Source: Octopus vulgaris
Lineage: Eukaryota
Assembly (NCBI GenBank): GCA_951406725.2
Contig: OX597822.1
Location: 69,750,001 to 69,814,000, forward strand
Direction of reading: 5' to 3'
DNA length: 64,000 nt
In this document: positions 1 to 64,000 of the stretch, in pieces
How positions within the stretch are numbered: position 1 is the stretch's first letter
Layout of the letters: every line of letters starts with the position of its first letter
Translations under genes and position numbers: made by a program
The notes under the pieces: model-generated
The model's input: the letters and a program-made list of their open reading frames with translations, nothing else
Databases searched by the model: none
Told to the model about the DNA's origin: nothing

Positions 1-371
1 TGTTTTGATATAGCATGATTAGAGTAAATGAATGCCCTTTGTTTCCGATATCCCATGAAAACATGTCTGGGCAGGGGGGAAATATTACCTTACTTGAAAA
101 CAGGCAAGGATTAGCAACAGGAAGGACATATGGCTGTAGAAAACCTGCCTCAATAAACTCCAACTGAGTCATGGAAGCATGAAAAAGTGGACATTAAAAC
201 AATGATAATAAAGAAAAAAACAAAAATCCAAAGAATTTTTCACATCCTTCCCAAATATCCTTATCCAAAAAAAAAAAAAGAAAAACCCCTTTTAATTTCA
301 TTTCCCATAGCAAAGAAATAAACAATGGCAAACAAAGAAATCACTTTAAAAATATCAGTTTCTCCACTTAC

Positions 372-526
372 TGCTCGAACTAATGCAGAACCAGTCTCCA
401 TGGATTTCAGGCGAGTGTCTCCAATTTTTATTGAGATTATCTGAGCTCCTGGTGCCACACCATTTCTTTCTGGAGACTCAGGAAAATATCCAGCAGCTAT
501 ACATCCTACATGTGTTCCATGAGAGC
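372..526 (-). CDS. TPP2: TPP2 exon 7 with catalytic His ([52 protein letters not shown]); gene continues beyond the window start
   Basis: cttag acceptor and GCA|gtaagt donor; 155 nt. Subtilase HGTHV motif plus TPP2 motif [18 protein letters not shown]. Confidence 0.96.
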
Positions 527-1207
527 CTAAGACACACACACAAAAAAAAAATATGTAACAGGTTACAGTTTGTCAATAGAATAATTCAAGCTGGGAAGAG
601 GTTGGGGTGTACAGGGACATGGTGTGCTGATATCTTTTATCCTTTACTCCTTTCAGTCACTGGACTATGGCCATGCTGGGACACCAGCTCAAAGGGATTA
701 GTCCAAACAAATTGACTTCAGAGCTTCTTTTAAGTTTAGTTCTTCTATCAGTCTCTTTTACTGACCCAATACCTTACAGGGATGTAAACAAACCAACACC
801 ATTTGGAGGGATACAAACATAACACCGTACATATTTTACACACACATACACAGAGGCTTTCACACAGTTTCTGTATACCAAATAACCAAGGCTTTGGTCA
901 GTGCAAGGCTACAGTAGAAAACACTTGCCCAAGGTGGCATGCAGTAAGACTGAACCCAAAACCATGTGGTTGCAAAATGGGTTTCTTAACCACACAGCCA
1001 TTTGGAAGAAATTGTTTACTAAAATATTGTGCTTATATGAGGAGAAGGATCAGAGAATGGTGTGTGGTATAGGGATATGAAAAATCTCAAGTGAGAGATA
1101 AAGAGGCAGAGATAAAAAAAGTTAATTTGCAAATGACAGAAGGAAAGTGCAGAGACAGACAGACAAGAAGGTGCAGAGGCTAGTGATTAAAGAACGGGAT
1201 AACTTAC

Positions 1208-1273
1208 CAGCATTTGTTACAATCTCCAAAAGAGTACCATTGTTGTGAATGTTCACAGAAAAGTTGAGCATAT
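1208..1273 (-). CDS. TPP2: TPP2 exon 6 (DMLNFSVNIHNNGTLLEIVTNA)
   Basis: atccag acceptor and G|gtaagt donor; 66 nt, phase 1/1. TPP2 motif MLN.SVNI...G.LL.IVT. Confidence 0.94.
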
Positions 1274-3540
1274 CTGGATTAAAGAAAACAGTAGTATGTT
1301 GAAAAGTCTAACAGTTAGTTACATATAAAATGTATCAGTTATAAACTGAAAAACAGAATCTCCTGAAATTACTGGCCTCGTGACAATATTGGAAATAATA
1401 TATTTTCTGCAATAAACATGACATTTTTACATCTTATTGACAAACGTGAGATGTTAAATTTCTGAGATGTCAACTGGCTGTGTTCCAAAAAAGGAGCTTG
1501 TAAGTCAGTCAGGAGCAGCCTGCATCCAGTGGAACTTTCTGAATGGCATGCCTAAAGGAAAAATTACTTGAATTTTTATAGTAATGTAGCCCACCTGATG
1601 AGGAGCCATGTCTCATGCAGCCCACTTTTTGACAAAGATTGCCCATGCCTGGCCCTAAGCAGTCAATCAACCTACTAGGAATAGCAATCAAATTCTCTCA
1701 GATCACATGCACCCAGTGTCTTAAAAGAAAAAAAATACACTCCTAGTTATCATAAAAGGTAGGAACACCTTTGGCCATATGTGTATTTGATCAGGACTAA
1801 CCTGGGGCTAAGTAAAATCAATTGGACATATCTGTGAAATCTTAACTCATCCCACCAAATGTATTAAAACTCAAGTCTTTTAGATATCAATTCTCAACAT
1901 ATCATCTTCACTGTTTTAACACCTATTTTTACACATGTATAGATCAGATGAAACTCAATTCGGGCAGATTTTCTACAACCAGATACTCTTCTTGCTGCCA
2001 ACCTTCTTCTGTATCCAAGTAAGGTAATATTTTTCCCTACTCTAAACGTGTTCTTACAGAAGATTGCAAAGAAACAACATTGCTTAGATGATAGTAATGT
2101 TTGTCTACAATTAGTGCCAAATGTCAAGACAAAGACACACACACACACACATGCACATACATGCATACACACAAACATATACATGACAGATTTTGTTTCA
2201 ATTTGCATCTCCCAAATCCCATCACAAGGCTTTGGTTAGCCAGGGGCTAGAGAGAAAGGCATTTGTCCAAAGTGCTACACAGTAAGATGGAACCCAAAAT
2301 CACTTGGTTGTGAAGCAAATTTAACCATTAATCCATGCCTGCATCTGGAACTATGCCTGTGCCAACAGCCACACCCAATATATTAAAAATTAAATATATC
2401 ACAGGCCTGTGTGGATAAGGTCACTTTTCAACTTCATGGTTTTAGGTTCAGTTCCACAGCAAGGCATCTTGGGCAAGTGTCTGCAACAATCCCAGGTCAA
2501 TCAAATCTTTATGAGTGGATCTGGTAAACCAAAACTTAAAGAAGCCCACTAGTATTTCATGCAAGCAAGATTGCTTGTTTCCAGTATTCCACAAAAAGTA
2601 TGACTAGCCATGGGAAAATATTACCCTGCCTTGAAACAAGCGAGGGCTAGCAAAAGAATGGGCATCTGGCTGTAGAAAACCTGTCTCAATAAATTCCACC
2701 TAACCCATACCCATGTGAACATAGAAAAGTGGATGTTAAATGATAATGAGTTCTTTTACATCTTAACCATTATTTGCAAAGACCAGTTGAGGAAAGTGAA
2801 ATCGAAGTCGGAATCAAACTCGATTGCGAAAACCTGTCGAGGCATGTGAAATTGAAATCAAACTCGGTGACTGGCATCCGTTGCTAGTGGAGCGCTAAGA
2901 GTACCATACGAGCGAGATCGTTGCCAGAGCAACAAACTGGCCTTCGTGCCGATGGCACATTAAATACACCATTCGAGCGTGATTGTTACCTGTGTCACCT
3001 TACTAGCACTTCTGCTGGTGGCACATGAAAAAAAAACATTCGAGCGAGGTCATCGCCAGTGCCGCTAGACTGGCTCCTGTGCAGGTGACACATAAAAAGC
3101 ACCATTTGAGTGTGGCCGTTGCCAGTACCACCAAACTGGCCCTCGTGCCAGTGGCACATAAAAGTACCCACTACACTCTCGGAATGGTTGGTGTTAGGAA
3201 GGGCATCCAGCTGTAGAAACTCTGCCAGGTCAGATTGGAATCTGGTTCGCCAGACCTCAGTCAAATCGTCCAACCCATGCTAGCATGGAAAGCGGACGTT
3301 AAATGATGATGATGATGTATTAAGATATTTCAAAAAACTTTAAATATTAACAATCCAACATCTTTCTTAATTATGTTGTTATTCCTATAATCTTCAATAC
3401 AGAACAACTCCCTTTCTCATAAAGCTGTAAGAAAATGAATAAAGACAATAAAAAAAAACAGAAAAAAAAATTAACATTTAAAAAATTAAGAGTCAGTCGT
3501 AGTTGTTACGGAAAAGAAATTACAAGATGGGACAATCTAC

Positions 3541-3638
3541 CTGCGTAACTTAATCGAGCAAATTTCCGTTCTTCTCGGTAACTAGCCAACAGCTCACACT
3601 GATCTAGTTGGCCTTTCTCACTTGTATCAATACAGGCC
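3541..3638 (-). CDS. TPP2: TPP2 exon 5 (ACIDTSEKGQLDQCELLASYREERKFARLSYA)
   Basis: tttcag acceptor and G|gtagat donor; 98 nt, phase 2/1, compatible with both neighbours. WR|ACID motif spans the junction. Confidence 0.92.
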
Positions 3639-4725
3639 CTGAAATTGAAGAGAATATATTTTGAACTGAAACAAAAGCCATGCTACATCTTGGCAAGAAA
3701 AAGGCTCAGGGAACACTACAAAGGATTAACCACAGGACATCCTCCATCACCATCACGCTTAAGAGAAGTGCAGCTGCTTCAACTTTGTTTTAATGTCTCC
3801 TTTTCCATGCTTGCAGGTGTCAGCTGGAGTTTATTGAGGCAGATTACCTATTGTTGGATGCCTTTCCTGTTGCCAGCCTTTTACTGGTTTCCAAGCAAGG
3901 TAATATTTCCCCATGACAAGACATGTTTTCTTTGGAAGAGTAGAAATGAACAATATCACTTGTAAGATGGTGATCCCCGTATACAACCATCACGTGATGT
4001 CAAGACAAAGATATGCAGAAACACACACACAAATTTCATTTGTTCCATTTAAGCATGGACAAGTGGACATTAACACATTAACTGCCACATGTACCATTGG
4101 TAGCTCATTGCAAACCTCACACAACCACCATATGCACCACCAGAGAAACATTTTCATAATTTGAGAAAATATTTTATTCTGTATCTTTGACTGGCTTTTG
4201 AGGATATTCAAATAAAAAGCACCCACTACACTCACGGAGTGGTTGGCGTTAGGAAGGGCATCCAGCTGTAGAAACATTGTCAGATAAGACTGGAGCCTGG
4301 TGCAGCCTTCTGGCTTCCCAGATCCCCGGCCGAACCGTCCAACCCATGCTAGCATAGAGAACGGACGTTAAACGATGATGATGATGATGAAAGTGAAATA
4401 TCAAAGTTCAATTATGAAATATTGTAAAAATGCAAAACAAATTATATTTCCTTGTAATTAAAAAGTATGTAGTGTGACTGTATAAAATACGCGACATCAC
4501 CATTAAGTTCCAGTAACAGGCCATGGTGATTAACATGTTTAATGATGATAATTAGAATGTGTTCGCTAGTTCTGTTAATGTAAGCACACAATACTATGCT
4601 CACTGTGCATCACGTAAGCTCACAATAACTGAACACGCTATAGCTACATCAGTCACAACATACGAGATCAAGATGTCAACCTAACAACCATACTATCATA
4701 AGATCAAATTTTACTAAAACTTATT

Positions 4726-5107
4726 TACATTATTTACATTTTACGGATATTTGTCGTCATCTTGTTAGTTGTTAACACAACGTTTCGGCTGATATACCCT
4801 CCAGCCTTCATCAGGTGTCTTGGAGAAATTTCGAACTAGGGTTCTATTTCCTAAGGTATTTTTCGATGTTATTATTATTATTCCAGGTCACTGCCTGGAA
4901 TTGAACTCGGAATCTTGGGGTTAATAGCCCACGCTCTTAATCACTATGCTATATGCCCGCCCTTGGGTATATGGCATAGTGGATAAGACACCTGATGAAG
5001 GCTGGAGAGTATATCAGCTGAAACGGTGTGTTAACAACAAGATGAGGACAAATATCTGTCAAATGTAAATAATGTACATAATTCCTCATCTCTTAAATAT
5101 AGAACTG
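4726..5107. mobile_element. Fold-back Penelope-like non-autonomous element with a tRNA-like segment and a hammerhead motif
   Basis: Inverted arms at ~4726-4821 and 4985-5076, plus a ~30-nt tail. Imperfect TSD tttactaaaacttatt (4710-4725) / tttactaaagctatt (5110-5124). tRNA-like A and B boxes on the minus strand at ~4882-4958. Confidence 0.7.
4774..4819 (-). ncRNA. Minimal type I hammerhead ribozyme
   Basis: GACAC-CUGAUGA-A-GGCUG(gagggtatat)CAGCC-GAAA-CG-UU-GUGUU, with palindromic stem III AACGUU. A mutated copy lies on + at 4987-5032 (GAAACGGT). Confidence 0.8.
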
Positions 5108-5511
5108 TATTTACTAAAGCTATTGTGTTGTGATTCTTGGTAATGTAAGTACCCTTACTTTAATTGCCAAACTACCAACAGATTTCTATCCATTCCAATG
5201 ATCAGCAGTAATAAAAACACCCAATTTCAAAAACATATTTCATCCAATGATATGCAATTACCCTAATTTTGAAAACTCACCCACCCATTAAAATAAATGT
5301 AAAACAAGAAACTTTTAAGGACCAAAACCTTAACTTAGATTTTACAGGATTAAGCAGACAAAAGTGACACAGTACCAATTCCACTTGCCCTCTTATAATT
5401 TCTAATAAAAGAAATGCTCACAGAAATATCTCCTTCGGTACAATGATTAACACAAGTTACTATTATCATCAACATTAAGATTTTTATTAATTGGTGAGAA
5501 AATATATTTAC

Positions 5512-5636
5512 CTCCACGTCTCTCCATCATGGAATACAACACAATCAAAAACAGGACCACAGTCATTGTGTTTTTTGTCTAAATTGTTTAAAATCTCAAT
5601 CTGGTTAGTCAAGTCTTCACGGACATTTAACTCATC
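5512..5636 (-). CDS. TPP2: TPP2 exon 4 (DELNVREDLTNQIEILNNLDKKHNDCGPVFDCVVFHDGETWR)
   Basis: Not in the ORF track; translated by hand. ttttag acceptor and AG|gtaaat donor; 125 nt, phase 0/2. TPP2 motif GPV.DC.V.HDGE.WR. Confidence 0.94.
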
Positions 5637-5779
5637 CTAAAATGAATTTTAAAGATAAAATAGAATAACAAACCAATTTTCACAATTAGAATACTCACAA
5701 GCACTTAGCTTTCTGGTACAAAAATAATATATATAACACTAGACATGACAATAGCAATACTGCCTTTACATTTTAAATT

Positions 5780-6213
5780 CAGCTCAATACCAGTTGCTTG
5801 ACCTTCACCAGTCAAGCATGTCCCTTAGTGACTGACAATATGCGCATCTCTGATCACAAGCAGGAGCATTATAGCCACATGTTGAGAGGAATTCTTCAGG
5901 GTTTGAATAATTCTTCTCCGGAAACATGGGTGGTTTATTCACCATCCTTAAACAATCCTTATTCAGGGACCTTTTGAGCAGGATGGGCTACTCAACCTGA
6001 AGAAAATTCTAACTGTGCCTCACCTACAAGGTGATGTGCTGTTTATTTTGATATGAGATCATCATGTCGCATACATATGGTTGTGATGCATGTGCCTGGT
6101 GTACTCTTGTCAGATGGGTGGTCATGATGGGAATATTGGGCTTCATATATGTGTACTCCACTGTCATTTTGATGTCATGCATTGCTCTCTCACTCAATAA
6201 TAATAATAACAAT
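5780..6213 (+). repeat. Interspersed repeat ending in (AAT)n; second copy at 7192-7950
   Basis: Near-identical ~430-nt sequence recurs at ~7495-7950. Both end in ctctc(t)cactcaataataat. Probably the 3' region of, or a partner to, an R4/Dong-type element (inference). Confidence 0.7.
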
Positions 6214-6217
6214 AATG

Positions 6218-6890
6218 GCACGATAACATGGCTAAATTCATTCACTGGAGGCTATGTGAAAAGTTCAGCCTGGACAGAACATGGAAATGGTACGAACATG
6301 AAACAGAAGGAATTACCGAGAACAAGGAATATAAGATATTGTGGGATTTTATCATCCAGTGTGACTCCATAGTCGATGCTCAGATATTGTTGTGGTAGAT
6401 AAAGGATAAAAGGAAACCATGATTAGAGCAGATTGAGTGACCATGTATAGGTTCCCTTGTTGGCTTGTGGCTAGTGAATAATACCTGGGGATGCACACAC
6501 AAGAGACAAAGAGCGAGAAAAAATTATAAAGTACAGACTATTAAAAGACGAAATTGCAAGAATGTGGACTATGGGGTGAGTGTCTGTCATTCATGTAATT
6601 GTAGGGGCACTCAGAGCACAAACAACCAAGTTCAAGAAATATATCAGAGAAATCGGAATTTGCATGAGAGCAGAGCAAGCCCAAATAATTGCTTTGCTGG
6701 GGACAGCTGAGATTTTGATATTGGTACTTGAATGTTGAATATCTCCCACAATAATTAACAACCAAGCATCAAAGCTTAAAATGGGCAGAAGAGACCCTCT
6801 GACAGCAGGCTGCTGCTCACTCTCTCAGAATCTACCAGAGCAAACAAGACCGAGTGCTCTGAGAAATAAAACAACAATAATAATAATAAT
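6218..6890 (+). mobile_element. Degenerate R4/Dong-clade non-LTR retrotransposon 3' end (restriction-like endonuclease) in (AAT)n
   Basis: Hand translation with frameshifts: HDNMAKFIHWRLCEKF..WYEHETEGITENKEYKILWDFIIQCD..DIVVVDK..EKIIKYRLLKDEIARMW..VIVGAL..ALLGTA. Flanked by AAT repeats. Confidence 0.8.
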
Positions 6891-7115
6891 AATAACAATA
6901 TTCCTTTCTACTAAAGGCACAAGGCCTGGATTTTTGTGGGGAGGGGGAAAATTGATCACATTGACCCCAGTACTTGACTAGCACTTGATTTATCCATCCC
7001 AAAAAGATGAAAGGCAAAGTCAAACTTGGCAGAATTTGAACTCAGAAGATAGCAATGGGCGAAATACTGCTCAGCATGTTGCCCGGCATGCTAATGAATC
7101 TGCCAGCTCACTGCC

Positions 7116-7149
<34 letters not shown>

Positions 7150-7153
7150 TAAC

Positions 7154-7188
<35 letters not shown>

Positions 7189-7316
7189 TAAATGCCCTGA
7201 TGCAGTACCAGGCAGTGGCTCTCATGGTTTCTGATCTTAACTGATTGGAAGTGTTATTATGTACATTGTTTTGTCTTGGTATAAAAGATAGGCTACAGCA
7301 AATATTCTGCTCAATA

Positions 7317-7492
7317 ACTATTTCTTTACTGCCCACAAGGGGCTACACACAGAGGGGACAAACAAGGACAGACAAACGGATTAAGTCGATTACATCGACC
7401 CCAGTGCATAACTAGTACTTAATTTATCGACCCCAAAAGGATGAAAAGCAAAGTCGACCTCGGCGGAAATTGAACTCAGAACGTAACGGGAA
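7317..7492 (-). mobile_element. 5'-truncated family-B SINE nested in the (AAT)n-tailed repeat
   Basis: 11-bp TSD tctgctcaata at 7306-7316 and 7493-7503. Matches the copy at 60232-60464. Confidence 0.8.
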
Positions 7493-8212
7493 TCTGCTCA
7501 ATACCATAGATTTGTTTGTCAGTTGTTTGACCGTAACCTGTTGACCATGTCTCTTAGTGGCTGACGATATGTGCATCTCTGATCACGAGTAGAAGTAGTG
7601 GGGGAGCATCATAGCCATGTATTGAAAGGAATTCTTGGAGGTTTGGATAATTCACCTTTGGAAACATGGGAGTTTCGTTCAACATCCTTAAACATTCCTT
7701 ATTCAGAGACCTTTTGAGCGGGATGGATTACTCAACAAGAAAATTCTAACTGTGCCCCACCTGCAAGGTCATGCGCTGTTTATCTTGTTATGAGATCACC
7801 ATGTCGCGCACATGTGGTTGTGATGCATGTGCCTGGTGTACCCTTATCAGACGGGTAGTCATGATGGGTAACTGAGCTTCGTATCTTTTGCCACAGTGTC
7901 ACTTTGATGGCATGCACTGCTCTCTAACTCAATAATAATAATAATAATAGTAATCCTTTCTACTAGAAGCACAAGGCCTCAAATCTGGGGGAAGGGATTA
8001 AGTCAATTACACTGACCCAGTGCATAACTGGTACTTACTTAATCGACCCCGAAAGGATGAAAGGCAGTCAACCTTGGCAGAATTTGAACTCAGAGCGTGA
8101 AGATGGAAGAAATATCACAAAGCCTTTTGGCCAGTGTGCTAACAATTCTGCCAGCTCACTGCCTTCATAACAATAATAACAATAACAATAATAATAATAA
8201 TAATAATAATAA

Positions 8213-8690
8213 TAAAGACTTCAGACAAAAATCATGCCTCCTCATTGATATGACTGTCCCAATTGATATAAACATATCTGTCAAGACCTACCAAAAACTG
8301 AGGAAGTATAAAGATCTTGAAATAGAAATTGGTAAAATGTGGAACTTGAAGACTAAAACAATACCTGTTGTCATAGGTGCCCAGGGAATGATAGCAAAAG
8401 GGGCTGATTGCTACCTAGCTCAGATACCAGGAAACCCCAAAATGGCAGAAATTCAAAAGATAGTGCTCATGGGAACTGCTCATATCCTACGCAAAATACT
8501 TTCTATGTAATCTCAAGTTTTAAAACAAGCATAATTTTCTTATGGTATCTTTAACATTCACTAGTACAACACTAAGTACAAAACCAAATATATGGCACCC
8601 TAGGCATAACACCAACATGAACTTCCAACTTGTTGTCTCTTGAGGTCTCTGGGTGAGACTTGGAGCCAACTTGTAAAGCAAAAGTCAAAC
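8213..8690 (+). mobile_element. R4/Dong-clade retrotransposon 3' fragment (REL endonuclease C-terminus plus 3'UTR) in (AAT)n
   Basis: KSCLLIDMTVPIDINISVKTYQKLRKYKDLEIEIGKMWNLKTKTIPVVIGAQG..IQKIVLMGTAHILRKILSM*. AAT runs on both sides. Confidence 0.85.
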
Positions 8691-8765
8691 ATATAATAAT
8701 AATAATAACAACAATAATAATAATGGAAGTTGTTTTACTCCAAAGTAAATTTCTAAATTTCTTAC

Positions 8766-8966
8766 TGGGTTAGGATATGGATGTAAAGCATCAAACTCTT
8801 CGAGTTTACGTGTCACTTCAGCCAAAGCTAACCGATGAGGTGGACTCCAAAGACGATCTGTACGTTCCTTGCTGATTCGCTCTTTAAGAGTTTTAGGATA
8901 GAGATCATAAGCATTCTTAATTCCAATATAGTACTGTCCTGTTGGATTATTCCAAGATTCAGGAAT
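8766..8966 (-). CDS. TPP2: TPP2 exon 3 (IPESWNNPTGQYYIGIKNAYDLYPKTLKERISKER...EEFDALHPYPNP)
   Basis: Polypyrimidine tract plus tttcag acceptor; CCA|gtaag donor; 201 nt in frame. TPP2-like IP.SW.NP.G.Y.IGIKN.YD.YPK.LKER. Confidence 0.95.
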
Positions 8967-11821
8967 CTGAAACACAAAGAAAAAAAAAAAAATTTTAAGA
9001 TATAATTCTTTTCTTTTTTTTATTTTGTTTACCATTGTTTATAATGGATACATCAATCAGTGACAAAAATCAAAGAAATTAAAGGCAACCAAAAATGATA
9101 CAGAAAGATTTATTGGACACCACTCTTGGAATTAATTAGTTAAGGTATTTGGGAACAAACAATATACTTTGAGGGCACAGACACGGCTGTATGGTTAGGT
9201 GCAAGGCATGGTTGAATAGTTGAGAAGTCCACTTTGTTCTGAGTTCATTCCCACTGCGTATCTTCTACTATAGCCCCAGGCCAACCAATGCCTTGTCAAT
9301 GAAGTTGATAGACAGAACTTATACAGAAGCCTGTCATGAGGAAGTGAGAGAGAGGGAGGAAGTGTGTGTTTTGTTTTGTTTTGTTTTTTACATCAGTGTT
9401 TACTTCTTCAAACGTTACAATATTCAGAGGATGCTATTGTTGGTACTTCCCTTCTCAATAGCTTCTCACTCACTTTGTGCCTTCAAAGCCATGTGGAATA
9501 AGAAAACCTTTATTTGAAAGACAAGGGTCAACATTGGAAAGGGCATCCAGCTGCAAAACAATGCCTCAATAACATATTCATCTAACCCATGCTAGCATGG
9601 AAAAAGGGCAAGAGAATGAATGAATGACTATGATGTGATGTGATGCATCTAGTGAAGTTAGTGTTTGCAAACCTCTTGCTTTTGATGACCAGCTGATATC
9701 TGAGAATAGGTAGTAGCCTAGTCTTCCAATTTCCCCAGCCAGTGCACAGTCTCTCTTTTACCAACACTCAGGCAAAACCTCCCCATGGCTGCACATGTTA
9801 AATAAGAGCCTTGAAACCTCAGTTTCACTTCGTGTGAAATCTCAAAGCAGCAGTGAGCCCCAATGGTATGCAAGTCAATCTGAGTGAATATGTGCTGATA
9901 TTTATCAATCACTGCCAATAAGTCCAGGAAGATAAAAGCCATGAGAGCACTCACTGAGAGAACAGCAACTGTGGAAATTTTGGGTAGTTTCTAAAAGACT
10001 GGATTTCTGGCAGCCTCTTGTAACAGCAATGAGGTACCCGTTGTCATCTTGGGTCAGGGCCTACCACTTTAGTGATAAAGGGAAAAGCTGCAATCCTATT
10101 CCCACCACCATGCTACTATAAAGCTTTATTGCACAGGTATCTTCTTCTGCAATGTAGATCACGGATCTCTCACAAGTCTGAGAGTGATGAAAAGTCTGAA
10201 AATGGGAACAAGTTTAAATATACAAAAAGCCTCCAATCAGAACTGTACACATCAGTGGGCAGGGCAGTGACCAGTGACAGATGGGATTAAGTGGAAGCAG
10301 CCTCTGACATATCTCTGAGTGACTAAGCTACCCTATCCAGGGACCACAGTATTCATGTTAAATGGGGAAGGCCTAAAAATTAGCCTCTCAGTTCAATTCC
10401 TGGACAGGAAACAACCATGCCTGCTAGGAAAGGCAAGTTTTCCTGTTCAGGAATAGTGGTTATAAAACTACAAATATTATACTACTCAGGCTTATCATAT
10501 GGAATATACCAACATTGCTTGATGCTGGTAACTCAACAAGTTTTCCTGGGTGTTGAACAGCTCCAACAGTCAGAGATCTAAGGAGCTACAGTACAGAAAT
10601 TGCTGCACTCTATGAAATCAGGTTACTTGGATAGGATTCTCTTGAAGAGGTTGATGAGAGAAGAGCAAACATCACCATGGCATTATCTTTACTGTGGAGG
10701 AAAAGGCGCCATTTAAACTGACTGATACATTGACTGGCATTAATGGGCAGCAATGTAACTTCATGTTTTCCTTGCAAAGAGCCATTGTCATGTTACCAAG
10801 TAGCTAAGTACCAATTTTACCATTTGATAGTCAGAACAAAGACCTTTTCTATCAGAGATGAGATCAGGCAGTAACAAAAATATCACAAGACTGTCATCCA
10901 AATGAGTGATTTTAATGTAAGAATAGGGAGTAGATAGAAACCATGACATCGGGAAAAATAACAGCAATAGCATAAAACCTCTTTTCTACGAGTAGATCAG
11001 GACATAAACATAGATCCTCCAAAACACTGGCATCTAACTACCTCATGATCCAGCAAGTAGACCTGAAGGGTATTCTAATCAGCCATGCATTGAGAAAAGA
11101 TGAGTGTTAGCTGGATCATCACAGAATATTGATTTCAAATTTTAGCACAAGGCCAGCAATTTCGGTGGAGAGGATAAGTCAATTACATCGAACCCAGAAT
11201 TCAACTGGTTTTATAGACGCTGAAAGGCAAAGTCAACCTCGGTGGTTTTTTAACTGAAAACATAAAGGCAGACAAAATGCCACTAAGCTTTTCACAAAGC
11301 ATGCTCACAATTCTGCCAGCTCACTGCTGGATTGTTATATAATATTGAAATCAACTACTACAACTTTAAGAATTTTGATAACTGTAAGAATTTCTATCAC
11401 TCTCTAGCTGCCAAACTGGTAACTTCAGAAACTGATATGGATGATAAAAACTCAAGAACTTCTGATACATATAGGAAGGCATAACATGAATAATTTCTAT
11501 AAGCCAATACAGACTCTTTGCAACCTGAGAATTGCTCCATGGCACCAAGCAAGTCATCAGACAACACTTCTCTACTGAAAGACCCAGTTTACTGGAATAA
11601 AATACTGGGAGAAAACCTTCACAGCTAGTTTTTATTGTCATTTTGCCAGTATACTTGTAGTTTATGTACAATTTTGAAGAGCATGGCTTTGAATTAAATG
11701 CGTTATTAACAAATATAGCTGTCTATGAACGATATTACATTGATGAGAGAGAAAGAGACAGAGAAATATGAGAGAGAGATAGAGAGAGATAAATAAAATA
11801 GATATATAATAATAATAATAA

Positions 11822-12226
11822 TATGAGGGAATATTATTCCACATTTACAGGGAAAAATTCAATTTAGAAATACTAAATCAAATTTCACTAAATATAATAT
11901 ATATACATAAATTAGAAAAAACCCACCTTTTATCAATTCAATAATGAAAAATTAAATTATACCATCTAGAAAAATTACATCTTATAGAAAGATTAAATAA
12001 AAGACAAAACATATTTTACTATTATCATTTCTTAAATATAGCCATGAAACACGTGTTATTATTCTACCAAATATATACGTTTTATTTATTATTTTGCACA
12101 TTACTTAATCATTGTTATATGTTTTATCTTATATTTAATCTTTCTATAAGATGTAATTTTTCTAGATGGTATAATTTAATTTTTCATTATTGAACTGATA
12201 AAAGGCGGGGGTTTTTTCTAATTTAT
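11822..12226. mobile_element. Fold-back Penelope-like element with a partial hammerhead
   Basis: Inverted arms at 11907-12014 and 12117-12226, plus a one-sided extension at 11822-11906. The spacer holds GAAACACGTGTTA (12046-12058) but no CUGANGA half. Confidence 0.6.
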
Positions 12227-12865
12227 ATATAAAATAGATATATAAATACATATGCACACACATCAATACATGTCTGGATATGATGATTAAAGGGAAAAGC
12301 CCTTTCATGTATATAGAATGTATAACTTTAACTGGATTTGAACCTTCTCCTCTATGCTCTACTTGTGGTAAAAATAAAAATGTGCTACCTTCACATCAGG
12401 TGGAAGGCAAAATGAAAGTAAAATGACATGCCAGCTGAATGACACAAAAACGCAGTACAATATACCATTCGATTTCTAAGAATCACACATCCCCTATGAA
12501 AATTGTAAAACATTATCATATTTGAAGGTCAAGGTCAAATATGACAAATATACACACAATGTTATTTTAGTAGCATATATTCGTAAATACAAGGAGCAGC
12601 TTTTCTATCAAATGTGTTAAATTGAAGACACAAATGCAGTCACATTTAATGTTTATTTAATGTCTATTAATATGATTTTCCAACAAATTATATCTCTCCT
12701 ACCCCTCTCCCTCAACACCACCACACATCCCACCATTTTCATTTACTGTGCCTGCCCCCACCTCTCTCTCTCTCTCTTCATCCACCCCTGAAATCTACCT
12801 GATAGCACATCAGCTGTTTACAGTATCATTGTCTCTATTCTGCTGCCCCACACCAGACATCAACA

Positions 12866-12903
<38 letters not shown>

Positions 12904-13739
12904 CTTCTGGCACCCCTGCCCTACTTATTCCTACCCACCCTGTACCTCGAAGGTTCTTTTCTAATAGTACATCACCAATTTCTAGCTCTCCACCACCATC
13001 CTCTCTTCTAAAAACACAAGTTGTCTTGTAGCTCCTCTTCAACAAGTATGGTGGGAGGGAAAGGGCTGGAGCCCTCCCCCCCCCCCCCGCCTATACTTTA
13101 CCCCTCTCTAATCCTTATTCTCCTAGCATAAAGTTCCCCTTCCCCTCTCATGGCTCATAGTCTTGCACGTTGCATGGCAACCTCAGTAGTGCTAGTGGCA
13201 TGAAATAAAAAAAAAAAGACATTCCATACACTCTGTGAAGTGGTTGGCATAAGGAAGGGCATCCAGCTGTAGAAACCATGCCAAAGCAGACACAGGAGCA
13301 GCATGATACAGTCCTTAGACCAGCGCTCTGCAACACATATTCTGTTCAAAATTCGGTGACACACCTGAACTAGAAATATAACTAAAAGTATAGGGAAAAA
13401 AATTATATTCAGGTTACACTGTGGTGCACCTAGCATCATCTCACGACACACCAGTTGCAGAGCATTGCCTAAGACTTATGAGATCTTTCCAAAACCATCC
13501 AACCCATGCCAGTATGGAACATGGACATAAATAATGATCATTATAATATATTTCCTTTTTAGTCCTTTAGTTTAAGATAATAACCATTCCAAGGTCTATT
13601 ACTATCAGATCATTAAGAATGAAATGTCCGATTTTCTTAAGCACTAAGTTTGACAGCCATTAACTCCAATGTTTCTTCCTGGCAATTCTTTGTTTTAAAA
13701 CATTGAAGAGTTACATCATCACTTTTCGAAATGCAACTT

Positions 13740-14610
13740 TCAGATAGGGACCATCAGACTCTTATGCAAATTGTTAGAAAGGATCACAAAAGTACAGCTC
13801 CCAAAATTACTGCAGAGCTTAATGACCACCTCGAGAACCCAGTTTCTACAAAAACTGTTTGCTAAGAGCTGCACAAAGCTGGATTTCACAGCAATCAGAA
13901 AACAACTACTTTCAAAAATAAACGTTGCAAAGCATTTAGAGTGGAGTAAAAACCTACAGAATCGGTCCCTAGAGCAGTGGAAGAATGTTATTTTGTTGGA
14001 CGAGTCATCTGTTAGCTTATTTCCAACCACTGGCTGCGAGTATACGTGTGGAGACAGCCAAAAGAAGCATTTGACCCAGTCTGCCTTCTTCCAAATGTTA
14101 AACAAGAAGGGGGATCTGTGATGATCTGGGGGGGGGGCTATTTCTTGGAAAACCCTTCATGGCAGAATTTATAGTCAAGACATTTTATCTGATCAAATTC
14201 ATCCTATGGTTGCGGAACTGTTTCCAGAGGGAAACGCAATCTTTCAGGATGATAATGCATCAATTATTCACACAGCTAAAGTTGTTACTGAACGGCACAA
14301 GGAGCATTCTAGTAAGGTGAACGTCCTATCTGGCCACCACAGTCCCCAGATCTCAATATTATTGAACATTTATGGTGCATTTTAGAAAAACCAGAAAGGA
14401 GTCGATATCCTCCACTATCATCACTACAAGAACTGGGGACTGTTTTAGCTGAAGAATGAACAAAAATTCCTTTGGAAACAATTCAAACTTTGTACCAGGT
14501 CATACATCATAGGATTCAAGCTGTAATTAGTACCAAAGGCGGTCCTACCCCTTATTAAAATAAATTTGCTTGAAATTTTAAGGTGTTTCCATTATTTTGT
14601 CCAACCCCTG
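13740..14610 (+). mobile_element. Tc1 (DD34E-type) DNA transposon remnant, 5' truncated
   Basis: Frameshifted transposase: WKNVILLDES, GSVMIWG, IFQDDNA, WPPQSPDLNIIEHLW, RIQAVISTKGGPTPY*. Ends in TIR-like ttttgtccaacccctg followed by TA. Confidence 0.88.
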
Positions 14611-14662
14611 TATGCATATGTATGTACACATATATATATATTTGTTTGTGTATGTTTATATG

Positions 14663-14710
<48 letters not shown>

Positions 14711-15024
14711 AACAAAGGGTAAAATTAATTGATTAAGAAGTAATCAGTAATTTCACCAAGTAGAATTCGGCATGAAAAAGACCAAATATGGATTTATTTT
14801 AGTTATTTTTCCTCTTTGCCTGCGTAGATTGTTTTAAAGTATTTTGGTTTTTCTGGGAGTCCCTTTTAAAGTAGAAGAAATAGCTAAGGTTTTTTGACTG
14901 CTATTTCTAAACTTTGGTATGTGGTGAAGCAAATCTTTGCCGAACCCTAATTATAAAGTATATATATATATATATATAACCCATGCTAGCATGGAAGGCG
15001 GACGTTAAATGAAGATGATGAAGA

Positions 15025-15071
<47 letters not shown>

Positions 15072-15758
15072 TATATGTATACACACATATATATATGCAT
15101 GCAAATATTTATATATATATATCTCATCATCATCGTTTAACGTCCGTTCTCCATGCTAGCATGGGTTGGACAATATATATACACATATATATATGCATGC
15201 AAATATTTATATATATATATATATATACACACACACATATATGTATACATATATTAGTGCATTATATATACACACACACACACACACATACAGACATGTA
15301 TACATATATATACTAATAACTATAAACTAGTTTGTACACAACTAGACTCAACAACATTCTTTAGTATGCTCTCAATTTTTCATAAGGATAAACTATGTAT
15401 ATCTGAATTTGTAATCTGCTATTTCTTTCAAGTCTTCTGTAATAATAATAATTGTTTGTTATATACTTCTTGCATTGAAGAGAACAGTGATATGTAACTC
15501 ATTTAATTTAATCAAATTAATTTTAATTATTCTACCATGTATTTAAAAGTTAATATCGCTGTTTGAAATGATCATATGCATGTATTAAAATTCTTTCAAA
15601 TTTTAACGTCTTCTCTTCTCTTTTTTTAATATATTTGTTGAGTTCTTATGGGATACCTTTCCATAAATTCTTATAACACACCAAATATATGTGTATATAT
15701 ATGTAAATTTATATTTGTGTGCATATATATATATATATGTAAATTTACATTTGTGTGC

Positions 15759-15795
<37 letters not shown>

Positions 15796-16164
15796 GGAGC
15801 CACTCAGGCAGACGTGGGCGATGCCATGTCTGCCTGACTGGCTCTCGTGCTGGTGGCATATAAAAAGCACTATCCGAATGTGGCCGATGCCAGTACCCTA
15901 TGACTGGCTCCCATGCCGGTGGCACATAAAGAGCACTATCTGAATGTGATCGCTCCCAGGCCTAACTGACTGGCTTCTGTGCCAGTGGCACGTAAAAAGC
16001 ACCTACTACACTCTCGGAGTGCTTGGCATTAGGAAGGGCATCCAGCTGTAGAAACATTGCCAGATCTGTTTGGAGCCTGGTGCAGCTGTTGGCTCTTCAA
16101 ACCTCAGGTAAACTGTCCCCAACCCATGCCAGCATGGAAAACAGATGTTAAATGATGATGATGG

Positions 16165-19060
16165 TGTCAGCCAGAAGCTGAGGCCATACTGGTGCAACAC
16201 CTTTACTGCATCTGGGGACTTTTCCAGTATTGCTTCTGGTGACGTAGCAAGTTAGACATTGCTGCTCTTCTTTGTGCCTCCTGCCGCAATGTGACTTCCT
16301 CATGTTTTTTGAAGACTTCCATGTCTATACCTAGCAGATCCCTGATGTTCTGTGGTAGGGCATTAAAAAGTTGTGGTCCCTTGCACCCCAAGCTATTACA
16401 GTATTGGGTTCGTATCCTCGATGGAGAAGATGGGACCTTTGGTACTGTGCCATGCTGTTCAGTTCAGAGATTGTAGATTTCAATTCTGAAATTTGGAGCC
16501 AGACCCACCATTATTTTCAACACGTATAGCACTGTATATCTCTCACGTTTCCTCTCCAGGGAGTAGAGTCACAGTTCCCTCAATCTCTTCCGGTAGCTCC
16601 TGTGTTTTACTGAGTCTATCATCTTTGTGAAGTGACATTGGATCGCTTCTAGTTCCGCAATTAGTTTTTTACAATCTGTGGGGACCACAGTTGGGAGCAG
16701 TAGTCCAGACAACTGAGGACAAAGGTTCTCTAAAGCAGAAGCTTTGTGTCTTTGTTCCTGGTCTTAAAGGATCTAAGGATCCAACCTGCCACCCGCCTGC
16801 ATACTGTTGCCATCTGAGCAATGTGCACATGGAAAATTGCATCACTGCTCATGTGGATTCCCAGGTCATGCACTGACTAAATCTCTGATTACACTGCCTG
16901 CTGGTCCCATGTACTTCACCTGTAGTTTGTTTGTGGGCTGATAGCAGAGTGCTTGAAATTTTGCACCTTTGAACAGCATATTATCCTCATCAGCCCATTT
17001 ATATGTTGTGTCCGGGTCATTCTGCAGTCTTAGGATGTCAGTAGGATCCTTGACCACCTGTGATACTTTTGTATCATTGGTGTAGCTGGTGAGTGTGAGG
17101 GCATGTCCAAAAGAGCAACCACAAACAGTAGTGGACCCAGTACTGTCCCCCGGGGGACTCCACTGAGGATTGGTGCCACTTCAGAGAGAGCATCATTTGC
17201 TGTGACAGCCTGACTTCTGCCCCTTAAGAAATCATGCAGCCACATACCAAGGTCACGAAATTTGTGACATATCACCCCATGCCTGACTTTGTCAAACACC
17301 TTTGGCAAAGTTAAGATACATAACATCCACATTTGAATGGTTGAGCTGTAGTTTTAGTACCTAGTCGAAGTGTTGTAGTAGCTGTGTTAGGCAGCTCTGT
17401 CCAGGACAGAAATCATGTTGCACGTCTGTAAGCAAGTCATTTTCCTCTAGGAACATGGTCAGTCTTTTTCTGACAATGTGAGGTCAGAGAAATAGGACTG
17501 TAGTTTATAGCATCTACTCTGCTTCCTCCTTTGTGGACAGGGCAGGTTATTCCTTCTTTTAATATTTGAGGAAATGTACTGCATTCAAAGCAACTGGAAA
17601 TGCATTTGCAGTGGTTTTGCAAGAGCTCTCTTGCATGTTTTTAACAGAATTGCTGTGAGTCCATCAAGGCCTGTTGTAGAGTCTGGGTTTATCTCATCAA
17701 TGGCTGACAATACATCCTCCTATGTAAAGTTAATGTAATTGATAGTCACCTTTTTCTCTTGTAGGTAAGAGGTATTGAACTCATCAGGTCTGCTTATTTT
17801 CGGGCTTTCTAGTGGGGAGGTGAAAACACTTTGGAATTGTTTATTGAGTGCTTTACTTATCCTCCTGGGGTCTGCAGTCAGTGAGCCCTTTTCATTAAAC
17901 AGTGACCCTATCCTGTATCACACTGAGGCAGACTCTTCTGTGAACTTGTAGAAAGCTTTAGGCTTTCTTTTTATATTTTCCACTGCCCTGGCTTCTCTGT
18001 TTACCCTTTCTTTTTCATGGGAGAGCCTGATTTTATTCTGAGTCTCTAAGAGTGCCATTTTGAGGCAGGGCTTTTTGTTGTCATTAGGCTCCTTATTTAA
18101 GCAATTCGAGATCTTTATCCTCCATCTCATTAGGTTTCTTCTGTCTCGGGGAATAATGTTCTTATGCGTGGTGGCTTTCTTCTCTGGGACAAACATAATG
18201 CATATGGCTCGCATTATAGACATGAATTCATTGAATTTCATGTCAGGGTCTTGCATGGACAGACTTTTAAATCAGTTTTGTTGGAGTATCACTTTGTTGT
18301 TGAACTCCCAGTCAGCCTTGTAGAAGTTCAGGTTGGCTAGTGCTTGGGATCCAGCAGTGTTGTATGATTCTTTAATTAGCTTTGGACCATATTTTGACAC
18401 TTCTATCATGTTACGGTCTGAGTGGGTAGACGGTGATATGTTTATGCTGTGGATAAGGTCTATATTGTCTGTGAAGCAGAGATCCAGGATGTTGTTATTT
18501 CTGGTTGGGGAAAGTATGGTCTGCTCCATGAACATCATTTTCATGAGATCTACTAGAGATTCTACCTGCTTGCATTCCTTTCATGTCAGTCCTGAGGTTA
18601 TGACACCTTTGGGCCATCTAATGTTGGGGAAGTTGAAGTCACCCATCAGAAGTACCTTAAGGCAGTGGTCTAGGTTTGTAAGTACTTCTTTTATCTTTGT
18701 AAGACATTCCTCAAACTTACCATCATAGTTTGAGGCATCGGGTGGGCAGTATAATGTGCATATTACCACGTTAAGTTGCTTTAGATGTACTATGAGTGTG
18801 TCGCAGACTGCATTCGAATGTGACAGCAGTGTCAATGCTGTAACATCATCATGCATGTACATTGCAACTCCACCATGGCTTCTCTCTTTTCTGTCTGTAT
18901 AGAACACAGTATACATTGGTACATGTATCTCTACAGACAGATGAGTCTCTCTGAGTGCAATGCATATAGCTTGATTGCATGCAGACAGTTCTCCCAGGTA
19001 TGCAATTTTGCTCTTGCTGTTGTTTTGCAAACGGCCTCTGTTGTTCATCAGTAGAATTTG
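16165..19060 (-). mobile_element. Degenerate CR1/L2-like LINE (APE endonuclease plus reverse transcriptase)
   Basis: Endonuclease motifs ETHL, SHGGVAMY, LMGDFNFPNIRW, PTRNNNILDLCFT, SDRNMI. RT motifs YSPISLTSH, FDKVRHG, SGVPRGTVLGPLLF, WADEDNMLF. Many frameshifts. Confidence 0.9.
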
Positions 19061-19214
19061 TGAGTATATATATTTATGTGTGTGTGTGTGTGTGTGTGTA
19101 TACATATATACACACATGGCGGTGCCCCAGCATGGCCACAGCTCGTGAGCTGAAACTAGATAAATAAAAAAAAATAAAATAAAATAAAAAAATAAAAATA
19201 AAAATATATTTATA

Positions 19215-20316
19215 CACACCATAAAAACCCATGTAATTTATGCACTTTTTTTCACAAAAATAAATATAAACTTTAGGGAGTGCATAAACTACACAAATAG
19301 ATCGTTTCCAGAATTTGTTTTGAAATTTTTGTTGTTGAAAAAAGATGTACAAAACGTAAACATTTGTACCGGAAGTTGACTCATTTAATGTCAGAATAGG
19401 TTTTTACAGAAAAAATGGCTTAAACACGCATAAAGAAGTTGACTTTTATTTATGTTGGATGGTATAATGCTTACTTTTTCTCTATAAATTTACCCAAACC
19501 ATTAAATGTTTAACTAGTTTTTGAAGTCTAACATTCATGGTGGTAAACAGAGTCCAGGTCATATTTTACATTGCTTGGAGTTTCTACCTATCGCAATGGA
19601 GTGCATATTTAATTTCTCCTTCGCAGCAAATGAGTCATAAGTTCTGCCTATGCTGACAATAACAGTAATGATAAATTTTAAAGTTTGCTTGACGTTTTAT
19701 AAGTGTGAAACGGATTAAAATTTCAATACTCCATATCAAAGGTTTTGACAAGAAAAAGCAGAAAATCAGAGCTTTGAGATAAGAAGACACTTTCGACCAA
19801 TCAGAATTCTGTTTACATACTCAATTTGATCGATCACCTTCCTCTGTCAGTTGAGTAACCTGTCATCCAAGCTGATGTTTATTGGTAATTAAACTTAATT
19901 TGCAACACCTGTGCGTATTTATCAGCCTCACTTTTGTTGGTAATTCTTAACAACTTTTCCTGTGACCGTGATTTGAGAAGACATACAGCAGTATGCTAAA
20001 GAATGGACATAATCTCCCATGGGCAAGTAATGTAAAATAAAGTTTATTATAAACAACACAAACACTTTGTAATTTAATAGCTTTCAATGTGGTACCTGTT
20101 ACAGAGAAATTATTTTTATTTACTGAAACTTTAATAAAATCTAATAAGTGAAATTATGGTAAAAACAACTAAATTGGAAACCTTTTTTCTCTGGCAATAT
20201 CAGCAATTCTGAAAACATTTAAGTGGGAATTTCACCTGAGTAGAAGCATTTTTTTAAAGAAATAATCATTTGCATAAATTATACAGATGCACAAATTACA
20301 TGGGTTTTTAAGTGTG
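19215..20316. mobile_element. Non-autonomous DNA transposon (Tc1/mariner-pogo-type TIRs)
   Basis: ~30-bp imperfect TIRs cacaccataaaaacccatgtaatttatgca / tgcacaaattacatgggtttttaagtgtg, with subterminal tgcataaa repeats. Confidence 0.6.
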
Positions 20317-20375
20317 TGTGTGTGTGTGTGTCTATATATATTTGTGTAGACAGGCAGGCAGACAGATATTCTTTT

Positions 20376-20990
20376 CTTTTACTTGTTTGCGTCATTTGAC
20401 TGTGGCCATGCCAGAGTACCGCCTTAAAGGGTTTTAGTCAAAGAAATCAACCCCAGGACTTATTCTTTGTAAGTCTACTACTTATTCTATTGGTCTCTTT
20501 TGCAGAACCAAAGTTACGGGGACATAAACACACCAGCATCTGTTATCAAGTGAAGGGGAGGGGGACAAACACAGACACACACATAAACACATTAATACAA
20601 TACATATATACAATGGGCTTCTTTCAGTTTCTTATTTCTTTATTACCCACAAGGGACTAAACAGAGAGGGGACAAACAAGGACAGAGGGATTAAGTCGAT
20701 TACATCGACCCCAGTGCAAAACTGGAACTTAATTTATCGACCCCGAAAGAATGAAAGGCAAAGTCGATCTCGACAGAATTTGAACTCAGAACGTAACCAC
20801 AGATGAAATAGCACTAAGCATTTCGCCCAGCGTGCTAATGTTTCTGCCAGCTCACCGCCTCTTCTTTCAGTTTCTGTCTACCAAATCCACTCACAAGGCT
20901 TTGGTAGAAGATACTTGCCCAAGTTGCCATGCAGTGGGACTGAATCTGGAACCATGTGGTTGGGAAGCAAGCTTTTTCCCACACAGCCAT
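20376..20990 (-). mobile_element. Family-A SINE with a family-B SINE nested at 20633-20859
   Basis: The nested copy is bounded by a 15-bp TSD cttctttcagtttct (20618-20632 / 20861-20875). Confidence 0.85.
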
Positions 20991-22339
20991 ACTTAAATAT
21001 TTTTGAATGTCTTTAACACAAGTGTAGCTATTACCTCCAGGCAAAATATACTATTTAGGTGCTGTGAGGTTAATTATTGCAGTAGAATTCATTTGATTAA
21101 CACAGTGCTATATTGAACATACGTGATCAACTATTCTGACACACAGACACTTTGTCATTATCCGCATAATTTAGTGGGAGAAAAAGTGAGAGACAAAAAA
21201 AATTAACAATGTCGGAAATACACGGAAGCAAAGAAATGAAAGCAGGATTATAAGTTTCAAATGAAAGTCAACAGTTTCTTAGAATTATTAGTCCTGAACA
21301 AGAAATAGGGGTAACTAACAACAAACATTAAGTAAACTGGTTTTACTGCTATAAGATTTTAGATAGCTTCCTACTAAATGAAAACCAGGTAAATAAAAGT
21401 ATTAATAAAAATCTAATAGAACGAGAAAAAAACATGTTCATGTCATTATATCTAATCTATTAAGTATTGATTACTTTAAACTATCCTGTCAGCGTCAGGT
21501 GACCAGAGGATTAGTTGTCTAGAGAACACTAAACTAAGCTATCAACAACTAACTACATAGAATATTTTTGCTTTTTAAATTGACATAGCAAACCGCAATT
21601 GATATACAGGTGTGGCTATGTAGTTAAGAAGCTTGCTACACAACTGTGTGGTTTTGGGTTCCATCCCACTGCACAGGACCTTGAGTAAGTATCTTATATT
21701 ATAGCCCCAGGGTGACCAAAGCCCCATAAACAGAATGTGTGTGTGTGTGTGTGTACGCGTGCGTGTGCACTCTTTTCACGATATCATGTGATGGTTCTAA
21801 ATGAGTATCATCACCATACAAGTAGGGTTGTTCATCTGCAGTCTTCTGTGAAAAATGTCTAACAATGGGAAAATAGCATCTTATTTGAAAACAAGGACTG
21901 GCAACAGGAAGGGCATACAGCCATAAAAAAAAAATCTGTCACAAAAATTTCTATTTGACCATGCAACAATCTGCCACAACAATCTGACCTCCATGCAAGC
22001 TTGGAAAAGTGAACATTAAACAATGATGATGATGAATAGTAAGGGTTGAATAGTTCAAACACTGTCACTATCTTTCCAAATCCTGCAACATTTGATATGG
22101 AATTTTGGTCCTTTAAAGTTGACCTAGCATTTTTGGCTGTAAATTTCAGTTTAGACAATTTCAACTTGTATGCCATAAAATATGATATGCAGCTTCAAAT
22201 CTTGTTAATGGATTCACTCTTCGACTCTCTTTACTCTAATCCACTTAGTCAAACAGGGCCTACTCCTGTCTCAAAACCAGGAAGATGTTTCTAGGAGAGG
22301 TGGTTAGTTCTAAAAATGATTACTCTGGTAATCGGAATT

Positions 22340-23300
22340 ATACCTCTCTCTCTCACTCAAATTATATACCTCACACTCTCTCTCTCACTCGCTCAAATTA
22401 CATGTCTCCCTTCCTCGCTCAACTTATACGTCTCCCCTTCTCGCTCAACTTATACGTCTCCCCTTCTCGCTCAACTTATACGTCTCCCCTTCTCGCTCAA
22501 ATTATGCGTCTCCCCTTCTCGCTCAAATTATGCGTCTCCCCTTCTCGCTCAACTGATACGTCTCCCCTTCTCGCTCAATTGATACGTCTCCCCTTCTCGC
22601 TCAAGTGATACGTCTCCCCTTCTCGCTCAACTGATACGTCTCCCCTTCTCGCTCAACTGATACGTCTCCCCTTCTCACTCAAATTATATGTCTCCCTTTC
22701 TTGCTTAAGTTCTCTCTCTCTTAAATTATATATATCTCTCTCTCACTCAAATTATATATCTCTCTCTCTCTCACTCAAATTATATATATATATATCTCTC
22801 TCTCACTCAAGTTACATATTTCTCTCTCTCGCTCAAGTTATCTCTCTCTCTTGCTCAAGTCATATCTCTCGCTCTCTCTTGCACTCGCTCAAGTCATATC
22901 TCTCTCTCTCTCTCTCTTGCTCAAGTCATATCTCTCTCTCTCTCTCTCCAGTCATATATCTCTCACTCACTCAAGTCATATATCTCTCACTCACTCAAGT
23001 CATATATCTCTCACTCACTCAAGTCATATATCTCTCACTCACTCAAGTCATATATCTCTCACTCACTCAAGTCATATATCTCTCACTCACTCAAGTCGTA
23101 TATCTCTCACTCACTCAAGTCATATATCTCTCACTCATTCAAGTCATATATCTCTCACTCATTCAAGTCATATATCTCTCACTCACTCAAGTTAAATATC
23201 TCTCTCTCACTCAAGTTATATATCTCTCTCTCACTTCAGTTATATATATCTCTCTCACTCAAGTTATATATATCTCTCTCACTCAAGTTATATCCCTCTC

Positions 23301-23310
<10 letters not shown>
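22340..23310 (+). repeat. Compound minisatellite: 26-nt unit tctcgctcaactgatacgtctcccct, then 24-nt unit agtcatatatctctcactcactca
   Basis: Tandem units are directly visible and account for the repetitive spurious ORFs here. Confidence 0.9.
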
Positions 23311-23331
<21 letters not shown>

Positions 23332-24913
23332 GGTTATAAAATGAGATAGGGGTTGAAAATTCAACCCACCATGGGATAATATATATCCAATATACTGCCA
23401 GATAGGTACCCAACAAGACTAATACATAGATGTTAAAAATTGTCAAACAATCAGTTCATCTATTGTATTATATGGGTAAAGGTAATAATATTACCGTAAA
23501 TTAATACTACAAAATTAGAGAATGGAGAAACATACTTAAATCAATAAAACATCAACTATCAGATGATACCCAATCAATACTTTAATACACCATTACATAT
23601 CAGTAAAGGCATTATACAAAATATACAGTAAGAGTAAATAGACAAAGAGATATAAGTAAAAAATTTCAAATATAATATGTAATTAAATCAAATCTGACAG
23701 CTGTTTCGGCAGTGAGGGCAGTCATACCTCATTTAACCTATAAGCCATAAAGGCAGGTATAAATGGCAGGCATTAACAAGGATGCCCCACGGCCTCTTCA
23801 GAGAATTAAATTAAATTTGTTATAATTGTGAAAAATATTATTTAACCATATACATATAAATATAAAAATATAAAAATGTAAAATATAAAAACTTATACAT
23901 CATAATGCTACACTTATATAATATAATACTCATTGGTACAATAATGGAAGGTAAACAGAACAAAATAAAACAAAATATATATCAGTGTATATATTAATAT
24001 TAATAAGCACCGATATTATACATATTTGGCTAATAGTTTTTTAAAAAAACTAACACATAGGGAGATGAAAAATAATAATTAAAACCATGGTTCAGTTCAT
24101 AAAATTATAAAGCTATAAAAGTTAATAAAAATTACTATTAATATTAATAATAATAATAATAATAATAATAGATACAGTTATGTTTGCACCAAGTCCATCC
24201 TATCAAGATTCGATCTTGATAGGATGGACTTGGTGCAAACATAACTGTATCTATTATTATTATTATTATTATTATTAATATTAATAGTAATTTTTATTAA
24301 CTTTTATAGCTTTATAATTTTATGAACTGAACCATGGTTTTAATTATTATTTTTCATCTCCCTATGTGTTAGTTTTTTTAAAAACTATTAGCCAAATATG
24401 TATAATATCGGTGCTTATTAATATTAATATATACACTGATATATATTTTGTTTTATTTTGTTCTGTTTACCTTCCATTATTGTACCAATGAGTATTATAT
24501 ATATATAAGTGTAGCATTATGATGTATAAGTTTTTATATTTTACATTTTTATATTTTTATATTTATATGTATATGGTTAAATAATATTTTTCACAATTAT
24601 AACAAATTTAATTTAATTCTCTGAAGAGGCCGTGGGGCATCACTTGTTAATGCCTCATTTATACCTGCCTTTATGGCTTATAGGTTAAATGAGGTATGAC
24701 TGCCCTCACTGCCGAAACAGCTGTCAGATTTGATTTAATTACATATTATATTTGAAATTTTTTACTTATATCTCTTTGTCTATTTACTCTTACTGTATAT
24801 TTTGTATAATGCCTTTACTGATATGTAATGGTGTATTAAAGTATTGATTGGGTATCATCTGATAGTTGATGTTTTATTGATTTAAGTATGTTTCTCCATT
24901 CTCTAATTTTGTA
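23332..24913. mobile_element. Penelope-like element forming a ~1.4-kb near-perfect palindrome, inserted in (TA)n
   Basis: Arms at 23508-24209 and 24213-24913 around a 3-nt loop (tcg), differing only by small indels that I could see. 176-nt tail at 23332-23507. Same family recurs at 51137-51310 and 61594-62069. Confidence 0.8.
24615..24731 (+). ncRNA. Type I hammerhead ribozyme with long stem II (mirror copy on - at 23690-23807)
   Basis: aattct-CTGAAGA(24621-24627)-ggc.gtggggca..tgcctcattta..taaatgaggta..tgccctcac.gcc-GAAA(24714-24717)-CAGCTG-TC|agattt. Palindromic stem III; GUC cleavage triplet. Confidence 0.8.
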
Positions 24914-24945
<32 letters not shown>

Positions 24946-25735
24946 CACTCTCACTCAAATTATATATCCCTCTCTCTCACTCAAATTATATATCCCTCAT
25001 TCTCACTCAAATTATATATCCCTCATTCTCACTCAAATTATATATCCCTCATTCTCACTCAAATTATATATCCCTCTCACTCTCTCTCAAATTATATATC
25101 TCTCTCTCACTCAATTTACATATATCTCTTCTCACTCAAGTTACATATTTCTCTCTCTCACTCAAGTTATCTCTCTCTCTTGCTCAAGTCATATATATCT
25201 CTCTCTCTCACACACAAGTCATATCTCTCTCTCTCTCCAGTCATATATCTCTCTCTCACTCAAGTTATATATCTTTCTCTCACTCAAGTTATATCCCTCT
25301 GTTTCATATATATATCCCTCACTCTCACTCAAATTATATATCCCTCATTCTCACTCTAATTATATATCCCTCTCACTCTCTCTCAAATTATATATCCCTC
25401 TCACTCTCTCTCAAATTATATATCTCTCTCTCTCACTCAAATTATATATATATATCTCTCTCTCACTCAAATTATATATATATATATCTCTCACTCAAAT
25501 TATATATATATATCACTCTCACTCAAATTATATATATATATCACTCATTCAAATTATATATATATATCACTCATTCAAATTATATATATATATCACTCAT
25601 TCAAATTATATATATATATATATATATATCTTTCACTCAAATTATATATCTCCATCTCATTCAAATTATATATATCTCTCACTCAAATTATATATATCTC
25701 TCTCTCACTCAAATTATCTCCCTCTCTCTCTCTGA

Positions 25736-25775
<40 letters not shown>

Positions 25776-25890
25776 GTCTGGTGCTGCCATCTGGTTCGCC
25801 AGACCTCGGTCAAATCGTCCAACCCATGCTAGCATGGAAAGCGGACGTTAAACAATGATGATGATATATATCTCACTCAGATTATATCTT
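24914..25890 (+). repeat. Continuation of the ctcactcaa(a/g)ttatat minisatellite
   Basis: Tandem variable units. Blocks 25131-25316 partly duplicate 22801-22865 and 23282-23310. Confidence 0.85.
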
Positions 25891-26499
25891 TCTCTCAATG
25901 TTTGAATATTTACACCATATATAACACTGACCTGTATGCCAGAATTGTAAACCCATTACTACAGCAACAAAATGCTTTATATATCATCAGAGAAATTGTT
26001 TGAGAAACAGATGTTTTTCTTAATGTTGTGACTTAAGCTCTGAAGTAAGAACAATAATAACTGCAGGTTGGTGATCCAAGACATGTGCAAAGATTTTTAA
26101 TTCTTCGACACTATTTAGATTTAAAACAAAAACATTTTGTTGATGACGCCAACAAATACAGTAATCGAATGATATCAGAAATTATAAGCACCAATTTGAG
26201 ACAGAAAAGATCAGCCTTACTGCTAATGCTAAGTGACTGACAATTTATTTTATGAAGATGAAAGAGGGAGAGAGAGGGGAATTGTATGGAGACAGTGAAG
26301 CATGCACAAGAAAGAGAGTGTAAGAGAGCAAATGAAGGAAAACTGAATGAGAGGATGAAAGAGAGGTAAGAGAAATGAGAATGAGAAAGATAATGGACCG
26401 AGAGAGAGAGATGTGAGAGTGAGAAAGGAAAACGCAAGTGAGAGATTACATGAGATAACGTAATTGAAAGAAGTGAGATGGAAAGATAATGTGAGATAT

Positions 26500-26990
26500 A
26501 TATATATATATATAGTGTGAGTGAGAGAGAGACAATTTGACTGAGTGAGAGAGATATGAGAGAGAGATAGATAATTTGACTGAGAGAGAGATAATTTGAA
26601 TTAGAGATAAATGGAGTGAGAGAGAGATAATTTTAGTGTGAGAGAGAGATAATTTCAGTGACAGAGAGATAATTTGAGAGCGAGAGAGAGAGATAATCTG
26701 AGTGAGGGAGAGAGATCATTTGAGTGCGAGATAATTTGAGTGAGAGAGACAAATAATTTGAGTGAAAGAGAGAGATAACTTGAGTGAAAGAGAGAGATAA
26801 CTTGAGTGAAAGAGAGAGATAACTTGAGTGAAAGAGAGAGATAACTTGAGTGAAAGAGAGAGATAACTTGAGTGAAAGAGAGAGATAACTTGAGTGAAAG
26901 TGAAAGATAATTTGAGTGGGAGAGAAAGAGGTAATCTGAGAGAGAGAGAGAGATATATAATTTGAGAGAGAGAAAGAGATATGTGAGCAA
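26500..26990 (-). repeat. Same minisatellite motif in the opposite orientation (22-nt unit gagagagataacttgagtgaaa)
   Basis: Reverse complement of the tcactcaagttatctctctc motif seen at 22.3-25.9 kb. Confidence 0.85.
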
Positions 26991-27246
26991 AGGAAATATA
27001 TACAAAATGTAGGAGAGACTTTGTGAGAGTAAGAGAAATTATGAGAAAGAGAGGATGTGAATGGAAGAGACAGATAATGTGAATGAGAGGAGGAGAAAGA
27101 TGTGAATGAGAGAGAGAAAATGCAAGACAAAAACAACACAAGTGAAACAGAGATAAAGAGAGAGAGAAAGTAAATGTAAGAGAGATAATGTGACTGAAAG
27201 AGAGATAATGTAAATGAAAGCAAGAGAAAAAAAACTATTTCCTTAC

Positions 27247-27375
27247 TTTAAGTATACGCCCACTGAGGCCAGTAATTTCATTCTGATTAACTTCAACAAC
27301 AGTTGATGTGTCAACATCTCCAGAACCTGTTGTATCGATGAGATCAAGAATTTTGGGTTTGCCATCACTGGTTAC
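27247..27375 (-). CDS. TPP2: TPP2 exon 2 ([43 protein letters not shown])
   Basis: ttgcag acceptor and AAA|gtaagg donor; 129 nt, phase 0/0. Contains the TPP2 motif [15 protein letters not shown]. Confidence 0.96.
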
Positions 27376-28290
27376 CTGCAAGAGAAACAATTTTGGGGTG
27401 ATGAAAATAAGAAACACTCATGGACATGACAGAAAGATATTGTTAAAAGCTGTTAAAAGAAGATTTATTCAAAGGAGACATTTGAAAATCATGATTAATG
27501 CCTTGCCTGAACTGATAAATAAATAAATGAAGAAAGATCAGCACGTAAAAGCACCCACTACACTCTCAGAGTGGTTGGCATTAGGAAGGGCATCCAGCTG
27601 TAGAAACTCTGCCAGATCAGATTGGAGCCTGTTGCAACCATCTAGTTCGCTAGTCCTCAGCCAAATCGTCCAACCCATGCTAGCATGGAAAGCGGATGTC
27701 AAACAATGATGAGGATGATGAATAGGCACAGATGTTGCTATGTGTTTAAGAAGTTTGCTTTTCAACCACATGGTTTTAGGTTCAGTCCCACAATATGGTG
27801 CATCATAGCCCTAGGTTCAACTAAAGCCTTATGAATGGATTTGGTAGACAGAAAACTGTAAGCCCATCCTTATGTGTGTGTGTATGTGTTTCCTTCTCTT
27901 GACATCACGTGACAGGTGTAAATGGTTGTCACTGTCAAACAAGCAGTGTCATTCATTTCCAATATTCTGCAAACATGTCTGGCCATGGGAAATATGACCC
28001 TGCCTGGAAACAGGTGAAGCTTGGCAACAGGAAGAGCATCTGGCCAGAGAAAATCTGTCTTTTTTTTTTTTTTTACTTGTTTTAGTCATTTGACTGTGGC
28101 CATGCTGGAACACCACCTTTAGTCAACCAAATCAACCCCAGGACTTATTTTTTGTAAGCCCAGTACTTATTCTATCGGTCTCTTTTGCCGAGCCGCTAAG
28201 TTACGGGGATGTAAACACACCAGCATCGGTTGTCAAGCGATGTTGGGGGAACAAACACAGACACACACATACATATATATGTATATATAT

Positions 28291-28634
28291 ATATTAATAA
28301 AAGGAATTCCAACCTTGTCTGATTTTCACGTTTTATTTACAATCTTATAATGATATAATATAATATAATATAATAAAATAAAATAGTAGAATGTTAAATG
28401 TTCATTCTGATTGAACTAGTACTTTCATGCATTAAATTCTGCAATCTTCAGGTTCATGTAGTAGTGGTGACAGTCATGCTTCACATTCAATCAGAATGAA
28501 CATTTAACATTCTACTATTTTATTTTATTATATTATATTATATCATTATAAGATTGTAAATAAAACGTGAAAATCAGACAAGGTTGGAATTCCTTTTATT
28601 AATATATTCTTCTATACACAATCACACACACCCG
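28291..28634. mobile_element. Fold-back Penelope-like element inserted in the internal (TA)n of a family-A SINE (28070-28935, minus)
   Basis: Arms at 28291-28415 and 28486-28605, plus a ~29-nt tail. The host SINE halves resume on both sides. Confidence 0.75.
28412..28456 (-). ncRNA. Minimal type I hammerhead ribozyme
   Basis: UGAAC-CUGAAGA-u-UGCA(gaauuuaa)UGCA-u-GAAA-GUAC-UA|GUUCA. Palindromic stem III AGUACU. U-U mismatch at the base of stem II. Confidence 0.72.
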
Positions 28635-28642
28635 TATATATA

Positions 28643-28681
<39 letters not shown>

Positions 28682-31600
28682 CATTGGTTTATGTCTATCA
28701 CTGTTTGAGTTGCATAATAGTGGTTTTATCTATAATTCATATTTTATATATACATATATATACACACATATATACGACGGGCTTCTTTCAGTTTCCGTCT
28801 ACCAAATCCACTCACAAGGCTTTGATCAGCCCAAGGCTATAGAAGACACTTGCCCAAGGTGCCATGCAGTGGGACTGAACTTGGAACCATGTGCTTCATT
28901 AGCAAGCTACTTACCACACAGCCACTCTTATGCCTCAATAAACTCTATCCAACCCAAGCAGGTATGGCAGTGTGAATGTTAAACAATGATAACAATGGCG
29001 ATGATGTACAACATTCGTTCGTTTGTATATTTATGTCTGTTTTCCTATGCAAGCATGAGTTAAATGAATGCTTATTATTACTGAGACCTTTTTTTCACAG
29101 CCAGATACCCTTCCTGTTTTTCAAGTAGAGGCATTTTCATTTCACTTGTCTTTGGAAGCACAGAGCTGCCAGACAATTTGTTGACAAGGAAACGTCAGCA
29201 AATGTCACCATATGTAGCTCATTGGTTCTCATGCAAAATGCAGGAAGTAAATATTTACACCATCATGTATATACACACACACACACATATACTCAATGTC
29301 ATTTTCAAAATGAATCAGTGCGACAATAAGTGAGAAGACAGGGCCTTTGAATTACAAGCCATGTGCATTTGGTGGGGTTCCACACATTTTCCATTTTCCC
29401 AATTTCCCTCAGGCTAACTTGAGTCTGTGGTAAAAGATACCGTCCAAAATGCCATGCAGCAAGATCAAAGCCAATATCTCACATTTGCAAAGCAAGCTTC
29501 TTAAATATTCTGCATATTGTCCATACAAATTACTGAAGAAGACCCATGCTTCTCAAGAAGACCCATGCTTCTTAAGAAGACCCATACTCTACAGCAGATG
29601 TGTTAAGGCCATTCTCCCTGTGCCAGTGCCACATAAAAGTACTCGTGCAGTGCCATGTAAAACCACTCAGCACATTTTGTAAAGTGGTTGATGTTAGGAA
29701 AAGCATCCAGCCATAAAAACCATGCCAAAACAAACAACTGGGGCCTGGTGCTGCTCTCCAGCTTGCCAGCTCTGGTCAAACCATCCAACCCATAGACAAC
29801 AGACATTAAATGATGATGATGATGATGATGATGATTAACTATCAGTCATGTTGAATGACAATGTTGATGTCACATTGAAAACATATCTTTCTCTCTTTGT
29901 AATACAATCTCTGGAGTATTAGGACTCAATAGGATACAATGCCTAGAGATCAGAGTCTCTCTAGGCTGAACCACTACTTCTTTGCATTGAGAGAGAGAGA
30001 TGACAGTATTTCAGACATGTGGTTAGACTGCAACAACAAAGTCTTGCAAAACAGATTCTTAACGCTAAACCAACCAGCAGAAGCCTAGGGGTAGATTGTA
30101 AGAGAGATGATCAGATACTGTTCATAGTCTCAGTTTATCACAATTAGGAATCCAGCAGGAAAGTTTCATGACATTTGCTTACAACAGAATTCTATGGAGG
30201 AGATGTCTAACCTGAGGATTCTATCCCTATGACCTTCCCAGAAATAGGGTGTGGCAAAAATTGACGATACCTACAATCCTGTCTTTTCAATATCGCCAAA
30301 AATGAAAAGAAGAAAGAAAAAAGCAAACTTTACCACCACAATAGCTGGTAAATAACAAGGTGAAGAGGGTTGTACTCAGGAAGCAGATAATATTGTCGGA
30401 ATGGGGTGGATGAAAATGACAAGAACTGATATAAGCGTATGCCTGTCACAGCATATATCCTATTTCCCTGATGTTCACTATTATATCTGTGGTACTGAAG
30501 TGTTTCTCAGAGATAGTTTGTAAGGGTTTGTCTCATATAAATTACTAAAGGAAAACTCATAACTTTTACTCACTCTGCATTAATCTATTAATCAATAATC
30601 AAAACCATGACTGATTCTCAAATCAAATGTATATCTGTGGCCAGGTGATAACTTATCAGTAAATTGAGCCCAAGAAACAATTCCAATCCCAAATAAGAAC
30701 CATACCAATTAATTCCCTCAAGTCTTTAAATGAAAAAAAATATGAGCATCACAATTTCCCATTTGCTCTCTTCCTATAAACCTGAGGCATTATGCTTTGC
30801 AAATCATTTTTGACAGAAAGGGAATTTAATTTTTTTGTTTGACTTTCAGAGCTTAAATGCCACTGGAGTTAATTTCGTCCTTTTTCCCTTCTAGGGTTAA
30901 TGAAATAAGTCCCAATCATGTACAGGGGTCAATTTAATTCATTACACTTTTTACCCCAAATTTAAGGCCATATTCATATAGCCGAAATTATCTTTGTTTT
31001 ACCAAGTGGTTGGTATCTGCCATAAGGTCCAGCCCTTGTGGCAGTCTGGTGGTTCATGTACCTCAATGACCCTGAGAGCTATGCTGCAGAGCCCAAGCTG
31101 CTGGTAGGGCCTAACCATACTGGTCAGGTAAACAGATAAAGGTCAGGTTGATATGGATTAAAATGGGTTTGTGAAGAGTCTACCAAGAAAAAAACCTAAG
31201 TTACAGAAGCCTTATTAATAACAATTCAAAAGCAACAGGATTTGCGAGAAAGGTTTTCCCTCAGGGAAAAGTCAACTCAAAATCAAGAACACTGAAGAAA
31301 CATTACTAATGAGCTATGCTCCGTAGGAAGAAAACAGCTAATGTAAACAGTGAACATAATATAAATTCTTCATTTCAGAAATATAGAATTATATTAAGAC
31401 ATCTTTTATTAACTTAATGGCCACACAATCAAGACCTAATCAACAGCTTTACAAGAGGAAGAAGCATTTTCAAATATGAGCACAAGCATGGAGGTGTGGT
31501 GAAGATGCTTGCTTCACAACCATGTGATTTCAAGTTCAATCCTCATGCACAGCACTTTGGACAAGTGCCTTCTATCATAGCCCTGGGTTGATCAGTATCT

Positions 31601-32262
31601 TATGAATGGAATCTGGTAAACAGAAACTGTATGGAGGCCTATTATGAAGTTCACATTGCATACATTCACATGGAAAAACTTAGTTCCTACAAACACTGAT
31701 TGGCAAATGTCGTCATCGTTGTCATCATTATCATCATCATCATTGTTTTTACATCCACTTTTTCCCTGCTAGCAAAGAGTTAGATGAATCTTTGAGGCAG
31801 TATTCTTGTATATCCTTTCCTGATACCAGCACTTGTTTTTTAAGCAAGGTGCTTTATTTACTCCCGTGGCTTCACGCATGAAACTGCCATGCTGCTAGAT
31901 CCCATTTATGTCTCAGACACATTCTCCATCTACAAAATCTATACACAAAGCTTTGGTTGGTCTGGCACTAAAGTAGAAGACATTTGCTCAAGGTGTCACA
32001 GTGAAACTGAACCCAAGACCACATGGTTGGGAAGCAAACTTCTTAAACCACACAACCACACCTATGCCACATATCAATAATATGTCCAAGTTGATTTAAA
32101 CAACTACAAACTTAATCTTATAAAACTAGTAAATAAATATCAATGTACAGGACTGTAAAGACAGTCGTGGGGCAGTATTGGCATAAATGTCTTATGGCAT
32201 CTGAAATCCATCACTTCATTCTTTTCGATTCCAATCTTACTAAAACAGATTTTGCATCTTAA

Positions 32263-32480
32263 CCCTTTTGTTACTAACCTGGCGAAAACCGGCTCTGGCT
32301 GTGGTAAAATGTCTCGTTTTCATAAGTTTTGAATTAAAATATTCCACCAAGCCTTAGTCACAATTTATATTCCTAACACTAGCTTAATGATAACTAAGTT
32401 ATTTTACTAAATTCTTTGTTATATTTAAAATAGTTGAAAGAAACACAGAGCATCTCAAAATAAATACAGTAATGAAAGGG
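32263..32480. mobile_element. piggyBac-type MITE
   Basis: TTAA on both sides (32259-32262 and 32481-32484); TIRs cccttttgttac / gtaatgaaaggg. Confidence 0.8.
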
Positions 32481-33783
32481 TTAAACACTACCAACACCAC
32501 CAAGGAGAAAAATAAGCCAATGTATATCAGAGTGTAGCTACTCCTCAAACTTAAAGATGTTTTGTTAAAAAAAACGTATCAATTAATACTAACTGGGCAA
32601 AAAAATAAATAAATAAATAAAACCTATTTCAAATTGGTTGACTACAACAGTGATTCTAAAACTGAAGGCTGCAATTCTTGAGAGGGTCATGACAAACTGT
32701 AAGGCAAACCACATAACTTTATGTAAGGAGGAAATGAAGACGTGATATGTGGTTTATAAAAGAAGCACAGAACTAAATATCTTGAAGAATGGGAATAACT
32801 GATTAAACCAATCCCAGGACTAACTTTACTGTTCTTATTTTATCAACCAGAAAGATGGAACACAAAACTGACCTCAGCAGGATTTGAACTCAGAACATAA
32901 ATATTGCAAAGCATTTTGTCTAACATACTTTTATTTGAACACCCGATATAAAACCACTTCCCACAATGGCACCTTGGGCAAGTGTTTTCTACAATAGTCT
33001 TGGGCCGACCAAAGCTTTGTGAGTGGATTTGAGAAACTGAAAGAAGCCCATCGTATATATGTATATATGTGTGTGTGTGTGTGTGTTTGTGTGTCTGTGT
33101 TTGTCCTCCCAACATCGCTTGACAACTGATGCTGGTGTGTTTACATCCCCATAACTTAGTGATTCAGCAAAAGAGACCGATGGAATAAGTACTAAGCTTA
33201 CAAAGTCCTGGGGTCGACTTATTTGACTAGAGGCGGTGCTCCAGCATGGCCGCAGTCACATGACTGAAACCAGTAAAAGAGTAAAGAGTAATACAGCATC
33301 TCTACTCAAATGAGGGGGTATAGTCTTATGAGTTACTTGGTTACCTCACTAGTGCCAGAGCCATGAAAAAAATGCACCCAGTACACTTTGTAAAGGGGCT
33401 GACATCAGGAAGGGCATCCAGCCACAGAAACCATGTTTTAATGGACACTAGGGTTCAATGCAGTCCTCTGGCTCATCAGATGCTGATGAACTGTCTAACC
33501 ATGCCAACATGGAAGACAGATGTTAATTGATGAGGATTCTACCAGTTCTGATAAGTCACCACTCTTGAATAATTCATTGCTCAGAAGTTTGCACATTTGT
33601 TTTTCTATTCTAGCCGGGGTTGCACAAATATATTATTGAGGCACTGTTTTACAACTGGATGCCCTTCCTATTGCCAACCCATAACTGTTTCTGAAGTGAG
33701 GAATATCAAATTCCACATGTTATCAGAGACACAAAGCTAGTGGACAGCAACACAAATGACAGCAATGCCATAAACCACAGTTA

Positions 33784-33995
33784 CTCTTTTAATTTTACTC
33801 GTTTCAGTCATTTGACTGTGGCCATGCTAGAGCACTGCCTTTAGTTGACCAAATTGACCCCAAGACTTATTCTTTGTAAGCCTAGTACTTATTATATCGG
33901 TCTCTTTTGCCGAACCGCTAAGTTACAGGGGATGTAAACACACCAGCATCGGTTGTCAAGCGATGTTGGGGGGACAAACAAAGACACACAAACAT

Positions 33996-34040
<45 letters not shown>

Positions 34041-34206
34041 TACGACAAGCTTCTTTTCAGTTTCCGTCTACCAAATCCACTCACAAGGCTTTGGTCGGCC
34101 CGAGGCTATAGTAGAAGACACTTGCCCAAGGTGTCACGCAGTGGGACTGAACCCAGAACCATGTGGTTGGTAAACAAGCTACTTACCACACAGCCACTCC
34201 TGCGCC
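33784..34206 (-). mobile_element. Full-length family-A tRNA-derived SINE
   Basis: Reverse complement of 42824-43173. tRNA-like head with A and B boxes, CORE-like ccttgggcaagtgtcttc, internal TA/TG microsatellite. Further copies near 640-1000, 32970-33290, 54130-54345, 60699-61063 and 61360-62378. Confidence 0.85.
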
Positions 34207-37199
34207 TATAGTTAAGTGATTTTTGGAGAAGAGCAAATGTAAATACACAACCATACATACACACACACAATAGACTTCTTTCAATTTCCATCCACCAATT
34301 CCATTTTTTTTTCTTTAAGTTACATAAAAATTAATAGTCCTCTTCTCAAACAATAGTACTCACAGCTCAGTGAAAAAAAAAAAAGAAAAGAAATTTGAGA
34401 AGATATTTTCACTCTAACCAATAGGCAGCTTGCTGAACCCTGTCAAAGTCTACACCTACCATATTTAATACTAAATACAACTACTTTTTATGTTGACTTT
34501 GGTCAGTAAATACATTTTTTTCACTATCCACAAATATTTGCAGCACTGAGAAGATATCACTTTTGTAATTTAAAACCAGTATAGAGAATCATTTAAATCT
34601 AAAGACACAATCAATATCTTCTTTCTTACCCAACATCCTTTTTGTACATTATTTCTGGGTTTTCTTTTAAAATGAATATCATTTGTAATTTTAATATCAT
34701 CGTTATTCTCACTTTGCACCCACTTGTCCATGCTGGGATGGGTTAAAAGTGTCGTTACTATCCAACTCAGTTCTTGTACAAAGTTACTAACTTCCTAAAT
34801 AAGACGGGAACCACATCTTTCTACAACTGGATGCCCTTCCCATCACCAATCACTTTAGAGAGTATGCTGGGCACCGTTTATCACGGCAATAAAGAGGTTA
34901 TCATGTTCCAGCAAGAGCAAAGTGTCTGTACTCATCTACATGTATTGAATGTCAGCTAATCAAAATAGCCCGAACAAGGACAAGAGAACTTAACTAAAAC
35001 TATTAATGATTAAAGCAAACAAAATAGAGACAAGATGAGAGAAACATTTAATAACAATATGTTCAGTTGACAGAAGATATTAAAAGCGAACAACCAAAGA
35101 TCAATTATACTGAGTATATTACCCTCTGAGATGAGAGATTTTATAAGATATGGGGTGATTAAGAAGTCCCTTTTTAAGTACTTTAAATAATATATAAAAT
35201 ATTTATTATTTTCTTCTGTCTGTTTTATTTTTAAATATTCATAATATGCCATCATGTCTATTTTGTTGTGAATATCTTTGCATATTAATATTTATCGTGG
35301 TTGCGTGGTTAAGAAGTCTGCTTCCCAACCTTGTAGTCTTAAGTTCAGTCCCACTGCATGGCACTATAAGCTAATATCATCTGCTATAGCCCTGGAATTT
35401 GGTAAATGGAAACTGAAAGAAACCCATCATATGTGTGTGTATATATATATATATATATATTGGCCTGCTCGCTTAGCCAGCGGGGTGACGTCATTGAAGA
35501 CTAAAACAATGCGAAGCGCATTGTGACCAGCGATGTGTAGCAACATCTGATGGCCTGGTCAGTCATGTGATATACCCATGTGATATATATATTTACGTAT
35601 GTATGTATATATGTATGTATGTATGTATGTATAGGGGTGTATGTGGTATATGGGTGTATGTGTATGTTTGTGTGGCCCATGAGACATCACATGGTGGTTA
35701 TAAATGAGCATAATCATATAAGCAAAGCTGTTTGTTTCCAGTCTTCCATGAAAAACATATCTAGCTATGAAGAGGGTTGGCAACAGCAAGGGCATCTGGC
35801 TATAGAAAATCTGCCTCAACAAATTCCATCTGACCCAAGCCAGCATGGAAAATGATGGTGTTAAATGATGACGTGTGTGTGTGTGTGTCATTATTAAAAG
35901 ACAAGAGAATATTCATTACCCTAAAAATGGCTCAATATATCAGTGACCTTGTTCAGTTGCCTGGGTATACCTTAGTTCAACTGCCCCAGGGTGGTTCAGA
36001 AAACTGGCAGTAAGAGCAGTAGAACAGTAAGCAAACTATCCTGGAATCCCTGAGCTGTGACAATCAATGGGAGGAGGCACAGGAGCTAAAAAAAAGTTTG
36101 ATGAATGCAGTGGGGGAGGTGGGTGAAGGACATGGTGAGGAAGTAGGTGAGAGGGAAAGACAGATGGGAAGAGGAAGATGAGTTGTAGATTAAGAAGCCC
36201 AATAAACCTCAATTGTTAGCCAGTTTCTATTAATGCTAAAATGACATTTGGGTTACTCTGTACATCTCTAGAGAAAGAAGAAAATCACTTGTAATTCATA
36301 TTTAGTGAAAAATTAAGCTATTAAAACAACAGGAAAATTATCATCATTATTGTTTAACGTCCGTTTTTCCATGCTGACATGGGTTGGACAGTTCGACTGG
36401 GGTCTGGGAAACCAGGAGGCTGCACCAGGCTCCAATCTGATCTGGCAGTCTTTCTACAGCTGGATGCCCTTCCTAATGCCAACCACTCCAAGAATGTAGT
36501 GGGTGCTTTTTACGTGCCACCAGCATAGGGGCCAGAGGGGGCTGGCATTGACCCATTTGAATGGTGCAATGCCATCATTATCAGCATTGTTTGACGTCTA
36601 TTTTCCATGCTGGCATGGGTTGGACAGTTTGACAGAAGCTGGCCAACTGGGGAGCTGTCCAAACTCCAATTGTCTGTTGTGGAATGGTTTCTACTTCTGG
36701 ACACCCTTCCAAATGCCAACCACTTTACAGAGTGTGCTGGGTGCTTTTTATGTGCCACTGACACAAAAGAAAAGCTGGGCCAGTATGAGGATCAAACCCA
36801 CGACATTCGTGTTATTAGCACAATGCTGTAATCAACTGAATTAACCAGGCAACTACATATGTGTGTGTGTGTTGAAGAAACCTTTACAGGGTCACTTGAG
36901 CTGCTAAAATTAGCAATCAAATAAACTTCAAGCCATGTACAACCATTAAAAGTGTACACAGAATAATGTAAATCTAGGTACACTATGCCTAAAAAAAACA
37001 GAGATGAGATAATCACCCCTTTGACTACAGATATGCTCAACCACATATTATTTCATTTTACTCTATGCTGGTATGGGTAGGACCTGATTCTCCCAGACTA
37101 AGTCAGTTCTTGCTTGGTGTTACTGCCCTACTAGAGAGTGTAGAGACCATATCTCACTTGTACTTTCCATTTTTATCATGGTTTCTATGACAAAAAGCA

Positions 37200-38690
37200 C
37201 CTCGTCCATGTTGTAAAGTGGTTGGCATTAAGAAAGGCAGTCACTTTGCTTGCTAATTCCATCTCCTAGATAACAAGAGCTATCAACTACTTCTAGTGAG
37301 TTGTCTGAGCATTTAAGAAACTCAATTTCAGCTGTGTTCATATGAACCATTCCAGTGCATCTACTGCAAATGAAGCTTACATTTCGGTAATGTACTAGTG
37401 ATTCCACTACATCTCTTATATGTCCATAGCCTACATCAAGTATAGCACTTGAAGTTTATACCTACTCCTTTTCCGCATTTCAAGTAAGGCCCTTTCTCTG
37501 AAGTTACTAGGATTCGGTCTTCTTTCCTACTTACCAAAACCTTCATCTTTCCTAGGTTTTCTTTGAGGCCCCTCAATTCCAGGTTTACCTTCCATGCTTG
37601 CGATTTCTTTTCTAATTCCCCTACAGTTGTGAGAACTATAGGAGTTCCATAAACAATCAAAAACTCCACTATGATGGCCTGTATGACTATGATGAATAGA
37701 AAAAGACTAAGGACTGAATCTTGATGGACTCTTACTTTCCCACCAAATTCATCACTGAAGTCACAACCAACTCTCACTTTACTTGCAGCACCCTTGTACA
37801 TAGCTTGAACTGCTCACACAAGCCATTCCTCTACTCCTAGTTTCCTCAGTACCCACCAGATTACTGAATATACTACCCTGTCAAATGCTTTATCCAAATC
37901 AACAAAAACCAAGTACAGCAGTTTATTCTTAGCTAGGTATTTCTTCAGCAATTGCCTCAATAAGAAGATTGCATCTTCCAGGGACAAAACCAAACTACAA
38001 CTCATCCAGGTCTACTCTATCACAGATTAATTAGGCTATGACCTTCATAACTTGATCTAAGTTTGATAACCCTACAGTTGCTTCTCTCTAAAGTACCAGC
38101 TTTGCCCATGTAGCAATTTACAATGATACTGCTGTACAACACGCTCTTGAATGACTCGATTAACTATCCAGATAGTAATCATATATCACACTTCCCAGAT
38201 ATTTTTAAGTATCTCTGCAACTGTCATAGATGGACCCCAGTTTCCCCCATCCATTCTTCATACCCTAGATCACTATCTACCACGCTGTTGTTGACTTGAA
38301 TCACTGGTCCTTCTATTCTGTCAGCATGGAGTAATCCTTGTTTATTCCATGTTCAGCAGCTTTTCATAATAGCATTTCCACACCAGTTTCTTTTGTTTCA
38401 TATCAATAGCAAGCTTGCTGTCATCATTTCAAACAACCTTCTCACTTATGACATCTTGGTACTCTCTCACACACTGCCTTACAATCCTGAGTACTTCCCA
38501 CCTTTGATCCTCACATTGCAGGACATCAGAAAATCTCTTCTTTTCTGCCTCACCTTTAGCCAAGTACACCTAACAACTAGATGCCCATCTAGTGATTAAG
38601 TGCTCCCTAGCATCACCATCCTTCCTGTCTTTTCAAGCCTGTCTCTTAGCCTTAACTGCCCTAGGAACCTTATCATTTCACCATCATTGT
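37200..38690 (-). mobile_element. Degenerate RTE-clade LINE reverse transcriptase
   Basis: DAIFLLRQL..KYL..LYLVFVDLDKAFDRV..IWWVLRKLGVEEWLV; VRVHQDSVLSLFLFIIVIQAI; GLKENLGKMKVLVS. Confidence 0.85.
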
Positions 38691-40799
38691 TACTTTTAGT
38701 TTGACTAGGATTTTGCTCACTCAAGCTACATGTCAAATCTATTACCCAAAGCAGGTTATCTATAAATGACATTTTTTTTTCAAATACTAAGTTTGATCAT
38801 AAATCTTGTTCACTCAGAAAGTAGTTTTCTTGTGTATGTTAGTAAAAGATGAATTACGAAATTATCCATCTCATTTTTCTGAAACATCTCACTAACCAAT
38901 ATGCAAAAATCCTTCCTCCTTAAAACCTTAAACTGCCAACATCTGTCTCCCTTTATTGTGTTAATCGAGTAAAATTGTCTCCCGGTCTAGTTTTAAGAGT
39001 GTCAGAAACAAAAATTATTTTTAAAAGGCTGTACTTCCATTGAAAAATTAAATTTTAAATCAAAACGTTTAGTTCTTCAGTTGGGAAATAAAGATTGTGA
39101 GAGTAAATAAAAGACCTTTCAATACAACTTGACAATCCAAATTTGGAAGGAGTCAATACAGTTTTTTATACCCCATTTTTTCTTTCTTTCTTTTTTCATA
39201 TACCACTGTGTATTAAATGCAGGCGACGAGAAAAGCAATGCCCCCGGCAGATATGCATTTTAGTTGACAACGTCCGTATCCCACTAGATATTTTTTCATC
39301 ACGAGCTTGTAATGATTATGTCACGGGTTCTTCACTCGTCTTGCATCATCGTTGAATTTAAGAGGTTATAAGAACTTTCTGTCATCGTGACAGACGAGAA
39401 TGTGTCATACAGCGATCAATATACAACAACGCAAAACTTTGTAAAGTATCTAATTCAACTTCAAATAATTCAGACAAGGGTATTCTGAAATGCCTGGTCA
39501 TTGTGTGACTCACGCTACTCATGACATGAGAAATTAAACTTTGCCTAAATGCTAAACTTTCAAACAAAATCGATTTAAAATCAAAATACGAATATATTGA
39601 ATGTACGTGGACATCTGGATTAATCAATAATTTTAACAACTAAAATGTATACAATATTCACAAGCAAAGTTAGAGAGGAGCATCAGATACAATTAACCTT
39701 ACAATATTTTGTTATGTTTCTTGGAAGCAATTTCAGATGTGTGGGACTTTAAATTATGGATATTTACACGGGCAGAAGTTTGCAACTAGTAATGGAGATT
39801 GCATCCGGGATAACTAACCTAGAACATAGTAACTGTTGTATGTGAACGTATGAATAGTATATATACACGTAGGATATTGATAAAGTCAAATGCTACAGGA
39901 ATCTGAGATCAGACCATTTGTTTGTACAATATAGAAGGAATTCGGGAGTATAAACAGCCACACAATATGGCATATTAATAACCAAGAAGGTAAAAGCTGA
40001 ACGGTCTTGGAGAATGACGACATTTACCTTTACGTATTTTGACAACTTTTCCTAAGGTTATTCTCTTTACTTCCGCTAATTGAACAATCGGTGCGTGATG
40101 GGAGTTTTCTTTTATATAGATGTAGGTTTCTTGTTCTACATGCACAGACATTAACATGGTGATGAGGCAGCAGGTGAAATACGCTAAAAAAAGTTGTCAA
40201 AATATAGTAGGGTACGCAAAGATAAAAAAATGCCGAAAGTTATTACTATTTCCTAACCCCTAAAAGGTACTTTAAAATTATCATCTGACAAAAAATAAAG
40301 AGAGACGAAATCAGAAAAAGAGAACAAGTTGCTAAATTAACTATTTAAAGACACTTCTTTACTTTCGTAATCATTGCAGCAGGATTAAAAAGAAAAATAA
40401 ACAAATAAAACAAATTAAAAGATATAGCCATTCATTTTTTTTTTAATCTGCATTAAGGGTGATGATAAATTGTAAAATAAGAGGTATGGTCATAAAATAG
40501 GGGATAAATATATAATTGATCACAATTATAAATAGAACCCCCATTTTGTAACCATTATTGAGGGATCTTGACCAAAAAAGGTACATGTACTTTAACGGAT
40601 GTCTAATTGATAAAATGTTTAGTCAGCAAATAATTTGTGATTGGGCTTGGTTAACTCGGGTTATATTAAATCTATTTTATTAACCAGAATATAACATATT
40701 TCATTTTAATTTTGACAATTAAAGCTTTAGCAACGAACTATACTACACATGGCTAATACACACCTACACATATAAGGAGGAAAAAAAATCTAGCTCTAC

Positions 40800-40961
40800 C
40801 TGTAAACCAGCAGCACCAGGATCAACTCCAGTATCTAATACAGCGATTAAGATTCCTCTACCATCGTAGTCAGGATACTTGGCGAGAAATGAAGTTGAAC
40901 CAGTTTCTTTTTTTGGTAAAAGACCTTCGACAGGGAAAACTGTATCTGCCGATGACGCCAT
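40800..40961 (-). CDS. TPP2: Tripeptidyl-peptidase II, coding exon 1 ([21 protein letters not shown]...[16 protein letters not shown])
   Basis: ATG at 40961; 54 codons. Contains the subtilase catalytic Asp motif VLDTGVDP and the TPP2 N-terminal motif [13 protein letters not shown]. Donor CAG|GTAGAG, phase 0. Confidence 0.96.
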
Positions 40962-41230
40962 ACTTGTGCACCGGTGACCAAGCAAGTTCTTTTCTTACTC
41001 TCCGTCTTTTAGAGAGTGCAGCAGTTTTCGCTTGTTGTTTCTGCTTTGCTTTATGTTTCTCTGCCGCCGCCGCCGCCTTCTTCCTCCTCTTACCACTAAG
41101 CACCTTGTTCTTGCTTTGCTTTTCTGCTAGTAGTTTTGCCAAGAGCTACTTCTTCTGCAATGGTAGATTCAAGCCAATAGCAGACTTTCTATTTTGACTT
41201 AACCTCCATAGATTATTACCGAAAACATGA
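40962..41230 (-). promoter_or_regulatory. Probable TPP2 5'UTR and proximal promoter
   Basis: Repeat-free sequence directly upstream of the ATG. Has a (GCC)n run near 41064-41077, CCAAT at 41174-41178 on the + strand, and a short ATG ORF MEVKSK at 41209-41189. The TSS cannot be determined from sequence. Confidence 0.5.
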
Positions 41231-42823
41231 CATTGACCGTTTTAAGTACTAAAAAAGAGTGAAATCATATGTCACTGATAATCTTATCCAAGTATACTGT
41301 GTGAGTATATACATACATACATATATGTGTGTGTATGTATATAGCTATACACACGCGCGCGCACATACATGTGCGTATGTTTAATCTTGACTACGAACGT
41401 GTTATATTGTTATTCTTAAAATATCTTTAAAATAATTCCTAAAATTAACATATGTATACATAACAGCAGTTATATGCACATAGGCATTACAATGCATAAC
41501 ATCTGTACTGATTACGCAACATTTAGGCTTAACACATGCATTTGTGAACTAAAGATTACCAGATTTAAGATAAAACAGTCAACTTTTTTTTTTAATCTTA
41601 TTCCATAGTAACGTCTGTTAAACTTAAATATGTATGTCAATAGTAAGATTAAATGACCAGTAATATTACTGATAAAGTGGACACGGTGACTAATAAGAAC
41701 TCATTGACCTACTGCTTTATTTTATCCCCTCTCTCTCGCTTTCTCTCTTATCCTACTCTAATGATGAGGCAAATCAGCAAAAACATAAATGGTTTCTTGT
41801 ACTGGCGCAAAGCCAAGAATATGATTAGAGCTATGAATAGTCGATTGAATTGACACGGTCCATTCTTGGTACTTATTGTATCGTCGTCCCCTGGGGATGA
41901 TTAAGGGCAAGGTCATCCCTAGCGGTATTTGAACTTAGATGTATGAAATTACATCTTATAATGGTTCTGTTTAGCGGCATTTAGTTACATAATCTTTTTA
42001 TAGTCTACGGTTAGAATCCCTCCAAGTTTGCATGTTTTGGGGGGGGGGGTTTGTTTTAATTTCATCCCATCAATATCTTAAAGTCCCAGTTGGTGAACCA
42101 TAGTCGATTAAATCAATCGAACCTACTTCCGTGCCTACATTTCTCAACGCCCCCTCCCCCGCAAAAAATTGTTATTCTGTGCTCACTTTACATATTATTA
42201 GTTCAAATAACGCCGAAGTCGACCACCATTTCATCCTGGGTGTCAGTAAAATAAGTACAAGAGCTGGATTCGATCTTACCGACTATACCCTCGCTAAAAA
42301 TTTGCTGAACGAAAATATTACGGGGAGACGTTCTATATACCAAGTGAAAATACGTAATGCAGTGATAAAAAAAAATTTTAATCAACTATCTACGCGATGA
42401 GTGAACAAATTCTCCCTCTATTGATGTGTAAAATCTAGAAACAAGAAAGGGAGGTAATTTCAATAAGATCAAGATAAACATTTTTCAAATATATAATGCA
42501 AATCAGAGTAAACCTGATCTTCAAAAACAACTGGCAAAAGTAATGGACATGTTTGAAGTTTATTACACCACATCATACATACATATAAAAGTGTGGGTGT
42601 GTGTGTATACCATGCAGATACCATATAAAAACCATTCAGTACACTCTGTAAAATGGTTGGCAATAGGAAGGGCACCCAGCCATAGAAACCATGCCAGACA
42701 CACAACTAGAGTCTGGGCAGCTCTCTGGTTCGTGAACTCTTGTTAAATCATCCAACCCATGCCAGCAGGGAAAACAGACATTAAATGATGATGGTGATAT
42801 ATATATATATATATATATATATA

Positions 42824-43173
42824 GGCGCAGGAGTGGCTGTGTGGTAAGTAGCTTGCTTACCAGCCACATGGTTCCGGGTTCAGTCCCACTGCGTGGCACT
42901 TTGGGCAAGTGTCTTCTACTATAGCCTTGTGAGTGGATTTGGTAGATGGAAACTGTATATATATAGATATATATGTGTGTCTGTGTTTGTGCCCCCACCA
43001 TCGCTTGACAACCAATGTTGGTGTGTTCACATCCCCGTAACTTAGCGGTTCGGCAAAAGAGATCAATAGAATAAGTACTGAGTTCACAAAGAATAAATCC
43101 TGGGGTCATTTTGTTCAACTAAGAGTGGTGCTCCAGCATGGCTGCAGTCAAAATGACTGAAACAAATAAAAGA
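42824..43173 (+). mobile_element. Family-A tRNA-derived SINE
   Basis: Head ggcgcaggagtggctgtgtggtaag...ggttccgggttcagtccc (A and B boxes), CORE-like block, and tail ccagcatggctgcagtcaaaatgactgaaac. Confidence 0.85.
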
Positions 43174-43224
43174 ATATCTATATTTATATTTATATATTTT
43201 TATATTTATGTTTATATTTATATA

Positions 43225-43400
43225 CTAGTGGGATCTGTGAATATTTCACAGAATTAATGGTAAACCTATTAGGCTATGTATGAAAACTTTATCCAAAAAT
43301 CCTGAAAGTGTAGCCTGTGTTGTGTCTGTATGGAAAGAAAGTTGCTCATCTGCTTCTTATTGAAAAGCGAAAGAAATTGGAATGCAATGATTACTTCATG
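43225..43400 (-). mobile_element. Possible Helitron 3' end
   Basis: On the minus strand, hairpin tctgtgaaatattcacaga lies just upstream of CTAG|T at 43228-43224. The 5' boundary is unknown. Confidence 0.4.
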
Positions 43401-43707
43401 CACTTTATGTACTTTATGCACAATATTATAGACTTAATACAGAGCACTCATAAAAAAAATATTCACTCTTATTTTCCCATTTTCCCATAAACAAAAAAAA
43501 ATATCCTGTACATATGATACAACCTTTAGTCAATTTGCATGTATCCACCACATAAATAAGCATGAATTCCACTTATGAGCATGTGTTAAGTGATAGGGGA
43601 TATAAAAAAAACTTGGTTCAATTAAAATAAAAAATACACTATCCAGTCACCACCACCACCTCCACCACCACCACCATCATCATATCTCTCTCTCCTCTCT
43701 TTCTCCC

Positions 43708-43738
<31 letters not shown>

Positions 43739-45104
43739 CCTTTCTTCTCTCTCTGTGCTTTTCTCCAGACATAAAGTCGTTCCCCAGGGTTTTATACGCT
43801 TGCAAATTGCATGACAAGCTGACTTGTGCTGGTAATACAAAAAAAAAGCACCAAGTATTAGCTGTAAAGTGGTTGGCATTAGGAAGGGCATCTAGACATA
43901 GAAACCATGCCAAAACAGACATTGGATCCTGTCAAGCCTAGACATTAAATGATGATGATGATGATAAGAAATTGTGATAACTCAGGTTTTCTACACACCA
44001 AAAATTGAACCGGAGTTGTCAAGGTACTCTAATCTTTTATCAATTTATGTTGATAAGACAGCCCTCTGCCCTCCACCAGTATGAACTAACAATACCTTTC
44101 ATCATGACTTGATGAAATTTGATAACAGCTAAATGGTAAAATATCTAAGTGATTTGAATATATTTAAGTTAATGTCAACATATTTCAGACAGTAAGCATT
44201 AAAAATCTAGATATAATTATATGATAAGGAAATCACAATATGAGTCAGTGACTAATATTATTTTAATTATACCAACAAGTACAAGAAACAACTTTGGACT
44301 TGTTTTAGTCTTAGCCTAAACTTTACCATTCTTAGAAAAGTTATGATAGACCATCGACAACTTTTCTCCATTGTTTTCGACTTTCCATCATCTTCTCTGT
44401 TTATCTGTTTCCCTGTGGGAAGCCCTTCCTCTCCCAGGTCCTGTTGGGTTTGAATTGTCATCAATAGCCCGTTTTTACCTCTAAGAAAAGCTAGTGCACA
44501 TTAGTCTGGCCACTACTCTTTGAGCTGTCCAGCATAAGAGCCCTACCAGTAGCTTGCACCCCACTAGCATAACTCTCAGAATCGTTGAGACACACAACCC
44601 ATCACACCACAACAAAGACAGAACCTTGTGGTAGAAAGTAATGATGAATGAGAGAATCAATAAATAGATGCATGATATTGTATACAGGTCTTTTTGTTCA
44701 TTTTTATGTCTGTTTTCTATGTTAACATGGATACATGGATTAGGCAAATATATTGTTGAGGTGTTGTTTTACAATCAGACGCCCTTCCTATTGTTAACCC
44801 TGTTTATCAAGTAAGGGATATCTTATTTCACTCATCTTTGAAAATGCTTGGCCAGCAGATGTTAACGGGGAAATGACAGGAGCATCAGAGCACACCACTG
44901 AGCAATTTTTGGACAAGTGCATGAACTTACATGAAAACACATATAACACACACACACATGCAATGAGCTTCTGTCAGTTTCCATGTACCAAATCTACACA
45001 AAAGGTTTGAATGGTCTGGGGTTATAGTAGAAATGCTTGCTCAAGGTGCTGCTGCATAATGGATTTGAAGTCAAAATCTATGTGGTTGGAAAGCAAACTT
45101 TTTG

Positions 45105-45925
45105 TGAGTAAGGTGATGATTGGCAACGAGTATAGTGAGGAGTTCCAGGTAGAAGTAGGAATCAATCACCAAGAATCAGTCCTCAACCCACTCTTATTCA
45201 TCATAGTCCTCCAGGCAATAACAGAGGAATTCAAGGCAGGATACCCCTGGGAGCTCCTCTATGCTGATGACCTTGCTCTAATTGCTGAGTCACTATCAGA
45301 AGTTTCAGGTGTGGAAACAAGGATTAGAATCGAAAGGCCTTAGAGTCAACCTAGCAAAAACCAAAGTCCTAGTAAGTAGGAAGGCAGACAAATCATAAAT
45401 CCCTTCAGGTAGATGGCTTTGCTCGATCTGTAGAAAAGGCGTAGGTAGAAACTCCATAAGATGTACCCAGTGTAAGCTATGGACACAAGAGGTGCAGCAA
45501 TATCAAAGGAAGGTTAACTGTGAAACTAGTTTTTGTGTGTTTGCAGATGCACAGGTGCAATAAACACCAAAGATGTACAGAAAACAGATTCCATCACATG
45601 CCAGGGGGAAAAACTAGAAGTAGTTGATAGCTTCTGTTACCTAGGTGACCAAGTTAGTAGCAGGGGTGGATGCTTTGAGAGTGTAGCTGCTAGAATAAGA
45701 ATAGCCTGGGCAAAGTTCAGAGAGCTTCTACCTCTGCTAGTAACAAAGGGTCTCTCACTCAGAGTGAAAGGTAGCCTGTACGATGCCTGTGTGCAAATAG
45801 CCATGCTACATGGCAGTGAAACATGGGCTGTGACTACTGAGGACATGCATAGGCTTGAAAAGAATGAAGCTGGTATGACCCGTTGGATGTGTAATGTCAG
45901 TGTGCATACACGACAGAGTGTAAGA
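45105..45925 (+). mobile_element. RTE-clade LINE fragment (RT C-terminal half)
   Basis: HQESVLNPLLFIIVLQAI..PWELLYADDLALIAES; LEVVDSFCYLGDQV..ARIRIAWAKFRELLPLL..LYDACV..MLHGSETWA. Confidence 0.9.
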
Positions 45926-47430
45926 ATATATTATCCAATGAATGTAGTTAAAGAACAACCTTATTTCTTAGTGAGGGGTCTGTTTACCTGCAACTCTTTC
46001 TTATAATAACAATCCACCAATAAAGCCTTGCATTCACCACACGTTTCATAATTCTTATACAGACCTCAAGAGGTCTTCTATTTGTTCTACATTGCTTCAT
46101 TCCACTCCACACTACACCATGAAGGAGACTTTACATCAGGGGACTTCCAGTCTTTTCTGTTCTATTTATCCTCTAACAATTTTTTAAAAAAGTAAATTTA
46201 ATCCCAATCTGTTATGTTCACTAAGTTAAGTTCACATTTCTACCATGATAAAACAGGTATCAAAAAGGAAATTTAAAATGTTGCTTTCAAATTTATTATA
46301 AATTTAAATAACAATAAATATAGTATATGACTATGTTATTTCACTTATTTATAAACAAATGATGAACAAATGCCAGGACCAAATAAAGTCTTTCAAATCA
46401 GATTATATCATTAATAACAGTAATTAAAAAATATATACAATACAAATTATTAAATCCAAACTCAGAGAAAGGAACAAAAATTTTGTTTTAAATTTTCTTT
46501 TCAACTGCAGGATTTTAAAATTATAATTAAAATAAAAATATGTACAAATTCTGAATCAGCAAATTTATTTCCTGAGTAGGTTAAATTTACCTCATGGGGG
46601 TAAATTCACCCCAAGCTTGGGAAGTCCTGTTTTACATGATCCTTGGACCAACTAACAAAACCTCCCTCAAGCCACCCACTTGCTCTACTATCACAGGATG
46701 GTTACAGCTGGAACACATTTGATTGTAAGTCTACTTATCCAGACTGAACTGGAACTAAACAACACCACCACACAACATGAACCAACGAAGAAGCCTCATT
46801 GTGCTCATTTGACTTAATAGAAATAGCATCCATATCTTCCTCAATTCACTTAGCCACCCCATCAGAGAACATGGTTTGATCATAGGGTTGCATAATCAGA
46901 GCTGACCTGGGGCTAAACAGCAACATAGCACCACATGATATTGTAGCCATACTATACCATGGTATTATATTACCACATACTATGCTATATCATGATATTA
47001 CTGTACATCAGCACACATCTCACCATATATCACAGAGAAAGATATTTATCCACATCATATCCCTACCATTCCATAGTTTTTTTCTTGACTCATCAGGCTG
47101 ATTCCTCGGTTTCCATGACATATCAATGACCAAGATCACATTTTCCTTTGAATGGGACGCTGATCCTTCACAAGGTTGTTACTCATTTACAGTTGAACAG
47201 ACTACAACAACATGAAATTAAATATCTTGCTCAAAAGCACAACCCACTACCTGGTCCAGGAAACAAAACTGTGATCTTACAATCATGAGGATAACACCCT
47301 AACCACAAGGTCATATACTTTCATCTATCACACCTTGCATACCATATACCATTTCATATCATGGACCAGATTTGAGACTATGGACATTAAAACAATGGTG
47401 ATCATTATGTATAAATATGTACATATATAG

Positions 47431-47747
47431 GGAGATGTACTTGCATAGCAAGTGACCTGATCTGAGATTGTGTGCTGGAACGAAAACAATTGCAGCGTGG
47501 AAGGTGTTTATTAAGCCATTTAAGAAACACACAAAAACCGATAGATTCACTTCAACATTTAAATTTAATTTGCCAAAATATTTTCGTGGCTTTGAGACCG
47601 CCACCTGTTCACTGACAAAATTCTGTGATGCAGCATGGAATTTTGTCAGTGAACAGGTGGTGGTCTCAAAGCGACGAAAATATTTTGGCAAATTAAATTT
47701 AAATGTTGTGTGTTTCTTAAATGGCTTATAAATACCTTCCATACTAC

Positions 47748-47751
<4 letters not shown>
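47431..47751. mobile_element. Fold-back Penelope-like element in (TA)n with a G3-C8 variant hammerhead motif
   Basis: Arms at 47488-47623 and 47638-47751; tail at 47431-47487. Motif at 47570-47618 (-): UUGUCA-GUGAACA-G-GUGGC(ggucucaaa)GCCAC-GAAA-AUAU-UU-UGGCAA. Confidence 0.65.
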
Positions 47752-47794
<43 letters not shown>

Positions 47795-48530
47795 CCATCA
47801 TCATCATCATTTAATTCTGTTTTCTATGCTGACATAGGTTGAACGGTTTGACAGAAGCTTGTCTATCTATCTATCAATCTACATACCTAGATTGATAGAT
47901 AGGAGGGCACACAAACATAGATAGATAGATAGATAGATATATAGATATACAGACAGACAGATAGATATTCTCCCACACATCTTGAGTCTCTGTCATTGCT
48001 CTCTCTCTCTCCCCCCTCTGGATTAGATTGCCTTCTATCATTGTGAAAAAGAAAGTGATACACCCAATTACTAAAAAGCTTAAATACTGAACTTTGAAAT
48101 TTTGACATTTATGTTGTCAAAGCAAAAGGATAAAATCCAGTAAGATCAAAAGTAATATTAATACTGTCACACCTTGTACCTACCTAACAAAAGAGGAACA
48201 CCTACTGGCTTGTTTACAAAGTTCTACATGCATGAATTCATTCTAAACAATAAAATGATCTATTAAAATTTTTCCAAAACACATTTCCATAACAACCAAC
48301 CTAATAACTTAAATACCATTTCACACACTCCAAGATGATTTTTAACTCAACAGAGACTATATAAAGGCAAGACTAACTATAATGTATTGCAGTCCAGTGA
48401 TGGCTTAGCTGACCAAAACTTTGAAGTCACTATCAACAACATTCTCGTAAAAGAATGATAAATTTGTACTCTACAAAAGTATAGAGTAACCCATCAGGTT
48501 GATATAAATTTGTTTTTATTATAACTGGAC

Positions 48531-49022
48531 TGAGACCTCCGGAGATATGCTGTGACTGGAAAGACCCGACAAATAAAGTGGGTCCACAACGTATCCTACT
48601 CCAGCTTCACATAACCAGCCCCAGTCCATTCAAAGTACCTTGGATCATAGGATGACCTGCTGTGCTTACCTTGGATCGTAGGGTGACCTGCTGTGCTTGA
48701 GGAGACCTATTGAGTCAAGTACATCTACATCAACATCAAAATAAAAATCAAATGGAAATTGTAGCTGTGATACCTGTGCCGGTGGCACGTGAAAAGCACC
48801 AACCGACCGTGGCTGTTCGCAGCCTCCTCTGGCTCCTGTGCTGTGGCACATAAAAAGCACCCACTATACTCACAGAGTGGTTGGCATTAGGAAGGGCATC
48901 CAACTGTAGAAACACTGCCAGTTCAGACTGGAGCATGGTGCAGCCTCCTGGCTTCCCAGACCCTGTCGCACCGTCCAACCCATGCTAGCATGGAAAACGG
49001 ACGTTAAACGATGATGATGATG
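48531..49022 (+). mobile_element. RTE LINE 3' end and 3'UTR with (GAT)n tail; probable source of the abundant aaaagcacccactac...ggacgttaaacgatgatg repeats
   Basis: Begins with an RTE-like C-terminus RDLRRYAVTGKTRQIK. Truncated copies of the same 3' end at ~2860-3317, 4213-4390, 15800-16163, 25773-25865, 27547-27720, 36345-36760 (-), 56150-56430 and 57798-58225 (-). Confidence 0.75.
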
Positions 49023-49278
49023 AACATAAAACATAAAAATAAACATTCACACATACACACACACGCATGCATGCACACGCACACACATACACACACATAT
49101 ACATATATATATATATACATACATATATACATACATATATATATATATATACACACACATACATATATATATATTGGTATGTACCGGAGTAAGCACATAA
49201 ATGTGAAACAAGGTGGAAAAAAGAGTACTCAAATACCAGAGGTAGAGTATTATGCTTTATTTAAAAGCAGCAGAAATA

Positions 49279-49333
49279 TAACAAAAGCTGTTACTCAGAG
49301 TTTCACGTTCCTGTTCGTCGGACAGTTTTGTTA
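49279..49333 (-). ncRNA. Type I hammerhead ribozyme, U4C core variant, in a Penelope-like 3' fragment (49174-49333)
   Basis: UAACAAAACUGU-CCGACGA-ac(aggaac)gu-GAAA-CUCUGAG-UA|ACAGcUUUUGUUA. 12-bp stem I with one bulge; very short stem II. Confidence 0.7.
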
Positions 49334-51120
49334 AAAGAAAAAAAAGCCAAAATAGCTAGGATTGCTTGAAAATTCCATCTTACAATACTTAAGTTGGGTA
49401 TTTTTTGAAACTTTACAGTAGGAAATTTGTTTTCTTTAAAGAAACGAAAATCTCTGGTCAAACGAAATAGAAATTTCATGTTATCTCGCCATCCTGCTGA
49501 TTGAGTAATCTTTTTTTTCACCATTGTTGAAATTAGCCTGGGGTTTCTTGTAATTACTTAGAAGCTCTTGGATGAATGTATATTCTATATTGGGAGATGA
49601 CTTTTTTTCTCCAAGTTCATTATCCATTACAACACAAAGAACTCTCTCAAGGATATGATGCTGACAACCCACAAATTTCAGTTCTTTAAAGCCCTATAGA
49701 ACAAACAGTCTTTGCAACTGAATGACAATGCCATTTCTTTGTATAAGCAACAATCATCTTTACACAGTTCAATAAATTGTATTCATCTAAAACTGCTGTT
49801 ATTCCTTTCACAACAGTATCAGCTTTTCCCTTTGGTAATTGGAGTGCTTCTAACTTAACTTCTCTTTGTTCATTTTTTTAAAGCTAGCACTTGGTATTCT
49901 CAGTCATAAATACATTTACCATCAAAATGCAATGACCAGTTTTCTAAATGTAGTGTTTTATTCATTTTCCTTTTTAGTTTAACAGCTTCTTTGATAGTTG
50001 ACCTGTAAATACCAAATTGGGAAGGAGTCTCGACATTGATTGTATCATGAGATAATTGTTGACAAACTGTTGCTAATTTCTGGGTTGATAGCTTGGAAGA
50101 TATTACTAACTTGGTTGCAGTTCCAGTTACTGCTATACTTCCTTCTTGTTTGTGTGAATTCTTCATCTGATTTTTTGGACTCCTGATATTCACTTTCAGT
50201 CTATGCTTCAGACATTGGAGTTGCTCTGGTTGAAGTTGGCATTGAGGACACTTTTCTTCTTTTGGATGGATGGATAGTTTTAGAACTGGCTGCCTTTCCA
50301 ATTGCATGCCCAATCTGTCCCTTGCTTTCAGGTTGAAGATAATATAACCTTCTATCCTCACTGTACAACCATTCACTGTTTTCCTTTGTGATATCAATGA
50401 ATCGTATTTTCCTCATTTTACATATTTATCGTAAGTATTCAGCACTTTTTCTACTTTTGCTTGTACATTTTGAATTAATAAACATGGGAAATTCAATTTC
50501 TTTTGCCATAAAAAAGTTACTTCTTTTGAAATTTCCTTTATTCTTTCTTTCCTTCCTTTGATGGTACCTCCAAGGAACAGGTAGCAACTGACAATTTGAA
50601 GTTTCAGTGGCATCCTGCAGTTGTTTTCCAAAGAATGCTCTTCTAGAGGAACAGATCTTCTTTTCTTGTGTGAGTCTTAAAATTGCCCAGACTTTTTTGT
50701 TTCTTTGAGTGGCACAAGCACTTCTCTTATGAGACATTATTTTAGATACTCTAGTTGGATAAGTCTACTATTCTGAAAAACAGTTAATATAGTCAGAGTT
50801 TTTAGCATCACAGAAATAAATAGGAGAGGAAGAGAACATTTCCTAAAGTAGGTCCTAAATGGTAGCAAATTAAAAACTTGAAAGCTGAAATTTGAGATAT
50901 ACTGCTTCTGCATTGCATTAAGTCAGCACACTAAGTTTGGTAAAAACTTGAGTAGGCATTATGAACCCCCTAGAATTTTGCAAGATTTGGGTCAAAAGTG
51001 GTGTTAGATTTCTTCACTTGGGAAAATAAAGGTAATTTTCCTTACTTATATGAAATTGCTCATCGAATTTTGATACAGGAAATTGTTTACTTCCAAAAAA
51101 TCAAAAAGTCATAACCCTAA
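49334..51120 (-). mobile_element. hATm-type DNA transposon remnant, 3' truncated
   Basis: Minus-strand terminus TTAGGGTTATGAC at 51120. Frameshifted transposase with WSLHFDGK, FVGCQHHILERVL, WRDNMKF and PNLSIVRWN motifs. Confidence 0.7.
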
Positions 51121-51373
51121 TATATATATATATATATACTACAAAATTAGAAAATGGAGAAACATATTTAAATCAATCAAACATCAACCATCAGATGATA
51201 CCCAATCAATACTTTATTACACCATTACATAACAGTACATGCATTATACAAAATATATTATAAATATAATTAGACAAAGAAATAGAAATATAAAATATAA
51301 AATATAATATGTAATTATATTATATATATGTAATTATATATATATTATATTATATATATGTAATTATATTATA

Positions 51374-51471
<98 letters not shown>

Positions 51472-51480
51472 AATTTCAGC

Positions 51481-52620
51481 GTTTGTTTTTACTGTTTTGT
51501 TCTCACTATCCTGTTCTTGTTACCACTTTCACCCTCTGCAAAAATCCCAAAATTTTATTTAATTTGTTTTGCGGGAAGGACTGTTTCAACAAAGTCGTGT
51601 ATTGTCCTTGCCTTCAAAACACGGAGTAGATGAAACAGGGACAACTGAAGAAGTGGAATATTCTTTATGTTGCATGTCTCGTTTCTCTGTTTTTTCGCTG
51701 TTCGAAAAAAAATTAATTTCTATGTTTTTGTTTTTATGTTTTCGTTTCTCATTGTGTTCAACGTTTTTTTGATGTCCTGTACCCATATATGCATGTATAT
51801 ATACATATATATGTAGGTATGTACATATATGTATGTATATATGCATATATTTATATATTATTCATATTGTTATATGATCGTACACCACGCATCCTTTTCC
51901 AAGTAAGTTTTATCTTAATAATTACGATGCACACACTTCTATCTCTACTATCTCTTCTCTGTCTATCTCTCTCCCTCTCTTGTTCTACATCCTTTCTGGT
52001 TTTCTCTCCCACCCTTCCCTATTCTTCTCCTCTCCTCTTCACCATTCCCTCTCTCTCACTCCTCCTCCTCAACTCTCTCATCGCTGACACGTGACAAAAG
52101 AGATCTATCTTTCTGTTCATTACCTTCCTAAAGACAACACATGCTTATACTGTCTCCTCTCATAAGCTCGTCTTCCAAGCGTTCATAACAATTTTTCTTT
52201 CATATTGGCTTAACAACCCACACTGTTTGTTTTTTACTGTTTTGTTCTCACTATCCTGTTCTTGTTACCACTTTCACCCTCCACAAAAATCCCAAATTTT
52301 ATTTAATTTGTTTTGCGGGAAGGACTGTTTCAACAAAGTCGTGTATTGTCCTTGCCTTCGAAATGTGGAGTAGATGAAACAGGGACAACTGAAGAAGGGG
52401 AATATTCTTTGTGTTGTATGTCTTGTTTCTCTGTTTGTTTGTTTTGTTGTTCGAAAAAAAGTGCGTTTCTATGTTTTTGTTTCTCATTGTGTTCAATGTT
52501 TTTTTGATGTCCTGTACCCATATATGCATGTATATATACATATAAATGTAGGTATGTATATATATATATATGTATGTATGTATATATATGCATATATTTA
52601 TATATTATTTATATTATATA
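51481..52620 (+). repeat. ~390-bp direct repeats (51481-51875 and 52224-52620) around a ~350-bp spacer, in (TA)n
   Basis: Two closely similar copies are visible. The partial-tandem layout is compatible with a Penelope-like element. Confidence 0.8.
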
Positions 52621-52693
52621 TATATATATATATATACACACACATGTATATATATATATATATATATATATACGTATATATACACATATACAT

Positions 52694-52741
<48 letters not shown>

Positions 52742-53400
52742 CAAGGTATAAATGATGATCCTTTCATATTTTTCCCTTATTGGAGTAAATTCGGCTTACA
52801 GCTGTTTCTAGTCATCATTACAGGTTCGCTATCAATAGGTTTACTCAGTTGGTCTATTGATCTGCTGAGAAAAGTTGAATGACCTTAAAAATTAATGCTA
52901 CTTTTCATCAGAGCCATTTCTAGTTATAACAATGCAGAACACTGAAGGAATGGTACAGACATGGAGGAGAGGAAGAAAAGAGGCAAGTGGAAGAGTGATG
53001 AAGAGGAGAGTGAAAGGGAAGTGATGATTTGGAAGGGAAGGACAAAGGAGAAGAGAAGGAAAGAAAAGAAGAGGGGAAGGAATAGAAAGAATAGAGGAGA
53101 GGAGGCATTCCATAGAAGAAGCTAATGGAATTCATAAAATTGCTTTTCCTGTGTTATCTCTTTTTCTTATATGTACACACACACACACACACATACTAGT
53201 GAGTGGACAAATGGAAAAGAAAGATGATTCTGAACACATTTATTATGAGTTACACATATTAATTTTTAAAACAACATGCTTCCACCCCACCCTTAATCAT
53301 ATTGTTTTAAATGATGATGATGATGATCATGATGATAGGTGTCAGGAAGACACTCCGCAAGAAATGAAAACCATTGATCTGCTGGATAATAATAATAATG

Positions 53401-53440
<40 letters not shown>

Positions 53441-54695
53441 TAAAAATAATAATAATAATAAAAATAATAATAATAATATACACACATATTCACATACACT
53501 TGTGTGTGTGTGTGTGTGTGTGTGTCCATATGACCCAAGAAAATGTAGGTAGTGAGAACTACCTATTTTTATCAGTGAGTTTGTTGTCCTGCCAGCAAGT
53601 GAGAACCAACTAGGGTGTGCTGGCCTGAAACACGAGAGAATTATCAGGTCAAAGGATGGTCTAGGAAGAACAAATAAACCACTAATTTCTCCTACGCTCA
53701 CTGTAGTGATCCAACCCCCACATTTCACTGACATTAGCAAGTGTGAATTGCCTCTTCATTTGAGTGCATAAAGGTTGTGACCAAGCTTTATTCTACAAAA
53801 CCAAAACAGAATATAGTAATGCCTTGATTTACCAAGTTAGTTTGTTCCCAGAGACCGCTCATAAAGTAAAAACTCGTAAAGCAGAGCAATAATTTCCCAT
53901 ACTAGCAATGTTATAAATCGTAATTCACTCCCAGAAAAATATTTAACCTATAAAATTTATAATCCATGTAAATAAATGGCAATAAAACAACAGTAGAATG
54001 TAAAGAATATTTTATGTAAAATGAAAAGAATGTCAAGATCATCTATATATCTAAAACTGAGAATGTGTGTCTGTCTGTCTGCGTGAATCCCTAAAACTTG
54101 AGAACTACAACCAATTTCAATCAAATGCTAGGGGGACAAACACATACACACATATATATATATATATATATATACATATATACAACAGGCTTCTTTCAGT
54201 TTCCATCTACCAAATCCACTCACAAGGCATTCGTCGGCCCGGGGCTATAGCAGAAGACACTTGCCCAAGATGCCATGCAGTGGGACTGAACTCGGAACCA
54301 TGTGGTTGTTTACAAGCTACTTACCACACAGCCACTCCTGCGCCTAGATGTATATATATAAATGTATATGTATACCTGTATATGTATAGATGTATTTCTA
54401 TAGATATAGATGTATATGTATACATGTATGTGTAGATGTATATATATATAGAGAGAGAGAGAGATGTACATGTAATATGTACACATATATATACACATAT
54501 ATACATGCATACATATATACACCCATATGCACATACACCCCCACATAAACACACATACATAGGTGCAGGTGTGACTGTGTGGTAACAAACTTGGTTCCAA
54601 AACACATTGTCCTCAGTTCAGTCCCACTGTGTGGTAACTTGGCATGTGTCTTCTGCTATAGCCACAGACCAACCAAAGCCTTGTCAATGGATTTT

Positions 54696-55258
54696 GTAGA
54701 CAGAAACTGAAAGAAATCAACTATATATATATATGCATGTATATAGGTAAGTCTATGTGTGTGTCTTTGCGTTTCTCCATCATCACTGCTTCACAACTGG
54801 TGTTCGTTTATTTACATCCCCATAACTTACTGGTTTCACAAGAAGTAACCGATAGAATAAGTACCAGGCTTATCAAAATAAAAAAAGCACTAGGCAGTGT
54901 CTCATATTTTTGTTTGCCCACTCAGTTGTATCTATCAATTTATCTTTGTGTGTGTGTGTGTGTGTGTGTATACATATATATATGGATTTCGTAGACAGGA
55001 ACTGAAACAAATCATTTGTTTATATATGTATGTATATATGTAAGTCTATGTGTGTATCTTTGTCTCTGAGTTTTGCCCTCATCACTGCTTCACAACTGCT
55101 GCTCATTTATTTACATCTTCATCACTTACTGGTTTCACAAGAACAAACTAATAAAATAAGTACCAGGCTTATCAACATAAAAAAAGCAATAGGCTATGTC
55201 TCATATTTTTGTTTGCCCACTCAGTTGTATCTATCAATTTATCTTTGTATGTGTGTGA

Positions 55259-55260
<2 letters not shown>
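54696..55260 (+). repeat. Local tandem duplication (~290 bp) of a SINE 3' half plus flank
   Basis: 54696-54985 and 54990-55260 share gtagacag.aactgaa...catcactgcttcacaactg...tttgcccactcagttgtatctatcaatttatctttg. Confidence 0.8.
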
Positions 55261-55312
<52 letters not shown>

Positions 55313-56719
55313 CACCCTAATGGGGGCCTTAACTCCCAAATTTTAGTCATCTCTTTTATGATCCAAAAATAGGTCAAAAGTACTGAATGGATCTTTATGA
55401 AATTTCGAAATTATATTCTATGCATAAGGACCATAACCCCCATGACAATTCATATATTTTTGCTGTTGATGAAATTTTAACCATAGATATTAGACACAAA
55501 TGAAGTAATATTTATAAAATTTCATCTTCTTACAAGTTACAAAGACCCCTCCATGGGGACTTAACACCCACAATTTTGTCATTTTATCTAAGCAAAAATG
55601 AATACAGTTGTGCTCTTGGAAGCTGTAGGGTTACCCGAGCATAAAAGATGAGCATTATTTGTAATTCAATGGTACAACAGTGTAAAGTTTGCTTTGACAT
55701 ACACTTAGATTGTGATTTCTGCAATGTGGTGCATAATTTGTCAAGTAAATAAGAGGCATCTTTGCCTCCACTGATTTAGTTGCAAAGTGTTGAGTAAAGT
55801 TATTTGATTGCAGACCTCCTTTCAGTCTTTTTATTATCACTGGGTCACACATAGTCCCCAGGTGGTAACATTGATTTCAAGGCCTTCCCAGATGAGTGAC
55901 TGGTTATTCAAAGACATTTATAGATTGTAAATTTATTCTCTCCAGATGATTTTTAAAATTATATTTATGTGTATCTTTCAAATGCCTTCACTTTGGCATG
56001 CTGAGATCGAAATTACTCTGCAGTTGATAAACTACAGCAGTCAATTTACCGGCTAGAGAACATTTTTTAAATTTCTACTCTTATTTAATTTTAAATTAAA
56101 AAATGTTCTCATCCCCCACTTGTTCATTATAGTCCTGCAGGCAATAACAGACCCACCTATGCCAGTGCCGCCCAACTATGGTGGTGCCGCCTAACTGGCT
56201 CCCGTGCCGGTGGCATGTAAAAAGCGTGGTCAATGCTAGAGTCACCTGACTGGCTCTCATGCTGGTGGTACATAAAAAGCACCCACTACACTCTCGAAGT
56301 GGTTGAGCATCCAGGAAGAGCATCCAGCTGTAGAAACCTTGCCAGATCAGATTGGAGCCAGGTACAGGCTCTTGGCTTGCCAGTCCTCAGTCAAACCATC
56401 CAACCCATGCCAGCATGGAAAACGGACGTGAACCTATAGAATAAAAAGAGAAAGGGCGCTTTGCTCTCATGATTTATTCTCTGAGATTACCGTGTTTTTT
56501 TTCTTTTTCTTAGGTTTTTCTTTCCCCGGATAACCATAGTCAGTGATTTATTCTTTTCCCCCTTTTTTGAATTTAAGTTGTTAAAACGATTCCTTGTTTT
56601 CTCCTTGTGTAAACTTTCCAAAACGTTTTCGATCCCTATTGATCAGTTTTGAAAAAAATTCTGCATTGTACTGTTCCCTCGGCCTTGCGTGGCTTAATAA
56701 AGAAATCTATCTGGTATTG

Positions 56720-56950
56720 TGTTGTGTCTGGGGAGAGTCATTTTCTTTTTGTGCCAAAATTTCCATTTATTTCTTATTTTCTTCAAGACTATTGAAAAGG
56801 TTGCAAGACGCAACGAAAATTTTAGGAAAATAAAAATAAGAAATAAGTGGAAATTTTACCGGTGAGTGTATAAAATTATAAGGTACAAAAAGAAAACGAC
56901 TCTCCCCAGACACAACAGAATATGCTTCAACACACGAACTCACATAAAGA
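56720..56950. mobile_element. Fold-back Penelope-like element with a U3-A8 variant hammerhead motif
   Basis: Arms at 56720-56780 and 56832-56917 (with an internal indel), plus a tail. Motif at 56789-56825 (+): CUA-UUGAAAA-G-GUUGC(aagac)GCAAC-GAAA-AU-UU-UAG. Confidence 0.6.
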
Positions 56951-58581
56951 ATCTTGCAAACCAAATCCCAAAACGAAATATCTGGTATTGGCTTGATGTT
57001 AATACGGTGTAAGAGAAATCACTCAGAAAGCGAGTTTAAGAATGAAAAACATATGATTAAAGGGAGATAAATGTGACGTTGCGAGTTGGAAAATACGTAA
57101 CGTTAATTTAATGCTTACATTCAACCTTATCGCTCTTTCATGTGAGGGATCAGGGTGTCTTTTATCTTTTATATGTGTTTCTGTCATTGGACTGTGGCCA
57201 TGCTGGAGCACCGCCTTTAAAGTTTTTAATAAAACAAATTGACCCTGATACCTACTTTTTTAAAGTTTGGTAGTCATTCTATCAGTGTCTTTTGCTGAGT
57301 CACTTGTCAATTGTCGTGGTCCCGGTTTTGCACACGCGAATTCGCGCGCGCGCGCGCGCCAGACGTAGGTACTCGATACTCGAGATCCTACGAGGTGACT
57401 TGCGCATGCGCAGTGCAGAATTCGCGCGTGCGCGTTAACCCCCCCCCCCTAAAAAAAAAGGTGTTGGATTTCACTAAAAATATATGTGTGTGTGTGTGTG
57501 TGTGTGTATATATAACATTTTCAATTTTACACAAAAAAATTACATAGTCGCTTTCCTCGCGGATTTACAGAGAAATGAATTAATTACTATTTTACAGAAT
57601 AAAATTAATGAATTAATTATATAAATTAAATAATTCTTGAAAATTAATTAATATTAATAATATTTTTTGAACAAAGTAAATAATTTATAAAACTTGGTTA
57701 ATAATTTTTTTTACACAAACGCGAACGTATATAATTTGTGAAACTTTTTTTTTTTTACAGACGTATATAATTTGGTAAACTTAATGAATTAATTTCTTCT
57801 CATCATCATCATCGTTTAACGTCCGTTCTCCATGCCAGCATGGGTTGGACGGTTCGACCGGGGATCTGGGAAGCCAGAAGGCTGCACCAGACTCCAGTCT
57901 TATCTGGCAATGTTTCTACAGCTGGATGCCCTTCCTAACGCCAACCACTCCGAGAGTGTAGTGGGTGCTTTTTACATGCCACCCGCACAGGTGCCAGGCG
58001 AGGCTGGCAACGGCCACGGTCGGATTGGTGCCAGTCGAGGCGGCTCTGGCATCGGCCACGATTCGGATAGTGCTTTTTACGTACCACCAGTCCAGGGGTC
58101 CTGGCATTTGCCGGGTGCCACACTTGCCCCAACATGTCTTCGCAAGCAAAGGGGGTTGGCATGGGTGCCTGTCGTGGGATGAGGTTCGATATCAACTTCG
58201 CTTGCCTCAACAGGTCTTTGTGTATAAATGTATAAATTTTTCGCACTAAATTCTTTCCGTAGAATTTATAAAAAAACGCGCAAAATTATTCCGTAGACTT
58301 TATCAAATTAAAAAACGCAAAATTAATATATTTTTGAAATTGCAAATTATTTAGAATATAAAACAAATTAAGTTAAATTTTAAAAATAAATGTCATATAC
58401 TTATACTCTGTAAGGTGCTGTGTTCACACTTCAATTTACTATTTTCTAGAAATGTTGCTTTTCTAATTGAAACAATTTTTCTCAATCTCCATTTAAAAGT
58501 CCATAATGCCTCTTGAGCCATATCAAAATGAACAACTTTGAATTACCCGGTGGTGGTGGTGGTGGTGGTGGTGTGAGGTTC

Positions 58582-58941
58582 TAATTTTTTTTCTGATCTC
58601 TCTTTGCCCCCCCCCCCCCTAGATGGAGGTGTGGTGGGGAGACAGATGAAAGATGTTTCATTCTCTACTATATATGTATATATATATCTATATCTATATA
58701 TATATATATATATTTCTTAAACCTACACGATATAGTCTATAAATTTGGGATGTTTTTGAAAGATAATATATTTTGTCATCAGAATATATATACTTTCTCA
58801 CACTACAATTAAGATATATTTATTTTAAATCGTTCATCTTTTCCCGCGACAACAAAAATTGGGCGCGAAAATTTTTCTAAATATTAGCTGAATGAACAAC
58901 TGAGATAAAGAGGGGGCAAAGAGAGATCAGAAAAAAAATTA
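58582..58941. mobile_element. MITE-like element with a 30-bp inverted repeat
   Basis: taattttttttctgatctctctttgccccc / gggggcaaagagagatcagaaaaaaaatta. Superfamily not recognised. Confidence 0.6.
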
Positions 58942-60231
58942 AATGTGACCAAGGAAGACCATCAACTGACAATCGTCCAAGCAAAATGCCAACAATGCCC
59001 ATGCATGAGGTTATTGCATTAGCAGTCAGCTTCCCCTGGGCTTGCGTCCCCTGCTTTCATGCTTGTCACAGAACCTTCCCACACGACCAGGCATCAGATA
59101 GTCACCTCGTCAGCAATTACAAAACCTAAAATTTTAGGTCTAGTAATGCTTGCGCAACACCCCACAGACCCTCTCCAAGCTACTGATTTGATTCAGACAG
59201 ACACAAGCCAGGGCAAGATATCCAGTGCCAATATGGGTCAGAAACTTAGGAATGTAGGAGCACCATAATCTCAAGTGCAAAAGCTCCCCAAAATGTTCCA
59301 TGCCATTCTTTGAATATTTGGTTTTATATCAGAGTTACTGCCTTCTGGAAACATGCTTTAGCAAAAGCTAAGTGGTGCCTCACACCCAATGATCTTCCAG
59401 CATGTTGGACACAAACCTGTCACAAGGACACACACACACACCATTGGCTTTCACACATTCCATTCCACTTTCAATGCATCCCACAATATCATTTAAACAT
59501 TTCACATTTTCTTTTCCACTTTCTATATGTTCCATTCTAAATTCCACATATCAACTTCCACAATTCATTCCTGACATTCTACTCAGTTCGTACTGCATTG
59601 CACATTTTCTCATCTTCACTTCATTTCATTCCATCTTGCACACATATTCCATTCTTCATTCCATTCCACATTCAATGCATTCTTAACATTCCATTCCACT
59701 TCCCATTTTTAAGTTCAATGCATTTCATTATACTTTACACATTCCATTTCACATATCTTTTTCATTCTGCATTCCACATTAAACACATTCTATTTATTCT
59801 ATATAATACTCTCCACATTCCATTGCACACATTCTACAAACTCTGTTTTACATTCAAAGCATACCTTCTACATTGCATTCCAAATTCCACACAATTTTCT
59901 CATTTCCTACCACATTCCATTCAACATATAATCTTTCATAATGCTTTTCACATTCCACACATTTTACTAATTCTATACTATATTCCACTTATTGTAAAGA
60001 CACATGTCTTGGTAGTTAGAGTGTTGGACTCATAATCATGAGATTGTGGTTTCAATTCTAGGACTAAGCGATGCATTGTGTTCTTGAACAAAACACTTCA
60101 TTTTACATTGTTCCAATCCCCTCAGCTGATAAAAATAAATAATCCTGCAACAGACCAGCGTCCCATTGAAGGAGGAATATAAACACCAGAAAAACCAGGA
60201 AACTGACCCTATGCTCCTTATAGAGTAATGT

Positions 60232-60464
60232 TTTATTTTTTATTGCCCACAAGGGGCTAAACATAGAGGGGACAAACAAGGACAGACAAAGGGATTAAGT
60301 CGATTACATCGACCCCCAGTGCGTAACTGGTACTTAATTTATCGACCCCGAAAGGATGAAAGGCAAAGTCGACCTCAGCGGAATTTGAACTCAGAACGTA
60401 AAGACAGACGAAATACTGCTAAGCATTTCAGCCAGGGTGCTAAAGTGTCTACCAGCTCACCGCC
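60232..60464 (-). mobile_element. Full-length family-B tRNA-derived SINE
   Basis: Head ggcggtgagctgg..ttctgagttcaaattcc. Central gcctttcatcctttcggggtcgataaattaagtaccag resembles the Meta/MESC SINE domain (from memory). 14-bp TSD ttat(a/g)gagtaatgt at 60218-60231 and 60465-60478. Related copies near 6900-7116, 7955-8165 and 11130-11327. Confidence 0.85.
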
Positions 60465-61302
60465 TTATGGAGTAATGTGAACTAACCACTAACCATATTC
60501 CGCTCATTCCGTTCAACATTTCGCACTTTCTCATTTCATTCCTCACATTCTTTTCCAAAATCTATATATTCCCTATTACATTCCATATATCACCTTTGAG
60601 GATTGGTGACAGGAAAGGTATCCAACTGTAGAAAATCTACTTCAACAAAATTCCATTGAACTCATGGAAAAGTGGATGTTAAAACAATTTAGTTACTATT
60701 TTACTTGTTTCAGTCATGTGGCCATGCTGGAGCACTGCCTTTAGTTGAGCAAATCGACCACAGGACTTATTCTTTGTAAGTCTAGTAATTATTCTATTGG
60801 TCTCTTTTCCCAAACTGCTAAGTTATGGGGACGTAAACACACCAGCATTGGTTGTCAAGCAATGTTGGGTGGGGACAAACACAGACACACAAACACACAT
60901 ATATATAACAGGCTTCTTTCAGTTTCCATCAACCAAATCCACTCACAAGGCTTTGGTTGGCCTGAGGCTATAATAGAAGACACTTGCCCAAGGTGCCACG
61001 CAGTGGGACTGAACCCAGAACCATGTGGTTCGTAAGCAAGCTACTTACCACATAGCCACTCCTATTTTGAGGAGGATCAGCAACCCAGCATGAATTTTGC
61101 AGACCTTTCAGACTTAATGACAGTTTTACTTGGCCTGTCTTCTTTTATAATTCCATAGCAGCCTATGATGCATTATAGAAAAGTATAAATCTACATCAAT
61201 ATTTTGTTTTATCAACACTATTAGAATGAAAGAAGTTGGTCACTTCCAACAGGATCTGCCTGACAGTAAGTGTATACATATCTATAAAAGTACTCATGTC
61301 TG

Positions 61303-61357
<55 letters not shown>

Positions 61358-61564
61358 TATTCTTTTATTTGTTTCAGTCATTTGACTGCGGCCATGCTAG
61401 AGCACCACCTTTAGTCGAGCAAATCGACCCCAGGGCTTATTTTTTGTAAGCCTAGTACTTATTCTATCGGTCTCCCTTGCCGAACCACTAAGTGACGGGG
61501 ACGTAAACACACCAGCATCGGTTGTCAAGTGATGTTGGGGGCACAAACACAGACACACAAACAT

Positions 61565-61593
<29 letters not shown>

Positions 61594-61595
<2 letters not shown>

Positions 61596-62069
61596 CAAAA
61601 TGAGAAAATGGAGAAATATATCTAAATCAATCATCAACCATCAGATAATACCCAATCAATACTTTATTAAACCATTACACAATAGCAATGATATTATACA
61701 TTAATATAGTACAAATATAACAAGACATAGAAATAGAAATAGATTTCTATTTCTATTTCTATGTCTTGTTATATTTGTACTATATTAATGTATAATATCA
61801 TTGCTATTGTGTAATGGTTTAATAAAGTATTGATTGGGTATTATCTGATGGTTGATGATTGATTTAGATATATTTCTCCATTTTCTCATTTTGTATTATT
61901 AATTTATGGTAATAATTTTTACCTTTGCCCACAAAATACAGTAGATGAATTAATTGCATCGCAATTTTTAACATTTATGTATTAGCTTTGTTGGGTACTT
62001 ATCTAGCAGTATATTGGATATATGTTATCCCATGGAGGGTTGAATTTACAACCCCTATCTCATTTTATA
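61594..62069. mobile_element. Short fold-back copy of the 23332-24913 Penelope-like family, inside a family-A SINE
   Basis: 150-nt arms at 61594-61743 and 61746-61895; tail at 61896-62069. Same arm/tail breakpoint (tacaaaa) as the long copy. Confidence 0.8.
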
Positions 62070-62087
62070 TATATATATATATATATA

Positions 62088-62190
62088 TCTCTATATATAA
62101 ACGGCAGTTTGTCTGTGCGTGTTTCTGTGTGTAAAATTCTTTATAGTTATTTCCCTTACAAACCTGAGCAACGCCGGGCGATACTGCTAG
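62088..62190 (+). mobile_element. Complete ~103-bp non-autonomous mini-Helitron
   Basis: A|TCTCTATATATAAA 5' end, subterminal hairpin cctgagcaacgccggg, CTAG|T 3' end. A Helitron-like 5' end also occurs at ~54042-54125. Confidence 0.7.
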
Positions 62191-62455
62191 TATATATATA
62201 TATATATATATATATATACGACGAGCTTCTTTCAGTTTCCGTCTACCAAATCAACTCACAAGGCTTTGGTCAGCCTGAGGCTATAGTAGAAGACACTTGC
62301 CCAAGGTGCCATGCAATGGGACTGAACCCAGAACCATGTGGTTGGTAAGCAAGCTACTTACCACACAGCCACTCCTGCAGAAAAACTTAAAAACAGAGAA
62401 GCAGACTCTAAGAAGTAGAGCAGTCTGTATTTATTACGGGTGAAGGCCTGTTTAT

Positions 62456-62512
62456 AAGGTTACCCTGGGTTTCTCACCATAAAGAGTATCTTTATGGTGT
62501 ATCATCAGACTT
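62456..62512 (-). ncRNA. Type I hammerhead ribozyme in fold-back element 62381-62717
   Basis: aagu-CUGAUGA-ua-CACCAUAAAGA(uac)UCUUUAUGGUG-a-GAAA-CCCAGGG-UA|accuu. 11-bp stem II; weak stem I. Confidence 0.7.
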
Positions 62513-62716
62513 GTTGACCTATGGCCTCTTTAACGTATGGAGACGGAAACGAACTGGATATAAAGCTGATGACCACCAGAAGAGGGAGATAACCCCATTC
62601 TCTCTATCAGGTTGGTTTCCTCCTCCATATTTTAAAGAGGCCATAGGCCAACAAGCCTTAGGGTCTGGTTGGCAAGAAATCCAGAGTAATCCTATAAACA
62701 GGCCTTCACCAGTAAT

Positions 62717-62749
<33 letters not shown>

Positions 62750-62835
62750 GATATATATACATATACATATGGAAGTCATCTAAAAGTCCATAAGTCTAGA
62801 AAAAGATGCATTAGTATATCTGTCAATAGAGTAGG

Positions 62836-63063
62836 TATATTAATCCGAAATGTACAGTATTATATATCCATCATGGCTGATCTTGCCAATTGGTTTCATG
62901 CTATGAAATAAGGCACCATATTTTATTCCATATCGGCTACCTCTGATGAGCATAGGATTATATAATTGGATTGTTACCTAACACTCTGTTGTACCACTAG
63001 TGCAAAACCAGTTGGTAAGATCAGCTATGATGGATATATAATACTGTACATTTGGGATAATAT
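62836..63063. mobile_element. Fold-back Penelope-like element with a decayed hammerhead
   Basis: Arms at ~62836-62896 and 63004-63063. On +: CTGATGA(62943-62949)-gcatag..ctagtgc-AAAA-ccagttgg-TA. The other arm keeps GAAA-ccaattgg. Confidence 0.6.
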
Positions 63064-63070
63064 ATATATA

Positions 63071-63943
63071 CAGGGTGTGGTAAATAGACTGTTGTCTAAA
63101 TTACACAAAAATGAAACTAACACTGACATCTCATTTTAACCAAAAATACATAAAAATACCTTGAAATACTAAAGAGTAAATTTATTCAATAAAATCACCA
63201 TTGGCTTCAACCACAGCCTCCAGATGACTTTGGAATCTCCTGCAGCTCTTCTTGACAGTCTCCTTATTTATTTAAGTTGGTCAATGCTGCCATAATCCTT
63301 GCCTTCAGTTCATCTTTGGTGTTACAAGGAGTTTTGTTGGTCTCTCGCTCAACTGTGCCCCACACATAATAATCAAGAGGTTGCAGTCCGGGGTATTATA
63401 TAACCAAATGTTAGGGGTGATGTGGTTGCAGAAATTGTCTGACAGCCATGACTGGGTTCCCCTGCTTATGTAGCATGATGCAGAGTCCTGTTGCCAGACA
63501 TTAGGGTCTTCCAGCAGTGACCCTCTTGACCCAGGACAGCACTACCTCTTTCAGGCACCTTATGTAGGCCTCTGTGTTAAGTCTGCGGCTGTATGGGAAG
63601 ATGGAGGCATAATGTCGCCATCACTAGTAATTACTCCGAACACCATGGTGTTGACCGGATGTTTGATTTTTATCACTCTTAGTACATGTCTTCAGATTGC
63701 ACTATCCTCAGATTGACACCCAGACACGCTGAAATGCTCACACTGGAGCTTCTGGTGTGAATGCCAAGCAGTACAGCATGTCATTTCCAAATTTCTGGCA
63801 GAGTGAATCGCATCATGGTGCTGTTTTTCTCACAGATGGTGCCCAACTAACCCTACTATAGTGTGTAGTTGACAAAATCAAAAACAATGCATATGTGCAA
63901 AATTAAAAATATAAAATGGCGACAGTTTACCCATCACACCTGG
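63071..63943 (-). mobile_element. Tc1/mariner superfamily (maT/DD37D-like) transposon remnant
   Basis: TA-flanked imperfect TIRs. Frameshifted transposase motifs VFGVITSDGDIMPP, VWQQDSA, DYYVWGTVERETNKTPCNTKDELKARI, SCRRFQSHLEAVVEANGDFIE*. Confidence 0.75.
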
Positions 63944-64000
63944 TATGTATGTGTGTATACACACACACATATATGTATACCCATATGCATACATAACATA

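Follow-up and report, generated by a model that had tools for sequence, protein, structure and literature searches.

Palindromic Octopus Repeats with Hammerhead Motifs Are Probably 5′-Truncated Ends of Several Penelope-Like Element Families

Introduction

Inserted Penelope-like elements (PLEs) feature an inverted pLTR with a tail and a TSD, and their head-to-head junctions are palindromic (Arkhipova et al. 2013, PMC3846280). Their minimal hammerheads are found mostly solo or in opposite-strand pairs spaced by 100-700 bp, and include a U3-A8 variant (Cervera and de la Pena 2014, PMC4209133). The tail corresponds to the stretch separating two reverse transcriptase (RT) start sites, which lie in an AC-rich loop; both target strands are nicked and extended, and insertion of an anole PLE in vitro is independent of hammerhead cleavage (PMC11167929). 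Targeting of (TA)n was described together with Octopus Naiad and Hydra elements (PMC8557442), and O. vulgaris carries 31 recently active PLE families (PMC13282606).

The repeats of a 64-kb stretch of Octopus DNA around the tripeptidyl-peptidase 2 gene (TPP2), hereafter the window, share a design that is this documented insertion layout and not a new convergence. Like EN+ PLE insertion units (PMC3846280; PMC8557442; PMC11167929) they have inverted 3′ ends, a palindromic junction, a tail, a direct repeat or (TA)n, and 5′ truncation. They differ from those units by the lack of an ORF remnant in any copy, by a tail length of about 20-170 nt instead of the published 30-40, and by the close packing of many families. 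We consider them real multi-copy octopus repeats, probably 5′-truncated ends of several PLE families whose mirror arm was likely built at each insertion.

Element Inventory and Genomic Context

The 13 elements annotated cover 8.2% of the window (Table 1). TPP2 introns hold E1, E2, E15, E3 and E4. The 12 sites listed in an earlier note on this DNA all stand; E15 had been overlooked, and F52 extends to ~52920 with its core whole. The density given there was about one per 6 kb, and the 13 elements amount to one per 5 kb. The note counted about 8-10 families with no shared primary sequence; we arrive at 11 or so. E3, E7 and F51 belong to one family (77-89% identity), the only one with more than one copy in the window. 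E5 and E6 show a weak resemblance (E 0.14); none of the other cross-family matches in element-versus-element comparisons within the window was convincing.

Table 1. Coordinates and organisation of the features annotated in the window.
Feature	Position	Strand	Organisation	Hammerhead	Arm identity (aligned columns)	Basis or remark
TPP2, first seven coding exons	369..40961	−	40961-40788, 27381-27244, 8975-8766, 5636-5511, 3643-3521, 1274-1206, 527-369			best match Octopus vulgaris, 98%; 85-100% per exon
E1	4722..5109		head-to-head, tRNA-like head, ~28-nt tail on right arm	minimal	90/97	arm alignment
E1 minimal hammerhead	4779..4814	−				descriptor scans
E1 tRNA-like head	4881..4958	−	A-box-like and B-box-like motifs; D, anticodon and T arms; then short (AAT)n			
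E2	11810..12232		head-to-head, tail on left (about 11822-11901)	3′ half only, 12046-12057 (+)	145/167	arm alignment
E15	15315..15690	+	single arm between TA-rich runs	15475-15576, U3-G8, stem II 83 nt		
E3	23332..24917		700-nt arms 99% complementary, 172-nt tail on left	both arms, 23801-23696 (−), 24621-24725 (+); stem II 86-87 nt	715/719	arm alignment
E4	28289..28634		arms 99% complementary, 27-nt AC-rich tail on right	in spacer, 28451-28417 (−)	129/131	
E5	47431..47751		symmetric palindrome, 57-nt tail on left	each arm, 47612-47576 (−), 47649-47685 (+); natural G3-C8 core pair	112/121	
F49	49174..49335	−	single-arm end	decayed, 49321-49292, U4 read as C		
F51	51136..51320	−	tail-less 5′-truncated single arm	none		E3/E7 family
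F52	52740..52920	−	single-arm end	whole core, 52911-52797, stem I 5 bp, stem II region 96 nt		
E6	56709..56943		unequal arms, ~21-nt AC-rich tail on right	56792-56822 (+), U3-A8	62/66	
E7	61594..62069		151-nt perfect arms, 173-nt tail on right	none; cut off downstream of hammerhead	159/162	multi-copy
E8	62381..62721		diverged arms, 47-nt tail on left	near-complete, 62508-62461 (−), 7-nt odd palindrome	98/122	multi-copy
E9	62836..63064		unequal arms, no tail seen	decayed, about 62943-63017 (+)	59/66	by eye, missed by relaxed scan

The concern that the elements might be single-copy is answered for E6, E7, E8 and E9, which are multi-copy in public sequencing runs. Their depth, given as summed contig depth and not as copy number, was tens to ten-thousands of times above single-copy contigs in 4/4 runs with four organism labels (E1 lies outside the compared stretch), E6 being covered very deeply in four runs. 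Neither empty sites nor insertion polymorphism were visible among the rows shown for the public runs, whose joint tables were swamped by SINEs. An opposite-strand joint (56755/56869) was accounted for by the two arms of E6 and left uncounted.

A PLE RT or GIY-YIG ORF had not been seen previously in the window, and a Pfam search of the 145 longest of 307 non-low-complexity frames likewise gave no GIY-YIG match and no PLE coding sequence adjoining any element. This absence is expected of truncated copies. Pfam reported an APE endonuclease (18584-19237) and TPP2, nothing being PLE-like; a weak RVT_1 match (17033-17353) was read as LINE-type. The 40-codon frame open in the tails of both E3 and E7 carries 8 amino-acid changes and was not taken as coding.

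Palindrome Anatomy and Insertion Sites

The palindromes are real: the arms align to each other in all nine listed, each of which has the inverted head-to-head arrangement. As previously claimed, the tail is one-sided, a feature found in 8/9 palindromes (about 20-170 nt), E9 having none. The cores of E3 and E5 face outward from the centre, and the tailed arm of E4 begins 1 nt past the predicted cut. Insertion in (TA)n also held: 15/26 ends, and 11/13 elements, are no more than 10 nt away from at least 4 consecutive TA units, relative to a (TA)n background of 4.7% of the window, an enrichment inflated by ends having been partly drawn at TA runs. E3 sits in (TA)n within a satellite-like array whose orientation is unchanged on both sides. 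A firm TSD was identified only at E2 (21-bp flanking direct repeat, 1 mismatch). The repeats flanking E1 (12 bp with 1 mismatch, 4710-4721 and 5110-5121) and E6 (8 bp) are marginal; the former scores 9, where 8 or above is reached by 6.7% of random pairs.

In the family of E3, E7 and F51, the tail-less 3′ end is common to all three members and the tail end to E3 and E7, whereas the 5′ ends differ, leaving arms of about 700, 151 and 185 nt, respectively, and variable centres. Identical 3′ ends combined with differing centres indicate that the palindrome was likely built at insertion. Differing 5′ ends are expected of 5′-truncated insertions, which autonomous PLEs also leave. These copies fit truncated insertions better than fixed non-autonomous units.

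Hammerhead Cores

The hammerhead motif had been described as whole, partial or decayed across the sites, and descriptor scans support this with a core at 8/12 of them (E1, E3, E4, E5, E6, E8, F49 and F52, all settings pooled) and in E15. The strict descriptor gave 4 matches (E1, E3 twice, E15), whereas 60 shuffles averaged 0.1 and never exceeded 1. The relaxed descriptor, drawn up after reading the motifs by eye, gave 5, 6, 10 and 10 matches in its four settings for means of 0.05, 0.23, 0.40 and 0.62 in 40 shuffles; one match of the fourth setting (4198) lies outside any element. The motif is indeed missing from the copies at 51.1 kb (F51) and 61.6 kb (E7). E2 keeps its 3′ half only, and the core of E9, in which G12 is read as A by eye, is decayed, the other arm retaining the GAAA half. 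A scan for the GAAA-palindrome-UH half-motif was not specific (8 inside elements, 13 outside). The proposed check against Rfam went the other way: no hammerhead family was found in 136 rows at E up to 10 for the window, nor in 6 rows for E1 alone. The rows were hairpin and TA-repeat miRNA look-alikes, all below gathering.

The 3-8 core pair varies in four ways (C-G, U-A, G-C, U-G), and one stem II pair is compensated between E5 and E6. Three hammerheads (E3, E15, F52) carry stem II inserts of 83-96 nt. Folding was no better than in shuffles for F49 (z 1.16) and for the stem II region of F52 (z 0.06). In two-copy folding, which is weak evidence, intermolecular pairing of the palindromes appeared for E3, E4, E8, F49 and F52, not for E1, E5 and E6, and not clearly for E15. 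G3-C8 or long-stem forms may have been described already by Lunse et al. in 2016, in a study of PLE hammerhead variants.

E1, E5 and E6 resemble the minimal PLE hammerheads of Cervera and de la Pena (PMC4209133) by their extra base after A9, G10.1-C11.1, stem II of 5-6 bp, short palindrome and UU site. Among the 56 rows of that study U3-A8 and U3-G8 cores are also present, whereas the G3-C8 of E5 and the U4-to-C change of F49 are absent, and the stem II regions of E3, E15 and F52 are far above any row. By eye, F49 is similar to the Hydra-clade 3′ ends of Hydra-2_Amil and Hydra-2_Ajap (Craig et al. 2021, S2, S7) in stem I, 7-nt odd palindrome and downstream hairpin; E4, E8 and E9 share with this clade a flanked stem II or a stem III of 7-8 nt. 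The Hydra clade, itself defined by protein, uses (TA)n targets and has an Octopus member, Hydra-1_Obim, whose end is matched by none of these four (the E4 palindrome is even, 4 nt). The hammerhead types, compared by eye, point to putative Poseidon-like and Hydra-like sources. As no PLE coding sequence adjoins any element in the frames searched and the 400 nt upstream of the E3 hammerhead are non-coding, no element could be tied to a named autonomous PLE partner. Exact matches to the Craig supplement were found for none of five window motifs and for one of six in a second set, this one in unrelated places only.

E1 and Its tRNA-Like Head

What looked like a loop in E1, seen as one copy in the window, is a tRNA-like head followed by a linker. 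The right arm opens with a repeat of the first 22 nt of this head (about 4966-4988, +) and then joins the hammerhead through a 4-nt microhomology. The head scores 13.4 bits (E 8) with the Rfam tRNA model, whose gathering score is 29; ARAGORN reports it only at the 70% threshold, the A/B-box pattern scan did not list it, and it matches the remaining SINE-like heads in the window weakly (E 0.08-0.45). The E1 hammerhead combines C3-G8, an extra A after A9, a stem II of 5-6 bp, a 2-nt palindrome, a UU site and a stem I of 5 bp; the UH site is broken in its right-arm copy. Its exact pattern was absent from genome contigs and from viral contigs (0 in each). Two metagenome loci with an E1 motif (L001, L002) have flanks unlike E1 and were attributed to chance. 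The E6 motif pattern gave 0 in metagenome contigs. The 40-aa frame across linker and hammerhead found 1 candidate, none at E 0.1, in a protein search restricted to longer proteins; none of the E1 searches yielded a relative.

Positive signs of a dedicated non-autonomous element were found in E1 only, for which a tRNA-headed template served by the same PLE machinery is the likely source. E1 may represent an octopus family in which a Pol III head of tRNA origin is joined to a Penelope 3′ end and which is inserted as head-to-head palindromes. The Schistosoma Sm-alpha and Sj-alpha and the animal non-LTR retrozymes are also non-coding with a type I hammerhead, and in Sm-alpha a Pol III promoter precedes the ribozyme (review PMC6765202), as proposed for E1. 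Those elements are arrayed in tandem and their hammerheads are canonical, whereas E1 is a dispersed, inverted element whose hammerhead is minimal and whose tail is of PLE type. Should E1 prove to be a family, it would be a SINE partnered by a Penelope element; our literature search found none described beyond the tandem schistosome retroposons and retrozymes. Our tentative proposal, which we put at slightly under an even chance, is that E1 is a candidate SINE mobilised by PLEs and not by LINEs, that octopus PLEs carry hammerheads evading usual descriptors (G3-C8, stem II of 83-96 nt), and that unequal young arms are two separately primed cDNAs, one of them from ribozyme-cut RNA.

Origin of the Palindromes

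The features assembled here (head-to-head inverted arms, a tail with two fixed 3′ ends, a type I hammerhead, variable 5′ truncation and a variable TSD or (TA)n) are PLE traits. The earlier note had tied the repeats to PLEs and to minimal type I hammerheads with a palindromic stem III, an assignment that anatomy and published motif tables uphold. Its view that they are non-autonomous and mobilised in trans was not borne out: Octopus has elements leaving 5′-truncated insertions, which the pattern of E3, E7 and F51 fits. Dedicated non-autonomous families with their own promoter and a fixed 5′ end, moved in trans by PLEs and possibly via circular RNA like animal retrozymes, are in our opinion unlikely. 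Such families might explain the long non-coding 5′ part of E3 (400 nt upstream of the hammerhead), the head of E1 and the missing ORF remnants at all sites, and they have parallels in short non-autonomous Penelope elements of butterflies (PMC6685494) and Chlamydomonas and in the argument that retrozymes stem from PLEs (bioRxiv 10.64898/2026.07.22.740005). They do not account for 5′ ends that vary in the one family with three copies, and solo 3′ ends are the usual outcome of truncated PLE insertion. Tandem hammerhead units, the defining trait of retrozymes, are absent from the window; the term retrozyme-like is thus abandoned.

One-sided tails, variable centres in E3, E7 and F51, single-arm copies, the long flanking repeat of E2, and cores far above chance with compensated pairs make it very improbable that the repeats are TA-site insertions of MITEs or fold-back DNA transposons with incidental hammerhead-like motifs, even if inverted arms, TA-rich flanks, the symmetric ends of E9 and the Rfam result would suit such transposons. 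The 99-100% complementarity of the arms in E3, E4 and E7, together with the lack of any listed contig piece bridging E7 in public runs, could suggest assembly or read fold-back artefacts. The probability of this is close to negligible: the flanks show no mirror symmetry, the array has the same orientation on either side of E3, the E3 arms differ at 7 places, and the tail-less ends coincide in three separate copies.

In the formation of truncated PLE insertions that we favour, the PLE protein would bind its RNA at a structure lying immediately downstream of the hammerhead and nick AT-rich or (TA)n DNA, reverse transcription then starting at either of two fixed RNA sites. The tailed arm would be a copy from the distal site, and the tail-less arm a copy that ends at the proximal one. 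The cDNA copies would halt early, often near the hammerhead, before being joined head to head. The source RNA is where the hammerhead would act, either dimerised or assisted by protein. In most inserted palindromes it is predicted to be buried in a long hairpin, so that these copies are likely dead ends.

The main result is one of annotation: about 8% of the window would consist of short PLE ends, which may end up as MITEs or unknowns in repeat pipelines. Inserted copies would be natural records of PLE insertion, their 3′ ends being fixed at two sites and their 5′ ends independent. Genome-wide counts of these ends could separate fold-back priming from priming on both nicked strands, and show whether ribozyme-cut RNA ever serves as template. 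Within TPP2 introns, the long hairpins might act as double-stranded RNA substrates.

Design and genomic setting of the elements

The palindromic elements of the window are real, likely derive from Penelope-like elements (PLEs) and are mostly of known design. Both their layout and their hammerhead motif correspond to what is published for PLE insertions. Complementary arms are present in all nine palindromes listed in an earlier note on this DNA (E1–E9), and the one-sided tail that it ascribed to them was found in eight (about 20–170 nt), E9 having none. Almost nothing separates the two arms of E3, E5 and E7, and the arms of E1, E2, E4, E6 and E9 are unequal. A 2014 paper (PMC4209133) described minimal hammerheads on opposite strands, 100–700 bp apart, as well as solo copies left by truncated PLEs. 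The Craig supplement (PMC8557442) lists Octopus Naiad and Hydra elements and a (TA)n preference, and O. vulgaris is credited with 31 recently active PLE families, comprising 336 insertions (PMC13282606). The term "retrozyme-like", which the earlier note also used, is dropped because the definition of animal retrozymes requires a tandem arrangement (bioRxiv 10.64898/2026.07.22.740005; PMC7229834), which the window elements lack.

On its minus strand the window carries coding exons one to seven of the tripeptidyl-peptidase 2 gene. This gene has its best protein match in Octopus vulgaris (98%), the exons matching that protein at 85–100%. E1, E2, E15 (a further, single-arm element), E3 and E4 lie within its introns and the remaining elements upstream of the start codon. 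Frequent insertion at (TA)n was borne out: a TA run is touched by 15 of the 26 ends of the 13 elements, compared to 4.7% of the window, the ends having been partly drawn at TA runs. E1 and E6 are found outside TA runs. E4, E7 and E8 directly adjoin SINE-like copies, and the position of E4 and E7 within the TA-rich tails of these copies is nested targeting of microsatellites. E3 is hosted by a pyrimidine-rich satellite-like array of ~22-nt units that has an inverted block at 26.5–27.0 kb. Flanking direct repeats were looked for at nine elements (E1, E2, E4, E5, E6, E8, E9 and the single-arm fragments F49 and F52). E2 has a firm 21 bp repeat, those of E1 (12 bp) and E6 (8 bp) are marginal relative to random pairs, matches at E4, E5 and F52 are weak or TA-run only, and none was found at E8, E9 and F49.

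Positions of the elements and of other features in the window
Feature	Positions	Hammerhead type
E1	4722-5109	a
E2	11810-12232
E3	23332-24917	c
E4	28289-28634	b
E5	47431-47751	a
E6	56709-56943	a
E7	61594-62069
E8	62381-62721	b
E9	62836-63064	b
E15	15315-15690	c
F49	49174-49335	b
F51	51136-51320
F52	52740-52920	c
E3, E7 tail hairpins	23360-23378, 62037-62055
E7/E8 SINE-like region	61314-62380
Satellite-like array	22336-23331, 24941-25764, 26491-26971
SINE-like inverted pairs	32966-33290 / 33777-34209, 54125-54346 / 54555-54877
SINE-like palindrome	14959-15191
LINE-type remnants	8088-8510, 16866-19237, 37436-37813, 45011-46006
DNA-transposon-like frames	13699-14156, 49900-50764
tRNA-like stretch (minus)	36777-36850
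Repeat beside E6	56500-56700
Possible decayed core (minus)	~56655-56615
Reversed core halves in E8 (plus)	62545-62580

Formation of the palindromes

PLE insertions are 5′-truncated, often with a head-to-head inverted truncated copy, a palindromic junction and a tail at one end (PMC3846280, PMC8557442, PMC8969392). At AT-rich sites, the PLE protein of the anole nicks both DNA strands and extends them, and copying begins at two internal RNA sites bounding the tail (PMC11167929). The AC-rich tails of E4, E5 and E6 recall the anole start loop, which is likewise AC-rich. In the window elements one arm would be copied from the distal start and the other would end at the proximal start, with a junction between the 5′ ends of the two. 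That the palindrome arises during insertion is best supported by one family (E3, E7 and the fragment F51) whose members share their 3′ ends and differ in their 5′ ends: the tail-less arms end within ~3 nt of each other and the tailed arms of E3 and E7 at an identical position, while arm lengths are ~700, 151 and 185 nt. Simple fold-back copying of a tailed cDNA cannot yield E2 and E4, because on the 5′ side their tail-less arm extends beyond the tailed one, unless the centre was later deleted; in E6 the longer arm is the tailed one. Arm starts lie close to the predicted hammerhead cut in E4 (tailed arm, +1 nt), E6 (short arm, +3 or 10 nt) and F51 (~+10 nt), a hint only from so few arms. A short perfect hairpin just before the tail end of both E3 and E7 is a candidate protein-binding or start signal.

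Family evidence was drawn from the window, contigs of four public runs and published papers. The contigs (four organism labels) were aligned to window 56400-63400 at 82% likeness, covering E6, E7, E8 and E9 of the 13. Single-copy depth there is about 68, 48, 8 and 6 in the four runs, compared to 1.3 million, 1.4 million, 156,000 and 266,000 in the bin over E6, 154,000, 276,000, 10,000 and 47,000 in the E7 arm-tail bin, 1,900, 2,700, 230 and 270 in the E8 interior, and 12,700, 13,800, 950 and 1,400 in the bin over the E9 start. Contig depth is not copy number; these four are clearly repeated elements. No empty insertion site was visible among the matches listed.

Hammerhead cores

A strict descriptor scan found 4 cores in the window (0.1 in shuffles) and a relaxed one up to 10 (0.4–0.6). 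The relaxed descriptor (3-8 core pair unrestricted, position 4 either U or C, additional bases tolerated around stem II) was composed after by-eye reading of the motif, and its gain is partly fitted. Type (a) has an extra base after A9, a 5–6 bp stem II, a 2–4 nt palindrome and a UU site, matching the minimal consensus of Cervera and de la Peña. Its 3-8 pair is C-G in E1, G-C in E5 and U-A in E6. A natural U3-A8 hammerhead was already described (PMC3088659), and a C3G/G8C double mutant of the anole hammerhead partly restores cleavage (PMC11167929). G3-C8 is absent from 56 rows of Cervera figure S3 and from the available rows of Craig file S2, and no paper on it in PLEs was found in the part of the literature on PLE hammerhead variants covered. 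Type (b) resembles by eye the Hydra-clade table of Craig et al., and the F49 downstream layout is also like two Hydra consensi of their supplement. In type (c) the palindrome is 6 nt long and the stem II region spans 83–96 nt; stems I and II are both present in the folds of the E3 and E15 motifs (z −3.2, −5.6, −2.8), which is not so for F52. Among 11 motifs folded, six have z < −2.5 and one −2.47, with no stand-out for E1, E4, F49, F52 and E9. The Rfam search gave no hammerhead family match.

Folding of six complete elements, each on both strands, predicted a ribozyme buried in the long hairpin for E1, E5, E8 and E9; E4 would retain stem II only and E6 both stems. Cleavage by the anole hammerhead needs protein, and insertion does not need the hammerhead (PMC11167929). 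E8 also has a GAAA half followed by a CUGAUGA half, an order with a by-eye parallel at the Naiad_Obim consensus end that may be chance. The repeat beside E6, covered by several run contigs, holds a possible decayed core.

The tRNA-like head of E1

The apparent loop of E1 is a minus-strand tRNA-like head followed by a short (AAT)n and a linker, ahead of the hammerhead. The right arm opens with the first 22 nt of that head and then jumps, via a 4-nt microhomology, to the hammerhead. The Rfam tRNA model aligns the D, anticodon and T arms (13.4 bits, under the gathering score). The E1 template therefore started at a tRNA-like 5′ end. This single copy is consistent with a SINE that uses PLE machinery, and also with one switch of template, from a truncated PLE copy onto a SINE RNA, before fold-back. 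Octopus SINE families were reportedly described by Ohshima and Okada in 1994, and the E1 head may belong to a named one. The reading of E1 as a SINE and the unusual hammerhead cores merit a genome-wide count.

Other repeats

Outside the PLE set, an abundant SINE-like repeat forms two inverted pairs (72–80% alike), and the palindrome beside E15 is built from a different SINE-like family, two fragments of which lie in inverted orientation on either side of a TA run. LINE-type coding remnants include APE and RT fragments (Pfam) and, by eye, an endonuclease-like C-terminus and RTE-like pieces. Two frames resemble DNA-transposon remnants by eye, with no Pfam match. A weak tRNA-like stretch (Rfam 21.7 bits, E 6.3) is probably a SINE head.

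Follow-up and report, generated by a model that had tools for sequence, protein, structure and literature searches.

The fold-back at 28289–28634 raises the question whether one of its arms was copied from an RNA that had been cut by its own ribozyme. In the window, by which we mean the whole stretch of 64,000 nucleotides analysed here, the initial annotation had described a minus-strand hammerhead with a predicted cut and a tail-bearing arm starting within 1 nt of the predicted scissile bond. Both observations are confirmed. The cleavage site of a hammerhead is given by the NUH rule and the predicted bond falls between 28417 and 28416. If the G just after the predicted cut (28416, minus strand) is taken as element position 0, the minus strand reads GAAAGTACTA up to the bond and GTTCAATCAGAATG beyond it, and the plus arm opens with TTCAATCAGAATG, that is, at position +1. 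With the preceding A, at 28485, the inverted arm already begins (element position −69). The features of the locus are collected in Table 1.

Table 1. Features in and around the fold-back (positions in the window; element positions relative to the predicted cut)
Feature	Position	Strand	Basis
Left-side target, (TA)n-rich	28269..28294		
Fold-back of Penelope-like element (PLE), arms head-to-head	28289-28634		Sequence and relatives
Tail-less inverted arm of PLE terminal repeat (pLTR), whole hammerhead inside, 5′ end = element position −69	28289..28485	-	
Minimal type I hammerhead (predicted)	28412..28456	-	Sequence; double-hammerhead cofold
Predicted scissile bond between CUA and G, 28416 = position 0	28416..28417	-	NUH rule
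Arm-to-arm junction, −69 joined to +1, microhomology absent	28485..28486		
Tail-bearing arm, 5′ end = +1	28486..28607	+	
PLE tail, on plus arm only (limits approximate)	28608..28634	+	
Right-side target, (TA)n	28635..28680		

The fold-back is a copy of an endonuclease-bearing (EN+) Penelope-like retrotransposon, a known type of element. A 21-nt anchor from the arms has 1,827 exact matches in the 2.8-Gb genome, which gives at least 1,827 arms; elsewhere in the 64-kb window no further copies of this element were found. The reverse transcriptase (RT) is recognized as Pfam RVT_1 in the relative L063 and by the motifs DKG, GTAMG, and YLDD in a tandem unit, and a GIY-YIG endonuclease at the C terminus (PF01541) scores above the cut-off in the relatives L062 and L063. 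In the tandem array L276 three cut sites are spaced 4,271 bp apart, a tandem order that gives pLTRs, and more arrays were seen elsewhere. The first open reading frame of this 4,271-bp tandem subfamily begins at +210, so that the ribozyme sits in the 5′ leader; the coding region of the one young tandem unit looked at is split over two frames. Ahead of the endonuclease the sequence CNDSRCGTC corresponds to the CX2-5CxxC linker between RT and EN which defines the Neptune clade (PMC8557442, in part), and has the form CxxxxCxxC known from Neptune. With the EN+ elements of the Penelope/Poseidon, Neptune, and Nematis groups (PMC8557442 and PMC3846280, both in part) the octopus element has in common the order of RT and GIY-YIG, tandem pLTRs, an inverted 5′-truncated copy, a tail on one arm, a pLTR that carries a hammerhead, motifs resembling TATA and Inr, and microsatellite targets. 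The inverted truncated copy and the one-ended tail are found in the window copy and at many other loci, but the window copy differs from these elements in that the coding part is absent. By analogy with the Anolis carolinensis element, the tail may be the stretch between two start sites of reverse transcription (cf. PMC11167929, in part). Three subfamilies can be distinguished. That of the window copy has the core CUGAAGA; in a young subfamily the core reads CCGAAGA, and in an older one it is intact. The U4C core (CCGAAGA, compare position 28450 of the window) is found in the young tandem-forming subfamily (L276–L278), and the U4C variant accounts for about 20–60% of the summed contig depth in four runs. 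The weaker U4C ribozyme did not halt the spread of this young subfamily.

The arms of the window copy (28289–28415 and 28486–28607) differ by nothing but a single 5-nt indel, and compared with the near-full-length copy L062 there are 0 mismatches over the 69 nt above the cut. It is therefore unlikely that a later G>A change masks a start at 0; masking by CpG decay was likewise judged unlikely, the copy being very young. Owing to the (TA)n target, a target-site duplication of the window copy is unreadable. No public contig bridging the 28485/28486 junction was found that would confirm it independently, and only six raw DNA reads could be placed. That a MITE-like unit is copied whole was ruled out, as the junctions vary between fold-backs. 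In another fold-back both arms (L174/L175) have in common a small deletion at the cut site, which means that either one arm is a copy of the other or a single template gave rise to both. The copies L181, L182, and L186 lack the whole ribozyme core between both strands of helix I.

The predicted ribozyme has helix I (UGAAC/GUUCA), a helix II of 4 bp, and the CUGANGA, GAAA, and NUH core of the minimal type I hammerhead, with CUGAAGA at 28451–28445 and GAAA at 28426–28423. The base of helix II carries a U.U instead of the pair G10.1-C11.1, which is described as highly conserved in minimal hammerheads (PMC4209133), and its activity, if any, is therefore likely low. A cofold of two copies adopts a double-hammerhead topology with a predicted duplex of the palindromic AGUACU in the helix III region (−18.6 versus −6.1 kcal/mol per monomer), and the window hammerhead is accordingly modeled to act as a dimer. 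The monomer fold is no better than that of shuffled sequences (z about 0), and Rfam gave no match in the 64-kb window, hammerhead included. The minimal hammerheads of metazoan PLEs (PMC4209133) have the same short helix I, a palindromic 15.2-16.2 region, a predicted dimer, and a weak monomer; the octopus ribozyme differs from them in its 4-bp helix II and in the U.U at 10.1/11.1 in place of G-C, and its family includes a large young U4C subfamily.

In order to see where the copies of the family end, arms were sampled with an exact 33-mer from close to the 3′ end. It has 506 matches, and 103 arms were analysed after removal of duplicates. The loci L001–L030, which were biased by a query containing the inversion, are excluded from this count; each of those that entered the test of the cut site described below was recaptured by later patterns. 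The same query had suggested that most copies share the start base of the window arm, an artefact of the inversion that it held, and these copies run intact through the ribozyme. The dominant 5′ end lies at −82..−74 and leaves the ribozyme intact (43/103 arms). A further 19/103 end at −786..−83 and another 19/103 extend at least 787 nt upstream, whereas 13/103 end at −73..−2, 2/103 at −1..+1, 5/103 at +2..+76, and 2/103 at the edge of the anchor. The dominant end opens with the Inr-like ACAGTC about 31 nt below the TATA-like TATTTAAG, and CCAAT boxes are found further up. Judged by these motifs, the peak at −82..−74 is likely to be the transcription start, at about −81; the pLTR of Penelope is known to hold a promoter (PMC2377424, in part). 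A peak at the start site with the ribozyme intact means that most of the short copies were made from uncut RNA.

For the neighborhood of the cut, arms were captured by patterns which combine the anchor +14..+34 with non-reference bases far upstream and which are blind to the position of the breakpoint. Three such patterns gave 82, 112, and 82 overlapping matches, and the tests rest on the matches listed. Intact copies with small indels, judged by eye, were left out of this set. From the 274 arms among the matches listed, those with sense-element flanks (internal deletions) and a further eight, picked by hand (L085, L144, L195, L200, L201, L214, L218, L251), were removed, which yielded 61 ends in −34..+11. 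L233, with an apparent end at +1, is an internal deletion and was not counted. In the null model each real flank was rejoined at random positions and passed through the same end caller. With the window copy excluded, 9/60 ends among the matches listed lie exactly at 0, compared with a null of 0.95 (0/20,000 simulations; any-position P=0.001), and every other position in −34..+11 has at most three ends among these matches. The initial annotation had proposed a family-wide plot of truncation points, with a sharp peak at the cut as support and an even spread as refutation. The spread is not even and a sharp peak at exactly 0 exists, but it is small and the dominant end is the one 74–82 nt upstream.

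The excess becomes weaker in subsets of the matches listed. Without snap-backs 6/48 ends are at 0 (P=5e-5, any-position P=0.05), among solo copies 4/30 (P=6.5e-4; with an any-position P of 0.25 this peak would be lost if all positions were searched), and without the snap-backs and the ambiguous L007 and L100 4/46 (P=0.006, any-position P=0.70). The flanks differ among the nine zero-end copies and searches with direct patterns for ends at 0 gave no further copies, the seven extra matches of a short pattern being due to chance; thus about 0.5% of the arms end at the cut, whereas for the start site the share is about 40%. The loci of the four solo zero-end copies contain no upstream element sequence elsewhere. 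In L190 a 24-nt hairpin stands before G0; it is unique in the genome, and Rfam does not support it as a histone stem-loop.

We suggest that rare copying of self-cleaved RNA causes the excess at 0 in the family, a reading which we regard as probable, with reservations. Against it speak the ribozyme itself, which is without G10.1-C11.1, the presence of one zero-end copy (L206) in the U4C subfamily, and RNA-seq reads of the Anolis element, which neither begin nor end at the cut (PMC11167929, in part).

One alternative is that the peak arises by chance from uneven end-joining, with ends gathering at microhomologies or TA matches and position 0 being picked out by the hypothesis. Ends are indeed uneven: in the region −61..−33 position −60 alone has 6/30 ends, versus a null of 0.92 (52/65 zero-mismatch matches), five of these six being joined via a 7-nt microhomology. 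Because of this hot spot the uniform null overstates the significance at 0. The other end of helix I, at −40, was considered as a second peak and is not significant (2 versus 0.86 expected). Chance would also agree with the any-position P, which takes values of 0.05 to 0.70 when snap-backs or ambiguous cases are left out, and with the outcome of two attempts at replication. The first of these was a held-out test, fixed beforehand, on the older subfamily whose core is intact and whose hairpin is broken: 0/16 ends were at 0 with a null of 0.22 (30/42 matches), and at the 6/48 rate the chance of none is 0.12; in the other 12 of the 42 matches none was at 0 by eye. In the second attempt, on a second, older family with a ribozyme that is also present in the window, 2/51 ends were at 0 (null 0.79, P=0.19; 89 arms of 107 matches). 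This family has 12 ends at −2..+1 versus 4.9 expected, an interval which was chosen afterwards, overlaps the palindrome GTTAAC and is not counted. Both attempts are not significant and have low power. On the other hand, position 0 had been fixed in advance of the data, microhomology on the flank side is absent from the four solo ends at 0, and the end caller does not pile ends at 0 (null 0.9 per position). We hold chance to be a quite unlikely source of the peak.

A second alternative does without cleavage and invokes a hairpin in the DNA. GTTCA (0..+4) can pair with TGAAC (+12..+16), and a cDNA that was stopped or trimmed at 0 could prime itself on this local hairpin or be protected by it. 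Self-priming is an existing model for the palindromes of PLEs (PMC3846280, in part). At this hairpin three of the zero ends (L178, L184, L234) form perfect snap-backs, whose junction may fall on any position of 0..+4; the snap-back L211 lies at +1 in a subfamily whose stem closes at +1, and snap-backs were also found at other palindromes. Among the matches listed, zero ends other than snap-backs amount to 5/32 with an intact hairpin and 1/32 with a broken one (Fisher P=0.20). The cDNA hairpins which close at +8, +9, and −27 are stronger (pairing probability of the cDNA 3′ end 0.74–0.87, versus 0.22 at 0), yet there is no peak at these positions, and this weakens the hairpin reading without removing it. 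In addition, L206 ends at 0 although the stem of its U4C subfamily closes at +1, and the blunt fusion to rRNA described below would be left unexplained. The U4C change is reported to lower hammerhead activity in vitro, although in vivo it is enough for a viroid (PMC3088659, in part), so that the core of L206 does not discriminate. Altogether a hairpin without cleavage appears to us an unlikely cause of the excess.

The fusion to rRNA is found in L059 (G000:C1, about 173742917–173743260), a solo chimeric retrocopy in which large-subunit rRNA is joined to element position 0. Over the 192 nt immediately 5′ of G0 the sequence agrees to 98–99% with one in an 18-kb tandem array and in loci which Rfam calls large-subunit rRNA. 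Rfam missed the rRNA piece in L059 itself, and its identification comes from the genomic matches. The rRNA piece is in sense orientation to the element, the unit is flanked by (TA)n, and the joint is without microhomology; as the rRNA goes on with other letters and the upstream base of the element is absent, the joint is blunt. Among the 274 arms from the matches listed, L059 is the only one with rDNA within 450 nt upstream, the rDNA reference being part of the unit. Hammerhead cleavage leaves a 5′-OH. A template jump that set out from a 5′ end at 0 could have formed L059, as could ligation of RNA to the 5′-OH, and either would need an RNA end at 0; for this single case a template jump explains the structure equally well as an RtcB-type ligation. 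In the chimeric U6/L1 retrocopies, for which RtcB ligation to a 5′-OH has been described (PMC6789731, in part), a cellular RNA fragment is likewise fused in sense to the 5′ end of a retroelement; L059 differs in that it is one case and contains rRNA, not U6.

From these observations the following course may be proposed for the copying of self-cleaved RNA. The full-length relatives with RT and GIY-YIG and with 4,271-bp tandems carry the hammerhead in the 5′ leader. As in the Anolis PLE, the protein would bind near the tail and nick both strands of AT-rich DNA, and the cDNA would begin inside the RNA. The cDNA would then extend to the 5′ end of the RNA, usually at about −81 with the ribozyme uncut. 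Rarely the dimeric and probably protein-assisted ribozyme would cut first and the cDNA would stop at 0, a step which is in line with the statistics at this position. A cDNA ended at 0 could join the target or a second cDNA, or fold back on itself; one appears to continue into an rRNA fragment. A fold-back such as that of the window would likely arise by head-to-head joining of two short cDNAs, or by self-priming, in a (TA)n target.

For the window copy the answer is a different one. That a copy can be the cDNA of a 3′ cleavage product, as the initial annotation had supposed for the tail-bearing arm, fits the family at position 0 better than the arm for which it was proposed. There is no excess at +1 among the matches listed (1 end without the window copy, 1.8 expected), so that the match to within 1 nt is weak evidence, and the caution that a single case may be coincidence was justified. 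If the window copy were nevertheless such a cDNA, one base would have been lost at joining; its blunt junction and its place next to position 0, where the excess is real, would agree with this, whereas the background level at +1 and the young age of the copy, which makes a hidden substitution unlikely, argue against it. We consider this origin doubtful, and the window copy is more likely an ordinary truncation than a fossil of cleavage.

The hammerheads of PLEs have low activity in vitro and no in vivo evidence (PMC4209133), and for EN+ PLEs they have been considered as possibly parasitic (PMC8557442, in part). The closest comparison is with Poseidon of Anolis carolinensis (PMC11167929, in part). 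Both elements have a tail and AT-rich targets, and in both uncleaved RNA seems to be the chief template, which in octopus is in keeping with the main peak; the octopus ORF begins 210 nt below the cut, that of Anolis Poseidon inside the ribozyme. In vitro the Anolis element does not need cleavage, its ribozyme mutants being still inserted, and in octopus the ends at the cut make up the above-mentioned small share of the arms. Rare cleavage on productive templates fits this Anolis result and argues against a ribozyme that normally sets the 5′ end. R2 elements have an HDV-like ribozyme which sets the 5′ end, and this is their normal full-length end. A ribozyme cut as genomic 5′ end would be common to R2 and the octopus element, but in the latter it would be a rare side product. 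A literature search, which reached few subscription papers, gave no report of PLE 5′ ends peaking at the cut. Such a genomic peak would be indirect evidence for cleavage in vivo and would need just an assembly. A more general proposal would be that minimal PLE hammerheads cut RNA in the germ line and that genomes record this nucleotide-exactly, so that the ratio of cut to start-site copies (roughly 1 to 50–100) measures cleavage in vivo, and that cellular RNA, rRNA for example, can be fused to the freed 5′-OH end, which is then retrotransposed. We regard the case for this proposal as evenly balanced; if it is true, the ratio of ends could serve as a readout in any animal genome and for natural core variants.

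Hammerheads also occur in other elements of this genome. At 4700–5110 the window contains a fold-back of a second hammerhead family with cores at 4814 (minus) and 4992 (plus). This family has at least 4,437 matches and, above the ribozyme, a (TAA)n stretch and a head which looks tRNA-like by eye; ARAGORN called no tRNA in it. Its structure suggests a SINE-like element that may be moved by a PLE. A very young PLE family (L445–L468) has open frames of 781 aa, a hammerhead core of the U3-A8 type near the 3′ end, and long 3′ regions with CCAAT/TGACGT repeats, and its sequence past the cut is almost all A/T. Long minisatellite arrays of 20–22 bp, rich in GA/TC, occupy 22600–27250 of the window on both strands, and fragments resembling a LINE endonuclease or RT tail are seen by eye at 18581–19237 (minus) and 45530–46006 (plus).

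What the first reader, a model, noticed from the sequence alone, without database searches (positions are those of the whole stretch)
56789..56825. Second covariant core: U3-A8 minimal hammerhead in a different fold-back family
Seen: CUA-UUGAAAA-G-GUUGC(aagac)GCAAC-GAAA-AU-UU-UAG in the spacer of the 56720-56917 inverted repeat. The geometry matches the canonical motif at 4774-4819: an extra purine after A9, a 5-bp stem II, and a 2-nt palindromic stem III insert. Positions 3 and 8 are U and A, again complementary. Inference: with C-G and G-C cores elsewhere in the window, three different 3-8 pairs occur within 64 kb. Caveat: stem I is only 3 bp and the sequence is AT-rich, so a chance match is possible.
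Basis: partly seen in the sequence, partly recalled or inferred. Interest (0 to 1): 0.7.

Follow-up and report, generated by a model that had tools for sequence, protein, structure and literature searches.

The report
Octopus Penelope-type hammerhead with U3-A8 core
A non-random match to the minimal hammerhead self-cleaving RNA, with the rarer U-A core pair, sits in a 259-base fold-back insertion in what is likely octopus DNA and is likely the stub of a Penelope-like retrotransposon; the same variant is already described in blood flukes, so this is a new example of a known kind whose cutting activity is predicted but untested.

Summary
The motif is there exactly as described (56789-56825, +) and is not chance: a descriptor built on the published minimal-hammerhead consensus finds 3 sites in the window (U3-A8, G3-C8, C3-G8) and none in 2,096 shuffled windows. 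It lies in a 259-bp insertion (56720-56978) with a partial inverted arm, a one-sided 61-nt tail and a 12-bp flanking direct repeat, the architecture of Penelope-like element (PLE) insertions. The host is likely an Octopus species; the site is 15.8 kb upstream of TPP2. U3-A8 is not new: Cervera and de la Pena 2014 report about 1,300 such motifs in Schistosoma mansoni, one with the identical UUGAAAA core inside a full PLE. Best reading: a family-level U3-A8 PLE hammerhead, predicted to cut weakly after U56822 and only as a dimer or with protein help. Not shown: core conservation across copies, cleavage, a linked RT. Leads worth testing: the inverted arm starts at or near the predicted cut site here and in a second fold-back (28289-28607); the U3-A8 and G3-C8 families may be homologous; the tail can pair with stem II.

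The parts
56789..56825 (+). Minimal type I hammerhead motif, U3-A8 core; predicted cleavage between 56822 (U17) and 56823
   Evidence: Sequence; descriptor and shuffles; published consensus
56789..56791 (+). Stem I 5' strand (CUA), pairs with 56823-56825 (UAG)
   Evidence: In the MFE of the whole fold-back; pair probability about 0.5 at 37 C, 0.17-0.27 at 15-20 C
56792..56799 (+). First core box U3-U4-G5-A6-A7-A8-A9 plus extra G (position 9.1)
   Evidence: the same UUGAAAA box is in S. mansoni(4), PMC4209133 Fig. S3
56800..56814 (+). Stem II GUUGC/GCAAC with 5-nt loop, G10.1-C11.1 closing pair
   Evidence: Pair probability 1.00 inside the fold-back
56815..56822 (+). GAAA box, A15.2-U16.2 palindromic mini stem III, U16.1, U17; within an 8-nt palindrome (56816-56823) that pairs between two copies
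   Evidence: Sequence; cofold of two copies -15.6 kcal/mol against -6 per monomer
56720..56785 (-). Inverted, 5'-truncated copy of the downstream arm; homology starts at the equivalent of 56821-56833, i.e. within 10 nt of the predicted cut site; lacks a 24-nt segment
   Evidence: BLASTN and repeat finder; arm alignment
56826..56917 (+). Downstream arm (likely pLTR sequence 3' of the ribozyme); 56858-56881 is present only in this arm
56918..56978 (+). One-sided tail, 61 nt; 56952-56962 is complementary to 56799-56808 (stem II 5' strand and loop)
   Evidence: a diverged copy inferred from protein P0001 has the same two end points
56708..56719 (.). Left copy of a 12-bp exact direct repeat, candidate target-site duplication
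   Evidence: such a repeat at 49 of 7,081 control positions
56979..56990 (.). Right copy of the 12-bp direct repeat

Best explanation
This is a minimal type I hammerhead motif with a U3-A8 core pair, likely carried in the pseudo-LTR of a Penelope-like retrotransposon family, and the 259-bp fold-back around it is likely a heavily 5'-truncated insertion of that family. Shown: the motif, its rarity, the inverted arm, the one-sided tail and the 12-bp flanking repeat. Inferred from known hammerhead chemistry: U3-A8 replaces C3-G8 and keeps the position-8 ribose placed as general acid, with G12 as base, so cutting would fall after U56822. With no stem III loop it would need a second copy pairing through the AAUU palindrome, or help from the element's protein, and would be slow. 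Inferred from PLE biology: an autonomous PLE's RT and GIY-YIG endonuclease copied the RNA from two start sites, giving the arm end and the tail end, and inserted it with an inverted copy. This particular copy is likely a passive relic.
For: Descriptor: 3 hits in the window, 0 in 2,096 shuffles; all 3 have complementary 3-8 pairs although these were left free. The geometry matches the published PLE min-hammerhead consensus; S. mansoni(4), inside a full Cercyon PLE, has the same UUGAAAA box, a 3-bp stem I and U17, and the C. gigas PLE motif has the same A-U-U-U stem III/cleavage letters, 3-bp stem I and 5-bp stem II. About 1,300 U3-A8 hits are reported in S. mansoni. An inverted 5'-truncated copy, a tail at one end and a TSD are PLE hallmarks; the tail reflects two RT start sites. 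Three other hammerhead-bearing fold-backs occur in the window (4721-5109, 28289-28607, about 47430-47750). Penelope-like elements make up 6.83% of the O. vulgaris genome. Arms differ at 4 of 66 positions, so two private compensatory core transitions (about 1e-3 or less, my estimate) are much less likely than a family-level U3-A8. P0001 points to a second, diverged copy with the same two ends.
Against: No second copy covering positions 3 and 8 was found (window; proteins; GTDB), so within-family conservation is untested. No RT or GIY-YIG: 0 of 107 selected ORFs at 41-64 kb hit Pfam. Rfam gives no hammerhead hit here, though it also misses the canonical C3-G8 copy. The isolated 37-mer folds only stem II, z -1.7; stem I is weak. 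G at 9.1 is off-consensus. The tail is 61 nt against the usual 30-40. Without the left arm, the tail is predicted to unfold stem II.
Confidence: 0.8

Rival explanations
1. The motif is a true PLE hammerhead homologue but catalytically negligible: the U3-A8 family has drifted to a near-inert or purely structural role and cleavage plays no part in its mobility.
For: Metazoan min-hammerheads show no monomer cleavage and only low dimer cleavage. In the anole PLE, hammerhead mutants do not impair insertion in vitro and no reads end at the cut site. Naiad PLEs thrive without canonical hammerheads. Stem I is weak here.
Against: A complementary 3-8 pair is kept in three families with three different pairs. 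U3-A8 hammerheads are stated to be active in vitro. Arm break points lie at the predicted cut site in two fold-backs.
Confidence: 0.1
2. A MITE (non-autonomous DNA transposon) or DNA hairpin whose spacer happens to resemble a hammerhead.
For: Short, non-coding, inverted arms, flanking direct repeat, AT-rich, 3-bp stem I; no RT nearby; no Rfam hit.
Against: 2 of 20,000 element shuffles and 0 of 2,096 window shuffles match. A 61-nt tail separates the right arm from the direct repeat, so the repeats are not terminal on that side. Three other fold-backs in the window also carry hammerhead motifs.
Confidence: 0.05
3. A C3-G8 PLE hammerhead in which this one genomic copy picked up C3U and G8A by neutral mutation, so the covariation is not a family property.
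For: Both changes are transitions; no second copy covering the core could be examined.
Against: About 3% divergence per arm (4 of 66) makes two specific compensatory hits roughly 1e-3 or rarer, while 2 of 56 published families are U3-A8; the rest of the core and stem II are intact.
Confidence: 0.04
4. A domesticated host regulatory ribozyme acting on TPP2 or another gene.
For: It lies 15.8 kb upstream of the first TPP2 exon.
Against: It is on the opposite strand and outside the mapped exons; nothing shows conservation or transcription; the setting is repeat-dense.
Confidence: 0.01

Closest known systems
Minimal hammerheads (min-HHR) of metazoan Penelope-like elements, U3-A8 variant of Schistosoma mansoni Cercyon elements (PMC4209133)
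   Same: Loop-less stem III with palindromic 15.2-16.2, one extra base after A9, G10.1-C11.1, short stem I, H17, U-rich 5' and AU-rich 3' flanks; identical UUGAAAA box and U17 in S. mansoni(4); solo and opposite-strand copies from truncated elements.
   Different: Host (no cephalopod among the 56 listed motifs); G rather than A/C/U at 9.1; stem II sequence; no linked RT ORF shown here.
Anole Poseidon PLE (PAc) hammerhead (PMC11167929)
   Same: Hammerhead followed about 90-150 nt later by two element ends that define a tail; the short-arm end here is AC-rich; both direct-repeat copies contain ATT, PAc's preferred cut motif (weak, as ATT is common).
   Different: PAc has C3-G8, its ORF starts at stem II, and its activity was measured (protein-assisted); none of that is shown here, and the tail here is longer.
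Adineta vaga Penelope insertions with inverted pLTRs (PMC3846280)
   Same: Head-to-head inverted pLTR, optional one-sided tail, 8-10 bp TSDs, palindromes at inverted junctions, solo pLTRs.
   Different: Here only 259 bp with no ORF, a 12-bp repeat and a 61-nt tail.
Natural U3-A8 hammerheads outside PLEs (PMC3088659)
   Same: Same compensatory core pair.
   Different: Per the passages read, those come from a general survey of hammerheads of all types; this one is a loop-less minimal form.
Non-LTR retrozymes (bioRxiv 10.64898/2026.07.22.740005)
   Same: Non-coding, PLE-derived, type I hammerhead.
   Different: Retrozymes are tandem direct repeats with a hammerhead in each unit; this is a single motif in an inverted arrangement.

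Membership tests
PLE minimal hammerhead (min-HHR) | Core boxes N3-U-G-A-N-N8-A and GAAA, U16.1, H17 | tested here: met
PLE minimal hammerhead (min-HHR) | Watson-Crick 3-8 pair (C-G, or the published U-A variant) | tested here: met
   U56792-A56797; variant described in PMC4209133
PLE minimal hammerhead (min-HHR) | One extra base between A9 and 10.1, consensus A/C/U | tested here: inconclusive
   Extra base present but G; G occurs in 1 of 56 published examples and in the window's G3-C8 family
PLE minimal hammerhead (min-HHR) | G10.1-C11.1 and stable stem II | tested here: met
   5 bp, probability 1.00 in the fold-back; lost if the tail is present without the left arm
PLE minimal hammerhead (min-HHR) | Palindromic 15.2-16.2 allowing a dimeric stem III | tested here: met
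   AAUU inside an 8-nt palindrome; two copies cofold through it. The 8-bp duplex would also trap A13, A14 and U17.
PLE minimal hammerhead (min-HHR) | Stem I of 2-5 bp | tested here: met
   3 bp; probability about 0.5 at 37 C
PLE minimal hammerhead (min-HHR) | Conservation and covariation across family copies | not testable with these tools
   No eukaryotic genome collection available; no second core-spanning copy found
PLE minimal hammerhead (min-HHR) | Self-cleavage as dimer or with protein | not testable with these tools
   Needs a bench assay
Penelope-like element insertion | Inverted 5'-truncated copy next to the direct copy | tested here: met
Penelope-like element insertion | Tail at one end only (usually 30-40 bp) | tested here: met
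   61 nt, 56918-56978, longer than usual; the same two ends inferred for P0001
Penelope-like element insertion | Short target-site duplication | tested here: met
   12 bp exact; 49 of 7,081 control positions show one; empty site not seen
Penelope-like element insertion | RT plus GIY-YIG ORF in, or linked to, the family | tested here: inconclusive
   None in this 259-bp copy or in 107 selected ORFs at 41-64 kb; expected for a truncated copy; an autonomous partner could not be searched
Rfam hammerhead families | Covariance-model match | tested here: not met
   No hammerhead family among hits at E up to 10; the C3-G8 copy is also missed
MITE | Inverted repeats at both termini, directly flanked by the TSD | tested here: not met
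   The right arm ends 61 nt short of the direct repeat
Non-LTR retrozyme | Tandem direct repeats each with a type I hammerhead | tested here: not met
   Single copy in the window, inverted arrangement

The most novel reading that the evidence does not exclude
Octopus PLE stubs record hammerhead cleavage in vivo: the inverted arm was copied from RNA already cut by the ribozyme, which is why it begins at the cut site here and at 28415-28416. The U3-A8 and G3-C8 families descend from one PLE lineage that swapped its general-acid base pair, giving a natural G3-C8 family that I found no record of in print, and the tail holds the U3-A8 ribozyme off by pairing with stem II until the element's protein binds.
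Probability: 0.2. Interest if true: 0.65.

Novelty: new member of a known kind. Interest (0 to 1): 0.35.

Why it matters
Whether PLE hammerheads cut in vivo, and why they are kept, is open. A genome with C-G, U-A and G-C cores side by side offers natural covariation at the catalytic pair. Many truncated, inverted copies would let one test computationally whether break points pile up at the cut site. The U3-A8 motif alone only extends a published variant to cephalopods.

Tried and rejected
Rfam, whole window and two short stretches: no hammerhead family; the miRNA hits reflect hairpins and TA repeats. BLASTN within the window: no second copy. Exact DNA patterns in GTDB genomes: 0 loci in both scans. 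Word-based protein searches with two translated frames: nothing. phmmer over 1.84 billion proteins: 1 hit, P0001, which does not cover positions 3-9. Pfam: no RT or GIY-YIG near the site; RT and endonuclease hits at 17-19 kb look LINE-type and unrelated. ARAGORN: no tRNA. Supplements of PMC8557442 (stored cut), PMC13282606 and PMC8967140 hold none of the short element motifs searched. The 24-nt arm difference is not a clean intron: its edges do not match the GT...AG at 56862-56882. Downstream sequence of the U3-A8 element is not similar to that of the C3-G8 family or to the 56614-56656 remnant. Tail pairing with stem II was not seen in the G3-C8 or C3-G8 elements. Lunse et al. (PMC5785218), the paper most likely to list octopus or G3-C8 variants, is not held. 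The metagenome and viral contig collections stayed unchecked; no octopus genome was available.

Full report
Observation. Cleavage would fall between 56822 and 56823 (standard hammerhead numbering, inferred).

Chance. A descriptor leaving positions 3 and 8 free found 3 sites in the window: this one (U-A), 47569-47619 on the minus strand (G-C) and 4774-4819 on the minus strand (C-G). One hundred locally shuffled windows gave 0.21 hits each, 0.03 with a complementary 3-8 pair. A stricter descriptor following the published consensus gave the same 3 sites, 0 hits in 2,096 shuffled windows, and 2 in 20,000 shuffles of the element. Both were written after seeing the motif. A relaxed scan listed 8 sites: these 3, the second G3-C8 arm copy (47649), a C3-G8 motif at 28451 that proved to lie in a fourth fold-back, and 3 long-loop hits (20209, 38720, 44838) that I did not follow and treat as background. 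Against: Rfam reports no hammerhead, but it also misses the canonical C3-G8 copy; the isolated 37-mer folds only stem II, z -1.7.

Host and setting. Seven exons on the minus strand (369-40961) match O. vulgaris tripeptidyl-peptidase 2 at 85-100% identity, so the host is likely an Octopus species. The motif is 15.8 kb upstream of the first matched exon, on the other strand. None of 107 selected ORFs (55 aa or more, low-complexity ones left out) at 41-64 kb hit Pfam.

Anatomy of the element. Arms 56720-56785 and 56826-56917 form a long hairpin (z -13.8). They differ at 4 of 66 aligned positions, and a 24-nt segment (56858-56881) is only in the right arm. An exact 12-bp direct repeat lies at 56708-56719 and 56979-56990; 49 of 7,081 control positions show such a repeat. 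The element is thus likely 56720-56978, with a 61-nt tail on the right only. The single phmmer hit to an antisense translation, P0001 (unnamed source, E 5.9e-6), aligns from 56982 through the right arm into part of the hammerhead's 3' half and then reads as the opposite arm up to about 56924. I infer a second, diverged fold-back copy with the same two ends but a different inner junction; it does not cover positions 3-9.

Comparison with print. PMC4209133 (main text parts 1-2 of 4 and supplement parts 1-2 of 3 read; figures seen only as extracted text) defines minimal hammerheads in PLE pseudo-LTRs. It reports a U3-A8 variant with about 1,300 hits in S. mansoni, the extra base after A9, G10.1-C11.1, palindromic 15.2-16.2, and solo or opposite-strand copies from truncated elements; monomers did not cut and dimers cut weakly. 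Of its 56 aligned motifs, 2 are U3-A8 (one with the identical UUGAAAA box, a 3-bp stem I and U17, inside a full PLE), none is G3-C8, none is from a cephalopod, and 1 has G at 9.1. PMC3088659 (passages) reports natural U3-A8 covariation and states such ribozymes are active in vitro. PMC8557442 and PMC3846280 (passages) describe the inverted 5'-truncated copy, one-sided tail, TSDs and junction palindromes of PLE insertions. PMC11167929 (parts 1-2 of 4) shows the tail arises from two RT start sites, that the anole PLE hammerhead cuts only with the element's protein, that C3G/G8C partly rescues, and that cleavage is not needed for insertion in vitro. PMC13282606 (passages and supplement row) gives Penelope-like elements as 6.83% of O. 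vulgaris and does not mention hammerheads. I also saw passages of PMC6765202, PMC6155905, PMC7151607 and PMC3884650 and part 1 of 5 of bioRxiv 10.64898/2026.07.22.740005 (its supplements could not be seen). Searches for hammerhead ribozyme with octopus or cephalopod and for G3-C8 listed no paper devoted to these octopus motifs or to a natural G3-C8 family. Lunse et al. (PMC5785218) is not held and may contain them, so no absence is claimed.

Mechanism. Most likely the motif belongs to the pLTR of a PLE family. U3-A8 keeps the pair that positions the position-8 ribose as general acid (for G8 and G12; extension to A8 inferred). Lacking a stem III loop, it would cut only as a dimer or with protein. 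Two copies cofold through the 8-nt palindrome at 56816-56823, though the full duplex would also trap A13, A14 and U17. In this copy the fold-back encloses the motif: stem II has probability 1.00 and stem I about 0.5 at 37 C, falling to 0.17-0.27 at 15-20 C. Transcription of this copy is unknown; it is likely a relic. A private double mutation is unlikely given about 3% divergence per arm.

Leads beyond the published picture, all suggestive only. (a) The inverted arm begins within 0-10 nt of the predicted cut site here. In the fold-back at 28289-28607, which holds a single C3-G8-type motif on the minus strand, it begins at 28415, one base past the first base (28416) after the predicted cut. This fits copying of ribozyme-cut RNA, but also self-priming at the stem III palindrome or DNA deletion; the P0001 copy and the two double-hammerhead fold-backs break elsewhere. 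(b) Sequence downstream of the cut site in the U3-A8 and G3-C8 elements aligns at 88 of 167 columns, above all 2,000 shuffles and all but 4 of 1,941 random segments. It ranks 1st of 12,668 windows in one direction and 2nd of 12,684 in the other, with small margins. Their two ends lie 95 and 156 nt, and about 88 and 146 nt, after the cut, and both have G at 9.1, an A/U palindrome and U17. Common descent with a swapped 3-8 pair is plausible, not proven. (c) Without the left arm, tail 56952-56962 pairs with 56799-56808 and abolishes stem II; 2 of 300 shuffled downstream sequences did so. This was found post hoc and is absent in the other two families tested.

Verdict. Family conservation, an RT partner and cleavage remain untested because no octopus genome collection was available; the metagenome and viral collections stayed unchecked.

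Noticed in passing
window 28289-28607: A fourth fold-back (arms 98-99% complementary, flanked by TA repeats) with one C3-G8 hammerhead-like motif on the minus strand (C3 at 28451, GUAC palindrome, A17, 5-bp stem I, non-canonical 10.1-11.1). Its inverted arm starts at 28415, next to the predicted cut site.
   Followed up: partly
window 47430-47750: Fold-back with two G3-C8 hammerhead copies (47569-47619 minus intact; 47649 plus with a stem II mismatch), a tail of about 58 nt, TA-rich flanks and a short arm lacking about 21 nt. It accounts for the Rfam MIR6140 hit (E 3.8e-14, below gathering). A natural G3-C8 family may be the more novel item in the window.
   Followed up: partly
window 4710-5118: Fold-back with two C3-G8 copies (4774-4819 minus intact; the plus copy near 4987-5032 mutated), a 28-nt tail and a 9-bp flanking direct repeat (4710-4718, 5110-5118).
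   Followed up: partly
window 4825-4960 (minus): A tRNA-like head (weak Rfam tRNA match, E 3.8; not found by ARAGORN) and an AAT repeat lie directly upstream of the C3-G8 hammerhead: possibly a tRNA-derived SINE carrying a PLE ribozyme module.
   Followed up: partly
window 56614-56656 (minus): Hammerhead-like remnant about 50 bp left of the element: possible 7-bp stem I, 4-bp stem II with G10.1-C11.1, GAAA, palindromic ACGU, UU, but only 5 nt where the first core box should be; its predicted fold is a plain hairpin. Decayed copy, variant or chance.
   Followed up: partly
window 56799-56814: G plus stem II here closely resembles stem II of several Drosophila Penelope hammerheads listed in PMC4209133 Fig. 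S3; may be chance.
   Followed up: no
window 369-40961 (minus): Seven exons of tripeptidyl-peptidase 2 (residues 1-313 of the O. vulgaris protein, 85-100% identity).
   Followed up: yes
window 17030-19237 (minus); 8088-8510; 45011-46006: Broken LINE-like fragments: RT (PF00078) and endonuclease (PF14529) hits at 17-19 kb; the other two look like retroelement pieces by eye but have no informative Pfam hit.
   Followed up: no
window 23497-24924 and 61593-61896: Long, 99-100% perfect palindromes with 2-3 nt spacers; no hammerhead hit in my scans; could be recent fold-back insertions or assembly artefacts.
   Followed up: no
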